DNA from: Bdellovibrionales bacterium
GTDB lineage: Bacteria; Bdellovibrionota; Bdellovibrionia; Bdellovibrionales; JAUICD01
DNA length: 56,862 nucleotides
Assembly: GCA_965197425.1 (NCBI GenBank)
Contig: CBDANC010000006.1
Span: forward strand, 1-56,862
Reading direction: 5' to 3'
Part shown: one piece after another, positions 1-56,862 of the stretch
Layout: each line of letters opens with the position of its first letter
How positions within the stretch are numbered: the first letter of the stretch is position 1
Position numbers and translations under genes: made by a program
The notes under the pieces: generated by a model
What the model was told of the DNA's origin: nothing
What the model saw: the letters and a program-made list of their open reading frames with translations, nothing else
The model's database searches: none

Positions 1-463
1 CATGAGAGCCTCTATATCCTTGATAAGCTCTTCTCAAATCCATATGTGCATCGAGCTGTAAAACAGAGTAGTCACCATACCTACTTTGAGTATTTTTAAA
101 TCCACCAAGAGATATGGAGTGCTCCCCTCCTAACAAGATTACAAAAGACTTCTGACTTTTACACAGTTCGAAAACACAAGTTTCTAGTTTGTCACTTAAT
201 TCATTTAAGTTTTCCTTATCTGTTGCTTTCTTATTTAATTCCCTTATCAATACATCTTCATCTAGATAATTTATACCTAAATGTTCTAGGCTCCCAAAGT
301 CATAGTCATAGAGATCAATTTGAAAGCTTGCTTGTCTTATAGCTTCAGGAGCTTTGCTTGTTCCGGTACCGTATGAAATAGTACCTTCCCAAGGCACAGG
401 AATAATAACAAACTTAGGGTTATTAGAATATTTAAGGTCAAAAATATTATTTAAAGAAGTAAT
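1..463 (-). CDS. speB: Agmatinase/arginase-family ureohydrolase, 3' end outside window; start uncertain (ATT 463 or GTG 397)
   Basis: Manual translation gives KFVIIPVPWEGTISYGTGTSKAPEAIRQAS, GGEHSIS and QLDAHMDLR, the ureohydrolase motifs GGEH and DAHxD. Confidence 0.85.
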   Translation of the reverse strand, partial: MTSLNNIFDLKYSNNPKFVIIPVPWEGTISYGTGTSKAPEAIRQASFQIDLYDYDFGSLEHLGINYLDEDVLIRELNKKATDKENLNELSDKLETCVFELCKSQKSFVILLGGEHSISLGGFKNTQSRYGDYSVLQLDAHMDLRRAYQGYRGSH

Positions 464-1055
464 AACAAAAAACTCCCAAAATAATTAAAGCCCCAATTAT
501 TAAGGTTGCTTTTTCGAAATGTTTTTCTATATAAACCTTTACACTTTGGCCAAAGATAAAAAATAAAAAACCTATCAAAAAGTATCTAAGGCTTCTACCT
601 ACAATTGATCCTAATATGAAAGGAACTAAGGGCACACCCAGGGTACCACCTATAATAGTAAACGCCTTAAATGGTATTGGAGTAAATGCAGCTAAGAGTA
701 CTGCGGTGAATGTATTTTTATGAAATAACTCTTTTACCAATTCAACATTTTCTTTGGAAAATAAAAATGTGTAAACATATCCTTCTATATAGTTCCAAAC
801 AAATGCTCCCAATACATATCCAAGCAATGCCCCTATCACAGAAAAAAGAGTGCAGTAAAATGCATATCTCAAAGCTTTTTTAGGTCTCTCAGCCCCCATA
901 GCAATAAGTAGAACATCTGGTGGTATCAAAAAAACACTGGCCTCTGTTAGAGATACAACACATAGCGCTGGTAGTGCAAACCTATGGCTTGCTAGGCTTA
1001 ATACCCAGTCATATAGTTTTTTGGTCCATTTGCTAAAGAAACTTATGGGATTCAT
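447..1055 (-). CDS. YqaA/DedA (VTT domain) membrane protein
   Basis: EASVFLIPPDVLL and FTPIPFK motifs, hydrophobic helices; ATG 1055 overlaps the upstream stop (ATGA). Confidence 0.85.
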   Translation of the reverse strand: MNPISFFSKWTKKLYDWVLSLASHRFALPALCVVSLTEASVFLIPPDVLLIAMGAERPKKALRYAFYCTLFSVIGALLGYVLGAFVWNYIEGYVYTFLFSKENVELVKELFHKNTFTAVLLAAFTPIPFKAFTIIGGTLGVPLVPFILGSIVGRSLRYFLIGFLFFIFGQSVKVYIEKHFEKATLIIGALIILGVFCYYFFK

Positions 1056-2218
1056 TCTAAAGTAATCCCTTCTAGATCTCTGGTAATATTTTTTTGATGT
1101 GCTTCTATGGTACCACCACCAATTTCTAAAAGTTTGGCATCTCTCCAAAGTCTTTCTACAACATACTCCCCTACATAACCATAGCCACCTAATACTTGAA
1201 TGGCTCTATCTGCAATATTTTTTGATACTGTTGTGGCAAATAGTTTAACTCCATCAGAATCAAGACGATTGTTTTTATTTACATCAAAATTAGTAGAAGC
1301 AGAATAAAGGTAAGTTTTAGCTGCCATATACTGGGCATAGCTATCTGATATATGTTTTTGTATTTGTCCAAAGTGTCTAAGTTCATGATCAAATGATTTT
1401 CTTTCGCTGGCATACTTGTTCATAATGTTGATACATCTTTTAGAAATTCCTATTGCCTGTGCTGCTAGGGTGAGCCTTTCAATTTCTAGATTACGCATCA
1501 TATGAGTTATTGAATCCCCTTCTGTACCTATTAAATTTTCTTTAGGAACCCTGCAGTTTTCAAAAACTAGTTCTGCTGTGTTAGAAGATCTCATACCTAA
1601 TTTATCTTTTATTTTTTGCCCTACATAGTAACCTGGAATTCCTTTTGTCACTACAAATGTACAAATTTTATTCTGGTCATTTATTGCATAAAGTAACACG
1701 CAATCTGCAGCATTTTTGTCTTCATCAATACAACCATTTGTGATCCACATTTTTGTTCCATTGATTATGTAATTATCTCCATTGCTTGTGCACCTTGTTT
1801 TCATGGCCAAAACATCTGTACCCATATCTGGCTCTGACATAGCCATTGCTCCTACCCACTCACCAGAGCAGAGTTTGGGTAAAAACCTCTGCTTTTGTTC
1901 ATGACTTGCATTTACAGCAATATTATTTACACATAACATTGAGTGCGCTAGATAGGCTAAGCATAATCCAGGATCACTTACAGATAATTCTTCATGTGCT
2001 ATTACCGCACTTATAGCATCCATACCTGATCCACCATATTGCTCTGGAGCTGTGATACCTAACAGACCGAGGCTACCCAGCTTTCTAAACAAAGGAAGGT
2101 TAAATTCTTCTTTTCTGTCATACTCCAAGGCCTGTGGTTCTACTTCGTTTTTGTTAAAATCAAATACGGTACTTCTTAAAAGTTTATGTTCTTCTTTTGG
2201 ATTAAATAAAAATTCCAT
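1052..2218 (-). CDS. Acyl-CoA dehydrogenase, isovaleryl-CoA dehydrogenase-like
   Basis: AMAMSEP, NGTKMWITNG, KLGMRSSNTAEL, QVLGGYGY, RDAKLLEIGGGT. Confidence 0.92.
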   Translation of the reverse strand: MEFLFNPKEEHKLLRSTVFDFNKNEVEPQALEYDRKEEFNLPLFRKLGSLGLLGITAPEQYGGSGMDAISAVIAHEELSVSDPGLCLAYLAHSMLCVNNIAVNASHEQKQRFLPKLCSGEWVGAMAMSEPDMGTDVLAMKTRCTSNGDNYIINGTKMWITNGCIDEDKNAADCVLLYAINDQNKICTFVVTKGIPGYYVGQKIKDKLGMRSSNTAELVFENCRVPKENLIGTEGDSITHMMRNLEIERLTLAAQAIGISKRCINIMNKYASERKSFDHELRHFGQIQKHISDSYAQYMAAKTYLYSASTNFDVNKNNRLDSDGVKLFATTVSKNIADRAIQVLGGYGYVGEYVVERLWRDAKLLEIGGGTIEAHQKNITRDLEGITLE

Positions 2219-2365
2219 GGCCGGTAGAATAACACAACCAACAACAGTTATGTCAAAGAGATCGGGTAGTCTGGTAGCCGAGTAACTGATTAAATAAAAA
2301 AATCCCTGATCCTGGATTGCAGATGTCGGATGCAGATAACAGCTCCCTGTCTCTCAGATCCCCGA

Positions 2366-2725
2366 TTATGTATTTTTCCATAGTTTGTATAGAAAAGCTC
2401 CCAGTATATCTGCTTCTTTTATAAGTTCTTTGTGTTCTATTAGGTCCAGTATAGCTTGTGTTTCTCTAAGCAATCCTAAACTTATTGCGTAAAATCTTTT
2501 TCTGTCTTTTGCTGTTGGTTGGTTCAATTGGCTCACGGGATAAACCTTTATATTTTCCAATTGAAATAAACTCCCTGCGGTCGTTTTTGCACTTCCCTCT
2601 GCAATATTTAGCACAATGCTTAAGGTAGCTCTTTGAAATTGATTTTTGAGTGGTCCTCTTAGGCATAACACTTTAGAGTTGTTGTAGAATGTTTTAGCTA
2701 TTTGGTATGTTTTTAATTTTTTCAT
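2366..2725 (-). CDS. Four-helix-bundle protein (23S rRNA IVP-like family) with a 22-aa in-frame repeat insertion
   Basis: QFQRATLSIVLNIAEGS...KDRKRFYAISLG..RETQA family pattern; AGGAGG SD before ATG 2725. Confidence 0.85.
   Translation of the reverse strand: MKKLKTYQIAKTFYNNSKVLCLRGPLKNQFQRATLSIVLNIAEGSAKTTAGSLFQLENIKVYPVSQLNQPTAKDRKRFYAISLGLLRETQAILDLIEHKELIKEADILGAFLYKLWKNT
2519..2584. mobile_element. 66-bp hairpin module Y inserted in frame in the four-helix-bundle gene
   Basis: Near-identical to ~21379-21444, ~46309-46374 and (inverted) ~13071-13136; TTCAATTGG/CCAATTGAA stem. Confidence 0.9.
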
Positions 2726-2769
2726 AAAAAATTTCCTCCTTACAATCATTTGATGGGAGGAAATTTTTT
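2726..2769 (-). promoter_or_regulatory. 14-bp perfect stem that sequesters the SD of the four-helix-bundle gene
   Basis: AAAAAATTTCCTCC (2726-2739) and GGAGGAAATTTTTT (2756-2769) are exact reverse complements. Confidence 0.7.
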
Positions 2770-2789
2770 GGAAAATTAAAAACACAGCA

Positions 2790-2860
2790 GGTGTCGGATC
2801 CTTTACGCCTGATACAGATATCAGTTCCCTGAGTGGCAGATCCCGGATCTGATCAGGCAA
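2790..2860. repeat. Degenerate CAGATC/CGGATC-rich flank; similar tracts at 2302-2365 and 43208-43280
   Basis: 2832-2860 matches 43252-43280 at 25/29 nt. Confidence 0.65.
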
Positions 2861-2927
2861 GTGTAGGGTGACAGATGAAAGTAGCTAAGAGGTGTTAGTG
2901 TTTACTCTGGCTTGGATTGATAGTACT

Positions 2928-3335
2928 ATGTCTTTCATGCAAAAAAGGCCACTTAGAGTTTTGATGGCAAAGCCCGGTTTAGATGGACATGATAGAGGTG
3001 CAAAAGTCGTGGCGCGTGCATTAAGGGACGCTGGATTTGAGGTTATTTATACTGGGTTACACCAGACCCCAGATGATATTGCCAATGCTGCTATGCAAGA
3101 GGATGTGGATGTGGTGGGTATTTCAATTCACTCTGGTTCTCATATGCCTCTAGTTAGTGCTGTACAAGCGGAAATGAAAAAGATTAAATTAAAAAAACCT
3201 ATCTTTGTGGGTGGCATTATCCCTAATGAGGACAAAAAAGAACTCTTGAACACAGGGATTAAGGCAGTTTTTGGGCCTGGTACCAATCTAAAAGATATTA
3301 TAGAAACTGTAAAAAAAGAAGCTAAGGGAGCCTGA
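2928..3335 (+). CDS. Cobalamin-binding domain protein (acyl-CoA mutase small subunit, MCM C-terminal-like)
   Basis: AKPGLDGHDRGAKVVARALRDAGFEVIY (DxHxxG B12 motif). Confidence 0.92.
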   Translation: MSFMQKRPLRVLMAKPGLDGHDRGAKVVARALRDAGFEVIYTGLHQTPDDIANAAMQEDVDVVGISIHSGSHMPLVSAVQAEMKKIKLKKPIFVGGIIPNEDKKELLNTGIKAVFGPGTNLKDIIETVKKEAKGA

Positions 3336-3340
3336 TAGCG

Positions 3341-3967
3341 ATGGAGATTATGGTTAAGTATGGCCTTTTTATGGTCCCGTTTTTATTTGCACTATCATTT
3401 CATGAGTGTGCACATGCTCTGGTGGCTAGAAAAAAGGGGGATAACACTGCATATATGTTGGGTAGACTCACTTTAAACCCCACTGCTCATATTGATATAG
3501 TGGGTACTATAGTAATGCCAACTTTGGCTATTTTGTTAAACTGGCCTTTGCTGGGATGGGCAAAACCCGTACCCGTAAACTCTAGAAACTTGCAGGATGT
3601 AAAAAATGATATGTTTTGGATAGCGCTAGCAGGCCCTTTGTCTAATGTGTTTCTAGCTCTTGTTGGATCTGTGATGATGTATACAATTCTGCCTATGAAT
3701 TTATCCTTTGCGACACCTATTTTTGTGATGCTCAAATATTTTATTATTATAAATCTATTTCTAGCTATATTTAACCTGATCCCTGTCCATCCACTTGATG
3801 GAGGGAAAATACTTGGAAGGTTTTTGCCTTATAGGGTGAATATGTTTTTGGAACAAAATCAATTTGCAACTCAAATGTTACTTTTTCTATTGGTAATTAC
3901 AAAAGGACTTACTATCCTAACTGTCCCTGTTAATTGGGCATCTGGTTTTTTAATCCCAATTGGTTGA
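3341..3967 (+). CDS. Site-2 protease family (M50) metalloprotease
   Basis: HECAH, GRLTLNP, ALAGPLSN, FNLIPVHPLDGG. Confidence 0.92.
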   Translation: MEIMVKYGLFMVPFLFALSFHECAHALVARKKGDNTAYMLGRLTLNPTAHIDIVGTIVMPTLAILLNWPLLGWAKPVPVNSRNLQDVKNDMFWIALAGPLSNVFLALVGSVMMYTILPMNLSFATPIFVMLKYFIIINLFLAIFNLIPVHPLDGGKILGRFLPYRVNMFLEQNQFATQMLLFLLVITKGLTILTVPVNWASGFLIPIG

Positions 3968-3973
3968 GGTTTT

Positions 3974-4966
3974 ATGAAACGAGTTATGAGTGGAATGCGT
4001 AGTACTGGCCGAATGCACATTGGGAATTATTTTGGTGCTTTAAAAAATTGGATAGAATTACAGGACACACACCAATGTTTTTTTGGTGCAATGGACTGGC
4101 ATGCAATGACAGATTCCTATCAAACATCTGATACCATAGATAACAACATAAGAGTGATGTTTGCTGAATGGATAGCAATGGGACTTGACCCAACTAAATC
4201 TGTACTATTTGTTCAAAGCAGAGTGCCGGAGCATCTGGAACTTTTTATGATCCTAGCAAACCTTACTCCTATGGGATGGCTTGAAAGGGTGACTACTTGG
4301 AAAGATTCAATAGAAGAACTTAAAGCTAAAGATGCACATAACCTAGGTAGATTCTCTTACCCTGTTCTTCAGACCGTTGATATTGCCATCTATAAGGGAG
4401 AATTGGTACCTGTTGGCAGAGACCAAGTCCCCCACCTTGAAATTTCAAGGCAAATAATAAGAAGATTTAATAGAATTTATAAAACCAATATTTTAAAAGA
4501 ACCAAAACCCCTTCTGACCACAAGCCCCCTACTTTTAGGAACTGATGGAAACAAAATGTCTAAATCTAAAAACAACTTTTTTCCTCTAATACCAGAAAAA
4601 TCAGAGACTACCAAACTATGTAACCAGATGGTCACAGATCCTCAAAGGGTTTATAGAAAAGACCCAGGAAACCCAGATGTATGCTCTGTTTTTAGCCTTC
4701 ACAAACTATTTTCCCAAAACTCAATAGGTAAGATAAATACAGAGTGCAGAAAAGCACAAATTGGATGTTCAGATTGCAAAAAAATACTGGCCTCTAACAT
4801 AGAGAAGTTTATAGAAAAACCCAGAGAAATAAAAAAGCAAATGTTGCATAGCAGTAAGCTTGATGAAATCATTACAGACGGTTGTAATAAAGCTAGAGAT
4901 GTAGCAAGCCAAACTTTAAAAGAGGTAAAATCTGCTATGTCATTTTCATCTGGAGTAGTTAAATGA
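3974..4966 (+). CDS. trpS: Tryptophan--tRNA ligase
   Basis: HIGN and KMSKS signatures, VPVGRDQVPHLE. Confidence 0.97.
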   Translation: MKRVMSGMRSTGRMHIGNYFGALKNWIELQDTHQCFFGAMDWHAMTDSYQTSDTIDNNIRVMFAEWIAMGLDPTKSVLFVQSRVPEHLELFMILANLTPMGWLERVTTWKDSIEELKAKDAHNLGRFSYPVLQTVDIAIYKGELVPVGRDQVPHLEISRQIIRRFNRIYKTNILKEPKPLLTTSPLLLGTDGNKMSKSKNNFFPLIPEKSETTKLCNQMVTDPQRVYRKDPGNPDVCSVFSLHKLFSQNSIGKINTECRKAQIGCSDCKKILASNIEKFIEKPREIKKQMLHSSKLDEIITDGCNKARDVASQTLKEVKSAMSFSSGVVK

Positions 4967-5739
4967 GACCTTTAGAAACAAAATTAGATGTAAAAATCAA
5001 ATTGGATCAATTTGAAGGTCCTCTTAGTCTTTTGCTCTATCTAATAAAAAAAGAAGAAATGAATATCTATGACATACCCATTCAAAAAATAACCAGTCAG
5101 TATATGGAAGAGTTAAAAACTATAGAGGGCCTAAACCTGGATATAGCTGGTGATTTTGTGGCTATGGCAGCAACTTTAATACAAATAAAATCTAAAATGC
5201 TACTTCCAAACCCTCCTGATGACGAAGAATATGAAGATCCTAGAGCTCAGCTTGTACAACAGTTATTAGATTACAAAAAGTACAAACAAGCAGCGACAGA
5301 ACTTAGAAAGCTAGACATTGTAGGAAGAGATTTTTTTCTAAGAGGCACAAAAGAAGAGTTTTGTAGAAAAGCAGAGATGGATATAGACGAAGGAAGTTTA
5401 TTTAATCTAACTAAGTCGTATAAAAAACTTTTAAACTCAGTTAAAAACAAGGTTCATGTAATAGCAAAGTCAGGTCAGAGCATATATTCTAGAATCATGG
5501 AGTTAAAATCAAAATTTGTATCTGGCATGAGCTTGACTTTTAGCGAACTCCATAAACCTGAAGGTGAATCTAAGTTGATAATAACATTTCTTTCTGTTTT
5601 AGAGTTAAGTAAACTTGGATTTGTATCTTTATTTCAAAGAAACAATAACTCTGATATACACATAAAGACAAAAAAAGTACCAAGTAGTAGTATTATATCT
5701 CATTTAGACAGATATAAGGGGGTTCAAGCTGATGGATAG
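4963..5739 (+). CDS. scpA: Segregation and condensation protein A
   Basis: FEGPLSLLLYLI, MAATLIQIKSKMLLP, TFLSVLEL; adjacent to scpB. Confidence 0.95.
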   Translation: MRPLETKLDVKIKLDQFEGPLSLLLYLIKKEEMNIYDIPIQKITSQYMEELKTIEGLNLDIAGDFVAMAATLIQIKSKMLLPNPPDDEEYEDPRAQLVQQLLDYKKYKQAATELRKLDIVGRDFFLRGTKEEFCRKAEMDIDEGSLFNLTKSYKKLLNSVKNKVHVIAKSGQSIYSRIMELKSKFVSGMSLTFSELHKPEGESKLIITFLSVLELSKLGFVSLFQRNNNSDIHIKTKKVPSSSIISHLDRYKGVQADG

Positions 5740-6409
5740 TGATAAATTGAAAGAGACCAAGGCTCTCTCTGTTATAGAGAGCATTCTATTTTCATCTGAT
5801 AAACCCACTTCTTTCGATGTATTAAAAAAGGCAGTACTCTTAATTGATCCTGAACTAGATACCAAAAATTTAATCGAAAAGTATGATTTAATTTTACAAC
5901 AAGAAGATCGTGGCGTTTTTTTAGGTAATGTATCCGGTAAATACCAACTTAGAACCAAAAAAGGTAACAGCGAGATTCTAAAAAACATAAACAAAACCAA
6001 GCAATTTAAATTGTCAACTCAAGCTATGGAAGTTTTAGCTGTAATAGCTTACGAAGGACCCTGTATAAAAGCCAGAATTGATGAGGTAAGGTCTGTGGAT
6101 TCAGGTCATTTGATAAAGGTACTTATGGATAAAGGCCTGGTTGTGTTTGGTGGAAAGAGCGACCTCCCAGGAAAACCCATGTTATATAAAACCACCAGCA
6201 AATTTTTAGAAATATTCGGGCTAAATAATATAAAAAATCTTCCATCTCTTAGTGAAGTAGAAGAGCTTGTTCCAGATGGAGTAGAACAAGAAAACCTATC
6301 AGACTTAAACTTTAGAATGGATAGCACAGATGACGAGAATATAAAAAAAGATTTAGATCAAATAGGAGATGCTCTATCTAAAATAAAAGTACCTGATATA
6401 GAACAGTAA
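5732..6409 (+). CDS. scpB: Segregation and condensation protein B
   Basis: YQLRT, LSTQAMEVLAVIAY, PGKPMLYKTTSKFLEIFGL. Confidence 0.95.
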   Translation: MDSDKLKETKALSVIESILFSSDKPTSFDVLKKAVLLIDPELDTKNLIEKYDLILQQEDRGVFLGNVSGKYQLRTKKGNSEILKNINKTKQFKLSTQAMEVLAVIAYEGPCIKARIDEVRSVDSGHLIKVLMDKGLVVFGGKSDLPGKPMLYKTTSKFLEIFGLNNIKNLPSLSEVEELVPDGVEQENLSDLNFRMDSTDDENIKKDLDQIGDALSKIKVPDIEQ

Positions 6410-6461
6410 ATATGCGTACAAGCGAACTTGAACAAGTTAGAATGATTCAATTATATTCATC

Positions 6462-6580
6462 AAGGTCTTCCAATGAGGCCAACAAAAGTTGATTGGCGTA
6501 GCGGCGTGCAAAGCACAAAGAGAAGCAAAGAAACTTTTTTGGCCGAGTGGTTGCCCAGCTATGGAACTCACAGCTCATTC
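6462..6580 (+). repeat. Hairpin cassette (AAGGTCTTC...GTTGCCCAGC family), unique core with GTGCAAAGCAC apex
   Basis: Conserved ends shared with copies at 11516, 21214, 21338, 44606 and 46266. Confidence 0.85.
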
Positions 6581-6649
6581 CATCACAAATACTCACACCA
6601 ACTCTACTATAAATTACACCGTATCATAAATGTAAGGATATAGGTGAGG

Positions 6650-6705
6650 GGCAATAGCTTTAACGAGGGGTTCAAGCGAAGCGTCCCCAAGTTAAAGCTG
6701 TTGCC
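6650..6705. repeat. Long inverted repeat with GCGAAGC apex, between convergent genes
   Basis: GGCAATAGCTTTAAC...GTTAAAGCTGTTGCC outer stem, GGGG/CCCC inner stem. Confidence 0.7.
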
Positions 6706-6780
6706 ACGAACCTTCCTAAAATAATAATAAACGGTGAAGCCGATAGGATTCAAAGCCTCCCGCAGGGAAAAACTCACAGC

Positions 6781-7914
6781 TCATTCTATTACAATATTTG
6801 CATCACTACCACCATTCACTAATCTTATCAGCGTAATTTCTTCCATTTCTATCAATTCTTCTAAAAGCAATGGTAGTGCAAACACAGTTTGTACATAAAA
6901 ATCATGTAGTAGTAGTATTGAACCTCTATCTTTTCTCTTTATTGATCTTATGATAGAGTCCTTCATTTCTCTTGGATTCAAAGTGTTCCAATCCCTTGAA
7001 TCAATATTCCAAAAAAATGTACTAAAGCCAGCATCTGAAACTTTTCTTTGTAGTTCAGGCGTAGTTAATCCATATGGAAATCTAAAGATATTTTTAAAAA
7101 ATTCTGGAGTAGCTATCAAAGCCTCTTTTATTAAATTGTGGCCATTTATTATATTTTCAAAAGCTAAATCTGTACTAACTTCTGATAAATGCTGGTGATC
7201 AAGTGAATGAGACCCTACCATGTTCCCCTTCTCAGCAACTACCTGAACTATCTCTTTATGTTTATCTACTCTATTTCCTACCATGAAAAATGAGCCTTTG
7301 GCTCCATAAGCCTCCAAGATACCAACCACAATTTCAGTGTAAATATGATGAGGGCCATCATCAAAAGTTAGAGCAAGATGATTTTTTGGAAATTCATGAC
7401 CATAAAATATCTTTTGTTTGTTATCTATACTCTTAATTGTTTTTATTTTTTTATCTTCATCTATACTATTTGGATTAATTTTAATATTCCCATTCAAATC
7501 TATATCCAGTAGTTGGCCTTCAAACTCCCTTAAGTAAGTCGCTTGATTTGAAATCAAACTTCTCCTGCAGGGTCCTTCCGATAAAACTTCTCTTATAAAA
7601 AAATCATAAAGCACTAATTGTTCGTTACTTTCTTGAAGAAGAGCTTCGCAGATTAGTGTTTCTTTGTTTTCTAGGTTTACTATCTTCCCAAATTGAATCA
7701 ATTTTTCTTTTGCAATAACATGTTCTTTATAGGATTTAGCAGATTTTAAGTCAGCACTAAAGGATTCAACCAGTCTAAGTGCATGATCACCTTCCAATTT
7801 ATCGTTGGTATTCAAAATAGAAGATATATCATTAAACGCATCGTCACTAATATTCAGTTTGGCAGTAAAGCCAAGTAGTGCAAAAACTCCTAAATAAATT
7901 AAAACTCTAGGCAT
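6781..7914 (-). CDS. Exported polysaccharide/peptidoglycan deacetylase (CE4, NodB homology)
   Basis: TFDDGP, HSLDH, RFPYG, DSRDW and LLHD motifs; N-terminal hydrophobic signal. Confidence 0.92.
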   Translation of the reverse strand: MPRVLIYLGVFALLGFTAKLNISDDAFNDISSILNTNDKLEGDHALRLVESFSADLKSAKSYKEHVIAKEKLIQFGKIVNLENKETLICEALLQESNEQLVLYDFFIREVLSEGPCRRSLISNQATYLREFEGQLLDIDLNGNIKINPNSIDEDKKIKTIKSIDNKQKIFYGHEFPKNHLALTFDDGPHHIYTEIVVGILEAYGAKGSFFMVGNRVDKHKEIVQVVAEKGNMVGSHSLDHQHLSEVSTDLAFENIINGHNLIKEALIATPEFFKNIFRFPYGLTTPELQRKVSDAGFSTFFWNIDSRDWNTLNPREMKDSIIRSIKRKDRGSILLLHDFYVQTVFALPLLLEELIEMEEITLIRLVNGGSDANIVIE

Positions 7915-7956
7915 ATCGCGTTCGATATTACTACTGTTATAATAAATTTACAATTA

Positions 7957-8094
7957 AAGGTGAGGTTAATGAGGCCAATAAGGTGAACTTGTTTGCCTTT
8001 TGGCCGAGTGCCTGTTTCCACCAGGGTGAGGCTAACGAGCCAAAAAATAAGGCAGCTTTTGCTGACCTTGTTTTAGCCGAGTTCGGAAGACCTT
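7957..8094. repeat. Composite hairpin cassette with two GAG(G)C...GCCGAG cores, ending TTCGGAAGACCTT
   Basis: Core and terminal motifs shared with the other family members. Confidence 0.75.
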
Positions 8095-8096
8095 GG

Positions 8097-9578
8097 TTAT
8101 TGCCTAAATCTAAATTTTTGTTTTATTTTTTCAGATCCCTCACTTGCAGAGGCTTTAATTACGGGAGTAATAAATACAACAAATTGACTTTGGTCTCTGT
8201 TAAACTCTTTTGAAGCATACAATGAGAACAGTGGGTTGTTTCCACCTTTTGGAGCTTTGTTATATCCAGTATTACTCTGCGAGGTAACCAAACCTCCAAT
8301 AGCTGCACTTTCTCTACTTCTCACAACGACTATTGTATTAATAGTTCTTTCTGAAATTAGTGGCCCTGCTTGAGTTACGCCCATTAGATTACTAACTTTA
8401 AAGTTTATAGCAAGTTTTATACTATCGGATTTTCCACCCATAAGGTTTGGGGTGATATGTGACACCAATCCTGCTTTAGCAAAGTTGGTTCCAGGGACAC
8501 CGTTCGCACCTAATACTTGATATGGTACTTGGGTTACAGATTCTACGACACCTTTTTTTCCGTCTTGTACTATTACACTTGAACTCTGTAAAACTCTTGC
8601 ATAACCGTGTTGTTTTGCCCAATTTAATTTTGGAAATAGGTTACTTATTGTACCTGTTATCGATGAGATTATACCGGAAATTCCAGAGCTTGCATTGGCT
8701 GTATTACCAAACCGCATTCCTGAGTTATCCCCTATTTCTGGTGACCAGTTAAATCGAAAACCTTTTTGGTACTCTTTTTTTAGCTCAACAAAATGAACAA
8801 CTAGTTGAATCATTTTTCCAGGCTTTTTCTTAGGAGCTTTTTTTATACCCAACAAGTTGATTACTTGGCTAATTTTTACTTTTTTTATCAAACCATCAGA
8901 CTCTGCTTTATTCACCACTATATCAGGCGTATATGTTTTTGCTATAATCTCTGATCTTTGTTTTTCAGCCTTGCTATTTGCAACCCCTTCGATAATAAAT
9001 TTTCCATTTACACTTCTGACATGAATTGCAGGATTGTTTATGTCACGCTCTATGTACTCTGCATATTTTTTTTGAGCAATAGGACTTAAAGTTACTATGG
9101 AAGAAGCTTTGTTTCCGTATTGTGAAATTACATTATAAACTCTATTTACATCTTTACTTAAAAGCACCTGTCCATCTACAACAACTTTGTTGTTTAATAT
9201 TTTTATATCTATACCCTCTATATCTGCTAATACAGCTTTTATCTCTTGAGCTATTTTATTCAAACTACTTGTTCTAACAGTTAAAAAGAGCTCTGCTATT
9301 ACTCTGTTTCTTTGATCTTGTATGGTTAAAGTTGCAGTTCCAGGTTTTTTTGGGTTAAATCTAAGTGTCTTAATATCAGCAGCGTACCTTAATGAAGCCA
9401 CATTTTTGAAGTTACCCTCAAATTTTGGTTTAGACGGCATGTAAGGAAGTTTGAAGTCCTGCGTAAGCCCCACAACCAAGTTTATATACTGTCTTTTTTT
9501 TGTCTTGTATCTAGTATGAGCCAGATCAGGAGTACAAAGTAGTAGAATTAAAAGTAGTAAAGTAAATCCTTTTTTCAT
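8097..9578 (-). CDS. Tad/Flp pilus secretin (RcpA/CpaC-like) with BON domains
   Basis: Signal peptide, KPGTATLTI pilus-formation N-domain, AAIGGL, FVVFITP secretin C-terminus; tad context. Confidence 0.85.
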   Translation of the reverse strand: MKKGFTLLLLILLLCTPDLAHTRYKTKKRQYINLVVGLTQDFKLPYMPSKPKFEGNFKNVASLRYAADIKTLRFNPKKPGTATLTIQDQRNRVIAELFLTVRTSSLNKIAQEIKAVLADIEGIDIKILNNKVVVDGQVLLSKDVNRVYNVISQYGNKASSIVTLSPIAQKKYAEYIERDINNPAIHVRSVNGKFIIEGVANSKAEKQRSEIIAKTYTPDIVVNKAESDGLIKKVKISQVINLLGIKKAPKKKPGKMIQLVVHFVELKKEYQKGFRFNWSPEIGDNSGMRFGNTANASSGISGIISSITGTISNLFPKLNWAKQHGYARVLQSSSVIVQDGKKGVVESVTQVPYQVLGANGVPGTNFAKAGLVSHITPNLMGGKSDSIKLAINFKVSNLMGVTQAGPLISERTINTIVVVRSRESAAIGGLVTSQSNTGYNKAPKGGNNPLFSLYASKEFNRDQSQFVVFITPVIKASASEGSEKIKQKFRFRQ

Positions 9579-10438
9579 TTCACCTCTCTAAATAACCCAG
9601 CAACCATTATGTTTTTCGCAAGATTTGTTTTAGGTTTAAGTGGAACTTTTTTTGTGTTCATGGCAGTAGGTCTTCTTACACTTGATCTACCTAAAATGGA
9701 ATCCACAGTACTAGGTGAGGTTACTCTCTTAGATCTATCAGCCCTATTACGTAGAGCCAAAAATACTCCAGAGTGTATTTGCAGCAAAATAATATCCTGA
9801 GCTTGTTTGGGGGTAACTTCCACGGTCACAGTGCTAAACGAAGTGTCTCCATTTAAGTTTCTGAATGCTTGTGCATTACCTAAAGAATCTAGTTCCAAAG
9901 TTCTAGGTATATTGTTTGTTATATTTAATCCTGTTGCCAGCACAACGATATCTTGAAGAATTGTTTTTACTTCTGTTCTTCTGTTTCGTTCTATTGCAGC
10001 TAGAATATCAACTCTATCCCCAGGACGAAGTAGTTTTGCAACACCTCTTACATCATCTATGGGTATGGTGATTGCTCTTTTTTCTGGTGCAATTTGATTT
10101 GATAATCCTGTTATAGGCCCTGGTGTTAAAAGCTTAGTTGATAAAATTTGTTCACCTTCTTGTATTGGTGCTCCAGCTATCATACTGATTACTTCCTCAG
10201 GATTTGTCATTGCTCCTGGTTGAACAAAGTTTACCGGCACTTCCATATACTCTATCATGGTATCATTGATTGTACTCATTTCTAAGATTGGTTTAGAGGC
10301 CACAACAATTCTTTTAGTTGTTCCGTATAATTTGTCATATTCGGCCTTATGTTCTTGCAAGTAACTATAGACCAAGAACATTGCAAATACCCCTGCCCCT
10401 ATGGAAATAGCTAATGTTCTAGTAGGATTAGAGTTCAT
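9575..10438 (-). CDS. cpaB: Flp pilus assembly protein CpaB/RcpC
   Basis: SAF domain IVVASKPI, RAITIPID..GVAKLLRPGDRVDIL, TVTVEVTP. Confidence 0.92.
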   Translation of the reverse strand: MNSNPTRTLAISIGAGVFAMFLVYSYLQEHKAEYDKLYGTTKRIVVASKPILEMSTINDTMIEYMEVPVNFVQPGAMTNPEEVISMIAGAPIQEGEQILSTKLLTPGPITGLSNQIAPEKRAITIPIDDVRGVAKLLRPGDRVDILAAIERNRRTEVKTILQDIVVLATGLNITNNIPRTLELDSLGNAQAFRNLNGDTSFSTVTVEVTPKQAQDIILLQIHSGVFLALRNRADRSKRVTSPSTVDSILGRSSVRRPTAMNTKKVPLKPKTNLAKNIMVAGLFREVK

Positions 10439-10938
10439 ATTCCCTCCTCATTCTTTTTTTCGCCACAGTCTGCGTTAAGACATATTCCATATGCCGTTCT
10501 TACCCACACCAATCTTACTCCATCATCTGACTTAATTTTGGTATTATAATCATAAGTTAATTCTTCTGTTTCATGATTAGCTGGTTTATCTTTTGCTAGT
10601 TTTTGATTTATACTTTGGGTTACCGAAATATTTCTAGCAGGTGTAATATATAAAGCTTCATCACTTTCATCTGTTATAGTATGTAACCTAAATCCAAAAG
10701 GCGTATATTTTGGGTTTTGTGATGGTTCTGTGGTAAGCTCATTTCTATGATATGTAAGATTCGATCTATTAGTAAATGTGTTAAAAGCATACTGTCTTGC
10801 TGAAATGGAATTCACTATACCAGTGTGGATTACTCCGAAAAATCCAAGTCCAAAACTTGTTAGAACTATAAAGACAACCGTTAAAATGACGGCTTCTATT
10901 GTAGCAAGACCCTGTTGATTATATTTCATATCTAACAC
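10435..10938 (-). CDS. TadE-like pseudopilin
   Basis: QQG|LATIE cleavage motif plus TM helix, in tad cluster. Confidence 0.7.
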   Translation of the reverse strand: MLDMKYNQQGLATIEAVILTVVFIVLTSFGLGFFGVIHTGIVNSISARQYAFNTFTNRSNLTYHRNELTTEPSQNPKYTPFGFRLHTITDESDEALYITPARNISVTQSINQKLAKDKPANHETEELTYDYNTKIKSDDGVRLVWVRTAYGICLNADCGEKKNEEGI

Positions 10939-11609
10939 CCATTATCCCAAATACTAGTAGCCTTGAAACTTTCAAGCTCTCCATACAAACCCTGTATTAG
11001 CTCTGCCTTTTTATTTATAGCAGACATACACTCTTCCATAGATGGCTCCCTTCCTAGTAGAGATACAACTGTTGTTTGAAAATCATCTTCACTTCCAGCA
11101 GAGCCTAGTAGAGGTAGTGCTTTGGATAGTACTTTGACTGAAACACTTGTCTTTGTCCCTATTAAATTTTTGTTGTTGCCACTACCAGCGGTGTTTCCGC
11201 TACCAGTGGAGTTTCCATCTTCGAAGTGAGCTGAATGATCTCCATGTGTACTTGATATGGCAAATAAATTTTTGTTTAATAAATTTTTTAAGATGTTTTG
11301 TTCTCTTAGACTTTCAAATTTAGCAGTAGCAGAATTTTTCTGCTCTTCTTCTGAGATATCAGATGCATAGTAACTTCTAGATGAAGCAAAGGTCATGTAT
11401 TGTACAACTTCCATCATAGATAGGGTATAGTTTGTAATCAAAAGTAGCATAGACATGCCTATGACTATTAAGAACGCAAACATAAAATCAAATACTAAAA
11501 AACCCCTGTTATTCAAAGGTCTTCCAAACGAGGCAGAAAAGGGAAGCTTTGCTTTCCTTGTTGCCGAGTGGTTGCCCAGCTCTACACATGTCATTGATTT
11601 CATTTTCAT
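10932..11609 (-). CDS. TadE-like pseudopilin carrying two repeat-derived in-frame insertions
   Basis: NNRG|FLVFD plus TM helix; leader contains cassette 11516-11583; GNSTGSGNTAGS comes from two 18-bp units. Confidence 0.7.
   Translation of the reverse strand: MKMKSMTCVELGNHSATRKAKLPFSASFGRPLNNRGFLVFDFMFAFLIVIGMSMLLLITNYTLSMMEVVQYMTFASSRSYYASDISEEEQKNSATAKFESLREQNILKNLLNKNLFAISSTHGDHSAHFEDGNSTGSGNTAGSGNNKNLIGTKTSVSVKVLSKALPLLGSAGSEDDFQTTVVSLLGREPSMEECMSAINKKAELIQGLYGELESFKATSIWDNGC
11183..11218. repeat. Two 18-bp palindromic units inside CDS
   Basis: TACCAGCGGTGTTTCCGC TACCAGTGGAGTTTCCAT. Confidence 0.75.
11516..11583 (+). repeat. Hairpin cassette (short type I core, no Y module) inside the pseudopilin leader
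   Basis: AAGGTCTTCCAAACGAGGC...GCCGAGTGGTTGCCCAGCTCT. Confidence 0.9.
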
Positions 11610-11875
11610 TCGAAGGTTCCTCTTAGTGATACTCTTCGTTTCATATTAAAGTTTGGGTGAAGTTTTCTAGCTTCGGCTGGACCTTTTTTTTCCCAAACAC
11701 CACTTTCAACCATCCCAGACACCTTGCCCCACGGTTCTTTTATCATCATACCTGGCCAGGATGAGCTTCTTAAACTTTGGGATACAAACACAATTACGCC
11801 GGCAATTATGGTACCTATTAAAACTGTCTCTACTGTTACCTGCCCACTTTGTGCTTTTAGTTTTCTTCTTACCAT
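11606..11875 (-). CDS. Small TadE/Flp-like pseudopilin
   Basis: QSG|QVTVE motif plus TM helix; ATG 11875 overlaps the end of the peptidase gene. Confidence 0.7.
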   Translation of the reverse strand: MVRRKLKAQSGQVTVETVLIGTIIAGVIVFVSQSLRSSSWPGMMIKEPWGKVSGMVESGVWEKKGPAEARKLHPNFNMKRRVSLRGTFE

Positions 11876-12378
11876 GACAGGACACCTCTGTGATCTAGAA
11901 ACGAGTGGGTTATAAAAGCCAGGAAAAAACAAACTGTATAGGGTATGAAGGATAAATTTTGTTTTTCTGGTTTTACATTGTAGATAATCAGGTTCTTCAT
12001 ATTTAAAACAAGTTGTTTCAGCTTACCGTGAAATAGAGCCGACACTAGCCCCAGTATTCCACCCCAAATAATGGATAAAATTAAAACATCAATTATCTTG
12101 CCTGGTATAAAAATAGAAAGTACAAACAAGAGCTTTACATCACCAGCTCCTAACGCGCCTATATAGCAAAGCACAAGGCCCAAAGCGGACATAGTGACTA
12201 AACTAGCTAAAGATGCACCTAGGCCGACTGCGAGTCCAGACACATAAACTTGTGAACAGAATGCTATTATAAAAAAAGTTATAAACAAATAGTTTGGAAA
12301 CTTTTTGTAAAAAAGATCAAACACCACCGCAACCATTAGCACAATTGATGGAAATATTACTGTCACCGCAAGTTCCAT
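11869..12378 (-). CDS. cpaA: A24 prepilin peptidase (TadV/CpaA)
   Basis: FDLFYKKFPN, LGAGDVKLL, IPYT. Confidence 0.9.
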   Translation of the reverse strand: MELAVTVIFPSIVLMVAVVFDLFYKKFPNYLFITFFIIAFCSQVYVSGLAVGLGASLASLVTMSALGLVLCYIGALGAGDVKLLFVLSIFIPGKIIDVLILSIIWGGILGLVSALFHGKLKQLVLNMKNLIIYNVKPEKQNLSFIPYTVCFFLAFITHSFLDHRGVLSW

Positions 12379-12608
12379 TAGTCAAAATCCCCTTTTGTGG
12401 GCTTGCTCCAGCCCAATCCATCGCCTTCACCTGTGTGATTTTTAGCTTTGGTTTGAAATAAGCTGCCTGTATCTAGTTGCCTTTCAATTCTAGTAGCCAA
12501 TACTGGCCCAGAATTTATAAAAGCACTTTTAAAAGGACCATCTCCACCTAGAAATCCCGTTAAAATAAATGTAGCCAACAAAAGTAGTATTACAAGCTCT
12601 GTAGTCAT
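12378..12608 (-). CDS. Small Flp/TadE-like protein (start may lie slightly upstream)
   Basis: xxTELVILLLL pilin-like helix; P.LATRIERQL.TG; between flp and the peptidase. Confidence 0.6.
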   Translation of the reverse strand: MTTELVILLLLATFILTGFLGGDGPFKSAFINSGPVLATRIERQLDTGSLFQTKAKNHTGEGDGLGWSKPTKGDFD

Positions 12609-12637
12609 ACAACATTACCTTATAAAGCCATTACCAT

Positions 12638-12712
12638 TCACCAAATTTACTCATTTGATTTTCTAAATCACCCATCACCAAATTTACCCATTTGATTTTC
12701 TAGATCACCCAT
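12638..12712. repeat. 37-bp tandem duplication of the flp 3' end
   Basis: 12638-12674 vs 12675-12711, 2 mismatches. Confidence 0.9.
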
Positions 12713-12856
12713 TTTACCCTTTAACAGCCCCATGATTTTATCTTTAAAAATCACTAACACTGCTACCACGGCAACCAAGAGTAAAATATATTCAGTAGCT
12801 CCCTGAGCTTCTTCATTTTTTATAAAATCCTTTAAAAAGGCTTTTATCTTTTTCAT
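12668..12856 (-). CDS. flp: Flp family type IVb pilin
   Basis: 62 aa, EEAQGATEYILLL Flp motif (EY), GAGGT SD. Confidence 0.9.
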   Translation of the reverse strand: MKKIKAFLKDFIKNEEAQGATEYILLLVAVVAVLVIFKDKIMGLLKGKMGDLENQMGKFGDG

Positions 12857-12926
12857 CTTTTTACCTCACATAAAAAAATTATACTCACCTGTCATATCTA
12901 TCGGTAAACCCACAAAGATAAGTAAA

Positions 12927-12959
12927 CCAAAACTTGCAAGTGTTCCCAAAACTTGCAAG
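12927..12959. promoter_or_regulatory. Direct repeat CCAAAACTTGCAAG x2 upstream of flp, candidate operator
   Basis: Exact 14-mers at 12927 and 12946, each containing the palindrome CTTGCAAG. Confidence 0.4.
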
Positions 12960-13020
12960 CATTTTAGGTGTACAAACCTTGGTCCAGTTATAGCTTGTTT
13001 GGATGTGGCGGTGTTATTGA

Positions 13021-13301
13021 GAGGGGATCAGCTGTGAGGTTCACCAGGAAACAGCCATTCGGCAAAAAAACCGACCGCAGGGAGGTTATTTCAATTGGAA
13101 AGTATAAAGATTTATCCCGTGAGCCAATTGAACCAAAGTAGGCGAAGCCTCCTTATTTTTTGCCTCGTTCGGAAGACCTTGTGGGGCGGGATCAGTATCT
13201 TGTTCCAGCGCTGGGCAACTCTAATACTGAAAGTACCTTGGCTACATTTGTGCTTTGCACTGCATTTCGCCTAGGCAACTTTCAGTTTTAGCGAAGACCT
13301 T
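13021..13301 (-). repeat. Two tandem hairpin cassettes (type I+Y 13021-13180; type II 13181-13301)
   Basis: Both end in GAAGACCTT; type II core nearly identical to copies at 15779, 15881 and 25724. Confidence 0.9.
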
Positions 13302-13373
13302 GATGTGTGTTATTTTGAGAATTACCAATTTTATAGTCTAGTTTAAGGTAGAAATTACCGTTTTTTATATTCT

Positions 13374-15089
13374 ATGACACTAGATAATTACGAATGGTCA
13401 GACAGATTCCCATTAAGTGAAACTCAACTAGAGGAATGGAAAAAAGATCCAAAAAAACTTCCCTTACTCATTTGGGCGTTAAATACAGGAAACATTGATC
13501 CAGAGCAATTTAAAAATTGGGCGTCCAAATACTATAACCTTCCCAAACTGAAATCTAAATTTTTGGAGCAAATAGAAAAACCACTTGTTAGAGAATACAA
13601 ACACCTATTGGATCTAAATGTTATACCTATGAGAAAAAATGAAGGGGTGTTGTATGCAGCATGTATCGAACCTGTAAAAAATCTCCCTATAAAAGAACAA
13701 GTTCAGTTTTTAGTAGCATGTGCAGATGCCTTACAAGCTACAATACAAAATACCAAAGATAACCTGGATAAACCAGATGAAGAAGAAATTACGGAAAATT
13801 CACTTACCCCTCCGGATGGCATTGCTATTCCAAAAAATATAAAAGTGGGTACTCCACTGGCAACTGATGCTACTAATTTGCCTGACGGTTTAAACATAAA
13901 GCTTACAAAAAATATCAAACCAAATAAAAACTCAAATGAAGCACCAGAAGGCTTGAACATTAAACCTACAAGCAAACTAAAAAAGAAACAATCTGTGAAT
14001 CTCCTACAAGCGGAGTTTCCGCCAGATGGATTAGCTATAAAACCAAAATTTAAAAAGCCAGATCCTAAACTAGATACACCGGACATGCCAGACAACATAG
14101 ACATAAAGAAACTCAAAAATACCAAGTCATTTGTAAAAGATGATGTACCAGATTTTTCAGCAAAACAAAAAAATCCATCTAAAAAAGCAGCACCTAAGAT
14201 AACGCCTAAAGTGTCCTCTGATAATTTAAAAACAGCAACTAGCAAGCCTATCAAATTAAAACCTAAAACCAAAGATACAGAAAAAAATAGTCAGGCCTCA
14301 CACACCACAAAAGGTAACCCCACCCTAACTTCAGCACCAAAGATTGAAGGTCAAAAGATACCACCAGAGCCTGGTCAAGAAACAATAAAACCTATAAAAC
14401 CAAAACAAACCTTGGGTGATGTTCCTAAAAAAGATATTGAATCTAATGTGGTGCCATTAAAACCAAAGCAAGCATCAGAAGCGGAGACTCCGCCGGTAGT
14501 GGATACTCCACCGGTAGTGGAGACTCCACTGGTAAAAGATTTAAATCTTGAAGATAGAAAGGTGGAGGATGCTATAGAACAGAATCTGCCAAAAGTACCT
14601 GAAAACAATGTTCAAAGAATAAAACCAATTTCTAAAAAAAGTGACACAGAAGAAGTTAATCTGGAAAATCTTGATCCTGTGTTTTTGGAGAATATTTTAA
14701 GATCATTAGATAGTATATTTGATAACAAAGTTTTATTCTTTGTAAAAGAAGGTAAGCTTACGCCAGCACATTGGGATAAAAGCTTTGTGCCAAAAAGTAC
14801 CAACCCTTTGAATACATTAGATAAACCTAGCATTTTTAGAATAGCGTTTAAAAGTAGAGATAAATACTTTGGAGAAATATACAAAAACGAGGTAAACGAT
14901 TTGTTCTTTGACAATTGGATGGGCGGACAATATCCGGACAGGGTTACAATTTTAGCACTTCTAAATAGTGATAGGGTTTTTGGTTTATTTCTAGGTGTCC
15001 ACAAAGTGGTTGATACTACACTTGATACATTAGATGTTATATCCAAAGAAATCGGACAGAAACTAGTAAGCCAGCTTAAAGCATCATAA
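13374..15089 (+). CDS. Hypothetical protein: globular N-domain (possibly GspE/PilB-N-like), Lys/Pro-rich linker with PDGLxIK repeats, globular (possibly GAF-like) C-domain
   Basis: 571-aa ORF; repeats PPDGIAI/LPDGLNIK/APEGLNIK/PPDGLAIK; domain calls are tentative. Confidence 0.6.
   Translation: MTLDNYEWSDRFPLSETQLEEWKKDPKKLPLLIWALNTGNIDPEQFKNWASKYYNLPKLKSKFLEQIEKPLVREYKHLLDLNVIPMRKNEGVLYAACIEPVKNLPIKEQVQFLVACADALQATIQNTKDNLDKPDEEEITENSLTPPDGIAIPKNIKVGTPLATDATNLPDGLNIKLTKNIKPNKNSNEAPEGLNIKPTSKLKKKQSVNLLQAEFPPDGLAIKPKFKKPDPKLDTPDMPDNIDIKKLKNTKSFVKDDVPDFSAKQKNPSKKAAPKITPKVSSDNLKTATSKPIKLKPKTKDTEKNSQASHTTKGNPTLTSAPKIEGQKIPPEPGQETIKPIKPKQTLGDVPKKDIESNVVPLKPKQASEAETPPVVDTPPVVETPLVKDLNLEDRKVEDAIEQNLPKVPENNVQRIKPISKKSDTEEVNLENLDPVFLENILRSLDSIFDNKVLFFVKEGKLTPAHWDKSFVPKSTNPLNTLDKPSIFRIAFKSRDKYFGEIYKNEVNDLFFDNWMGGQYPDRVTILALLNSDRVFGLFLGVHKVVDTTLDTLDVISKEIGQKLVSQLKAS
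14481..14534. repeat. Three 18-bp palindromic units in CDS (AETPPV VDTPPV VETPLV); a further single unit at 13845-13862
   Basis: GCGGAGACTCCGCCGGTA GTGGATACTCCACCGGTA GTGGAGACTCCACTGGTA. Confidence 0.9.
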
Positions 15090-15210
15090 ACTTAATCTCT
15101 TTATAAAAAACTTATATACCAAAGCAGTGTTGCACTGCAAAACCAAATTAAAGTGACAATATTTGCTTTTAAATTTAAAAATTAGTAAACCTCTAGAGAG
15201 GAGTCTTAAG

Positions 15211-15759
15211 ATGACAATTGGGTTTTCTGATCTTTCCAACAAAAAATTTACACGAAGTGTTTTAGGGTATGATCCCGTAGAGGTTACCAATTTTTTAAGA
15301 GATATGTCTTTAGAGATTGATAGGCTTTACAAAGAAAGAACCATGCTAAAAGAAATGATAAGAGAAAGGGATGTTTCCTTGTTAAATTACAAAGAGAAAG
15401 ACAAAACCCTAAAAGATACTCTTGAAGTAGCAAAAGAGATGAGCAAAAAATTAAAAAGCGACACTAATAGAGAGGCCAGACTTATTATCAATGATGCTGA
15501 ACAAAAGGCAGACATAATAATGAGAGAGGCCAGAGATTCTCTAAAGGATATTTATAGAGAAATAAACACTCTGAGAAAAAGCAAGATCCAAATAGAAACA
15601 AACTTAAGAGCTCTCTTACACGCACATCTTAGTCTTTTGGACGAACAAATCACAACAGATGTGGCAAACACAGACAACAAAAGCTTTGATAATGCTGCTG
15701 AAAACAGTAGCTACAATGAACAGGCTAACAAAGCATCCGTTTCTCCAATCAGCTCATAA
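15211..15759 (+). CDS. divIVA: DivIVA domain protein
   Basis: KKFTRSVLGYDPVEVTNFL plus coiled coil; AGGAG SD before ATG 15211. Confidence 0.9.
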   Translation: MTIGFSDLSNKKFTRSVLGYDPVEVTNFLRDMSLEIDRLYKERTMLKEMIRERDVSLLNYKEKDKTLKDTLEVAKEMSKKLKSDTNREARLIINDAEQKADIIMREARDSLKDIYREINTLRKSKIQIETNLRALLHAHLSLLDEQITTDVANTDNKSFDNAAENSSYNEQANKASVSPISS

Positions 15760-15778
15760 AACAAAAAAATATCCCAAT

Positions 15779-15995
15779 AGAGCTGGGCAACTCTAATACT
15801 GAAAGTACCTTGGCTACATTTGTGCTTTGCACTGCATTTCGCCTAGGCAACTTTCAGTTTTAGCGAAGACCTTTATGTAACGGAATCAGCATCGTGTCCA
15901 GAGCTGGGCAACTCTAATACTGAAAGTACCTTGGCTACATTTGTGCTTTGGCACTGCATTTCGCCTAGGCAACTTTCAGTTTTAGCGAAGACCTT
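15779..15995 (-). repeat. Two tandem type II hairpin cassettes
   Basis: 15779-15873 and 15881-15995 are near-identical to 13211-13301. Confidence 0.95.
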
Positions 15996-16146
15996 GAGAA
16001 ATAAATTCAAAAGTGTGTTACTAAAAGTCTAGGATTATAAAAACTGTGGACATATGAGAAAACATATGTATATTAGGGCCAATCTTGACAATCTAGAAGC
16101 AATAAGTCTTAGGCATTTTTTTAACATTTAAATTTTAGGTATTTTT

Positions 16147-19100
16147 GTGAAACGCAAATTCTGGCATTTCAAATGTCGAGTACCCCTAATACACCTTTTG
16201 TGCTTTAGCATTGTATTAAATGGGAATGTCGGTTTCTCAAGCTCTACCCCGCACTACCATCAGGAAGAATTACCAAGTGATTTAGATGAAGAAAAAGTTC
16301 AATACCTAGAAGTTGACACTTGGAGCTTACTTCCACAAGAGCTAAAAGCTCATTCACATGCAGGATCAATAAAGCCAGAAGATGTTGTTATATCTTTAAT
16401 AAGCAAAGCTGGAAAATTTGAGCAATATGATATAATTAGACCAAGACCATATATAAATGCACCAACTAACCCCGAAGTAACATTTGATGCTCCTGTATTT
16501 TCAGAAGCTGAGCAAGTTCATATAGAGCTACAGTTTAGAAATAAACCATTTTGGGTATTTCACAAACCCATACTAAGCATAGCTAGATATGGCAACTACA
16601 TTGTCTTTATTGAAGCAGGAGATGTGGCAGAAGACAATACAGCTCTTTCGTTTATCGATCTTAGTTACTTCCAATCCACACTTGGATCTGAAGAAGGATA
16701 TTTACCCATATTTAAGATGGATATCCCAGCATTCAGTCATAATATAAGTATATCTATTCAAAACAAAAGCTTGTTAGTTAACAACTTCCCTATAACAAGA
16801 TATATATTAGATGAGTTTGGTCTGGTTTTAACAACCACATGGAACATTCAAGCAAATCTACTGTCTCATGAAACATATCAAGAACAAGTACCTATAATAG
16901 AAAGTTTACTTGAAGATCTAGAAAATGGAATGCAGTCCACATCATCTCTATTTTTTTCTAGAATAGATGCTCTAGAAGATACTAGTGAATTACAAATAGA
17001 CTCTGTAAAAAATAGACTCAAGAACGCACTGGAGTCAGCACAAAACTACAGAACTAGAGATGAAGCATTAGAAGCATCAAAAAATATAACAAAAGAATTT
17101 GTAATAGAAAGTCCCAAAGCTAAACAGAGAATTGAAAATGCCTTAAAAATATATAGCAGTGAAAGAGGTGTCATCAACAAGTCCCAGTTAATGATGAGAA
17201 GATTAATGTTTCCACGCCCAAAGGCAGGCGGCACAATCAGGGAAGCGTTGGGTTTTGTCGTAGGAAGTTTAACAGGACCATCTGGCGAAAGAGCATGGCA
17301 AATCAAAGAAGGTACTTTTATAATTTTAAATAAACCATCAGCAGTTATTGGAGCATCTTTGGCAGGTGCTTTGACGCTTGGATATATTCAACCAGATGCA
17401 GTTCAAGATTTTTTCTATCAGATTATAGACTGGGGCGGAACCGCACAAGAAATACTTAACAATAAATTTAGAAGTCTATTTACTATTATTAAAGAAGCCC
17501 TCTTTTCTAATGGAACTCTAAAAATTCCAAATATGAGAGTATACTTTAGTGAACAGTGGATAGGTAAATGGATATATGCTAATTTACATATTCTAACTAT
17601 ACTTGCAATGTCATTTGGTGTTCCTCATCTAGCCATTAACTTATTTCACCTTAGAAAGGCTAAAATAAATGCTAGAAATCAAAGCCAAAATTTTTCCCTT
17701 GATGGACATATAAAACAAAGAGAAGACGATTATTATCGTGCACAACCTGATGACTATATAGGTTCAAATCCCACTGAATTTACAAAAGAGGAAAATGAAC
17801 AAGTAAAAGAAATTATAGCCGAAATTAAAAGACCAAAAAGTCGTATAGAAACGTTTCTATCTAATACAAAAAAGCTTGCATCTGAAATTAAGGATAGACT
17901 TCCATCGATTCCATCGATTCCATCAAGTTCGCTAAGCAAATTTCTGTTTAGTTGGAGTGCACTACAAAATACATACGTAGCGTTTACTTATTTTTGGTGG
18001 AAGTATGTATATCAATTACAGGTAACTGCTCTTTTTAAACCCCATGTATTATCAACACTGCTTTACTATCCCAATGCATTTAATATAGGTACAAAAGACG
18101 CGGATCTTGATCACTACAAAACACCACACCCAATCACAAATCTAAATGGAGGCCGCAGACCCTTCTGGAGACAACACCCACTTAAGTTAGCAAGTCTTTT
18201 AAACAAAACCTATAAAAACAAATATGATGCTTATAAACAATGGGAAGATCATATTCTCAATATTGAGAAAATGGTGTTAGAAAAATCCCAAATTAAGGCA
18301 TTAGAACTAACTACACAAAACTTAGAAGAAAACCAACAACTTCATCTTATAAGAGATCTCACCGAAAATTCTCGGCTGTATGAAATGATAGAAAAACTTA
18401 ATGAAGAGCAAACAAAAAAATATCAAAATGACTCTAATTATATTTTTAACAAATCTATACAAAAAATACTAAAACCAGTAATTGATAAAATAAAAAACTC
18501 TTCGTGGCCTAACTGTGACATGTCTTATGACGATTGCATAAGTGAAATAGATGAACACAAACCAGGTACACTAAAAACTGTACTTGACATTAAACCTACC
18601 TTACAAGAAGTAGATGAAATAATAAATGAAGTTATAACTAGCAATGAATTTGATAGATACGATCCTTCGAGCCAAAAAGTTAAGATTAGCTCTAGCACTG
18701 TGTTCGTGAATAATATTCTATACAAATCATTGAACCCGCACAAAAACAAACAAGTCGAAAGATGGATTATGACAAGGGAGCAGCTAGAAGATCCTAACGC
18801 AGTTAGAAGAAATACCCCAAAAACTTTTTATAAGTTTTTGCAAGGGATCCCTGAGTATTTTTTGTATTGGGTAGGAGCTTCAGGAATAATGACCATGGCA
18901 TCTCAAGGGAGAATACCACTTGACGATATACTTGTTCCTCTAACTGATTCTCCGCCCTACTGGTCCGCTTATTTGTTTGGAATGATGTTCTTTGTGGATT
19001 TTATGGAAAAGATGTTTAACGATTTTGGTCTTAAGATGCAAGAAGAATACAGACACAATAAGAAAGGTTTTTTTGATGTATCTGTACCTGCAAAAGAAAC

Positions 19101-19752
19101 TTCTTTTTTAAAATGGTACTGGCAAAAAATATGGGACAAAGATAAGAAGAATACCTGGTGGAAAAATACAAAGCACTTTGTGGGGAAAATGTTAGTTCCT
19201 AATTTTCCAGCATACACAACAATGTATTTAATTACATCAAGGTTGATACTAAAACGGGTTGATCTGGATTCATATGTTATGGGTTATATGATATACCTCT
19301 TATTTCCAACAAGGGGACTTATCATGAAACTTACTCAAGGCTTTGAGGCAGCCATGACTGGATATTGGTATAAATATATACCACAAGGAATGGAAAAACT
19401 TAGAGATCATCCTAATTTACAAATACAGATTGATAAGGAAAAAAATAAAAATAGATTTAGATTTCAATTCTTTTATTTTATTCTTTACACAAACTTTGTA
19501 AGCCAAACACTTGGGACTGTAAAGCTTATTGGCTTTGACAAGTCTAGAGAACTTGCAAGATGGTTACCATTTTTTGGCTCCCCTCCCACAGTATTAGCTG
19601 TAAACTTTTTGGAACAAATAAAGGAAATGACAGGCCTAGATAAAGCAGTAACCTGGTGCCAAAAAGCTCTATCCAATGGATACGATGGGTGGATGCCTTC
19701 TGACGATGGACCAATACCTGAATGGCTTAAAAAACCCTGGCAAAAACCCTAA
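16147..19752 (+). CDS. Large hypothetical membrane protein (1201 aa)
   Basis: Long ORF with signal-like N-terminus and several aromatic-rich hydrophobic segments; no recognised motif. Confidence 0.75.
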   Translation: MKRKFWHFKCRVPLIHLLCFSIVLNGNVGFSSSTPHYHQEELPSDLDEEKVQYLEVDTWSLLPQELKAHSHAGSIKPEDVVISLISKAGKFEQYDIIRPRPYINAPTNPEVTFDAPVFSEAEQVHIELQFRNKPFWVFHKPILSIARYGNYIVFIEAGDVAEDNTALSFIDLSYFQSTLGSEEGYLPIFKMDIPAFSHNISISIQNKSLLVNNFPITRYILDEFGLVLTTTWNIQANLLSHETYQEQVPIIESLLEDLENGMQSTSSLFFSRIDALEDTSELQIDSVKNRLKNALESAQNYRTRDEALEASKNITKEFVIESPKAKQRIENALKIYSSERGVINKSQLMMRRLMFPRPKAGGTIREALGFVVGSLTGPSGERAWQIKEGTFIILNKPSAVIGASLAGALTLGYIQPDAVQDFFYQIIDWGGTAQEILNNKFRSLFTIIKEALFSNGTLKIPNMRVYFSEQWIGKWIYANLHILTILAMSFGVPHLAINLFHLRKAKINARNQSQNFSLDGHIKQREDDYYRAQPDDYIGSNPTEFTKEENEQVKEIIAEIKRPKSRIETFLSNTKKLASEIKDRLPSIPSIPSSSLSKFLFSWSALQNTYVAFTYFWWKYVYQLQVTALFKPHVLSTLLYYPNAFNIGTKDADLDHYKTPHPITNLNGGRRPFWRQHPLKLASLLNKTYKNKYDAYKQWEDHILNIEKMVLEKSQIKALELTTQNLEENQQLHLIRDLTENSRLYEMIEKLNEEQTKKYQNDSNYIFNKSIQKILKPVIDKIKNSSWPNCDMSYDDCISEIDEHKPGTLKTVLDIKPTLQEVDEIINEVITSNEFDRYDPSSQKVKISSSTVFVNNILYKSLNPHKNKQVERWIMTREQLEDPNAVRRNTPKTFYKFLQGIPEYFLYWVGASGIMTMASQGRIPLDDILVPLTDSPPYWSAYLFGMMFFVDFMEKMFNDFGLKMQEEYRHNKKGFFDVSVPAKETSFLKWYWQKIWDKDKKNTWWKNTKHFVGKMLVPNFPAYTTMYLITSRLILKRVDLDSYVMGYMIYLLFPTRGLIMKLTQGFEAAMTGYWYKYIPQGMEKLRDHPNLQIQIDKEKNKNRFRFQFFYFILYTNFVSQTLGTVKLIGFDKSRELARWLPFFGSPPTVLAVNFLEQIKEMTGLDKAVTWCQKALSNGYDGWMPSDDGPIPEWLKKPWQKP

Positions 19753-19896
19753 ACTCAACAACCGTCAATAACCTGGTATTTTTTAATACCTTTGTTCATA
19801 TATTGCATATAATTTTGGCACGACCTTCCACAAACTTTAATCCTAACTGAAAAAAATAATTTAACAATTCTAAGATTTTATCCTCATCTTATTTTT

Positions 19897-19912
19897 TGGC
19901 ACAACTGTTGCT
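19897..19912 (+). promoter_or_regulatory. Sigma-54 (-24/-12) promoter
   Basis: TGGCAC-AACTG-TTGCT matches TGGCAC-N5-TTGC; directly upstream of fliL-like/fliA. Confidence 0.75.
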
Positions 19913-19958
19913 CTATTAAGAACAGGTGGGCACAGCACCACCCAAGGAGCAAGCAATT

Positions 19959-20399
19959 TTGTCAACGTCAAAGACATTTATATTTGGAGTACTATTACCC
20001 TTTAGCCTAGTGGTCTATGTTAATGGCTTTTGTGATGTAGGAAGCTTCCACAAAATTAACTTTCAAGAAATTTATCAATCAGACTTAAGTAGCGAGGGCG
20101 AAGCTCATAAGTTTGTTATAGATTTAGATCCAATTCTTATAAACATTCCAGGTGATAAACAAAATCAAATAGTAGAAGCACTTGTTCAGTTGGAAACTCT
20201 CGAAGTAAAAGAAATTACCTCAAAGCAATCTCAGATAACAGATATTGCCACTTTAATTTTAACAAGCCAAGAGCATCAATTACTTATGGAAAAAAGCTTC
20301 AGGAATGAAGTTGCAAGTGAGATCAGATCAACAATCAATTCAATTCTAACTAAAGATTCAATTCTAAAAATTAATTTGGATTGCAGTTACAACATCTGA
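19959..20399 (+). CDS. FliL-like protein (divergent)
   Basis: N-terminal TM, IDLDPILINI, ITDIATLIL, EIRSTINSIL resemble FliL; AAGGAG SD before TTG 19959. Confidence 0.6.
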   Translation: MSTSKTFIFGVLLPFSLVVYVNGFCDVGSFHKINFQEIYQSDLSSEGEAHKFVIDLDPILINIPGDKQNQIVEALVQLETLEVKEITSKQSQITDIATLILTSQEHQLLMEKSFRNEVASEIRSTINSILTKDSILKINLDCSYNI

Positions 20400-20413
20400 A
20401 AAGGAAGAGACAA

Positions 20414-21209
20414 GTGAAAAAAGAAAACAGTGCACTATTAAAAAAATATAAAGAAAACCCTAACAATCTTACAAGAGAACAAAAAGATAAGTTGATAAAA
20501 GATTACGCTCCTTTAATAAAATATATTGCACGTAAAATTGCACTAAGACTTCCTTCAAGTATAGATTTAGATGATCTTATTTCAAGTGGAGTTATGGGAT
20601 TGATGGATGCTTTAGAAAAATATGATATGAGCAGAGAAAATACTTTTAAGACATATGCAGAATTTAGAATAAGAGGAAGTATTTTGGACGAACTCAGATC
20701 ACAAGACTGGGCACCTAGGAGTATCAGAGATAAAGCAAAGCTAATGGAGCGTGCCCAAACTCAGTTAGAAAATAAATTGGGCAGAAAACCCACAGCATCT
20801 GAAGTTGCTCAAAAACTTGGAATAAGTAAAACAAAATATCACAAACTAGAGAATAATGTACGACCTGTTAGCATGCTATCTATAGATGAACAATCTTCAT
20901 TTAGTAGCTTTGATAAAAAATCAATACTTAGTATTATTCATGGATCTAGCATTGGAAACCCTTCGGTTGATATAGATGTAAAGGATCTTAAAGAAAAAAA
21001 TAGCGAACTGTATAAAACAACTCCCTGAGAAACAGAGAGTGGTCATGACTCTTTATTACTATGAAGATCTAAACTTAAAAGAAATAGGTGATATGTTAAA
21101 GGTTACAGAAAGTAGAATCTCTCAACTAAGAGCACAAGCTCTACTGAAGCTAAAAGAAAGACTTTCTCCTTACATATATCAAAAAAGTGAGATTGCTAAA
21201 GCAAGTTAG
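20414..21209 (+). pseudogene. fliA: FliA/WhiG sigma-28 factor interrupted by one extra A in the A7 tract (20994-21000)
   Basis: DDLISSGVMGLMDA, TYAEFRIRGSILDELR..DWAPRS; the shifted frame continues LPEKQRVVMTLYYYEDLNLKEIG..VTESRISQL to TAG 21209. Confidence 0.9.
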
Positions 21210-21213
21210 TCTA

Positions 21214-21468
21214 AAGGTCTTCCGAATCAAGTTAAAAGATGGATTGGTGAAATGTAAGACGAAGTCCAAATGTAACCAAGACATCTTTTAGCTTGATGGT
21301 TGCCCAGCTCTGGAACACGATGCTGATCCCGTCCCACAAGGTCTTCCGAACGAGGCAAATAAGGGAAGTTCGCTTTCCTTGGTTCAATTGGCTTACGGGA
21401 TAAACCTTTATATTATCCAATTGAAATAACCTCCCTGCGGTCGGTTTTTGCCGAGTGGTTGCCCAGCT
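21214..21468 (+). repeat. Two tandem hairpin cassettes (type III 21214-21337; type I+Y 21338-21468)
   Basis: AAGGTCTTCCGAA starts both; GGTTGCCCAGCT closes both cores. Confidence 0.92.
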
Positions 21469-21491
21469 TTGTAGGTGTAATATGATAACAG

Positions 21492-22086
21492 TTAATCATA
21501 ATTAACTTTTATTATTGAGTCTTTCTGCAATTTTATAGTAGCGTCGCTTAGATCAATTATTTGAGACAAACTATTCTTTTTGTTGGTAGCATCTTGTCTG
21601 CTTTCGAAAAGCCCAATATTTACCTGATACATTGGTTGATCTTCTTCTTCTTCAACTTTTACATAAAAACTCTCTATAAAGCCCTGACTTCTTAACTCTT
21701 CTACATGAATTATAGCCATGTCTCTTTTTTCATATTGCGTAATAGCTATTGTGTATTTGTCTACACTATCTGTTGCACCATCTGAATAGCTGTCATCTAC
21801 TGAAGCTATCTTTCTGCTGGTACCTTTAAAAGATGAGGGCGGTTTTTTTTCCTACTATCACAACCTGTCCCCCGGTTTCAGCACTTGCTAAACTTCTTTT
21901 ATTGGGTTCAGCTGCTCCCTCCTGCTTACTATTTTGAATTTCTTCGGAATTATAAGAGTCTTGTTTATCTCCAAAATACCTTCCAACAAAAGCTCCCAAC
22001 ACAAAACAAGACATCGCCACAATAGATACCGATATTACTTTTATCAAACTTCCATACGTCTGCTTACTTTTATTTTGATTAATCAT
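21492..22086 (-). pseudogene. Membrane-anchored SPOR-domain protein split by one extra base in T8 (21843-21850)
   Basis: Deleting one base joins ORFs 21826-22086 and 21492-21719 via KKPPSSFKGTSRKIASV..KYTIAI; YQVNIGLFESRQDA is SPOR-like. Confidence 0.75.
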
Positions 22087-22301
22087 AAGCTCCTGCTAAT
22101 TTAAACCCATCAATATAATCTGATTTACAAAAAACCACACACCCCACTCAAAGCTAGAATTGTCAATCCAGGTTCTTTGTTTTCAAGCAAACCACTGGAC
22201 CTTAACAAACCAGCTTTATAGTAATTATTCTATACCTATTGCAAGTCTGATCAAGCATTATTTTGTTAAGCATTTATCCGCTACATACTATCTATGTGGT
22301 T

Positions 22302-23198
22302 TTAGGGTTGGAATTGGCTAACCAGGTGATGACTTTGACTTAATGACACTAATAAATCTTTAGCGTCTCTAATTGGGGTAATACCGTCTGCTAGTAACTT
22401 AACATTTCCACAAAACTTAGCATCCGTGGGATGTGCAGGTATAACACCTAAAGGAACTCCAAGTTCAATAGCCTTATTTGCGGTTATCATTGTTCCACTT
22501 CTCATTCTGGCTTCAACCACTAACACCGCATCTCCAAGTGCAGCAATGAGCCTGTTTCTATGATGAAAGTTATGTTTTAGCATTTTTCCATCAAATGGAT
22601 ATTCTGACACCACAGCTCCACCAGACTCCAATATACCTCCTACCATGCGATTAAACGAATTAGGGTATATATTAGCCAGGCCACTGGGTAAGAATGCAAC
22701 TGTAGGTTTACAAACCCTAGTTGAAATTATATGAGTTTTTTGATCAATACCCATTGCTGCTCCACTAACTGAACAAATTCCTCCTTCAAACAAACTGGTA
22801 AGGTTATCTTCCATCCACTTTAAAGAAATGTCGCCAGGGTTTCTACTGCCCACCACGCTTAGTTTATATCCATTATTCCAACATGCGGTACCAACAAAAC
22901 TAAGAAATAAAGGTGGTGAAGGTAATTTGTATAAATTTTTTGGATAATTCTCTCCTCCAAAATAAACAAATTTAATTTTTCTCTTAGCTAAGTTATCTAA
23001 GTACTTTGAACCTACGTCATACCATTTTTCTTTTAACAAAATAGATCTTGTAGGTTCTTTTACAAACTCCAACATAGAGTTTCTATCTAAATTATTTTTA
23101 AATACCTCAAAAAGATCCTCTCTAACACTATTAGCAATTTTGGGAGTTGTGATAGAGTGCCATGCACTTAAAGTTTCTTTTAACTTGGTTATTTCCAT
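22302..23198 (-). CDS. dprA: DNA-processing protein DprA
   Basis: YPKNL..PPLFL, VVGSR, VSGAAMGID, FHHRNRLIAAL, VEARMRSGTMITA. Confidence 0.93.
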   Translation of the reverse strand: MEITKLKETLSAWHSITTPKIANSVREDLFEVFKNNLDRNSMLEFVKEPTRSILLKEKWYDVGSKYLDNLAKRKIKFVYFGGENYPKNLYKLPSPPLFLSFVGTACWNNGYKLSVVGSRNPGDISLKWMEDNLTSLFEGGICSVSGAAMGIDQKTHIISTRVCKPTVAFLPSGLANIYPNSFNRMVGGILESGGAVVSEYPFDGKMLKHNFHHRNRLIAALGDAVLVVEARMRSGTMITANKAIELGVPLGVIPAHPTDAKFCGNVKLLADGITPIRDAKDLLVSLSQSHHLVSQFQP

Positions 23199-23216
23199 GT
23201 GGATACTCCACTCGTA
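23199..23216. repeat. Single 18-bp unit abutting the dprA start codon
   Basis: GTGGATACTCCACTCGTA. Confidence 0.85.
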
Positions 23217-23266
23217 TGCTGTTAAAAGACATACATTAGATTGTGCTTCTTGTGTAAAATAAAAGG

Positions 23267-24430
23267 CTATTTTTGTGAATCTTTAAAAAACTTATAGATC
23301 AAAAAAGCCAATGGAGCTGCAAATATGGAAAAAGTTGCACCCATTTTTGCCCCATTTAACAATTCCAAGTCTGTGTAAGCTTCCCCTGCAATAAACAAAG
23401 ACACTGTAAGTCCCAACCCTGCAACCGCACTTAAGACTATCAGATCACCATAATACATGCCTTTTGGAAGCGAATATCCAAGTTTATCCGCCAACATTCC
23501 CAAACCGCCAATTCCTATAACCTTGCCCAGAATCAAAGATGTCACAATTATAAGGGTCAAAACATTTATTGATGAAAACGCTACACCTGCATTTACCAAT
23601 GCAAAACCAAAAAGTCCAATATCCACAGGTAGCTTAAAGATATGCTCGAAGTTGGTCAGTGTAGAGCTTTTATTTTTAGAATAAGGCATACATGCTACAA
23701 CAAACACCAGTGCAAGTGCAGGATGTAAACTGGACATAATCAAACCACACCATGATAAAAATCCACATATCAACACATAAGGAAAACAGCTTTTTATCTT
23801 TAACTTTCTAAATATTAAAGCAAGAACAATTGCCAAAAGCACAAATAATAAATATTGAGGTTCAACAGGCTTAACGGGATCTGGATAAAATATAGCTATG
23901 ATACCCAAACCTATTGCATCATCAACCACAGCCAACAATAACAAATAACTAACAGCTGGGTGCTTTGAGCCAAACAAAATTTTCATAACCATCCAAGCTA
24001 AGGCTATATCTGTAGCTGTAGGTATCCCCCACCCGTTTAAAACATCTTCCCTGATCACACCACCTTGCATGATCCCCTCAAGTGGAACTACATGACACAA
24101 CACAAAGAACACTGCTACAGGGCCAAGTATTCCACCAGTTGTAGCAAATAATGGGTTTATTGATTTTGATATTGGATTTAGTGCTCCACCAAAGCTTACA
24201 GCTTGTACTATTTCAACAGTAGCTATACCGAAAAAGAAGACCATAAATACATCATTTATTAAAAAATGAATTGTTATAGGGTAGCCAAGAATAGTTACAT
24301 CTCTAAACAGAGGATACTCTATAAAGTGATGATAAGAATCAAAGTCTAAATTGGCCCACAAAATAGCAACGACTAAACCTAAAAGGAGCGGCAGAGAATA
24401 TTCTTGAATTAAATATATAACTCTTTTCAT
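23267..24430 (-). CDS. nhaA: Na+/H+ antiporter NhaA
   Basis: INDVFM, GWGIPTATDIA, LAVVDD, AGLGLTVSLFI. Confidence 0.93.
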   Translation of the reverse strand: MKRVIYLIQEYSLPLLLGLVVAILWANLDFDSYHHFIEYPLFRDVTILGYPITIHFLINDVFMVFFFGIATVEIVQAVSFGGALNPISKSINPLFATTGGILGPVAVFFVLCHVVPLEGIMQGGVIREDVLNGWGIPTATDIALAWMVMKILFGSKHPAVSYLLLLAVVDDAIGLGIIAIFYPDPVKPVEPQYLLFVLLAIVLALIFRKLKIKSCFPYVLICGFLSWCGLIMSSLHPALALVFVVACMPYSKNKSSTLTNFEHIFKLPVDIGLFGFALVNAGVAFSSINVLTLIIVTSLILGKVIGIGGLGMLADKLGYSLPKGMYYGDLIVLSAVAGLGLTVSLFIAGEAYTDLELLNGAKMGATFSIFAAPLAFLIYKFFKDSQK

Positions 24431-24548
24431 ACAAGACAGTAAGACTAACAAAATAGTTCAATGTGCGTCAAAGACCTTAAGATAAGTTGTAGAGCATAAT
24501 GACTCAAAGTATATGTATATGTTGTTTAATTTCAATAAACCAAAAGTT

Positions 24549-25646
24549 ATGGAAAAAACCAACAGCCTAATAAAAAAAGCTATAAAACTTGCGATTTTAG
24601 AAGCCAAAAAAGGCTATGGCAAAGTATCACCTAATCCTCCGGTAGGTTGTGTAATTATAAAAGAAAATAAAATCTTGTCCTCAGGTTATCATGCACAGTT
24701 TGGCAAAAAACATGCAGAAGTAGATGCAATATCAAAATTATCCGGTGATGAACTAAAAAACGCTACCATCATAACAACCTTGGAACCTTGCTCACACGAA
24801 GGCAAAACTCCGTCCTGTGCAAAGCTCATTAGCAAACTACCTATAAAACACTTAATCTATGGCATAAAAGACACAAACCCAACAGCACGGGGAGGGGCTT
24901 TAATAATTAAAAATGCTGGTATAAAAGTAACAGAATCTCCCTACCTACAAGAAGAGCTAACAGATCTTGTAGAAATTTTTAGAAAAAATCAAGAACGTAA
25001 AAGCCCTTTCGTATCTATAAAGGCTGCACTAACATTGGATGGCTACATGGCTGACAAGTACAACAAAAGTAAATGGATTACAGAAGAAACTACTAGAAAA
25101 TTAGCACATACCCTAAGAAAACAATATGATGCTACAATGATTGGAGTAAATACATTTATAGAAGATAACCCAAAGCTCAATATTAGATTAGAAACTCAAG
25201 AAGAAAATAATATAGTAGTAATTGATCCAAAAGCACGTGTTGTAGAAAAAAGTGTGGAAAAAATAAAACAATCTAACTTGTATAAACTAAACAAAAAAAT
25301 ATTCTGGGTAGTATCAAACACTCAGAACCTTCCAAAGCTAGACAAACTGGAATATATAGTTTTTAAAGACTGCAAAACGCTGCTAGCTACACTCTATCAA
25401 AAAGGGATCTACAGTATTTTGATAGAGGGAGGAGCAAAGACATTTTCTCATTTTTTTGAAAAAAATCTAGTAGATAGAGCCTACCTGTTTTTTTCAAATA
25501 AAATAATAGGCGATGGCTTAAACCTGTTACACAATATATCTAGAAATCTAGAAAATCCAATCACCTTAAAAAGGATAACAACCACTCGTATAGAAAACAC
25601 CGAGGATACCTTGATTACAGGATTAATTGCTTATGGCTCGGATTAA
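24549..25646 (+). CDS. ribD: Riboflavin biosynthesis deaminase/reductase
   Basis: PNPPVGCVI, HAE, TLEPCSHEGKTPSC, SKWIT, LIEGG. Confidence 0.95.
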   Translation: MEKTNSLIKKAIKLAILEAKKGYGKVSPNPPVGCVIIKENKILSSGYHAQFGKKHAEVDAISKLSGDELKNATIITTLEPCSHEGKTPSCAKLISKLPIKHLIYGIKDTNPTARGGALIIKNAGIKVTESPYLQEELTDLVEIFRKNQERKSPFVSIKAALTLDGYMADKYNKSKWITEETTRKLAHTLRKQYDATMIGVNTFIEDNPKLNIRLETQEENNIVVIDPKARVVEKSVEKIKQSNLYKLNKKIFWVVSNTQNLPKLDKLEYIVFKDCKTLLATLYQKGIYSILIEGGAKTFSHFFEKNLVDRAYLFFSNKIIGDGLNLLHNISRNLENPITLKRITTTRIENTEDTLITGLIAYGSD

Positions 25647-25690
25647 AACATAATAATTAAAGTCGCCTGAAAATCCCAACAAAGCTGGTT

Positions 25691-26013
25691 TATTGGCCTC
25701 GTTGGGAAGATCTTAAGTTACTAGATCAGCATCGTGTCCAGTGCTGGGCAACTCTAATACTGAAAGTACCTTGGCTACATTTGTGCTTTGCACTGCATTT
25801 CGCCCAGGCAACTTTCAGTTTTAGCGAAGACCTTGTGATTTACCATTTTAAGCCTTTAGTCTTGGTTACAAACTGACGAACTAAATGATAGAATCTATCC
25901 GTCGTTTGACGCTCTGAAGGGAGGGATCGGAATCGTGGTGGGGAGCTGGGCAACCACTCGGCAAAATAAGTGAACAAGTCCACTCATTTTTGCCTCGTTA
26001 GGAAGAAGACCTT
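25691..26013 (-). repeat. Cluster of hairpin cassettes (partial 25691-25714; type II 25724-25834; type I 25918-26013)
   Basis: Shared ends GCTGGGCAAC and GAAGA(C/T)CTT. Confidence 0.9.
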
Positions 26014-26025
26014 GTGGGAGGAAAC

Positions 26026-27765
26026 TTGAATAATAAAAATCTAGGCGAGTTGATGGTCAAACAGGAGTTAGTAACCAAGGACCAACTAAACACCGTTAAT
26101 AAATTAATAGCCACCAAAGGCGGCAGAAAAAAGCTTGTTAGTTACCTATTAGACTTAGGTATGGACAGGCATAAACTCGAAGAGTTCTTTCTGGTCAATT
26201 TTGATATATCCACAATTAATCTTGCTACTTTTGATATTTCTGAGGATGTGCTGTCTCTTTTATCAAGGGAATATTGTGAGAAGTACTGTGTGATCCCTGT
26301 TACCAAAATGGACAATGTCTTAATTATAGCTAGTGCTGATCCTACAAACATAAATATGAAAGAAGATTTAAGTCACTTGGTTAGGTCTGAAGTTAAACTC
26401 GTATTTTCTACGGAAGAGCAAATAACAAACTCAATAGAACATTACTATGTAACCAATGTTGCTTATACAACACTTCTTACAAATTATGAAACTGAGGTTT
26501 TACAAGAATTAGACGATTCTGAAGAGCAAAAACTAGATGTACTAGACACTGACCTTAAATCAAACCTTCCTACAGTTGTTAAATTTATAAACTTAATGCT
26601 TCTTGATAGTATAAAAAAAGGAGCGTCTGATATTCATCTAGAGCCTTATGAAGACACCTTTAGAGTTAGGTTTAGAATAGACGGAAAACTCCATGAAATA
26701 ATAAAACCAGATAAAGCCATATCCTTAAGTTTGATAAATAGAATTAAAGTTATAAGTTCTCTTGCAATTGAAGAAAGCAGAAAACCACAAGATGGTAGAA
26801 TCAAGGTTGCTTTAAAGAATGGAGATGTGATTGATCTTAGGGTAAGTATCTTGCCTACACTGTTTGGGCAAAAATGTGTAATGAGGCTATTAAACTCCGA
26901 TAGTGTTTCTCTAGATCTAGAACAACTTGGATTGGAAGACCACCAACTTGAGTTATTTCGTAGAGCCATACATCAACCATATGGTATAGCACTATTAACA
27001 GGACCTACCGGTAGTGGAAAAACAACCACAATTTACTCAGCTCTAAGTGAGTTAAACAAACCTCATGTAAACATAAGTACAGTTGAAGATCCTGTTGAGA
27101 TAAATCTCTCAGGTATAAATCAGGTTCAAGTAAATAAAGCTGTAAAATTAGATTTTGCGGCAGCTCTAAGAAGTTTGTTAAGGCAAGATCCTGATATTAT
27201 GATGGTGGGTGAGATTAGAGACTATGAAACGGCAGAGATTGCAATTAAGGCAGCTTTGACAGGTCACTTGGTTATCAGCACAATTCACACCAATGATGCC
27301 CCTTCCACCATAACTAGGTTTTCCAATATGGGAATACCACCATTTATGGTTGCCTCTTCAGTGACTCTAATTGTAGCCCAGAGACTTGTTAGAAAGGTAT
27401 GTCAGGATTGTGCAAAACCTCAACATGTACCAAAACAAGTTCTTGACTCACTAGGCCTTTCAGAAGAAGAAATAAAAAATGCTACCTTTTTAGAAGGTAC
27501 CGGGTGCCTTAGTTGCAGTGGTGTAGGATACAACGGCCGTATTGCAATTTATGAAGTTTTACATATTAATGAGCAGATCAAAGATGCAATTTTTAAAGAC
27601 TTAACCTTAAACGAACTTAGAAGTCTCTGTATTGAAAATGGAATGCAATCTCTATTAAGAAGTGCTTTAAACAAAGCAGTACAAGGTGTTACCACCATAA
27701 AAGAGGTTACAGAAGTCTGTTTCACGGATGATTCTGACAGTGATGCAAAAAAGGAAGCTTCATGA
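26026..27765 (+). CDS. pilB: Type IV pilus assembly ATPase
   Basis: ASDIHLEP, GPTGSGKTT, EDPVE, LRQDPD, tetra-Cys motif; GGAGG SD before TTG 26026. Confidence 0.95.
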   Translation: MNNKNLGELMVKQELVTKDQLNTVNKLIATKGGRKKLVSYLLDLGMDRHKLEEFFLVNFDISTINLATFDISEDVLSLLSREYCEKYCVIPVTKMDNVLIIASADPTNINMKEDLSHLVRSEVKLVFSTEEQITNSIEHYYVTNVAYTTLLTNYETEVLQELDDSEEQKLDVLDTDLKSNLPTVVKFINLMLLDSIKKGASDIHLEPYEDTFRVRFRIDGKLHEIIKPDKAISLSLINRIKVISSLAIEESRKPQDGRIKVALKNGDVIDLRVSILPTLFGQKCVMRLLNSDSVSLDLEQLGLEDHQLELFRRAIHQPYGIALLTGPTGSGKTTTIYSALSELNKPHVNISTVEDPVEINLSGINQVQVNKAVKLDFAAALRSLLRQDPDIMMVGEIRDYETAEIAIKAALTGHLVISTIHTNDAPSTITRFSNMGIPPFMVASSVTLIVAQRLVRKVCQDCAKPQHVPKQVLDSLGLSEEEIKNATFLEGTGCLSCSGVGYNGRIAIYEVLHINEQIKDAIFKDLTLNELRSLCIENGMQSLLRSALNKAVQGVTTIKEVTEVCFTDDSDSDAKKEAS

Positions 27766-28712
27766 TTTTAGATGAAATTTTATCTTTTGGAAAAAAGATA
27801 GATGCATCAGATGCTCACTTAATTCCAGGCAATCTTCCAAGGTTTAGAGCTAATAAAAATTTAGCAAACCAAAAGCAAGGAGAAATTTTATCCCAGGACA
27901 AAATAAAAGATATTATTAGTGAAATAAAAAATCCAATATATGTAGATAAGGAGGGTAATAAGTATAGATTTAGCATAAACAGGTCAAATGGCAATATCTC
28001 TTTGCACATCAGATTTTTAAAAAATACCCTCTCTATAAACCAACTTGGCCTACCTCGTGTGGTGTCTGAATTCTCATCCTACAGAGACGGAATTATAATT
28101 GTATCAGGCCCTAGTAACAGTGGCAGAAGTACAACAGCAAGTTGTCTTATAAAAAAAATTTGTGAAGACAGACCAATAAACATAGCAACCCTACAACATA
28201 CAGAATACCTTGAAGATGGAATAAAGTTTGAAAAATCTGATGATATAATACACCAAGATACTGATGTATGTTTTCTAGAAGATCTGATTAAACCCATTTT
28301 TAAACTAGCTTCATCTGGGAAACTTGTTATTGCAACCATATTAAATTTTTCTACTTTGGGGGTAATTTTAAATTTAGTTAAAGGAAGCAATGAAAATTAC
28401 AAAGCACACTTGTTATCACAACATTTAAGAGCCATCATAAATCAAAGATTAATACCAGGTATTGATGGAAAAATGAAATTAGCCTATGAAATATTATTGC
28501 CAACCCCAGAAATAAGAAAGAGTATAAAGCATATGGATTTGGATATGATTCCAGAGTTTATTAAAAAAAATCAAGCTAAGGATGGAATTATCTCTATGAA
28601 TCAATCCATCTTAAGCCTCTTGCTTAAAAGAAAAATTGAGCTAAAGGATGCCTTTGGGATTACACCAGATCTAGAGGACTTGGATACACTACTGAAACAA
28701 TCTGGAATTTAA
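27762..28712 (+). CDS. pilT: Degenerate PilT-like retraction ATPase
   Basis: ASDAHL, QLGLP, GPSNSGRSTT, QRLIP..AYEILLPTPEIR..I, SMNQS; positioned between pilB and pilC. Confidence 0.75.
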   Translation: MILDEILSFGKKIDASDAHLIPGNLPRFRANKNLANQKQGEILSQDKIKDIISEIKNPIYVDKEGNKYRFSINRSNGNISLHIRFLKNTLSINQLGLPRVVSEFSSYRDGIIIVSGPSNSGRSTTASCLIKKICEDRPINIATLQHTEYLEDGIKFEKSDDIIHQDTDVCFLEDLIKPIFKLASSGKLVIATILNFSTLGVILNLVKGSNENYKAHLLSQHLRAIINQRLIPGIDGKMKLAYEILLPTPEIRKSIKHMDLDMIPEFIKKNQAKDGIISMNQSILSLLLKRKIELKDAFGITPDLEDLDTLLKQSGI

Positions 28713-28713
28713 C

Positions 28714-29919
28714 ATGAAAACTTTTGTTTACAAAGCAAGAACTCTATCAGGTGCTGTGGTCTCTGGGCAGGCAGTTGCTAATGAAATAAATGAAGTAAAA
28801 GCCAAGCTTAGAAATCAACACCTAATACCAATTAAAGTTGCGGTAAAATCTAAAGGTTTTCAATTTAGTGGTTTGGGAATTGACTCAGTTCCTCAAAAAG
28901 CGCTAGTAGCATCTACAAGACAATTTGCTACGATGATAAACTCAGGTATCACTGTATCTCAAAGCTTATCGATCTTAAAAAATTCTACAGATAACAAACC
29001 TCTTGCTAAAGTTTATGACAAACTAGAACAAAAGATTATGTCAGGTGAAAAACTGGCAGAAGGTATGCAGACTTTTCCTAAGGTATTTGACAATGTTTTT
29101 ACAACCATGGTCGAAGCGGGGGAAAAAGGCGGTATTTTACATGATGTGCTGAACAGAATGTCAGACTACACAGAAAAAAGCCATAAGTTAAAATCAAAAA
29201 TTAAAGGAGCTATGTGGTATCCTTTAGGTGTAATTACTGTTGGAACAGGTATTATTGGTTTTATATTGATATATGTAATACCAAAGTTTACTGAATTTTT
29301 TAAATCCGCCAATCAGGAACTTCCCCTAATCACACAAATCGTAGTAGATGTAAGTGACTTTATGAGAAACTATTGGTACGGTATACCAATTGCTATTATC
29401 ATAGCTTTTGCAACAATAGTTAGACTTTCTAAATTAAAAACTGTTGTGGAAGCCTATCACACTTTTATTTTAAAAGTACCTTTATTTGGATCATTAATTC
29501 AGAAAGCTGATATGGCTAAAGTATGCAGAACTATCTCGACTCTTTTACAAGCCGGGGTTGACATTACTAGTACTCTAGATATGGCATCAAGAGTATGTTC
29601 TAACACAAATATTGCTAGATCTATCAGTGAGGCCAGAACATCGGTTATTAATGGAAATCCAATATCTAAACCTCTGGAAAAGAATCCATTTATTCCATTA
29701 ATGGTAACAAAGATGATTGCCGTGGGAGAACAGTCCGGTACAATTGATCAGCTTCTATTTAAACTTTCTGATTACTATGAACATGAAGTGGAACAAACAG
29801 CAGAGACCCTGACCACTTTTATCGAACCAGCACTGATTGTAATTTTAGGTGGTATGGTAGCATTTATAATTATAGCCATGTATATGCCAATATTCAAACT
29901 AGCTGGTGCCGGTGCGTGA
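28714..29919 (+). CDS. pilC: Type IV pilus platform protein
   Basis: TRQFATMINSG, AGEKGG, IKGAMWYP, VGEQSG, IEP..MYMPIF. Confidence 0.95.
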   Translation: MKTFVYKARTLSGAVVSGQAVANEINEVKAKLRNQHLIPIKVAVKSKGFQFSGLGIDSVPQKALVASTRQFATMINSGITVSQSLSILKNSTDNKPLAKVYDKLEQKIMSGEKLAEGMQTFPKVFDNVFTTMVEAGEKGGILHDVLNRMSDYTEKSHKLKSKIKGAMWYPLGVITVGTGIIGFILIYVIPKFTEFFKSANQELPLITQIVVDVSDFMRNYWYGIPIAIIIAFATIVRLSKLKTVVEAYHTFILKVPLFGSLIQKADMAKVCRTISTLLQAGVDITSTLDMASRVCSNTNIARSISEARTSVINGNPISKPLEKNPFIPLMVTKMIAVGEQSGTIDQLLFKLSDYYEHEVEQTAETLTTFIEPALIVILGGMVAFIIIAMYMPIFKLAGAGA

Positions 29920-31568
29920 TAATGAGAAAAAAACTTAGTCTGATAGGCAATCTCACATCTACCAATACAGCCGATACGCCTTTTGACATAATGAGGCGCA
30001 TTTTTTTTGTAGAGGCGTTTAGATTAGGAATTTATACTTTAATCACTCTGTTATTTTTGTTTTTTCAAATCAAGCAAGCTCTATTTACAAGCCTTGGTAT
30101 TATTATTCCTACATATACAGTTTTAGGAGTAGGTTTTAGCCTTAACACAATATATTTGTTTTTATACGACAAAGTCTCAAAAGCTTTTTTAGTAAAAGCA
30201 ATGTCTGTTTTATTTTTCTTTGATGTAATTTTTATCTCTACATTACTTCATATAACTGGTCTATCACAGCCTCTATTTGTGTTTTTATATCTGATTAATA
30301 TTATATTGTGTGGACTAGTGTTCAAAAATACAACTACAATTTGGCTTGCATTATTTACCTCCTTTGCTTTTTGTATACTCATGATATTAAGCCCTAACAC
30401 TGAGGGTGTTGGTGTTATCTTGGGTATAAACAATCTAGCATTTTTTGTGATAGCTTTTTTGACAAACTTTCTAAGTAACCACATAAGTATTTTAGATAGT
30501 AAAATTGCTGAACAAACAGATGAAATAAGTAATTTGTTAAATTTAAACAAACTGATTATAGACAGTATACCATCTGGTATTATTGTCTTCGAAAATACAG
30601 GCCATATTATCTATCAAAAAGATATAATTAAAAAATATGGTTTTAAAAAAAGAAATGTCTTCGAAAATTTTCATGATCTAAGGAAAAATTTAGGCTCTAA
30701 AACATATGCAAAAGATGATATTTGTACTTGGGAAGAGTCTCATAAATTTAATGATATAGATTTAGTTTTAAGCCTAACCTTGGTGCCTCTTAAGACCAAA
30801 GAAAGTCACATTGTTATGCATGTTTTAGTTGTCCAGGATTTAACCAAGATTAAACAATTAGAAACTACATCTAGGCAAAAAGAAAAGTTAGCTGCTATCG
30901 GCACACTGGCATCAGGGCTTGCACATGAAATCAGAAATCCTCTTACAGGTATAAGTGGTAGTGTTCAAATGTTAAAGTCTAATGACTTTAAAAAAGAAGA
31001 AAAAAAGATGTTCGGTATAATTTTGAATGAGACTGAGAGACTAAATACGCTTCTGAATGATTTTTTAAATTATGCAAAACCCGGAGCAAACACAAAAAGC
31101 AAGGTGGATATAGCTGGTATCATAAGAGAAGTCTTGGTTATGATGCGGTCAAATAACAATAAGATCAACCAAAAAGTCCAGCTAAAGCCGGCGGTCGGGG
31201 TTTTGGGAGATTCTGATAAGCTAAAGCAAGTGTTTTATAATTTATTTCTAAACGCATACCAGGCAATGGAATTAGTGGATGATGCTGTTTTGGATGTAAG
31301 ATCTTATGTTGATAGCAAGAAATTATATGTTGTCATTAAGGATACAGGTCCAGGAATTTCTCAGGAGATAAAAAAGAAAATATTTGAACCTTTTGTTACC
31401 ACAAAAGCCTCTGGCACGGGTCTGGGCTTAGCAACTGTGTACAATATTTTACAAAACCATGAGGCAAAAATTGATGTTACTTCTAATAAAGGTACAGAGT
31501 TTGTGATAGAATTCACTAAGCTATGCAAGTTTGGTGATGTGTTAGATATTGGAAAAATAAAGGGTTAA
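29916..31568 (+). CDS. pilS: Sensor histidine kinase, PilS-like
   Basis: About 6 TMs, AHEIRNPL H-box, DTGPG, FEPFVTTK, GTGLGL. Confidence 0.85.
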   Translation: MIMRKKLSLIGNLTSTNTADTPFDIMRRIFFVEAFRLGIYTLITLLFLFFQIKQALFTSLGIIIPTYTVLGVGFSLNTIYLFLYDKVSKAFLVKAMSVLFFFDVIFISTLLHITGLSQPLFVFLYLINIILCGLVFKNTTTIWLALFTSFAFCILMILSPNTEGVGVILGINNLAFFVIAFLTNFLSNHISILDSKIAEQTDEISNLLNLNKLIIDSIPSGIIVFENTGHIIYQKDIIKKYGFKKRNVFENFHDLRKNLGSKTYAKDDICTWEESHKFNDIDLVLSLTLVPLKTKESHIVMHVLVVQDLTKIKQLETTSRQKEKLAAIGTLASGLAHEIRNPLTGISGSVQMLKSNDFKKEEKKMFGIILNETERLNTLLNDFLNYAKPGANTKSKVDIAGIIREVLVMMRSNNNKINQKVQLKPAVGVLGDSDKLKQVFYNLFLNAYQAMELVDDAVLDVRSYVDSKKLYVVIKDTGPGISQEIKKKIFEPFVTTKASGTGLGLATVYNILQNHEAKIDVTSNKGTEFVIEFTKLCKFGDVLDIGKIKG

Positions 31569-31611
31569 CTTATAAAAACAAGCCTCAGCGTTTAAGTAGG
31601 AAGTCTATGTT

Positions 31612-33003
31612 ATGAGAATATTGGTTGTAGATGATGAACATTCAATACGGGAATTTTGCAAGATTGCCCTTAAAAAAGCTAACTACGAGGTGACCTGTGC
31701 AGAAGATGGTGGTAAAGCTTGCGAGCTTTTGAAAAAGAAATCATTTGATATGGTTTTATCTGATCTACAAATGCCAAACATGTCTGGCATGGAATTATTA
31801 GACAATGTAAACAAAAATTACCCTGATGTTATTTTTATATTTATAACAGCACATGGCACTATTTCTAATGCTGTACACGCAATGAAAAAAGGAGCTTTTG
31901 ACTATATACTAAAGCCTTTTCAGATTGATGAGCTTCTTATCAAGGTCAAGTCAGCCTTTAAGCTAAAACATTTAGAACAAGAAAACAGTTTATTAAAACG
32001 TGAGCTTCAAATAAAAGGCGGTGTGGATCAGTTAATAGGTAACTCTGCATGTATGAAACCTGTGTACAAAATAATTGAAAATGTATCTAAAGTTTCAACT
32101 AATATACTTATTACTGGGGAAAGTGGTACGGGTAAAGAGATGGTGGCAAAGGCTATACACAATTTAAGCCCTCTCAAAGACAAACCATTTGTTACAGTAA
32201 ATTGTGGTGCTATACCAGAGCAGCTTATAGAGTCAGAAATGTTTGGACACAAAAAAGGGGCTTTTACTGGGGCAAGTTTTGATAAAACGGGCCTTTTTGA
32301 GGCAGCAAGCGGTGGAACGCTATTTTTAGACGAGGTAGGGGAACTTCCATTGAATATACAAGTTAAGTTGCTTAGAGTTATTCAAGAACGTGTGGTCAGA
32401 AAGGTAGGAGCAATAAACGATATCAAAATAAATGTTAGGATTTTGGTAGCCACGAATAAAGATTTGGAGCAAATGGTTCAGCAAAAATTATTTAGGGAGG
32501 ATTTATATTATAGATTGAATGTGATCTCGATAAATGTACCAGCTTTAAGAGAACGCCTGGATGATGTGCCTGTACTAGCAAATATATTTTTGGAAAAGTA
32601 CTCAGGTAAATTTTCTAAAAATATCAAAGCAATTTCAGATAAGGCCATGAGGTTACTCGGCTCATATCAATACCCTGGTAATGTGAGGGAGCTTGAAAAC
32701 ATTATTGAAAGGGCCGTTGCCTTGGAGAATACAAAGACTATATTACCAGAAAGCTTACCAGAGCTTACAAATAAAAAACCTGGCTCACAGAACCCTGAAG
32801 TAACAGATGATGATTTAGATCTGGAGACTATTATGGACAGATTAGAAAAAGAACTTTTAACAAAAGCTATGAACAAATCTAATGGCGTAAAGTCTAACGC
32901 TGCAAAATTGTTAGGTATAACCCTCAGATCTCTAAGGTATAGACTTAGCAAGTTTGAACTTGATGAAAACCTAAATGATTCAGATATGGAGGAAGCTTCT
33001 TGA
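31612..33003 (+). CDS. pilR: Sigma-54-dependent response regulator, PilR-like
   Basis: Receiver domain, GESGTGKE, GAFTGA, FREDLYYRL, Fis HTH. Confidence 0.88.
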   Translation: MRILVVDDEHSIREFCKIALKKANYEVTCAEDGGKACELLKKKSFDMVLSDLQMPNMSGMELLDNVNKNYPDVIFIFITAHGTISNAVHAMKKGAFDYILKPFQIDELLIKVKSAFKLKHLEQENSLLKRELQIKGGVDQLIGNSACMKPVYKIIENVSKVSTNILITGESGTGKEMVAKAIHNLSPLKDKPFVTVNCGAIPEQLIESEMFGHKKGAFTGASFDKTGLFEAASGGTLFLDEVGELPLNIQVKLLRVIQERVVRKVGAINDIKINVRILVATNKDLEQMVQQKLFREDLYYRLNVISINVPALRERLDDVPVLANIFLEKYSGKFSKNIKAISDKAMRLLGSYQYPGNVRELENIIERAVALENTKTILPESLPELTNKKPGSQNPEVTDDDLDLETIMDRLEKELLTKAMNKSNGVKSNAAKLLGITLRSLRYRLSKFELDENLNDSDMEEAS

Positions 33004-33698
33004 GCTGGGTGAAATACTTAGTTTGTGTAGTTGGTATATTTGCAATGGTGCTAACTTCTGCACCGTTGGATAGTGGAGCAGACTATAGGGTGTTTGTACC
33101 TCCGCCAAAAGAGCTTGTTCATTTTACCTTTGGTTTCAATGGCGCAATTGCATCTGCACTGTGGTTGAGATTGCTTAAGGATGTAGACATATGTGATCAA
33201 GATGATGGACAAAAAAGCATTAATAAAGGCGCTAAATTAGATGATATATTAACTTACGAGCTAAAAGAGTCCAGATGCTCTGCCGGTTGGACATATAATA
33301 TGATTGATAGAATTACAGATCTAAGCCCAAGGTTTTTGTATGGCTACTCTCATGGCGGTATTATTTTAAGTGTGCTGGTGGATGACAGAGAGGGAGCAAA
33401 AAATATTTTTGACAAAGGCCTAAAGGTGTACCCTGACAATTATTCGTTAACTTATTCAGCAGCCTATCATTACTTGTTTGAGATGCAAGATCCTAAAAGA
33501 GCTGCGGAGCTTCTTATTAAATCATACGAGTTAGGTGGACCTGATTGGATGGTTTCCTTGGCTGCTAATTTGTATAGTAAAGCAAATCAAAGGGAAGTGG
33601 GAATTTTTCTTTTACAAGATTTTATTTCTAAAAACCCTAACTCTCCTATGATAGAAAAAGTGAAAGAAAGGCTAGAGACCTTGCAAAATGAAAACTAG
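33000..33698 (+). CDS. Pilus-associated membrane-anchored helical/TPR-like protein
   Basis: N-terminal TM, LWLRLL, ITDLSPRF, KGLKVYPDNY; sits between pilR and the pilins. Confidence 0.65.
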   Translation: MSWVKYLVCVVGIFAMVLTSAPLDSGADYRVFVPPPKELVHFTFGFNGAIASALWLRLLKDVDICDQDDGQKSINKGAKLDDILTYELKESRCSAGWTYNMIDRITDLSPRFLYGYSHGGIILSVLVDDREGAKNIFDKGLKVYPDNYSLTYSAAYHYLFEMQDPKRAAELLIKSYELGGPDWMVSLAANLYSKANQREVGIFLLQDFISKNPNSPMIEKVKERLETLQNEN

Positions 33699-34269
33699 CA
33701 AGGGTTTTTCTATAATTGAGCTCATGATTTCTGTGGCAATACTAGGTATCCTTGCAGCCCTGGGTACCGTAAATTATAGAACTTATATTAAAAAAGCTAG
33801 AACCAATGAAGCCAGGGCAGTACTTTCTAATTACTATCGAGCTTATCATATGATGTTAATCGAATATGGCTGTGCTAGTGGTAACTTTCCAAATATTGGT
33901 TTTAAACCAGTTGGAGAGATGGCATATAGAATTCAAGCCGGTGATGAGGGTACTAACTGTAATGTACCTGATGGTTATTGGGATGAGCCTGGCTGCATTT
34001 CAACGGACAAAGAAGGGTGTGGTGGTTCTCCTCCAGATTGTTGTGTCCAAGTGGGCAGCAGAACTGTCTATGACAGAGGCTGGGAAGAAACAGAGACTGC
34101 TATAAGCTGTGGACCTGATGCTAGGATACCAGCTGCAACAAAAACACCTCCGATTGATACTGACCCTCATACCTTTGCGGTATTTGCATGTGCAAGATTT
34201 CAATATGAACAAAATGATGATATTTGGTTAATAGATGAATCAAAAGAAATTAGAAGTGGGCCCTTTTGA
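33688..34269 (+). CDS. Type IVa pilin
   Basis: KG|FSIIELMISVAILGIL, KARTNEA. Confidence 0.92.
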   Translation: MKTSKGFSIIELMISVAILGILAALGTVNYRTYIKKARTNEARAVLSNYYRAYHMMLIEYGCASGNFPNIGFKPVGEMAYRIQAGDEGTNCNVPDGYWDEPGCISTDKEGCGGSPPDCCVQVGSRTVYDRGWEETETAISCGPDARIPAATKTPPIDTDPHTFAVFACARFQYEQNDDIWLIDESKEIRSGPF

Positions 34270-34335
34270 GCTCCAACAAAGTTCATGGTTTAATATAAAA
34301 AAGAGTGTATAAACACAAAATAAGGGTGTTAAGAG

Positions 34336-34989
34336 ATGAAAAGCTCAAACAATTATATTTCCCGTGGTTTTACAATGATAGAAATGATGATAGTAGCTTG
34401 TGTCATCACTATTCTGGCTTTGGTTGGATTTGCTAACTTTGGTAGATACTCTGAAAAGACAAATAGACAGGAAGCAACAGCACTACTATCTCAGTACTAC
34501 TCATATGCCAAATCTGCCAGTGCAGAGTTTTTGTGTAATCCTGGAAACTTTGTGTCCTTAGGTTTTAATCCAGTTGGTCAAATTAAATCCAGAATTTTAG
34601 CAGCACCACCACCCGCTCCTTGCACCCTTCCGCTTGGCTACCCAAACAACAATAACGACTGTATATCTACAGCCTTTGATAAAACACACACAGAAGATGG
34701 AGGTACTGAATGTAGAGATCCACCTATTCCTACTCCGCTAGACGAATACTACTTTCCTTCATGGACAGAGACTGCTTCAATGGATGATGTTGCCAACAAT
34801 GAATGTCCTGATGTTAATGGTGTGAATGTTACAGCTGTAAACGATGGTGATAAACTAACTTTTAGAACCCTGGCTTGTCTGAGAGGTTCATCAAAACTCC
34901 GCACACCAGCTGTAGCATGTATCTGTCATAATGGTGTAATAGGCGGCAATGAAGAGGCATGCAGCAAAGATGACTGCAAGCAACCATAA
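34336..34989 (+). CDS. Type IVa pilin (paralogue)
   Basis: RG|FTMIEMMIV; shares GNF..GF.PVG with the preceding pilin. Confidence 0.9.
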   Translation: MKSSNNYISRGFTMIEMMIVACVITILALVGFANFGRYSEKTNRQEATALLSQYYSYAKSASAEFLCNPGNFVSLGFNPVGQIKSRILAAPPPAPCTLPLGYPNNNNDCISTAFDKTHTEDGGTECRDPPIPTPLDEYYFPSWTETASMDDVANNECPDVNGVNVTAVNDGDKLTFRTLACLRGSSKLRTPAVACICHNGVIGGNEEACSKDDCKQP

Positions 34990-34990
34990 C

Positions 34991-35018
34991 CTTACTTGAC
35001 TTACCTTACTTGACTTAC
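34991..35018. repeat. 14-bp tandem duplication containing TTGACT upstream of dnaJ
   Basis: CTTACTTGACTTAC x2. Confidence 0.7.
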
Positions 35019-35074
35019 ACGGAATAAATTAACATATTTCACCTTTTGGGAAATTTCCGCCTTTAAGGAGTTAA

Positions 35075-36169
35075 ATGCAGCAAGATTACTATGACATTTT
35101 GGGTGTATCTCGTTCTGATGATCAGGGCAAGATAAAGAAAGCCTATAGAAAACTGGCCTTAAAGTACCATCCTGACAGAAATCCTGGGGATAAGGAGGCT
35201 GAGGATAAGTTTAAACAGGCTGCTGAAGCCTATAATGTCTTAGGGGACAGAGAAAAGCGATCTAAGTATGACAGGTTTGGACATAGTGCCTTTCAAGGTG
35301 GAGCTGAGGGTGGTTTTAGTTTTTCTGATTTTAGTGTTGAGGACATATTCTCTAAATTTGGCAGTATTTTTGAGGGCGGAGGATTTGGTTCTGTATTTGG
35401 TGAAGATCTATTTGGTGGCGGAACTTACAACAGAGCCAGAAGAGGTAGCAATCTAAGATATATGCTGGAAATTAAGCTACAAGATGCTGTCCAGGGTTCG
35501 GACAAGGAAATAGAGTTTCAAAATCATGAGTACTGCAAAAAGTGTGACGGCAGAGGTGGTCTTAACAAAGATATAGTCAGATGTGATCACTGCGGAGGCA
35601 CAGGGCAGTTTACCAGAAGCCAAGGATTTTTTGCCATGTCACAGACCTGCTCAAGGTGTCGAGGTAGTGGTGAGATAATTAAAAACCCCTGTAAAACCTG
35701 TAAGGGTGCAGGTAAAACACTTGAATCTAAGAAAATTATGGTCAAAATTCCTGCAGGTGTGGATGAGGGGACTAGACTTAGAATCGCTGGAGAAGGAGAA
35801 GCAGGACCCAAAGGAGCAACCCCAGGTGATCTATACATAGAGATCAGTATCAGCGAACACCCCTTTGTTAAAAGAAAGGGAAATAACCTATACACAGAAA
35901 AAAAAATCTCGTATTTGCAGGCCCTTTTAGGAACTGAATTGGACATAGATACTTTCGATGGAAAAAAAAGAGTGACAGTACCCAAAGGATCATGTCACGG
36001 ACAATGCTTGAGACTATCGCGATTAGGAGTACCATTTTTAAACCAAAATTCCAGGGGTGATTTTATGGTGGTAATGAAGGTAGATATGCCTAAAAAATTA
36101 AACAAACAAGAAGAAAGGTTGCTAAGGGAGATAGCAAAAGTTAAAAAAGAGAAAATATCTTCCAAGTAA
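35075..36169 (+). CDS. dnaJ: Chaperone DnaJ
   Basis: J-domain HPD, G/F region, four CxxCxGxG. Confidence 0.97.
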
Positions 36170-36267
36170 GATACTTTGTTGACAAATTGGCTTATAATAC
36201 ACAGATTTGGGGCTAGAATAAGCATGATACCAAGCCTTATAACAGATAACAAACAAGGGAGCATGTA

Positions 36268-38202
36268 ATGGGCAAAATAATTGGGATTGATTTAGGGACT
36301 ACTAATTCTGTGGTAGCTATAGTTGAGAACGAGAAACCTATTGTATTGGTAAACCAAGAAGGCGAAAGAACAACTCCTTCAATAGTAGCTTTTGCCAAAG
36401 ATGGTAGTAAACTAGTTGGTCAGGTTGCAAAGAGACAAGCTGTGACAAATCCAAAAAACACCATTTATTCAGCTAAGAGATTTATAGGTAAGAGCTTTAC
36501 AAAAGCCCAAGAAGAGATCGGTACAAAGTCTTACAAGATAGCCGACAAGGACGGTAAATGTGGTTTTGAGATAGAGGATCAAACATACAGTCCTGAGCAA
36601 ATTTCATCTATGATTTTAGCTAAGTTAAAGCAAGCTGCTGAAGACTATTGTGGTGAAAAAATTACTGAAGCTGTAATTACAGTTCCTGCATATTTTGATG
36701 ATTCACAAAGACAGGCAACAAAAGATGCAGGCAAGATTGCAGGTCTTAATGTCAGAAGAATAATAAACGAACCAACTGCAGCAGCCTTGGCTTATGGAAT
36801 GGATAAAAATGAAGATAAAAAGCTGGTGGTATTTGATTTTGGTGGGGGAACTTTCGATATATCTGTGTTGGAAATTGGAGATGATGTTGTAGAGGTTAAG
36901 TCCTCAAATGGAGACACACATTTAGGCGGAGATGATTTCGACGAAGCTATTTTACATTGGCTTGTTGATAATTTCAAAAAAGAAACCAGCGTTGATCTTC
37001 TAAAAGATCCTATGGCACTGCAAAGACTAAGAGAAGCAAGTGAAAAGGCAAAAATTGACCTGAGTGCTGCTTTGGAAACAGAGGTTAACTTGCCATTCAT
37101 AACTGCTGATGCAACAGGGCCAAAGCATTTGAATGTAAAACTCACCAGAGCACAGTTTGATGTGTTAACAAGCGGTATAATTGAAAGATCAATGGCTCCT
37201 TGCCTCCAGGCTTTAAAGGACGCTGGTCTTAAAACATCTGCTATTGATGAAATTATATTGGTTGGTGGTACAACTAGAATTCCTGCACTTCAAATGAAAG
37301 TGGAGGAACTGTTTGGTAAGGAAGTAAACAAATCTGTAAATCCAGATGAGGTTGTTGCGTTAGGAGCTGCAATTCAAGGTGGTATAATCGGTGGAAAGGT
37401 AAAGGATGTTTTATTATTAGATGTTACACCTTTGTCTTTAGGCATTGAAACTTTGGGTGGAGTTAGCTCAAAACTTATTGAACGTAATACCACAATCCCA
37501 GTTAAAAAATCCCAGATTTTCTCTACAGCTGCAGATAATCAGCCGGGAGTAAATGTACATGTTGTACAGGGTGAACGAGAGATGGCATCTGACAACAAAT
37601 CGTTGGGACAATTTGAGCTTGCTGGAATTGAACCTGCACCAAGAGGTGTACCTAAAATAGAAGTATCATTTGATATAGATGCAAATGGTATTTTAAATGT
37701 GTCTGCGAAAGATGTAAAAACAAATAAAGAAAAGTCTATCAAAATTACTTCAAGGTCTAATTTATCTGATGATGAAATTAAAACAATGGTTCAGGAAGCT
37801 GAACAACACGCAGAACAAGACAGAGAAAAGCGTAAACTAGCTGATGAAAGAAACAGGTTAAGTAGTGCTATTTACGGCCTTGAATCAACGGCTAGTGAAG
37901 AAAATAGAAAGAAACTGCCAATAACTCTTGTAAATGAATTGGACAATGTTTTAAAAGAGGCAAAAGGGGCCATGGTCTCCGACGATCTCAAAAAGATATC
38001 AAGTGCATCTGCAAGTATCTCCAGTATAACCACAAAATTAACCCAACACTTGTATGAACAAGAATCCAAGAAAAATGATGAAAGCGGACAGGCTTCCGGC
38101 AATAGCACTGATCAAACTAAAACTGATACTGATACTAGTGCCTCTGATGACAAGGATGAAAGTGAAGGTACGGTTGATACTTCCTTTAAGGATGTTAATT
38201 AA
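36268..38202 (+). CDS. dnaK: Chaperone DnaK
   Basis: [34 protein letters not shown] [13 protein letters not shown]. Confidence 0.98.
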
Positions 38203-38384
38203 TAAAACAAAAATTTATCTTCTTCTTTGAAATCTTATATCTTCCAGGATGTATTTGAGCCTGTTGTTTAACTCCTCTAGCTTAGAGATATTCTCTTTTA
38301 ATGAGATTATTTCTTTTTCGATTCTTACTTTATCTGTATCTGTGGTTTTGGATTTAACCTTTTTTGTAGGCATTTTAAAAAACC

Positions 38385-39092
38385 TTAAATATCGTATTCA
38401 ACTAGAATACGTTCTGCATCTATTACTGCAATAACATCCCTAAGTTCGTCCGAACGTAGTATTGGCTGCATGACACTATCAGCTTCATCTGCATGTGATT
38501 GTCCAAGTACATGCCCCATCTCATGTATCATTAAACTTACAAAGTGTACTTTTGATCTCAATTCTTCATCATCTGTGAGTTCATCACTACAGAGTTTATC
38601 AACCAAATTATCTTCACCGTTGCCACTTTCACACTCAGAATCATAAAAAGAGTGATGAAAATTATTTATGGACACATCCGCTTCTACTATCTCAGCCCCA
38701 ATCCATCTTGTTGAAGTCCTGGCCTGCTCCCTTCTTCGGTTTGTATCCCAATCCTTCATCCAATAGATTACAGATTCTCCATCATTTTGAACATCCTCAA
38801 AATCCTGTACATTATGGTTTCTACTTTCCCTTATATTGAATAACCTAATACCAACTCTTCTCTCCCAAATACTAGCAGCTTTATAAACAAGCTTTATATA
38901 TTCTTTTCCAATCTCAGGATTATCAGAGTCAATGTCATAAAAACTTTTGTGAATTAACATATCCACAGGCTTATTAAATTTCCAAGAAATTCTCTGCTGT
39001 TGTTTGTTAAGGAGGTAATTGTAGGCAACTTGAGGCCTCTTAGCACAAGATGTAACAACCAACCCAAAAGCTACAACTAAAATTTTATTCAC
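38385..39092 (-). CDS. Matrixin-family (M10-like) zinc metalloprotease lipoprotein
   Basis: GTG 39092 with GGGGAG SD, lipobox VVTSC, HEMGHVLGQSH, SVMQP Met-turn. Confidence 0.85.
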   Translation of the reverse strand: MNKILVVAFGLVVTSCAKRPQVAYNYLLNKQQQRISWKFNKPVDMLIHKSFYDIDSDNPEIGKEYIKLVYKAASIWERRVGIRLFNIRESRNHNVQDFEDVQNDGESVIYWMKDWDTNRRREQARTSTRWIGAEIVEADVSINNFHHSFYDSECESGNGEDNLVDKLCSDELTDDEELRSKVHFVSLMIHEMGHVLGQSHADEADSVMQPILRSDELRDVIAVIDAERILVEYDI

Positions 39093-39200
39093 ACAAAACT
39101 CCCCTGCGGACCTGAACACATAAATAAATTCATGCAAAATGATCAAGGAAAAAGATTCAAAATGTAAAAAGAGTTCATGGTTGTATATAAACTTAGCCAG

Positions 39201-39272
39201 TACGAGTGGAGTATCCACCACGGGTGGAGTACCCACTACGAGCGGAGTACCCACTACGAGTGGAGTATCCAC
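39201..39272. repeat. Four tandem 18-bp palindromic units in a divergent intergenic region
   Basis: TACGAGTGGAGTATCCAC-like x4. Confidence 0.92.
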
Positions 39273-39396
39273 CATCACCAGCTTTACTTACGCCATATGT
39301 CAAAACACAAAAACTTTCGATTTAGTGCCTATAAGGGGTTATATCTGTCCCCTACCCTCGTAGGGTTGGCGTCTATTTGTGTGAAAACCTGTTTGT

Positions 39397-41046
39397 ATGA
39401 AGGGGGGCCTGATGAGAGCAGCTAGCGTAACAAATATATCTAGTATGAAGATGTCTAGAATGGAAAGATATATTTATTTATTTATAATATCCTTGGTTCT
39501 TTTTGGATGTACTAGAAAGCAAAGTAGTTCTTTGCCTTTTGGTTTAAAGGTAAATGAGACTATAAGAGTCAATTATTTGACAGAGCCTCCTTCTTTGGAC
39601 TGGAGCAAGTCTACTGATACAACCAGCTCTTTCATTCAAACAAATATAATGGATGGTTTGGTGCAATTCGATTTTGATGCTCCAACATTAAAAGTAAAAC
39701 CTGCATTAGCCTCGTCTTGGGAACATGAAAACAACACTGTGTGGACTTTTAAACTAAGAGATGATGTAAAGTGGTCAGATGGAACACCATTAGTAGCCAG
39801 TCACTTTGTGGATGGGTGGGAGAGACTTTTAAGACCCACCACCGCCTCTGAGTATGCATATTATCTTTTTGTAATCAAAGGAGCTAAGGACTATAACAGC
39901 AGCAAGATAAAAGATTTTGGTACAGTAGGTGTCCAAGCAGTTGATGACCATACCCTAAAAGTTACCTTAGACAAATCTATTAGTTATTTTCCCCTAATGC
40001 TAACTCACCACACAACTTACCCTATAAGACTAGATGTAATTGAATCACATGGAGAAGATGTCTGGGCTGACGAGGGAAAAATAGTAACCTTGGGTGCATA
40101 CAGGCTTTCAAAATGGCAACACGATAACTTAATTCACCTTGAAAGAAATGAAGAATACTATGATGAGAAAGCTAAAACTAAAAATATTTTAGTTTACATG
40201 GTAGCGGAGCATTCCACGGCAGTTAGTCTATTTGATACTGGAAAATTAGACTTTCAATCAGAGGTACCTAAATCTGAGATTAGAGCTATAAGACAAAGAC
40301 CCGAGTATCGCAACCTTTCAAATTTTGGAGTTTACTACTACGGCTTTAACACAGAACATGAGCTTTTAAGTGATAAGAGAGTGCGACGTGCTATTGCAAT
40401 GAGTATCAACAGAGCAGAGATTACCGAAGTTATGGGTGGAGGTGAGTTGCCCACTACAAATATAATTCCGAAAGGATTAATTGGTTATAATGAAAATATT
40501 GGGATTAAGTTTGATCCAGAAGGGGCAAAGAAGCTGCTAGCCGACTCGGATATAGACCTAACCGGCAAAAAAATACTATTTCACTTTAACACAAATGAAA
40601 ACCACAAACTCATAGCAGAAAATGTTCAGGCACAACTTAAGAAAAATTTAGGATTAGAGCTTGAATTAAAAAATGAAGAATGGAAAGTGTATTTACAGAC
40701 TCTAAAGGCAGGTAATTTTGATATCTTCAGAATGGGATGGATTTCTGACTACCCAGATCCTCATGACTTTATGAGCTTAATGTTAAGCTATTCTGATAAT
40801 AACAGAACAAAATGGAAAAATAGCACATATGACGAAAAGGTGACTGAGGCATCTTCCGAATCTGATGAACAAAAGAGAATAACAATATACAATGAAGCTC
40901 AAAAGATCTTGCTGGAAGACGAAGTGCCCATACTCCCCTTGTACATATACAACACAAATATTTTGATCTCAAATAGGCTCAAAGACTTCCCTGAAAATGA
41001 AATGAGACAGTTTCCTATGAAAGGTGTTAGTATAGTTGCAGAATGA
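39397..41046 (+). CDS. oppA: Oligopeptide ABC transporter substrate-binding lipoprotein (true start probably 39445-39460)
   Basis: LFGC lipobox, EPPSLD, WTFKLR..KWSDG, GWISDYPDP. Confidence 0.92.
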   Translation: MKGGLMRAASVTNISSMKMSRMERYIYLFIISLVLFGCTRKQSSSLPFGLKVNETIRVNYLTEPPSLDWSKSTDTTSSFIQTNIMDGLVQFDFDAPTLKVKPALASSWEHENNTVWTFKLRDDVKWSDGTPLVASHFVDGWERLLRPTTASEYAYYLFVIKGAKDYNSSKIKDFGTVGVQAVDDHTLKVTLDKSISYFPLMLTHHTTYPIRLDVIESHGEDVWADEGKIVTLGAYRLSKWQHDNLIHLERNEEYYDEKAKTKNILVYMVAEHSTAVSLFDTGKLDFQSEVPKSEIRAIRQRPEYRNLSNFGVYYYGFNTEHELLSDKRVRRAIAMSINRAEITEVMGGGELPTTNIIPKGLIGYNENIGIKFDPEGAKKLLADSDIDLTGKKILFHFNTNENHKLIAENVQAQLKKNLGLELELKNEEWKVYLQTLKAGNFDIFRMGWISDYPDPHDFMSLMLSYSDNNRTKWKNSTYDEKVTEASSESDEQKRITIYNEAQKILLEDEVPILPLYIYNTNILISNRLKDFPENEMRQFPMKGVSIVAE

Positions 41047-42122
41047 AGTTTGGTGTTAGTACCCTGGTGCTAATTTTTTGTTTGTTAGCACTGAGTATAT
41101 TCTTTGATTTATCGTCTAGTACTGGTCCTCTACCCGACTTAGTCTTTATATCCTTATTTGTATCCATAGGAGTAGGAACTACTTATTTAATCATTACAAA
41201 AAGCTTACTTCTATATTTTATAAAGAGAATTTTAGAGGCACTTGGCACAATAGTTGTAGTTGCAACTGTTACATTTTTACTTTTACGATTTTTACCAGGC
41301 GGGCCATTTGACTCTGAAAAAGTACTACCACCCGAAATCAAAGCTAATATTGAAAGGAAATATAACTTAGATAGTCCTTTATTACTGCAATACCTTACCT
41401 ACATGAAAAATCTAGCCAAGGGAGATTTAGGTCAGTCCTATAAGTATGTAGGTAGATCAGTTTCAGATATAATTAAGCAATCTATTAAACCCACTTTTAA
41501 GCTTGGTTTTTATGCAATTTTAGTAGCTTTTTTGATTGGGATACCTATAGGAGTACTAGCCGCTTCTAGGCACAATACTCTAGTTGATAATTTATCCATG
41601 GCATGTGCTATTAGTGGTGTTGCCCTCCCTAACTTTTTGTTAGGAGCATTATTTATTTTATTTTTTTCATTAAAGCTAGGTTGGCTACCTGCTGCTCTGT
41701 GGGAAAGTCCTATTTATTATGTTCTACCTGTACTAACTTTAGGTATTAGACCTATCTCCATTATTGCTAGGCTTACGCGATCAAGTGTATTAGATATCAT
41801 AAAGTCAGATTATATCAGAACTGCTTGGGCTAAAGGATTAAGTGAAAGAGTTATCCTATTTAAACATGTTCTAAAAAATTCATTGATTCCTGTATTATCT
41901 ATATCCGGTCCACTTGTGGCAAACCTACTATCAGGATCTTTTGTGGTTGAAATCATATTTGCTATCCCAGGTATGGGTAAGCACTTAATACAAAGTGTGA
42001 ATAATAGAGATTATCCTTTGATATTGGGCTTAACTCTCCTATACTCTCTGCTTCTGGTATTAGCAAATTTAATTGTAGATTTATTATATTGTTTTTTGGA
42101 TCCAAGAATAAAACTATCTTAA
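41043..42122 (+). CDS. oppB: Oligopeptide ABC permease with two extra N-terminal TMs
   Basis: LPGGPF, GDLGQS, DYIRTAWAKGL, FAIPGMG, NRDYP, DPRI. Confidence 0.93.
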   Translation: MKFGVSTLVLIFCLLALSIFFDLSSSTGPLPDLVFISLFVSIGVGTTYLIITKSLLLYFIKRILEALGTIVVVATVTFLLLRFLPGGPFDSEKVLPPEIKANIERKYNLDSPLLLQYLTYMKNLAKGDLGQSYKYVGRSVSDIIKQSIKPTFKLGFYAILVAFLIGIPIGVLAASRHNTLVDNLSMACAISGVALPNFLLGALFILFFSLKLGWLPAALWESPIYYVLPVLTLGIRPISIIARLTRSSVLDIIKSDYIRTAWAKGLSERVILFKHVLKNSLIPVLSISGPLVANLLSGSFVVEIIFAIPGMGKHLIQSVNNRDYPLILGLTLLYSLLLVLANLIVDLLYCFLDPRIKLS

Positions 42123-42144
42123 ATATAAAAGCAAAACTGAGCTT

Positions 42145-43065
42145 ATGAGCAAACAACCTAAAGCTGAAAGACGAAAACAAAGAAGAGATAGACTTGTATC
42201 AAGCCTATGGTTGGATGCTTTCAGACGACTTAAAAGAAATAAAGCTAGTGTTATCTCTGCTTGTTTTATATTTGTGATGTCTATAATAGCTATATTTGCA
42301 TCAGAAATTGCACCTTATCACTTCGCTGAACAACACACTGATAGAATTTTACAATCACCTTCATTTCAACATCTGTTGGGTACAGATAACCTAGGAAGAG
42401 ATTTACTTTCAAGACTAATTTATGGTGCCAGAATGTCAATGGCCATTGCTGTATTTACAGCTTTAGTCTCAATCCTAATAGGTGCCCTGTATGGTGCAAT
42501 ATCCGGCTGGTTTGGAGGTAAAGTAGATGCATTTATGATGCGGGCAATGGACACCCTATATTCCATACCAGCATTGGTCTTACTAATTTTAGTGATGGTT
42601 ATATTTAATTCTATAGAAATATTTGAACACCCGGAACTAAAGGCAATGATGGGCATTTTCTTTGCTCTTAGTATCGTGGGCTGGGTTAGTGTTGCCAGAC
42701 TTGTAAGAGGTCAGGTCTTACAAGTAAAAGAAATGCTGTACGTTGAAGCCGCTTATGCAATGGGGGCCAAGGGCACTAGAATTTTAATAAAACACATATT
42801 GCCTAACATTATAGGCCCTATCATTATAACATTAACATTTCAAATTCCATCCAATGTTTTATTTGAAAGTTTTTTGAGCTTCATAGGCTTGGGATTGCAG
42901 CCCCCTTACAGTAGTTGGGGAGTTTTAGCAAATGAAGGCTGGAGATCTCTTAGAACATACCCTCACTTAATCATTTCTCCTAGTATTGCCATATTTCTAA
43001 CAATGCTATCGTTTAATTTGTTTGGAGACGGATTAAGGGATGCAGTTGATCCAAAACTAAAATAA
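42145..43065 (+). CDS. oppC: Oligopeptide ABC permease
   Basis: LGTDNLGRD, YVEAA..GA, HILPN, FNLFGDGLRDAVDP. Confidence 0.93.
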   Translation: MSKQPKAERRKQRRDRLVSSLWLDAFRRLKRNKASVISACFIFVMSIIAIFASEIAPYHFAEQHTDRILQSPSFQHLLGTDNLGRDLLSRLIYGARMSMAIAVFTALVSILIGALYGAISGWFGGKVDAFMMRAMDTLYSIPALVLLILVMVIFNSIEIFEHPELKAMMGIFFALSIVGWVSVARLVRGQVLQVKEMLYVEAAYAMGAKGTRILIKHILPNIIGPIIITLTFQIPSNVLFESFLSFIGLGLQPPYSSWGVLANEGWRSLRTYPHLIISPSIAIFLTMLSFNLFGDGLRDAVDPKLK

Positions 43066-43066
43066 C

Positions 43067-43170
43067 TTCGGTTTCTGAACTTTCATTGCAAAAACAAGCA
43101 ATGAATACCAAAACACATACATTTAAAAAACACTTTCGATTTTCGGTTTTTGAACTTTCATTGCAAAAAC
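43067..43170. repeat. 29-bp direct repeat x2 separated by 46 bp
   Basis: TTCGGTTT(C/T)TGAACTTTCATTGCAAAAAC at 43067 and 43142. Confidence 0.85.
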
Positions 43171-43209
43171 GAACAACCTTTTTGATTAGGCAACTGATTT
43201 TTAAAAAGA

Positions 43210-43280
43210 TGCCAGATCACAGATCCTTAAGTGCCAGATCACAGATCCTTAAGTGCCAGATCCCAGATTTGATCGGGCAA
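43210..43280. repeat. 22-bp tandem repeat (2 full copies plus a divergent third) related to the four-helix-bundle flank
   Basis: TGCCAGATCACAGATCCTTAAG x2, then TGCCAGATCCCAGATTTGATCGGGCAA. Confidence 0.85.
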
Positions 43281-43286
43281 TAAATG

Positions 43287-43979
43287 TTATTGTACTTCTA
43301 TGACAGTAAATACATAGTCTCTAAGCCCATATCTCTCAGCAGAAATCATATTTCTATCTCTATCAGCTACTTTTGGAAGTTTTGTTGACTGCATATAGGC
43401 AATACAACTTATCTTTATGTTATCGGGGCTATAACCCACCCCACTACAGTCTTGCTTAAGCTCGTTTAAATTTATACTACCTCTGGTAGCAGTGATAGAT
43501 AATATACTGTCTTTTATTTCAAGGTTTTCTACAAAACTATTTTGCTGAAAATGAGGCGTGTCCCAGTTCTGTGCAATTACAACAATCTTTTGACCATAGC
43601 TTAGTTTTTCATTTAAATAAGAGACAACTTTTTCTTTGTTTTCATATGGCATATGCTCCGTAGGAACATCAAATAGAACCTTTTGATTTATAAGAACTAT
43701 TACCTCATCAAAACTTTTTTGTACTTTAATGCTTTGTACAATAAAACCATCCACAATTTTTAGGTCATCTGGATCACTTATTCCTATTGCTATGATAGGA
43801 TGATTTCCTATATCACGAGCCAGCTGATTAAACAGCACACTACCTATTTTTTCAAAACTATCAAAGTTAGATGGCTTGATTATTGGTTTAGGCCTAGGAT
43901 TTACTCCAAATTTTATTATAAAAAATAAAGGTACAGCTATTGCGAGCAAGGATAAAACGACCAAAACAGAATTTTTCAT
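43287..43979 (-). CDS. Hypothetical membrane-anchored protein
   Basis: 230-aa ORF with N-terminal TM followed by PRPKPIIKPS. Confidence 0.7.
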   Translation of the reverse strand: MKNSVLVVLSLLAIAVPLFFIIKFGVNPRPKPIIKPSNFDSFEKIGSVLFNQLARDIGNHPIIAIGISDPDDLKIVDGFIVQSIKVQKSFDEVIVLINQKVLFDVPTEHMPYENKEKVVSYLNEKLSYGQKIVVIAQNWDTPHFQQNSFVENLEIKDSILSITATRGSINLNELKQDCSGVGYSPDNIKISCIAYMQSTKLPKVADRDRNMISAERYGLRDYVFTVIEVQ

Positions 43980-44068
43980 ATCTCTATATCGCCCTTTACC
44001 CTTCTTGAGACAAATAAAAACACAAACCTTTTGAAAAAACTTTTCTTTAGCTATAAATTAAACAGCAT

Positions 44069-44620
44069 ATGAGCCAAAACGCAAAAAACAAAAACATAGT
44101 TTTCGGGCTATCAGGATCAATAGCCTGCTTTAAGGCCTGCCAGGCCATATCAGTTCTAGCACAAAAAGGTTTTAAGATACAAACTATAGTAACAAAGAGT
44201 GCCCTAAAATTTATAGGTAAGGCAACCTTAGAAGGCCTTACAGGTAATAGGGTTTTATCTGATATGTATGAAGAGGGCTATCAAATGCAACATATTGATA
44301 TTTTGCAAAATATGAGTGTTTTTGTAATATGTCCCGCCACAGCCAGCATTATTAATAAAATGGCCAGTGGTATTTGTGATAATTTACTTGTTAGTAGTTT
44401 TGTGGCTAATAATTTTAAAAAACCCACCATCATATTTCCAGCTATGAATACTGATATGCTTAACTATCCAGCCACAAAAAGATCTCTAGAAGTCTTAGCT
44501 AAATGGGGTGCTAAAATTGAACACGGAGAGTCAGGTTACTTAGCATGTGGACAATATGGACTAGGTAGAATTAGTGAGCCGGAGGAAATAACCAAAGTAA
44601 TACTAAAGGTCTTCAAATGA
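44069..44620 (+). CDS. coaC: Phosphopantothenoylcysteine decarboxylase (stand-alone)
   Basis: GLSGSIACFKA, PATASIINKMASG, PAMNTDM, GYLACG..GLGR. Confidence 0.92.
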   Translation: MSQNAKNKNIVFGLSGSIACFKACQAISVLAQKGFKIQTIVTKSALKFIGKATLEGLTGNRVLSDMYEEGYQMQHIDILQNMSVFVICPATASIINKMASGICDNLLVSSFVANNFKKPTIIFPAMNTDMLNYPATKRSLEVLAKWGAKIEHGESGYLACGQYGLGRISEPEEITKVILKVFK

Positions 44621-44670
44621 GTCCAATAAAGTGAGCTTGCTTGCTTTTTGGACTCATTGTTGCCCAGCAC
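44606..44670 (+). repeat. Short hairpin cassette that supplies the coaC stop codon
   Basis: AAGGTCTTC-AAATGAGTCCAA...TTGGACTCATT-GTTGCCCAGC. Confidence 0.85.
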
Positions 44671-44700
44671 TTTAACGTATAATATGACTTAAGTGACTAC

Positions 44701-45387
44701 ATGAATATACTTGTAACAGCAGGAGCAACTAGAGAAAAAATTGATGCAATAAGGTTTATCACCAACATCAGTACAGGAAAAACTGGACTATTTATTGCAT
44801 CTTATTTTAGTGAAAATGGCCACAGTGTCACTTTGCTAAAGCCTAAAAGTGTCACAGTGTCAGGTGCTCGATACAAAACAGATTCATTTGTCAGTGTTAA
44901 TGATCTCAAAAACAAACTTCATTTTTATCTCCAAAACTATACCTTTGATGCTGTGATACACTCGGCTGCGGTTGGTGATTTTAATGTAAACTACATAAAT
45001 CAAAACAATAAAAAAATAAAAAACCCTGACAAGAAGCTTAAAACATCTGACACATTAACAATCGAGCTTAAAGCCAATCCAAAACTCTTAAGTGAACTTA
45101 AATCTCTATCTAAAAATCCAAATATTTTAGTTGTAGGATTTAAGTTATCATACAACACCCAAGAAAAACCTAAACCAGATCAAAAGGTCGATATATGGGT
45201 TAGCAACAAGTATGAAGATGTAGATGGCTTTTTGCATAAAGCAGAAATTTATACAAATACAGGTGGAGTATCCACCACGAGTGGAGTTTCCGCTACAAGC
45301 GGAGTTTCCGCTGACAGTACAAAGAAAGTTAATAATAAAAAAGAACTATCTTGTGTTCTATTAGATATGATACAAAAGCTATTATGA
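44701..45387 (+). CDS. coaB: Phosphopantothenate--cysteine ligase (stand-alone) with an 18-aa repeat insertion
   Basis: VTAGATREKIDAIRFITNISTGKTG, HSAAVGDF, VVGFKL. Confidence 0.92.
   Translation: MNILVTAGATREKIDAIRFITNISTGKTGLFIASYFSENGHSVTLLKPKSVTVSGARYKTDSFVSVNDLKNKLHFYLQNYTFDAVIHSAAVGDFNVNYINQNNKKIKNPDKKLKTSDTLTIELKANPKLLSELKSLSKNPNILVVGFKLSYNTQEKPKPDQKVDIWVSNKYEDVDGFLHKAEIYTNTGGVSTTSGVSATSGVSADSTKKVNNKKELSCVLLDMIQKLL
45258..45311. repeat. Three 18-bp units inside coaB (TGGVSTTSGVSATSGVSA)
   Basis: TACAGGTGGAGTATCCAC CACGAGTGGAGTTTCCGC TACAAGCGGAGTTTCCGC. Confidence 0.92.
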
Positions 45388-46160
45388 TTATGGCATTGGA
45401 CATAGGTAATACACACATTTTTGGGGGTGTATTTGTAGAAGGTAAGCTTGCCTTTCGTTTTAGGAAAGGAACTTCACACAACACATCCTCAGATGAGCTT
45501 GGGATATTCTTAAGAACCATTCTAAAGGAAAATTCTCTTGATCGTATTGAAAAGATTGCTTGTTGCTCCGTAGTGCCTGATGTACTTCACACAATAAGAA
45601 ACTGCTCACTTAAATATTTTTCTATAGAACCATCCATACTTACCTCTACAAATACCAATATCAAAGTGTTGTACAAAAATCCTCTAGAGGTGGGGTCAGA
45701 TAGAATTGCAAATGCTCTTGCAGCCACAAATCTTTATCCTGGAAAAAATATTATTGTGGTAGATTTTGGTACTGCAAATACATTTTGTGCTATTTCAAAA
45801 AACCTGGAATACTTAGGAGGTTTGATAACACCAGGGCTTAAGCTATCGATGAATGCATTAGTACAAAATACAGCAAAACTCCCTAAAGTAGAAATAAAAA
45901 AGCCAGAGAATTTTTTAGGTTCCTCAACAGTAGAAAGTATTCAATCTGGTTTGTACCACGGAAGCTTGATAATGGTACAAGGACTTATAAATAAAATGAA
46001 AGATAAGCGCGGATGGTGTAACCATTTACTAAACGATGCATTCGTAATTGGAACAGGTGGCTTTTCTAGCTTGTTTGCAAACGAAAATTTGTTTGACACT
46101 GTAGATCAAAGCCTTGTGTTAAAGGGCTTACACATCCACACCTTGCAATTAACAAACTAA
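45384..46160 (+). CDS. coaX: Type III pantothenate kinase
   Basis: LDIGNT, EVGSDR, VDFGTA, GGLITPG, IGTGG. Confidence 0.95.
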   Translation: MIMALDIGNTHIFGGVFVEGKLAFRFRKGTSHNTSSDELGIFLRTILKENSLDRIEKIACCSVVPDVLHTIRNCSLKYFSIEPSILTSTNTNIKVLYKNPLEVGSDRIANALAATNLYPGKNIIVVDFGTANTFCAISKNLEYLGGLITPGLKLSMNALVQNTAKLPKVEIKKPENFLGSSTVESIQSGLYHGSLIMVQGLINKMKDKRGWCNHLLNDAFVIGTGGFSSLFANENLFDTVDQSLVLKGLHIHTLQLTN

Positions 46161-46265
46161 CAACACTGACCCTCCACTTGACAAAAATCAACTTGATACT
46201 GTTCTCACACCGAGGCACTTTTAGCACATAGGATTTTTCTTATTTAGTTTAAAGAAATTACATTA

Positions 46266-46423
46266 AAGGTCTTCCGAATGAGGTAAATAAGGGAAGCTTC
46301 GCTTTCCTTTTTTCAATTGGCTCACGGGATAAATCTTTATACTTTCCAATTGAAAGAACCTTCCTACAGTCGGTTTTTTATCCGAGTGATTGCCCAGCTC
46401 TGGAACATGATGCCGATCCCGTC
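46266..46423 (+). repeat. Hairpin cassette type I+Y
   Basis: Colinear with 21338-21468 plus the TGGAACA.GATGC.GATCCCGTC tail. Confidence 0.92.
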
Positions 46424-46544
46424 ACTATAAACTATTTTACACAACCTTAGGTTATTATTGCAAAATTCATCCATCCATGCTACAAAAGCATTCGAGGCAA
46501 TCAGCTCTACTCGCTTCAACCTAATAACCAAACACTTATTTTAT

Positions 46545-49500
46545 ATGTACATGTATTTAAATTTCAACCTAACTAGAAAAATAGCACCTCTGTTATTTTT
46601 CATTTTCTCTTTTTCTGTTAATGCTCAACAAACTCTAGGCGAGCTGGATACATACACAGATCCTAGTACAGCTGATCTTAGATTAGCGCAAAGTGCAGTT
46701 TCTTCATGTGAGATTTTACAGGAAGTTACTAAAATAGAAGCAAACAGCCTATCTTCACAAGAGTTTTTCGATAAACTACAAAAGACAGATTCTAACGGAA
46801 ATTTATTAATTGATACTGAAGGTTGTACTGAGAACATACTTCAGTTTGTATCATCTTTATGTTCTTCTGACTCAAATACTAACAAGTCATTTTGTAATAC
46901 CCTTGGCTTCAGTAATATTAGTAATACTATTGGTGGAGACTATAAGTCTTATGGTAGTTCTGCTCTAAGAGGCTTAGAATTAGGTAATTCTAATGCTCAA
47001 GCTCTTAGCAATAACCCTACGCTAACTAACGAAGGAAGCTCTACATTTTCAGTTACCAGCGGAGTTTCCGCAGCAGGACTTCTTTTTTCCTTTACTCCTA
47101 TTAAGAAGCTAAAGCTAGCAAGAAATTTAGTAAGATCAAATGTAGTAGCTTCTAGGGTAAAGCCTGTACTTAGTGGAGCTATGTTAATACTAGCTACCCT
47201 TGGTTTATCTTCATGTGGTGATGTTACAGAACCAGATCCTGATCCAATAATAGAGACTCCTTGTACTAGGGGAGAACCAGGGTATTTTCAGCTAACTAGT
47301 TCTACTGGTAATAGTGCTAGCAACTGTATACAGCTCATCGAACCTCCTACTATTACTTATCTTGATGAAGATGGGAATGTTATAAACACAAATGAAATCA
47401 CAAATCACAGCATAAAGGTAACCTTCAAAGAGGCTGTAGGCTTTATTGATGCTACTGACCATGGAAACTTAACTCCCGAGAATGTAGTTAAGATGGTTGA
47501 TATAAAGTTAGGTGATACTACGAGTGGAGTATCCACAGATCTTATAGATGTTGGTTTTAGTTTTACCGTAGAGATTTCAAGTGATGAGACTTCTTTTACC
47601 CTAACTCCGGAAGTAAATTACCCTGCTGGAGATTATGTAGTTGGTGTGAGTAATTATGCAAAGAAGCCTGATATATCCAAGATTGCTAATGCTACTAACA
47701 GAGCTGAGTATCTTAGCAGGGTTAATAGTATGTCCCAGTCTTTGTCCTCATTTAGTGTACATACTCCTTGTAGTAGAGGAGAGGATGGATATTTTGAGCT
47801 AAGAAATACGAATGGTTTGACAGATTGCATTAAGCTTATACTTCCTACTATTAGTTATCTGGATGAAGAAGGTAACCTTACAGAAGACACATCTACAATT
47901 ACAAATCATAGTATAAAGGTAATCTTTGATGGAAGGGTCAGTTATATAGACTCTTCTCGTTATGAAGGTCTAACAGCGGCTTTTGCAAGAAACATGATAG
48001 AGTTAAACATAAACAGTGAGAATTTATTAACTGGTACTTTTAGATTTCAGATAGAAGCTGGAGTTGAAGAAGATGAAAAATCATTTTTTATCTTAACTCC
48101 AATGTCAAGTTATCCTGCTGGAAGTTACTCAGTAAAAGTAAAAAACTATGTTAGTAGTCCTGATGCTTCAAAAATTGCAAATGCTACCAACACAGAAGAC
48201 TACCTTGCACTAATAAACAAAGGGTATTCTTCATTTTCAACACCTAATATTAGCACCTTGTGTGAAGAGAATGCTTCTGGATACTTTGAGCTAACAAATG
48301 AAGATGGTTCAAAGGACTGCATTAGGATTCCTCAGGTAGTGTTTACTTTTACCCCAAGAGGTGGAAGAGAGATGATTGAGTCAAACTTTGACCCGACTTC
48401 AGTTATAAAAATTTATTTTGATTCAGAGGTTGTGTATTTACCTGACTCTGGTCAATGGAGAGAGATTACCAAGGAAGATATTCTAGAAATGGTAGAAATC
48501 TCCATAAGACCTGAACACGGAAGAAGGGTTGATCATGTTAGTATGGACGGTGCTATAGGTTTAGATTTAGTGTCTGTAAGCAATACTGAGGGTAAGACTG
48601 TTATTACCATAGATTCTCCTTATGATCATACAAACGAAGAAGGAAGGATTTATGGTTTTCATGTTCCTTATAATATTATAGTCACAAACTTTGCTAAAAA
48701 AGCTGATGTATCCAAAGTTGCAAGTAGTAGTTCCATTGATTCCTATTTAGAGGATACTACAACTTTCTATCAGGGAATACATAGTGGATTGTACACAGCT
48801 ACCTCTTGTGATCTGGAATACAAACCATCTGGAGCAAGTTACGCTAGCTATCATGATCAGCATGGTGATGAAGAAGAGTCAGAAGATTTTATATGTGAGA
48901 CTGATGAAATGATGCATACCTTTTTACCTCCATCGGGAAGTACTACTTTTGATATGGCAATGTTTGATGCAGTGGATGATATTGATATGACTCATTTGGA
49001 AAAAACCAACCCTGGTACTAGGCATGTTATTGATCTTGCGTTTATTACTTCGGATGTTCTTTTTGAAAATGCTAGTGGTGATTGGCGTACATATTTTGAA
49101 AATAAAGTTATTAAAGGCTTAAACAAAATGTTTCAATATTCTGGAGTGAATGTTGAGTTTAGAGTTTCTCTGATTAATCCTTTTTCTGAATACAGGCAAT
49201 ATCTGTATTGTGATCTGCCTGCTATAGAAAATTTAGTTCATAAGGAACATGGATGGAAGGGGGAAGGAGTTGTGGTTGATGAATTAACTCCGATCATACG
49301 CAAACAACATCCTGTTGATATATTTGTTGTAATGCTTCCTTCTGGCGGTGGATATGCACGAATAGGTGATGGTCTTAGGCATTTCCCTGTTTCAGCTAGA
49401 TGGAGCTCTTCACTTGTTATGGGAGTTTCTGAGCATTTATTTAATATGAGTCTTAATGATGAACAAATTGAAGCTAGCACTATTAATGCTAGAAACCTCC

Positions 49501-49982
49501 TTGCACATGAAATTGGCCATGTTTTACGACTCAATCATGATGTAGATACTATGATAGAAGCAGGAGCATCTGCGGAATCACTTAGAACAACAATATATTG
49601 GACAAATGTTACTACCTTTGCTTACGGATACGGTGGTAGAAATAGTGACGAGCCCATTGGAACCGTAATGTCTTATGCCAGGCTTGATCAAATCATTCCT
49701 TTATTTAGTGCTGACAAGCAAATTTTAAGATCGGAACTTTGCGATACTGTAGAGAGGATTGGTGAGAGCCAACAGTATGGCTACTGTCGTAGTAGCAGCC
49801 CAAATCCAGATAGATTGATTAAGATTGGTGGTTCTTATAAGTATGGTATGTTTATAGACGCATCGGAAGCAATGCAATACACGGTTGGAGTTGTTTCTGA
49901 ATACTCTGATGTAGGTGCTGCTCCTTTAGATCTTTCGACAGTTTCTAACGCAATAACCGCGAGGGCACTGCGAGGCCACTGA
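46545..49982 (+). CDS. Large secreted metzincin (reprolysin-like) metalloprotease with three ~165-aa repeats
   Basis: Signal peptide ..SVNA|Q, internal LGLSSC, repeats starting T(P/L)C..GYF.L, HEIGHVLRLNH, GTVMSY; single 18-bp units at 47054 and 47519. Confidence 0.8.
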   Translation: MYMYLNFNLTRKIAPLLFFIFSFSVNAQQTLGELDTYTDPSTADLRLAQSAVSSCEILQEVTKIEANSLSSQEFFDKLQKTDSNGNLLIDTEGCTENILQFVSSLCSSDSNTNKSFCNTLGFSNISNTIGGDYKSYGSSALRGLELGNSNAQALSNNPTLTNEGSSTFSVTSGVSAAGLLFSFTPIKKLKLARNLVRSNVVASRVKPVLSGAMLILATLGLSSCGDVTEPDPDPIIETPCTRGEPGYFQLTSSTGNSASNCIQLIEPPTITYLDEDGNVINTNEITNHSIKVTFKEAVGFIDATDHGNLTPENVVKMVDIKLGDTTSGVSTDLIDVGFSFTVEISSDETSFTLTPEVNYPAGDYVVGVSNYAKKPDISKIANATNRAEYLSRVNSMSQSLSSFSVHTPCSRGEDGYFELRNTNGLTDCIKLILPTISYLDEEGNLTEDTSTITNHSIKVIFDGRVSYIDSSRYEGLTAAFARNMIELNINSENLLTGTFRFQIEAGVEEDEKSFFILTPMSSYPAGSYSVKVKNYVSSPDASKIANATNTEDYLALINKGYSSFSTPNISTLCEENASGYFELTNEDGSKDCIRIPQVVFTFTPRGGREMIESNFDPTSVIKIYFDSEVVYLPDSGQWREITKEDILEMVEISIRPEHGRRVDHVSMDGAIGLDLVSVSNTEGKTVITIDSPYDHTNEEGRIYGFHVPYNIIVTNFAKKADVSKVASSSSIDSYLEDTTTFYQGIHSGLYTATSCDLEYKPSGASYASYHDQHGDEEESEDFICETDEMMHTFLPPSGSTTFDMAMFDAVDDIDMTHLEKTNPGTRHVIDLAFITSDVLFENASGDWRTYFENKVIKGLNKMFQYSGVNVEFRVSLINPFSEYRQYLYCDLPAIENLVHKEHGWKGEGVVVDELTPIIRKQHPVDIFVVMLPSGGGYARIGDGLRHFPVSARWSSSLVMGVSEHLFNMSLNDEQIEASTINARNLLAHEIGHVLRLNHDVDTMIEAGASAESLRTTIYWTNVTTFAYGYGGRNSDEPIGTVMSYARLDQIIPLFSADKQILRSELCDTVERIGESQQYGYCRSSSPNPDRLIKIGGSYKYGMFIDASEAMQYTVGVVSEYSDVGAAPLDLSTVSNAITARALRGH

Positions 49983-50039
49983 AATAAACGAACTTGCTCG
50001 TTTTCACAGGTTTCACCTGAAACACAGTCGCTATTACTG

Positions 50040-53000
50040 CTACGGGCACGGTAGGTTCTCATTACAAGTACCACTACCATCACATACACCGCAAGTTCTG
50101 CAACCCGTACCAGGAGAGCTTGAATCGCATGTACCACCCTGGTCCCAACTGTATTGAGGTGGTCGGCATGAAAAGCATTCTGGACAATCGCTATCGTTAT
50201 CACAACAACCGTCTACAGGTTCACATCTATTGCCTATACACTGTGAACATTTAGCAGTGCAGTCACTATCGGAAGCACAACAATCTGGTATAGATACACA
50301 ACTTCCGCTAACACAATTCTCACAAGCTCCACATGAAGGGTTACACACAGGTACACACCTTTGGTTGACACATGTTTCAGTATTTGGATCACATGTAACT
50401 GGAGGACCACACTGTCCGTCAGAACTAGGACATGTTGTACATGTAGCCGTATCTACTGTACAAGTTGCTGACCCACAGGTATTACTACTACAACATGGGG
50501 TAGTTCCAGAGCACTGATTATCAGAAGTACAGCAGTTAGAATCAACCTGACAGGTATTACTACTATTACATTTATTGCAAGTTCCAGAGCAATCAGTATC
50601 TGAGGTACACCCTACACAATTACCAGTAGTAGTATCACATGTTGTTCCACCTGAACATGTAACTGGAGTACAACATCCACTAGCAGGGCAAGTTACACCA
50701 CATCCACAACTGCCACCAATATCACCAGTGGTACAAGATACTTCACCAGCAGAACAACCACAGCTAGGTTTGCAGGTACCAGAGCAACATACATCGCTTC
50801 CAGTACATGTTGATACTGGAGTTCCGCACGGTTCATCACATTTGGTACATGTAGCCGTATTGCTTGTGCAAGTTGGTTGTCCCGTAACAGGAGTGCCACA
50901 CGGCTTAGGGCATGTTACACAATTATCAGGATTTGCAGTACAAGTTGGTGGTCCAGTTTGATTGCATTGCCAAGTCGTACCTACACATTGAGCAGTCTCA
51001 CAATTATCGCTATCGCACGTTGGTTTTGTTGCACTAGGACATGTACAAGGAACTGTTTCATTACAAGATCCAGCACTGCATATTCCACATGCGCCACAAC
51101 TTGCTGTCACATTTCTTGGAGTCTCAGTTGTACTGTTAGGATCAGTGCACTCTTGACATTCAGAATCGGTTATTTGTGATCCACAAGTTGGAGGAGGATT
51201 ACCACAATTACCGGCACCATCACATGTTTGAGGAAGTACACATTTTGATGTTGGGGTTGCACAGTTATCGGCACACTGTTCGCATGCATTAGTATCTGCA
51301 ACACAAGGAGCTTTACAAGCTGGAGGATTCACACCAGTACAACAGTTTTCTCCAGTTGGACATCCACTACTTGTATCGCATTCCCAACCTCCACTACCAC
51401 ATATAACAGCCTGACAAGTGGCAGCACAATCTGGTTGTGCGCCTGAACAAGTAACACAAATAGAAGTACAAGTCCCTGGATTTTGACATGTTGGGGTTGG
51501 AACAGCACAGTCACCAGCCCCACTACAAGTAGGAGTTTTGCAAATTGCACCACACCTAACTTGACCAGTAGGACATGGAATATCCACACAACTAGAACTA
51601 CAAGTTCCTGCATCGCTACAAGATTTGCCTGCACCGCAGTCACTATTACTATTACAAGTAACAGGACAACAACTAGAGCCACAATTTCCTGCACCTTGAC
51701 ATACTCCACCAGGACAGTCAGCATCACTATTACAACCAACACCACCAACACAAGTAACACAACTAGCACTACATTGTCCTGCATCTTGACATGTTTCACC
51801 TGCATTGCAGTCGCCATCATCATCACAAGCAACAGAACAACAATTAGTTCTGCACTGATTATCAGGACAACAAGTCTGACCAGTTGGGCATGGATTAGGA
51901 GTACACACTGGAGGAGGTGGTGGCGGGGGTGGAGGATCTACACAACCCCCACTACCATCACATATCTTACCGCTTGAACATCTTGATACTGGAGAAGAAC
52001 ATGGACCGTGGCATTCTTCGCAGTTATTAGAACTTGCATTACATGGGGCCCTACAACTGTAAGAACAACATATATCACCACCACCACAATGACCGTTATT
52101 CAGACACTCAACACAATTACTAGCACCATCACAGTACGGAGTAGGGGCACTACACTTATACTGACAGACACCAGGAGTACCAAAACTACAACTAAAACAA
52201 TTAGGGGTATTACAAGGCGTAGCCCCTGTACAAATACCACAACCTAGACCATTGGTATTACAGGTAGCTCCACATGTAGGATCCTCATTAAATCCACAAC
52301 TCACACTACTAGGACATAAACGATCCACTGTCCTATTTAAAGAATCAAGAGGATGAGAACAGTTAGTACAAGGACCTCCTGTAGGACAAAGAAAAGGATT
52401 GTAGTTGTTAACACCACTACAACAATTTACACCAGCCTTATAACAGGTAACTCCACCTAAGCTTGCAGAACCACCATTACAAGATTGTCTGGTGGTCTCA
52501 GGGTAATCACGCATATAACCTTGGCCACATTGCACACAGGCTGTACCATCGTTTACACACTGCTCAACCCAATAATCACAAGTAACTCCAGTACCATTAA
52601 CAGGACGAACAGGGCTGTTCGCAGGACCTGTCCTCTCCTCTATGGAATCATCAAAATAATTATTGTAAATTCTAATATTACTAAGCTTTACACAACTAGA
52701 TGTACCGTTAGTTATACCATTACCTAATAATAGATTAAATGTATGCTCACAATCACTCCGAGCATTATAAAATGGATTAGCTATCCTACGGTTGTACTTA
52801 GCAATATTAGGATCAGGATTTGTAACACCACAGTTTTTGGAAGGAGTTGCGTAACTGCCAGAAGCATGAATATTACCAAACTGTGCACAGTTGTAGGCAA
52901 AAACCCTATGCTCCTCTGTATAATCATCACTCTGTATCTGTCCATTTTCTGTGGCAGAGTAATCATTACCATACTCATCTACTAACTTAAATCTAACTCT

Positions 53001-54728
53001 ATAATCAGCATCCTGATCTTCATCAGGCCAACTGGATACATTTAAATTATCTAACTCAAGTCCTAACGTACCATCATCTACGCTAGATAAACTAGCTATC
53101 AATGAAGCACGGTTAGGTTGACTAGAGGTAAGCTTAAAGTTCTCACATAAATCCCACTTAGGTGAACTTGTACTGCCATCCGTACTACCGGACTTTGTAG
53201 GGTTGCTTCTTATACCAAGCTTATGTACACCACCATTACCAAAAGGCCTATAGGAACTTAAACCTGCTATATCATCACAATTAGGGGTGCCCTTAACACA
53301 GTCCTCAAAACTACTCTTATCAAAACCACATAAAAAGACCCCTCTAAAATCTGCCTTATTAACACTATCATTCCAAACCTTACCAATATTCCTAAAGTTT
53401 AATGTAGCTTCTGTAGCATAATCACTAAGAGTAGCATGAGTAGCTCCATCAGGCTTAGTAGGGATAGAATCAGCAGCACCATACTTATAACCAACATTTA
53501 AACCAGGGTTGTTTTGAAGGGGGTGAGTTGTGGAAGCTATAAAATCATTAGAACCATCTTTAATCTCTCTGTCATGGTGAACATATACAGGTCTTCTAGA
53601 TGGAGGAACTGCAAAGCTGTTAGCATAAGCAAATAACTTATTTGACTTACAGGATCTTTCTAACTTATCCACACCAGGTCTTGTTTTAACTTCAACAAAT
53701 AACTTCAAACCTACATCTGACCTCATCTGGGCTGAAGTTAGACTCCTCTCCAGCTTATAACCAATCTTATTCTGTCTCTCTAATTCGTTGGTGCCTAAAA
53801 TACTATCTGTAATGTATCTATCATACTTAGAATGAGGTCTTAAAAAGACTGCTGGATGAACCTTAGTATCAGTACAACCAAGAGCACTACGATTAGATAA
53901 ACTCCAAGGCCTTATACCTATCTTCACATCATATGGCTGAGCAGTATTAGTATAACTAGTACTATAATCAGTAAAACCTGCTAAGAGATGCAAATTTAAG
54001 GCATTTTTGAGACTCTTGGATAAACCATATAAGTACTCAGAGGTAAAAGTATCCCAAGCATAATGATTAGAAGATAAATTAGCATCAGCCATTTCCTTAT
54101 AGTAATCAGGTTCAGGTCCTGGAGTTGCTGGTTTTACATCATCTAGCTTCTTATGTAAGTCTATCAGCTTAGCAGTGTTACCAGCCTCGTAGGTAATCAC
54201 CATATCATTAGCAAGATCAAAGGTCAGGTTATCTACATTAGATGGACATATGCTAGGAATGTTAGAACGATACTCGTTAAATAAATCTTCTACTAAACTA
54301 ACACCACTACCTCTATGAAACTTATCTACTTTCAAAGTAATGTGACTATTACTACCATGAGGCTCTATAACAAGATTAGGACCAGCATTATGAGTAGCCT
54401 CTCCACTAGGGTTTACAGATATAGTGCTTCTTTCTTCTATAGCTGCTTCAAAATCAGTAGGAGGAGTACCAGGGAAATGCTCTGAGTTAAGCAAAACAAT
54501 AGGCTCTAAGCCACCCTGAGAAAATCTCTCCATTACGTTAGTAGCTATAGCTGCACATTCATAGGAATCATCAGTCAACTTAGATGCCGTGTTCATCTGA
54601 CCAGATATAAATGTAACTACAAAACCAGATATGGATACTAAGGCTAAACCAACTACAGTCTCTATTAAAGTAAAACCACCACCAGTGGAGTATCCACCAC
54701 CTTGCAGATTGAATGATTGCTTAAACAA
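50040..54728 (-). CDS. Giant prepilin-motif protein with Cys-rich C-terminal half (start uncertain; frame open up to 54851)
   Basis: G|FTLIETVVGLALV type IV methylation motif; very many C, CC and CxxC motifs over ~850 aa; poly-Pro linker. Confidence 0.85.
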   Translation of the reverse strand: MFKQSFNLQGGGYSTGGGFTLIETVVGLALVSISGFVVTFISGQMNTASKLTDDSYECAAIATNVMERFSQGGLEPIVLLNSEHFPGTPPTDFEAAIEERSTISVNPSGEATHNAGPNLVIEPHGSNSHITLKVDKFHRGSGVSLVEDLFNEYRSNIPSICPSNVDNLTFDLANDMVITYEAGNTAKLIDLHKKLDDVKPATPGPEPDYYKEMADANLSSNHYAWDTFTSEYLYGLSKSLKNALNLHLLAGFTDYSTSYTNTAQPYDVKIGIRPWSLSNRSALGCTDTKVHPAVFLRPHSKYDRYITDSILGTNELERQNKIGYKLERSLTSAQMRSDVGLKLFVEVKTRPGVDKLERSCKSNKLFAYANSFAVPPSRRPVYVHHDREIKDGSNDFIASTTHPLQNNPGLNVGYKYGAADSIPTKPDGATHATLSDYATEATLNFRNIGKVWNDSVNKADFRGVFLCGFDKSSFEDCVKGTPNCDDIAGLSSYRPFGNGGVHKLGIRSNPTKSGSTDGSTSSPKWDLCENFKLTSSQPNRASLIASLSSVDDGTLGLELDNLNVSSWPDEDQDADYRVRFKLVDEYGNDYSATENGQIQSDDYTEEHRVFAYNCAQFGNIHASGSYATPSKNCGVTNPDPNIAKYNRRIANPFYNARSDCEHTFNLLLGNGITNGTSSCVKLSNIRIYNNYFDDSIEERTGPANSPVRPVNGTGVTCDYWVEQCVNDGTACVQCGQGYMRDYPETTRQSCNGGSASLGGVTCYKAGVNCCSGVNNYNPFLCPTGGPCTNCSHPLDSLNRTVDRLCPSSVSCGFNEDPTCGATCNTNGLGCGICTGATPCNTPNCFSCSFGTPGVCQYKCSAPTPYCDGASNCVECLNNGHCGGGDICCSYSCRAPCNASSNNCEECHGPCSSPVSRCSSGKICDGSGGCVDPPPPPPPPPVCTPNPCPTGQTCCPDNQCRTNCCSVACDDDGDCNAGETCQDAGQCSASCVTCVGGVGCNSDADCPGGVCQGAGNCGSSCCPVTCNSNSDCGAGKSCSDAGTCSSSCVDIPCPTGQVRCGAICKTPTCSGAGDCAVPTPTCQNPGTCTSICVTCSGAQPDCAATCQAVICGSGGWECDTSSGCPTGENCCTGVNPPACKAPCVADTNACEQCADNCATPTSKCVLPQTCDGAGNCGNPPPTCGSQITDSECQECTDPNSTTETPRNVTASCGACGICSAGSCNETVPCTCPSATKPTCDSDNCETAQCVGTTWQCNQTGPPTCTANPDNCVTCPKPCGTPVTGQPTCTSNTATCTKCDEPCGTPVSTCTGSDVCCSGTCKPSCGCSAGEVSCTTGDIGGSCGCGVTCPASGCCTPVTCSGGTTCDTTTGNCVGCTSDTDCSGTCNKCNSSNTCQVDSNCCTSDNQCSGTTPCCSSNTCGSATCTVDTATCTTCPSSDGQCGPPVTCDPNTETCVNQRCVPVCNPSCGACENCVSGSCVSIPDCCASDSDCTAKCSQCIGNRCEPVDGCCDNDSDCPECFSCRPPQYSWDQGGTCDSSSPGTGCRTCGVCDGSGTCNENLPCP

Positions 54729-54820
54729 ACTTTTATTCTGTTTGAAATATGCATTATTTAGCCTAGCTAGGCTTATCTTTAGAAACTGGATTAGCCGTGA
54801 GGTCCACCAGAATGGAATTT

Positions 54821-54836
54821 GGGGGGGGGGGGGGGG
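54821..54836. repeat. G16 homopolymer tract
   Basis: 16 consecutive G in an AT-rich background. Confidence 0.9.
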
Positions 54837-55042
54837 TGAGTTAAATATTCGTTATTACTAAGGTTTTTAGCATTAACTTCTTCGCCAACAACATCAACAG
54901 CACCAGCACTGTTGGTGTTACAACTGTCGATACCCCTGTGAGAGTTTTTGTTTCGAAAGCCCCATCCCATAAACAAGATCATAACAAACGAGATACACAT
55001 TGCTATAACTTTTTTTAGAAAATCCCAATAAAATACACCACA

Positions 55043-55193
55043 AAGGTCTTCCTAACGAGGCAAAAAACAAGTGGACTTGTTATCTTTTTTGCTAAGCGAA
55101 TTACGTTCAACAACACTGATTGAGTTCAGCAAATAATGGACTTGTTCCATTTTTGCTGGACGAATTACGTTCCGGCACAGTCACTTAAGACCT
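55043..55193 (+). repeat. Divergent hairpin cassette with two cores, each followed by CGAATTACGTTC
   Basis: AAGGTCTTCCTAACGAGGC start; GGACTTGTT apex twice; ends AAGACCT. Confidence 0.75.
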
Positions 55194-55379
55194 CAACCTC
55201 CTAAAGCTTCGTTTGATTTTTGTCATAGGCCCTACGTTCTGGTGGGCCTCACAGCTTATCCACTTACACAACAATGACCTCCTTCTGACAACAAACTGGT
55301 TTGCCAGACGAGGGTAAGCGTTGGTAAATTAGAAAATGAGTTTATATTAAACCAAAAATTTTAAAACTATAAAAAGAAA

Positions 55380-56192
55380 ATGATAAAAATAAAAAATACC
55401 ATTTATCTATTAAACGAATTGAAAAAAAATATATTTTTGTTTTTGATTTTCATTTGCAATACAAGTTTGGCACAAGATGTGGAAACTCCACTCGTAAATG
55501 CAGAGGAAAGACGAGAAAGAATAGAAGGTGATAGTTACTTTGATACACTACAAACCATAGACAAAAAGGGGGTACATAAATACAGCGTAAAAGCTTCTCC
55601 TATAAGCGCAAATATTGGTCTAAAACTGGGTTTTATTAACCCGCCAGAAATAGACTCTAGAGTCAACTACAACACTATTTATGACTACAGTAAAAACTTT
55701 CTAATACTCGCAGACTATGAACACAAACTGTTCAAAAAACTTGGACACATGGCCATAAAACTAGGCCTTGGACTAATGTTTGCAAGGGGCACTGGAATCT
55801 TTGCAGAAGGAATTAATGCAGATAAACAAGCACTAGAAAAATATACACTAATAATAGCCCCAATTAGTGTAGGACTAAACTACAGACTTCAATACTGGAG
55901 CAACCAATTTTTATCCCCATTTGTACTAGCAGGAGCAGATATGTTTAACATTATGGAAATTAGAGATGATGGAGCAAGACCAAATGTAATGTCATCACCG
56001 TCAGTTCACTTTGGAGGAGGCATACAAATAACCATCGACAGCTTGGCAGGATCACAAGTAAATAACTTAGAAAAAGAATACGGAGTAAATCATATGTACA
56101 TACTAGCAGAAATAAGACAATACATAGGCATTACAACAAATGTAAATCTAAACAACACTTTATTTTTAGGTGGCGTTAGCTTCGACTTCTAG
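55380..56192 (+). CDS. Outer membrane beta-barrel protein
   Basis: Signal peptide SLA|Q, alternating beta strands, terminal Phe (GVSFDF); 18-bp unit at 55479-55496. Confidence 0.75.
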   Translation: MIKIKNTIYLLNELKKNIFLFLIFICNTSLAQDVETPLVNAEERRERIEGDSYFDTLQTIDKKGVHKYSVKASPISANIGLKLGFINPPEIDSRVNYNTIYDYSKNFLILADYEHKLFKKLGHMAIKLGLGLMFARGTGIFAEGINADKQALEKYTLIIAPISVGLNYRLQYWSNQFLSPFVLAGADMFNIMEIRDDGARPNVMSSPSVHFGGGIQITIDSLAGSQVNNLEKEYGVNHMYILAEIRQYIGITTNVNLNNTLFLGGVSFDF

Positions 56193-56202
56193 CAAAAAAA
56201 TA

Positions 56203-56238
56203 GTGGGTACCCCACTGGCGGTGAATACTCCACTTGTG
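56203..56238. repeat. Two 18-bp units between convergent genes
   Basis: GTGGGTACCCCACTGGCG GTGAATACTCCACTTGTG. Confidence 0.75.
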
Positions 56239-56248
56239 TTTGAACAAA

Positions 56249-56862
56249 TTAAAAATTGATAGAACTGTTACAGTAAACATAGCCAGAGCTAATATTATTC
56301 AAACTTTCTGAATACAAAACAACTACTGTACTACCCAAAGAAAACATACCCAACTCATCACCAGCACTGATATTTAAGCTATAATTTTTTAACCCACCGT
56401 CAAATTTACTATCAAAGGATACTTTAATACAACCAACATTTGTAGCTCCCACAAAAACCACACATACCTTCTTACCTTCCCTAGTTTCAATTTCTACAAT
56501 CAACCTCTCATTTACAATAAATAAATCTTTTTTTAATTTTACCATTGTACGGTTAACAGGCCACAGCTGACCAGAAATTTTATAAGCCCTCTTAATCACA
56601 CCATCAACAGGAGAATGCACCCTATGATAATCCCTAGGAGATAAATAATATGTTATAAAATACCTGTAAATGGAAACTCCACTCGTAGTGGAAACTCCAC
56701 TCGTACATGAATAATCTTTGGTATTTAAAAATTTCTCTAAGCTATAAGAAACTCCCTTGGCCCCAATAAGTGTAGAGTTATCAACTTCACCAAAAGTGGT
56801 AATAGTAGAATCACAGGGATGAAGAGGGGGATGCTGAATTTCCCTAGCACCCGGCCTTAATC
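56249..56862 (-). CDS. psd: Phosphatidylserine decarboxylase (5' end outside window) with a 12-aa repeat insertion
   Basis: LRPGAR, YLSPRDYHRVHSP, NER, VGATNVG, FSLGST; two 18-bp units at 56670-56705. Confidence 0.93.
   Translation of the reverse strand, partial: LRPGAREIQHPPLHPCDSTITTFGEVDNSTLIGAKGVSYSLEKFLNTKDYSCTSGVSTTSGVSIYRYFITYYLSPRDYHRVHSPVDGVIKRAYKISGQLWPVNRTMVKLKKDLFIVNERLIVEIETREGKKVCVVFVGATNVGCIKVSFDSKFDGGLKNYSLNISAGDELGMFSLGSTVVVLYSESLNNISSGYVYCNSSINF

Follow-up and report, generated by a model that had tools for sequence, protein, structure and literature searches.

Hairpin units in a 1.6-Mb Bdellovibrionales genome and its sister species, best read as a BIME-like, non-autonomous mosaic family

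The 56,862-nt stretch of Bdellovibrionales DNA analysed here (positions 1 to 56,862 of contig CBDANC010000006.1; hereafter the window) carries hairpin units with shared ends and no transposase nearby, which raises the question of what kind of element these units are and how they spread. Each unit consists of a left end (L), a hairpin core, a right box (R), and a tail of ~30 nt, and units are joined head-to-tail as mosaics. The shared left and right ends reported in an earlier note were borne out at the places claimed, far above shuffles, as end motif AAGGTCTTC matched the window 14 times (0.48 on average and at most 3 in shuffles) and end motif GTTGCCCAGC 10 times (0.04 on average); alternative ends, AAGGTGAGG/C and GGCTGTTTCC, are also present. 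The units are hairpins of 65-135 nt whose L and R ends differ. Terminal inverted repeats are absent, since neither R nor the tail end is a reverse complement of L, and the units enclose no ORFs. Tails are of several kinds (~28-32 nt); the 23-nt extension by which the right end was thought to be often extended is one of these kinds, and its full form matches a single place in the window (<=1 mismatch allowed). The four type II copies differ at only 0-2 positions over 92-93 nt, consistent with the recent copying proposed for them. Tails and cores recombine freely, six core-less L-R fusions were found, and a 66-nt module (M66; ~55 copies genome-wide) is mostly nested inside units.

On the plus strand, the unit at 6462-6588 comprises L, a long core, R (6550-6559), and a tail; its core, previously taken to be unique, belongs with the type II/III long cores as a variant. 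The other supposedly unique core belongs to a short-hairpin unit with a tail (44606-44699, plus strand), which has a sibling at C13:75838 and contains the stop codon of ORF 44069-44620. Two partial units lie face to face at 7957-8094, with alternative ends on the plus strand and an L (8086-8094) on the minus strand. A short-hairpin unit with a truncated tail (11516-11590, plus strand) is located at the start of a minus-strand gene (10932-11609), with TCA on both sides and an empty site in the sister species. Head-to-tail pairing of unlike cores, noted before at three places, holds at two: a minus-strand tandem (13021-13301) of a type II unit, a tail, and a short-hairpin unit with M66 (13069-13134) and an alternative right end, and a plus-strand tandem (21214-21485; 21214-21468 as first delimited) of a type III unit, a tail, and a short-hairpin unit with M66 (21381-21446) and a truncated tail. 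The latter is inserted into the upstream gene's stop codon, at a site that is empty in a related-strain run (X5) and in the sister species. The third supposed pair (25724-26013) represents two separate minus-strand units ~80 nt apart, a type II unit with a tail and a degenerate L stub (25680-25834; stub at 25706-25714) and a short-hairpin unit with a full tail (25918-26015), which has CCTCCC on both sides and is empty in runs X3 and X5, from two studies. The remaining units are two tail-joined type II units (15779-15995, minus strand), a plus-strand short-hairpin unit with M66 (46310-46375) and a tail (46266-46426), and a plus-strand composite of L, a short hairpin, further hairpin modules, and a degenerate tail (55043-55265).

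The family is not confined to one contig, as exact matches to L number 194 and to R 129 when all 15 contigs are counted in this genome (G000), in which ~175 clusters occupy 26 kb, about 1.7% of the genome. A homologous family (95 clusters) is present in a sister species (G001), also with a 1.6-Mb genome, ~7% incomplete, and with a median protein identity of 68% to G000; the two families share 19 9-mers, as compared to 8.3 +/- 3.0 in controls, and L, R, tail length, and a GNA/GNA loop are kept between the species. The empty sites anticipated in relatives were found: of 96 unit-bearing G000 sites for which G001 has a syntenic gap, 86 hold no unit in G001, and contigs of related strains run across two sites of the window with no unit in between (25902 to 26016 in X3 and X5; 21195 to 21486 in X5). 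BLAST of one window cluster against 40 relatives gave no match, a false negative because G001 carries the homologous family. Of the order's 201 genomes, the 200 other than G001 held the G001 tail motif at background level only (0-3 matches); exact-pattern scans yielded five matches in GTDB contigs, three in JGI metagenomes, and 0/5/0 in IMG/VR, all isolated and with the rest of the unit absent, and BLAST against plasmids and phages gave no matches. A hairpin family in genus g2 shares 9-mers with the G000 family within the control range. A search of open full-text literature found no description of this hairpin-unit family.

With RNA parameters, the L-to-R strand folds better than its reverse for 128 of the 151 distinct units in G000 and for 70 of the 72 in G001; with DNA parameters, the numbers are 115 and 57, respectively. 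At 1x1 sites, G.T outnumbers A.C by 31 to 3 in G001 and by 24 to 12 in G000. Consensus pairs changed on both sides number 14 of 20 and 16 of 19 in the stems, counted with the cross-species MAFFT alignment excluded, as it misaligned units; 95-96% of cells are paired versus 81-82% in partner shuffles, which ignore relatedness and therefore overstate covariation. The long cores are homologous structured variants, covarying and common to both sister species, and the tail belongs to the unit, so the idea of terminal signals carrying variable cargo did not hold up. A GNA/GNA 3x3 loop was found in 37 of 151 G000 units, 48 of 72 G001 units, and no reverse strand, and most apical loops in G001 have the form C(GAA/AAA/GTA/GGA/AGA/GCA)G; short (type I) cores form a stable triloop on the opposite strand. 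The C(GNA/ANA)G triloops are typical of stable DNA mini-hairpins. PMC13037366 describes triloops of this kind as far more stable in DNA than in RNA. C(GNA)G triloops also occur in the DNA mini-hairpins found at ssDNA origins and N4 promoters (PMC13037366), and CCGAAGG, known from the ssiA signal, is among the forms shared with the units; the likeness is confined to the loop motif.

Boundaries are sharp on the left and ragged on the right; in all 15 clusters with a near-identical partner, identity ends 0-2 nt left of AAGG. Among left flanks, TA occurs most often (64/135), with TC at 25/135, and no invariant target or guide tetramer was found (top tetramer 15/156); GTAG is absent from G000 L and R and lies inside the tail of only about half of the G001 copies. 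Microhomology at the junctions ranges from 2 to 10 nt, and a fixed target duplication was rejected, with 6, 2, and 3 nt at three empty/filled pairs. Flanking repeats are weakly above chance in 41 G000 clusters (mean 3.27 vs 2.95, p 0.02), and eight G001 clusters showed none. At site 25918, the left remnant and right tail together amount to a complete 28-nt tail, with CCTCCC present twice, which single-crossover integration of a circle would predict. The empty allele could also reflect deletion between the repeats; G001 gives no polarity here. At sites 21214 and 11516, remnant plus tail fall short of a whole tail by 5-17 nt. An IS608-type bias toward the lagging-strand template was not observed in G001 (46 leading vs 38 lagging, p 0.45), and orientation in G000 (41 leading vs 77 lagging) runs in the opposite direction to such a bias.

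A mover was sought among known families. Y1/RAYT (PF01797) and tyrosine recombinase (PF00589) profiles had no matches in G000 or G001, both of which also lack XerC/D; TnpB was not found in either species, and a HUH motif scan of their proteins gave no convincing candidate. IS110-type profiles were likewise without matches (PF01548 in G000; PF02371 in both). The DDE profiles PF01609, PF00665, and PF13358 had none in G001 and a single PF01609 match, on contig C11, in G000; a short IS1595-like fragment was recognised by eye at C13:132116. The IS91/ISCR Y2 profile PF04986 matched none of five genomes, with no control genome matching either. The absence of a transposase extends, for the families searched, to the main contigs of the genome. 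Among 50 shared proteins chosen for an NCBIfam scan (from 235 listed, out of 1060 orthologue pairs), none proved to be a transposase; a small HNH-like protein and a YraN-like protein are among these 50. Of the 23 genes flanked on both sides, none was judged by eye to be a mobility gene, so no autonomous copy enclosed by L and R came to light. The sole recombinase found in both species is a small serine recombinase (G000 C12:4669-5388; G001 1095237-1095929), syntenic and 77% identical.

We tentatively favour, at a little under even confidence, a genus-wide family of non-coding hairpin units spreading as a folded single strand, probably DNA, with an HUH/RAYT-type strand-transferase, lost or supplied from outside the chromosome, as the most likely enzyme. 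A strand or circle as long as one unit would be released at the left boundary, mostly following TA or TC, and then joined into a new site via 2-6 nt of microhomology with the tail end; mosaics may arise through recurrent insertion into existing copies combined with exchange at L and R, and copies would persist mainly at gene borders, where they are least harmful. Cleavage and strand transfer of ssDNA would be the candidate mechanism, for which the folding data are indirect evidence. The lack of a Y1/RAYT gene and of a convincing HUH protein counts against this explanation, since the spread looks recent; so do the want of an invariant guide tetramer and of a lagging-strand-template bias, the opposite-strand triloop of the short cores, the incomplete tails at 21214 and 11516, and the weakness of the flanking repeats. 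The absence of every transposase family searched from the main contigs of both species would suit a somewhat unlikely alternative without a dedicated mover, in which the units are both copied and shuffled by replication, repair, and recombination processes of the host (template switching where hairpins fold, gene conversion, and microhomology joining); the variable junction microhomologies, the core-less fusions, and the entry of M66 into a four-helix-bundle gene at a site resembling its own end fit it as well. However, the sharp left boundary and the conservation of L, R, tail length, and loop at such protein divergence suggest recognition by a specific protein.

The one-strand folding bias fits RNA as well as DNA, and copying via RNA (SINE- or retrozyme-like, with one fixed and one truncated end), or a structured RNA family, would account for it along with the G.U-type pairs, the purine-rich loops, the one ragged end, and the GNRA tetraloops of some units. 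We consider this quite unlikely, as the triloops favour DNA, no RT was found in G000, G001, or G002, and orientation relative to flanking genes is not consistent; Rfam, consulted for the family's identity, gave no match in the window at gathering score or over units in 12900-26100 at E<=5, and a consensus scan of 11000-26200 showed no promoter excess. A promoter role was rejected on this ground, and a terminator role was rejected in the same region, where only two of 18 terminator-like sites (10.5 +/- 4.0 expected) touch units. Recruitment of the small serine recombinase to excise and integrate units at a 2-nt core, with TA as the commonest flank, is very unlikely. At E<=1e-25 the enzyme occurs in four of 121 genomes of the order, exactly those with modular hairpin families, and a genome without it (G003) showed no abundant repeat in 200 kb sampled; however, the four genomes are close kin, so that no more than one or two independent events are represented. 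A conserved palindrome of its own lies upstream of the gene, with nothing unit-like around it; three intact copies in G002 have no units nearby; and, as no XerC/D is present in either species, the enzyme may serve a housekeeping function. Because serine recombinases work on duplex DNA sites, one-strand folding and ragged right ends are left unaccounted for. It is extremely unlikely that the units are by-products or passengers of a four-helix-bundle (PF05635) cassette system, whose protein is not known to have nuclease activity. In G000, eight of 18 such genes have a unit end within 150 nt (vs 264 of 1132 other genes) and four of 18 carry M66, and genus g2 has both gene and hairpin family, but G001 has no PF05635 match despite its 95 clusters, which largely refutes this, unless the 7% incompleteness hides genes; these genes were thus rejected as the mover. 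The window copy (2366-2860, minus strand, between 7/8-mer arrays, likely start at an ATG near 2724) hosts M66 (2521-2586, plus strand) as an in-frame insert of 22 codons.

Among known systems, the best reading is a BIME-like, non-autonomous mosaic family. PMC3333891 and PMC8266576 describe REP/BIME elements with TnpA-REP (RAYT), including E. coli BIME-2 and atypical BIMEs, which the units resemble as non-coding intergenic hairpins in >100 copies, with imperfect, bulged stems, and as tandem mosaics of exchangeable parts, variable linkers, and strain-variable copy number; single-strand recognition would be a further likeness, predicted for the units from their folding. PMC3333891 attributes mosaic, tandem, and variable-linker behaviour of BIMEs to ssDNA cleavage and strand transfer, and PMC6006769 voices the suspicion of REPs elsewhere lacking their own enzyme. 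Unlike REP/BIME, the units have no invariant GTAG tag at the hairpin foot, their genomes have no RAYT, and they are head-to-tail hairpins with distinct ends rather than short REP/iREP pairs. The MITE part of the earlier classification failed, as terminal inverted repeats, a fixed-length target duplication, and a cognate DDE transposase on the main contigs are all absent, while the non-autonomous, recently copied, REP/BIME-like part stood. Non-autonomous IS200/IS605 derivatives (single-strand peel-and-paste) share distinct ends, lack of inverted repeats and fixed duplication, and one-strand structure, but not the missing target tetramer, Y1 transposase, TnpB, and lagging-strand-template bias, or the ragged right end; integron attC cassettes differ in having a tyrosine integrase and ORF cassettes. 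Rickettsia palindromic elements are palindromic repeats that enter coding sequence in frame in a small genome. The units resemble them in genome size and in-frame entry (M66 in four-helix-bundle genes; units at gene starts), but in-gene copies are a small minority here and the units form a tandem mosaic. These elements are named among the repeats in PMC3184786, which also describes Streptococcus pneumoniae BOX (67-637 nt), similarly modular, intergenic, structured, and non-autonomous. Movement of BOX is ascribed, presumptively, to an IS transposase, whereas the main contigs here carry no IS and reassortment extends to cores, tails, and ends alike. A novel class of ~100-nt ssDNA hairpin units with mini-hairpin and GNA/GNA motifs, released and re-inserted in the form of very small circles by an enzyme encoded in the chromosome (either the single small serine recombinase or some strand-transfer activity of the host) and spreading in genomes without insertion sequence or integrase, appears rather unlikely. 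The family bears on the question of how REP/BIME-like repeats spread in genomes without RAYT, for which the two genomes offer a clean test case, with single-site strain differences, two-species covariation, and a very short list of candidate enzymes. Units were also seen to alter gene borders, through stop codons, ribosome-binding sites, and in-frame additions.

The hairpin units, each an L end, a hairpin core, an R box and a tail, form a real, recently mobile and lineage-specific family that is undescribed in the open-access literature, where we found no published description; Rfam gave no match to them. The left end L (AAGGTCTTC) had 14 matches in the window and the right box R (GTTGCCCAGC) 10, both far more than in shuffles and at the positions claimed for them in the earlier note. 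The four type II copies, described there as nearly identical, are 0–2 positions apart; the cores at 6462 and 44606, thought to be unique, have related cores in the source genome, G000, of which the window is contig C6. This genome (1.6 Mb, 99.4% complete, 2.5% contaminated), whose gene content would fit a Bdellovibrio relative, contains 194 exact L matches, 129 exact R matches and about 175 clusters (i.e., loci of one or more units). Contigs C1, C4, and C11 look foreign, to judge from second copies of ribosomal and other genes, a lower identity to G001 (the sister species) and another genus's repeats, and were left out of the unit counts except for these three totals, given before exclusion. 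They carry a second ribosomal-protein operon, repeats of genus g2 (the genus of G002 and G004) and a DDE transposase; contig C10 looks phage-like.

Units begin with L, followed by a stem with an A-run and a T-run, then the core, R and finally a tail of about 28–32 nt, after which the next L often starts. Exact L and R occur in 94 of 158 parsed L–R units, the remainder having variant or alternative ends. Core classes (short hairpins, long type II/III, and others) and three main tail types occur in most combinations, different tails are found on near-identical cores, and six L–R fusions have no core. A 66-nt module, M66, is present in about 55 copies (56 pattern matches, one spurious), mostly nested in short cores; it is also found, in frame and always at the same position, in 4 of the 18 four-helix-bundle (PF05635) genes, the site there resembling the module's own end.

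Of the occupied G000 sites, 96 had a syntenic gap in G001; 86 of these were empty and 10 filled, versus 20 filled among all 793 syntenic gaps, so that some sites are old or favoured. Logan contigs of related strains span at least two sites of the window with no unit present, namely 25902>26016 in two sequencing runs from two studies (X3 and X5), and 21195>21486 in X5, the latter site also being empty in G001. At 25902>26016, the empty allele has a single CCTCCC and the filled one has it on either side of the unit, and the left remnant plus the right tail make up one 28-nt tail; at 21195>21486, TA is repeated and five extra bases precede L; at 11516, TCA is repeated in the comparison with G001. 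Left boundaries are sharp (15/15 within 2 nt) and right ends ragged. Among 135 first units, TA stands before L in 64 and TC in 25; 12 lie a single base away from an opposite-strand ATG, and for 13 a stop is no more than 3 nt away. Flanking repeats are only weakly over chance: 34/105 clusters had one of at least 5 nt (versus 20 ± 4), and the mean flanking repeat in 41 G000 clusters was 3.27 versus 2.95, with no excess in eight G001 clusters. Unit orientation relative to genes and to replication showed no consistency between G000 and G001. Units at G000 C13:253091, C14:146958 and window 10932–11609 are placed immediately before gene starts or across them, with the frame open throughout, and so might extend the protein at its N terminus or provide the ribosome-binding site.

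The better-folding strand was L-to-R in 128/151 distinct G000 and 70/72 distinct G001 units with RNA parameters, and in 115/151 and 57/72 with DNA parameters. Mismatches were more often G.T than A.C and more often purine-purine than pyrimidine-pyrimidine. Consensus pairs were changed on both sides in 14 of 20 cases (47 long G000 units) and 16 of 19 (70 G001 units), and 95–96% of cells were paired versus 81–82% in shuffles, which ignore relatedness. A search that itself demanded flanking pairs found a GNA/GNA loop between pairs in 37/151 G000 and 48/72 G001 units; no reverse strand had one. Most apical loops take the form C(GNA)G or C(ANA)G; PMC13037366 describes mini-hairpins of this kind as far more stable as DNA than as RNA and as found in single-strand origins. 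In short cores, this loop type sits on the opposite strand, and single units exceeded shuffles in stability by only a modest margin (z −0.1 to −3.1, 12 strands), both of which count against a simple structural picture.

BLAST of a window cluster against 40 relatives gave no match; a k-mer survey revealed a homologous family in G001 (median protein identity to G000, 68%), with 95 clusters, an identical L, a related R, cores of the same plan and a tail that matches one of the G000 tail types. The two families have 19 common 9-mers in the same orientation (versus 8.3 ± 3.0), and the G001 tail motif was at background level in the other 200 genomes searched. Genus g2 has an analogous branched-hairpin mosaic family, for which 9-mer comparison gave no support for homology; in G002 and G004 (L031:14780–18400, L029:60–15250), its units have three hairpins each, with loops of the GNRA and C(AGA)G types, one strand folding better in 27/31.

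Observation covers the units' anatomy, reassortment, presence or absence, one-strand structure and junction pattern; as a route of spread, we infer that a folded strand or small circle would be released at L and joined to a new site via short homology with the tail end, with nesting plus exchange at L and R, and that copies would survive at gene borders. Such spread would resemble the diversification and amplification of BIMEs by single-strand cleavage and transfer, as described in PMC3333891, and on that BIME-like working our tentative best guess for the mover is a lost or external HUH-type enzyme. Neither G000 nor G001 contains Y1/RAYT, RT, IS110, TnpB, tyrosine recombinase (XerC/D included), IS630-type or rve matches, nor any IS4/5-type match save one on C11. 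A Y2 search gave no match in five genomes, nor with any positive control, and the sole GIY-YIG match (612-aa frame) is likely UvrC; species-specific proteins were inspected by eye (for G001, among those listed). Spread by host processes alone seems improbable, and an RNA route quite improbable.

The sole recombinase in both genomes is a syntenic serine resolvase of ~235 aa (77% identical; G000 C12:4669–5388, and 1465–2157 of the G001 sequence piece L149), adjoining a dCTP deaminase gene and a conserved upstream palindrome. It occurs in exactly four of 121 genomes, the four with modular hairpin families, but these are kin, the palindrome is the gene's own, its surroundings are unlike units, the G002 copies are mostly without units and viral contigs carry relatives (38–55% identical); as the mover it is likewise quite improbable. 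It is also a candidate dimer-resolution substitute, both genomes of this genus (g1) lacking XerC/D. A unit end lies beside 8/18 four-helix-bundle genes versus 264/1132 other genes, a mild enrichment; these genes are, however, absent from G001, and the chance that they are linked to the units is close to negligible. The units differ from REP/RAYT systems, as defined in PMC8266576, in having neither a GTAG tag nor an enzyme, and they do not fall among MITEs, IS200/605, IS110 or integron cassettes.

The four-helix-bundle genes (window 2200–2900 and 17 other G000 loci) lie between 7/8-mer tandem arrays, most with a hairpin in front covering the ribosome-binding site; this 5′ hairpin also occurs in genus g2. 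A second repeat family comprises palindromic 18-nt GTGGAGTATCCAC-type units, often tandem and within reading frames (window 11161–11216, 14472–14534, 39197–39288, 45254–45327, 54685–54700, 56201–56250 and 56664–56714); a loose pattern found 54 G000 loci, 44 within ORFs, and five matches in G001. A run of at least 15 G lies at window 54797–54836, near the start of a giant pilin-like gene region. Two Cas9-type loci with Cas1/Cas2, identified by eye in G001 (471771–476118 and 1277042–1283747), had no match on the G000 main contigs; G001 also has many Rpn-like and lipoprotein paralogues.

Follow-up and report, generated by a model that had tools for sequence, protein, structure and literature searches.

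The Rickettsia palindromic elements (RPEs) are palindromic repeats found in frame within many unrelated genes, housekeeping genes included; the peptides that they add are thought to occupy tolerated loops, the families are lineage-specific, and no transposase is known for them (Ogata et al., 2000, 2002, as presented in PMC10969869 and PMC3733652). According to the same accounts, RPEs are about 100–150 bp long, each encodes a conserved peptide, and the host is an obligate intracellular alphaproteobacterium. The GTAG and CGTC REPs are described as small stem-loops with stems of 5–13 bp, short loops, and 3-bp tails (Di Nocera et al., 2013; PMC3733652). As reported there, REPs are 20–40 bp long, mostly extragenic, and often arranged as inverted dimers, and are sometimes intragenic, including in replication/repair genes, where they occur single or grouped and their positions were argued to be linkers and loops. 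GTAG REPs accompany RAYT genes, and the CGTC REPs are listed in that source without a known transposase. PARCELs are coding tandem repeats of dyad-symmetric DNA, apparently shuffled within genomes; they are described as amphipathic domains of 25 residues that occur in ORFs whose function is unknown and that are spread by gene transfer (Roske et al., 2010; PMC2996958).

The stretch of DNA analyzed here (the window; 56,862 nt) belongs to a 1.6-Mb Bdellovibrionales genome (G000), which was compared with that of its sister species (G001). It harbors copies of an 18-bp unit with the consensus GTGGAwACTCCACysGTr (window and genome copies), consisting of a 5-bp stem, a 3-nt loop, and a 5-nt tail. Units were called in the window at ≥23 bits with a PWM derived from the genome's own copies; the ORF calls were heuristic, and N-terminal arrays may sit upstream of the true starts. 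The loci were as follows.

11183..11218, minus strand: 2 units in ORF 10932-11609 (minus strand; 225 aa, no family), read as DGNSTGSGNTAGS
13845..13862, plus strand: 1 unit in ORF 13374-15089 (plus strand; 571 aa, no family), read as VGTPLA
14005..14022, minus strand: 1 unit (26.4 bits), antisense in ORF 13374-15089, read as LQAEFP
14481..14534, plus strand: 3 units in ORF 13374-15089, read as AETPPVVDTPPVVETPLV
23199..23216, plus strand: 1 intergenic unit that directly adjoins the dprA ATG (22302-23198, minus strand) and lies 50 nt after nhaA (23267-24451, minus strand)
39201..39272, minus strand: 4 units in matrixin-like peptidase ORF 38385-39278 (minus strand), right behind the probable ATG start, read as VDTPLVVGTPLVVGTPPVVDTPLV
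45258..45311, minus strand: 3 units, antisense in coaB (44701-45387, plus strand), read as TGGVSTTSGVSATSGVSA
47054..47071, minus strand: 1 unit, antisense in ORF 46458-49982 (plus strand; 1174 aa), read as TSGVSA
47519..47536, minus strand: 1 unit, antisense in the same 1174-aa ORF 46458-49982 (plus strand), read as TSGVST
54680..54697, minus strand: 1 unit in the leader encoded by ORF 50040-54728 (minus strand; giant, prepilin-like), read as GYSTGG just before GFTLIE
55479..55496, plus strand: 1 unit in the N-terminal part of the Bd0486-family outer-membrane barrel (ORF 55380-56192, plus strand), after ...SLAQD, read as VETPLV
56203..56238, plus strand: 2 intergenic units, flanked by the barrel gene and psd, which are convergent
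56670..56705, plus strand: 2 units, antisense in psd (56249-56860, minus strand, running off the contig), read as TSGVSTTSGVSI

An earlier note on this DNA had counted 22 units at 12 loci; all 12 loci were recovered in place, and the total rose to 23 units at 13 loci with the addition of 14005 by the PWM. With up to three mismatches allowed, the window gave 20 matches, and none of 100 dinucleotide shuffles contained any. The genome-wide PWM scan proposed in the earlier note was carried out and yielded 123 units grouped in 79 arrays of 1–4 units, every one of them head-to-tail (direct repeats) and 53 of the 79 loci single-copy. The frequency was far above chance, whereas one matching chance is what the note had named as evidence against its reading: at ≥14 bits, 127 units were scored in the genome and 1 in the reversed-sequence control.

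Arrays lay inside ORFs in 70 of 79 cases (89%), in keeping with the coding share of the genome (87.7%), and placement is thus indifferent to coding or non-coding DNA; of the remaining nine, eight were intergenic and one partly overlapped an ORF. The 48 host ORFs include essential enzymes; ProS, GlnS, TyrS, TopA, citrate synthase, FumC, GcvP, ObgE, SecF, CoaB, and Psd are among the hosts. The earlier observation that no frame is broken was found to hold for every array. Across the six frames the arrays numbered 21, 12, 0, 6, 11, and 20, the stop-prone frame being empty and the other five all used; judged from this vacancy, the units would be translated. The three frame types noted earlier (VETPLV, given here as VDTPLV; TSGVST; and GYSTG/GNSTGS) were retained, but LQAEFP makes a fourth in the window, and five are used genome-wide. 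The previous figure of nine loci in coding sequences was too low, as 10 of the 12 (11 of 13 with 14005) are within open frames, 23199 and 56203 being intergenic.

The insertion of whole units was evident from empty sites lacking 18 × n bases in orthologues, in-genome paralogues, and closer homologues. The alignment with the sister species spanned 58 arrays, with a net gap at 42 and a gap of exactly the array length at 20. At 11183, the orthologue of the sister species (70% identity) showed a gap of exactly 12 codons. The two closest homologues of the 571-aa protein, P0135 (64%) and P0136 (57%), showed 6-residue gaps at both 13845 and 14005, and the array at 14481 was missing from both as well as from the sister species. 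Alignment of CoaB, Psd, and the barrel, which the earlier note had called for, revealed gaps in the sister species in all three: an exact 18-codon gap, a 13-codon gap, and a 3-codon net gap (55479), respectively; the barrel unit was kept without a gap in a run X3 contig. Paralogues of 85–93% identity differed by a clean 18 or 36 nt with no target duplication. Exactly 18 nt were missing in the paralogue C12:75720-75623 of the 47054 site, at which paralogues at C14:360462 and C15:160380 also have the unit, and the same held for the 47519 site in C15:159873-159992 (93% identity), C14:359931-360050, and C12:76191-76073. Paralogues of the prepilin-like leader were found both with and without the unit. 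In GcvP (residues 396–413), 0 of 120 homologues had any residue in the six alignment columns of the first unit, and none had more than 4 residues in all 18 columns of the insert. Orthologues lacked the peptides, rather than carrying them in divergent codons, which the earlier note had named as evidence against its reading.

Presence and copy number also varied among related strains. In coaB, 36 nt were skipped in runs X3 and X4 and 18 nt were missing in X5; the CoaB homologue P0001 (94% identical) contained one unit and homologues of ≤73% identity none. The AlphaFold model of CoaB had pLDDT <50 only at residues 189–204, a loop between two strands, so that only the insert is disordered in the model and CoaB may tolerate it. 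Positions 39201-39282 were skipped in related-strain contigs of runs X3, X4, and X5; X4 and X5 have 11 different letters in their place, and these alleles read through as ATG GTG CTG.

The unit is restricted to the lineage of the genome studied. With ≤2 mismatches it matched 73 times in that genome and 0–2 times in each of 30 relatives; the sister species lacks the unit, its 4 hits at ≥14 bits scoring 18.5 at best. Among 400 other genomes of the phylum, three had one near-match each, compared with 37 in the genome studied. Neither genome_contigs nor metagenome_contigs contained the tandem-junction pattern (0 hits each).

Folded as DNA, the unit forms a hairpin with a predicted energy of -3.4 kcal/mol (z -3.7). 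The covariation of the stem reported earlier proved to be real: among all 153 position pairs, 2/12 and 5/9 ranked highest in mutual information, pair 2/12 being T-A in 88, C-G in 25, and broken in 10 of the 123 units (Fisher p 1.5e-17) and pair 5/9 being A-T in 100, T-A in 7, G-C in 5, and G-T in 8. Positions 7, 8, 10, 11, 13, 16, and 17 were nearly invariant, and position 15 was free. The profile of variable positions was identical across all frames and between genes; hence, as the earlier note had claimed, the unit is conserved at the DNA level and not at the peptide level. The empty sites placed the insert boundaries at G1...A18 (shift 0 to +5), which makes GTA the 3' tail, with GTAG formed solely across unit–unit junctions in arrays.

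It is probable that the unit is a non-autonomous selfish element, copied by a predicted sequence-specific activity to ^NNNG, and that it would be translated as extra hexapeptide loops. Lineage restriction, empty sites, DNA-level conservation, and strain differences argue for this reading, in line with the minimal codon-neutral selfish element spreading genome-wide that the earlier note had suggested. Insertion sites favored ^NNNG: G occupied the +4 flank position at 58 of 79 arrays, compared with 21% in the background, and this G pre-existed in 6 of 12 empty sites of the sister species and 11 of 19 paralogous ones. An enzyme reading the folded hairpin together with loop and tail bases would do the copying. 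As the unit starts with GTGG and so fits the target rule, new copies would be favored just 5' of old units, giving head-to-tail arrays whose copy number replication slippage would then alter. Selection would purge insertions that make stops or disturb folds, leaving those in loops, linkers, leaders, and termini. Counting against the selfish element are a target signal of one base only, the lack of any observed strand bias, and the empty allele at 39201, which retains GTG and differs by 69 nt in frame, not a clean multiple of 18, as well as two results given below, the failure to find a mobilizing enzyme and the greater likeness of adjacent units.

An account without a dedicated enzyme, in which errors of hairpin replication or repair led to template switching to an ectopic copy and then to slippage, with selection keeping the tolerated in-frame products, appears unlikely, though it has evidence on its side. 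The genome yielded none of the hairpin transposases or recombinases known so far. The search for RAYT, IS200-type HUH nucleases, or integrases suggested earlier came back empty: six-frame searches of the genome gave no IS200/IS605-type TnpA (Y1 HUH) or TnpB and no reverse transcriptase (RVT_1), tyrosine recombinase (Phage_integrase), TnpB zinc ribbon, IS110, or DUF559. RAYT (Y1_Tnp, PF01797) had 0 matches in the genome and its sister species, although an identical search of 14 named control genomes was positive in 6. Among the 127 genome-specific ORFs of ≥130 aa that were scanned, the only transposases were two of the DDE type, and the contigs carrying them had 0 unit hits. Adjacent units within arrays differed less than distant ones (2.53 versus 4.01 differences; reached in 0 of 5000 permutations), suggesting that slippage or local copying accounts for part of the arrays without an enzyme; whole-unit copy-number differences between strains and the clustering of arrays (32 of 74 inter-array gaps <1 kb versus 3.8 expected) point the same way, as do the GTG common to the 39201 empty allele and the unit and the unit at C12:93995, which lies directly 5' of a pre-existing GTGGAC. 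However, the left junction showed no microhomology (at most 0.26 bit), and the right signal lay at +4 and not at +1 to +3. Exact 18 × n blocks occurred at sites unlike the unit, the units of nearby arrays were not significantly more alike than those of distant ones (p 0.11), and the contrast between a free position 15 and the near-invariance of several bases in loop and tail resembles protein recognition.

Far less probable is that the unit functions as a DNA signal, for example an uptake sequence or a site for a nucleoid or regulatory protein, enriched by selection or uptake bias and not by mobility. The equally common orientations (36 plus and 43 minus), the occurrence in coding DNA in tolerated frames, the specificity to one lineage, the hardly varying positions, and the presence of genome-specific proteins made of repeated HTH_Tnp_1 domains would suit it. 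The copies are, however, whole-unit insertions and tandem blocks and not point-mutated resident sequence, and the tandem blocks are equally unexplained by the protein-bound site offered earlier as an alternative. The arrays are strongly clustered and not evenly spaced, number only ~79 in 1.6 Mb, and vary in presence among strains about 95% alike. Uptake sequences (USS/DUS) are likewise short, lineage-specific, in both orientations, and common in coding DNA in tolerated frames, but they arise by point mutation with length unchanged and are evenly spread, unlike the inserted, tandem, and clustered units with their whole-unit gaps in relatives.

A protein-level peptide repeat (V-D/E-T-P-L/P-V) or an assembly artefact is already refuted and hardly conceivable: VDTPLV is the commonest frame (21 of 70 arrays), and some of the variable positions coincide there with the third base of a codon, but five frames and both strands are used, nine arrays are not inside ORFs, variation ignores codon position (third positions of frame anti-0 take 1 of 25 substitutions), the peptides are absent from orthologues, and units recur in an ENA protein and in contigs from independent runs belonging to two further studies.

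On the preferred reading of a selfish element, the unit might, very tentatively, represent the smallest bacterial mobile DNA observed so far, an 18-bp hairpin inserted as clean blocks without target duplication at ^NNNG by machinery outside the known hairpin transposases and recombinases; its length, a multiple of three, and its five open frames would then let it colonize essential genes as freely as spacers.

The known mechanism most resembling the anatomy of the unit is that of IS608 and TnpA-REP, i.e., single-strand hairpin transposition without target duplication and with a short sequence requirement flanking the site of insertion. The unit shares the hairpin and the lack of duplication with IS200/IS605 and REP/RAYT systems and favors a single flank base (G at +4), but differs from IS200/IS605 in having no Y1 HUH or TnpB in the genome, one hairpin instead of two distinct ends, a target rule of one base, and no detected strand bias. 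The arrays resemble a VNTR or minisatellite in being head-to-tail and of strain-variable copy number (coaB with 3, 2, or 1 units depending on the run), whereas such a repeat is private to one locus and this unit is common to 79. Like the ORF-fusing MITEs (QMITE1 of Coxiella, intragenic ERIC, and enterobacterial RU; described in part in PMC10969869), the unit would be non-autonomous and can extend or interrupt ORFs in frame; it shares none of their described terminal inverted repeats, target-site duplications, parent IS, or length of 50–400 bp. With PARCELs as published it has in common a coding tandem repeat of dyad-symmetric DNA, but it forms 6-residue inserts scattered in housekeeping enzymes. 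With the REPs of the cited account it has in common a small stem-loop found inside genes, single or grouped; it differs from them in that 89% of its arrays lie in ORFs, in its direct repeats, in the absence of RAYT, and in having no GTAG/CGTC tag at the palindrome end, and with 18 bp, a 5-bp stem, and a 3-nt loop, it falls just below their published size range of 20–40 bp. As with RPEs, the unit is palindromic and lineage-specific, has no known transposase, and lies in frame in many unrelated genes, in this case 48 host ORFs, with empty sites in relatives; it is set apart from their description by its Bdellovibrionales host, its 18-bp length, its head-to-tail arrangement of 1–4 units, its five frames, and its placement according to coding density. 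The unit is a new minimal form of two known kinds of repeat, the intragenic REPs and the RPEs that lie in frame in genes of Rickettsia.

The 18-bp hairpin unit (5-bp stem, 3-nt loop, 5-nt tail) is a real feature of the window's own genome, an assembly of 1,602,557 bp in 15 contigs with 35% G+C, in which the window is contig C6. With up to three mismatches allowed, GTGGAnACTCCACTCGTA was matched 20 times in the window and not once in 100 dinucleotide-preserving shuffles, so its frequency exceeds the shuffled expectation. Period-18 arrays at 11174, 14483, 39202, 45259 and 56671 were also reported by Tandem Repeats Finder, independently of the motif scan. A position weight matrix (PWM), trained iteratively on the genome's own copies and applied genome-wide at a cut-off of ≥14 bits, detected 127 units against 1 in the reversed, uncomplemented genome; the score distribution was bimodal, and 118 units reached ≥20 bits. 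The window was found to contain 23 units at 13 loci. All 12 loci of the earlier note were recovered; its list lacked a thirteenth, the minus-strand locus 14005-14022. Four PWM hits on contigs C14 and C15 (C14:210648, C14:254658, C15:300593 and C15:389253) were left out of the counts because the same-genus sister species has homologous sequence of the same length there, and the doubtful C15:354041 (16.8 bits) was retained. The final tally was 123 units in 79 head-to-tail arrays (53 singles, 14 doubles, 6 triples and 6 quadruples).

One of the excluded hits, C14:210648-210665 (25.6 bits), is an 18-mer read as VDTPLV in a 541-codon ORF that we take to be S41-peptidase-like, where it lies 5' of and adjoining a ...NSGSASAAE stretch. 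Its counterpart in the sister species reads TYAPIV and is of equal length; the 18-mer may have arisen by chance or convergence, or it may have replaced resident sequence instead of being inserted.

The unit is confined to this lineage. With ≤2 mismatches, 73 matches were found in the genome versus 0-2 per genome in 30 relatives drawn from 13 families of the order, which is not above the yield of a backwards control pattern. The sister species (one contig of 1,600,901 bp with the same G+C, scanned whole) gave 4 PWM hits of ≥14 bits with a top score of 18.5, and 3 of 400 further genomes of the phylum held a single near-match each, against 37 in the window's own genome at that threshold. A two-unit junction pattern had 0 matches in a 185,579-species collection and the JGI metagenome collection, from which the window's own genome records were possibly omitted.

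The ORF set was our own (first start to stop, ≥90 aa, overlaps removed) and comprised 1386 ORFs, which account for 87.7% of the genome and have a median identity of 67% to the sister species. Within open frames of ≥60 codons lay 80 of the 83 arrays of ≥14 bits, which were compared with the sister species by tblastn.

Outcome of the tblastn comparison with the sister species
No hit: 3 arrays
Array not spanned by the alignment: 19 arrays
Array spanned by the alignment: 58 arrays
Spanned, net gap of exactly the array length: 20 arrays
Spanned, net gap within three residues of the array length, or longer: 22 arrays
Spanned, smaller gap: 3 arrays
Spanned, no gap: 13 arrays

The 13 gapless arrays consist of the four excluded hits and nine arrays in proteins just 27-45% identical to their counterparts. 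Four of these nine are window loci and were settled by closer sequences: 13845 and 14005 face 6-residue gaps in P0135 and P0136, the closest homologues of ORF 13374-15089, and 47054 and 47519 show an exact 18-nt difference from paralogues in the same genome at 85-93% identity. Codon-level alignments revealed that the target was neither duplicated nor shortened. Empty sites of the kind envisaged in the earlier note thus exist, and the insertions are clean, lineage-specific, polymorphic and 18 × n in length. At C12:93995, the unit splits the hairpin of a different, intergenic repeat family, more than 20 unsplit copies of which read ...AAACAA followed by GTGGACTTGTTCAC. A GTAG-first phasing of the unit was ruled out by the empty-site boundaries.

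The arrays lie in ORFs as often as the coding share predicts (70 of 79, or 88.6%, against 87.7%; binomial p 1.0) and in both orientations, as noted earlier (36 plus, 43 minus). Gaps of <1 kb separated arrays in 32 of 74 cases against 3.8 expected, with a peak of 11 in 2000 simulations; this clustering is partly due to paralogous gene families with common sites. Positions within ORFs were skewed to the N-terminal fifth, some possibly upstream of the true starts. The 70 intragenic arrays are spread over 48 ORFs, named via NCBIfam and Pfam.

Proteins carrying the unit
tRNA ligases: proline-, glutamine- and tyrosine-tRNA ligases
DNA/RNA handling: DNA topoisomerase I, XseA, RecX, NusB
Central metabolism: citrate synthase, class II fumarate hydratase, GcvP, PDH E2, DeoC, ManC
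GTPases and export: ObgE, YchF, SecF
Lipid synthesis: PssA
In the window: CoaB, Psd, a matrixin-like peptidase, a Bd0486-type barrel, a giant prepilin-like protein, a member of a five-copy family (1200-1500 aa)

GcvP (glycine dehydrogenase) contains three internal arrays and a further unit that lies at the start codon or immediately before it. Two of the arrays sit at places of variable length among 120 homologues, and the third (residues 396-413) has no parallel among them: the six columns of its first unit are empty in all 120, and no homologue has more than four residues over the full 18 columns. In the AlphaFold model of CoaB (mean pLDDT 85), the insert at 189-204 is the sole segment below 50 and is modeled as a loop between strands 181-185 and 207-210. 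No Rfam family, tRNA or tmRNA was found in the window.

Reading frames of the 70 in-ORF arrays
VDTPLV: 21
TSGVST: 20
GYSTG: 12
RVEYP/PVEYP: 11
YEWSIH: 6
WILHS (sixth frame, TAG at unit junctions): 0

The three frames of the earlier note (VETPLV, TSGVST and GYSTG) are real, and genome-wide there are five. If frames were equally likely, the chance of the sixth being unused in 70 arrays would be (5/6)^70, ∼3e-6. This unused, stop-prone frame, as the one line of support, suggests indirectly that ribosomes read through the units. The variable positions (15, 18, 2 with 12, 6 and 14) were shared by all frame classes and the intergenic copies, and substitutions tracked the pooled position profile, not codon position. 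Conservation therefore operates at the DNA level, and the stem covariation reported previously was likewise borne out. Stem pairs 2/12 and 5/9 were the top two of 153 by mutual information, with at least three compensated variants (GCGGA/TCCGC, GTGGG/CCCAC and GTGGT/ACCAC); the Fisher p for this covariation overstates independence, the copies being related by descent. A single unit folded as a DNA hairpin at -3.4 kcal/mol (z -3.7), and arrays at -7 to -17 kcal/mol.

Window positions 38000-47900 were contained in six public sequencing runs, of which X1, with 95% of sampled words, may be the source sample; no RNA datasets were listed for this interval. Strains were compared using Logan contigs, which are blind to rare variants, of runs from two other studies, these contigs being about 90-97% alike. 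The four-unit array at 39201, in the matrixin-like peptidase ORF, was missing from X3, X4 and X5; in X4 and X5, with eleven other letters at the locus, ATG GTG CTG is read against ATG + 72 nt + CTG, a difference of 69 nt that keeps the frame. At the coaB array (45258), 36 nt are skipped in X3 and X4, leaving a single unit, and 18 nt are missing from X5, leaving two; the unit at 55479, in the Bd0486-family outer-membrane barrel, is present in X3. An ENA protein with 94% identity to CoaB has one unit, and homologues at 73%, 68%, 62% and lower identity have none. The mean number of differing positions was 2.53 between neighboring units of an array and 4.01 between distant units, a contrast reached in 0 of 5000 permutations.

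Other repeat tracts were observed in the window. A 22-bp tandem repeat (2.7 copies, 97% matches) lies at 43210-43268, the surrounding 43140-43286 being skipped in X3 and X4 contigs, and a 37-bp tandem repeat (2 copies) at 12638-12712. A run of 16 G at 54821-54836 (C16 on the coding strand) falls within the stop-to-stop frame of the giant prepilin-like ORF 50040-54728, shortly before the called start, and an X4 contig ends there in a run of G; the tract looks like a poly-C switch.

No sequence signal was found in the left flank of the arrays. On the 3' side, the +4 base in unit orientation was G in 58 of 79 arrays versus 21% in the background, in all frame classes. This G pre-exists in 6 of 12 empty sites of the sister species and in 11 of 19 paralogous ones, some of the latter being paralogy duplicates and two being 30-nt matches. 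It is read as a target preference, ^NNNG (insertion point, three free bases, G), which the unit's own 5' end, GTGG, satisfies. There was no strand bias between contigs of opposite skew (18/18 against 9/11, p 0.78), where replication strand is not separable because GC skew tracks gene strand. Arrays showed no internal polarity (5'-most units score 27.0, 3'-most 28.0; p 0.42), and for units of different arrays <3 kb apart, similarity did not significantly exceed that of distant units (p 0.11).

From these sequence features, enzyme-mediated copying to ^NNNG is favored, because the ends are sharp, several near-invariant loop and tail bases lie beside the free position 15, the stem covaries and the junctions lack microhomology. 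A sequence- and structure-specific protein would recognize the unit, which fits these features better than template switching does, and the enzyme would copy it to ^NNNG sites. Re-insertion at the GTGG of the unit itself and slippage would each account for part of array growth, and selection would purge copies that create stops or break folds. The main rival, replication error with no enzyme involved, is in keeping with the evident slippage and with the outcome of the enzyme search, but the same ends, junctions, invariant bases and stem speak against it, and it is considered rather improbable.

In six-frame searches to which control genomes responded, the genome contained no Y1_Tnp/RAYT (PF01797), RVT_1 (PF00078), TnpB zinc ribbon (PF07282), IS110 DEDD transposase (PF01548) or DUF559 (PF04480). 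Phage_integrase (PF00589, XerC/XerD-type tyrosine recombinase) was matched in 14 of 14 control genomes and in neither this genome nor the sister species. Such an absence is unusual in bacteria with a circular chromosome and may reflect sensitivity. Neither the RAYT/IS200-type HUH nuclease nor the integrase proposed in the earlier note was thus encountered; a multi-copy mobile gene could be missing because the assembly is in 15 contigs. Among the 203 ORFs without a match in the sister species, the 127 of ≥130 aa were scanned with Pfam. They included defense genes, two DDE transposases whose contigs hold 0 units, one T5orf172 nuclease-domain protein and the following.

Genome-specific genes absent from the sister species
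Window 2366-2860 (minus strand): 23S_rRNA_IVP (four-helix-bundle) gene
C12:103352-103843: 23S_rRNA_IVP gene
C15:352729-353253: 23S_rRNA_IVP gene
C15:241255-246286, 344777-347098 and 188267-189319: six proteins of 283-576 aa with repeated HTH_Tnp_1/HTH_23/BrkDBD domains

No catalytic domain was found by Pfam in the six HTH_Tnp_1-repeat proteins, which are candidate binders of repeated DNA. No gene class among the 127 showed a link to the unit.

Other, longer repeat families are found genome-wide, mainly outside long open frames (in the window at 13122, 21213, 21337, 25943-25990, 46265 and further sites), among them AGAGCTGGGCAACCACTCGGC (73 copies) and AAGGTCTTCCGAACGAGGC (61 copies). A third example is the terminator-like hairpin GTGAACAAGTCCACTTGTTTTT, to which the split copy at C12:93995 belongs. 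Its TCCACTTGT is identical to positions 9-17 of a common unit variant, so the unit may derive from this hairpin. The sister species has its own abundant intergenic repeats, e.g., ACCTTGAACGTTG (91 copies), unrelated to the unit, and a 36-nt repeat every 66 nt (C1:460001-480000, about 8466-8930; 36 copies genome-wide) that looks like a CRISPR array.

As a probable selfish element, the unit shows that such DNA need not shun genes: six codons long and almost stop-free, it can spread in an 88%-coding genome at random-placement density, and enzymes such as tRNA ligases, topoisomerase I, citrate synthase and GcvP have received it. In effect, nature has scanned about 48 proteins with hexapeptide insertions, and the copies feed length variation among strains. 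If an enzyme does make such clean, duplication-free 18-bp insertions, it would represent a new kind of DNA-insertion activity. Among the literature matches listed, none dealt with in-frame hairpin units of 18 bp or reported repeats of this kind from Bdellovibrio-like bacteria. Of the two analogues named in the earlier note, Rickettsia palindromic elements (RPEs) resemble the unit in being inserted in frame in many genes but are longer, at about 100-150 bp in the available text of PMC10969869. Small GTAG/CGTC REPs are reported within genes, those for replication and repair among them, where they occur singly, as dimers or in groups (available text of PMC3733652); the unit differs from REPs in having no tag, no inverted dimers and no RAYT and in not being extragenic. 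Unlike MITEs, it has no target duplication and no parent IS. As far as REPs are covered in that text, the unit is new in its size, head-to-tail arrays, five frames, coding-indifferent placement and host group, and RPE-like coding palindromes are now extended to the Bdellovibrio-like group.
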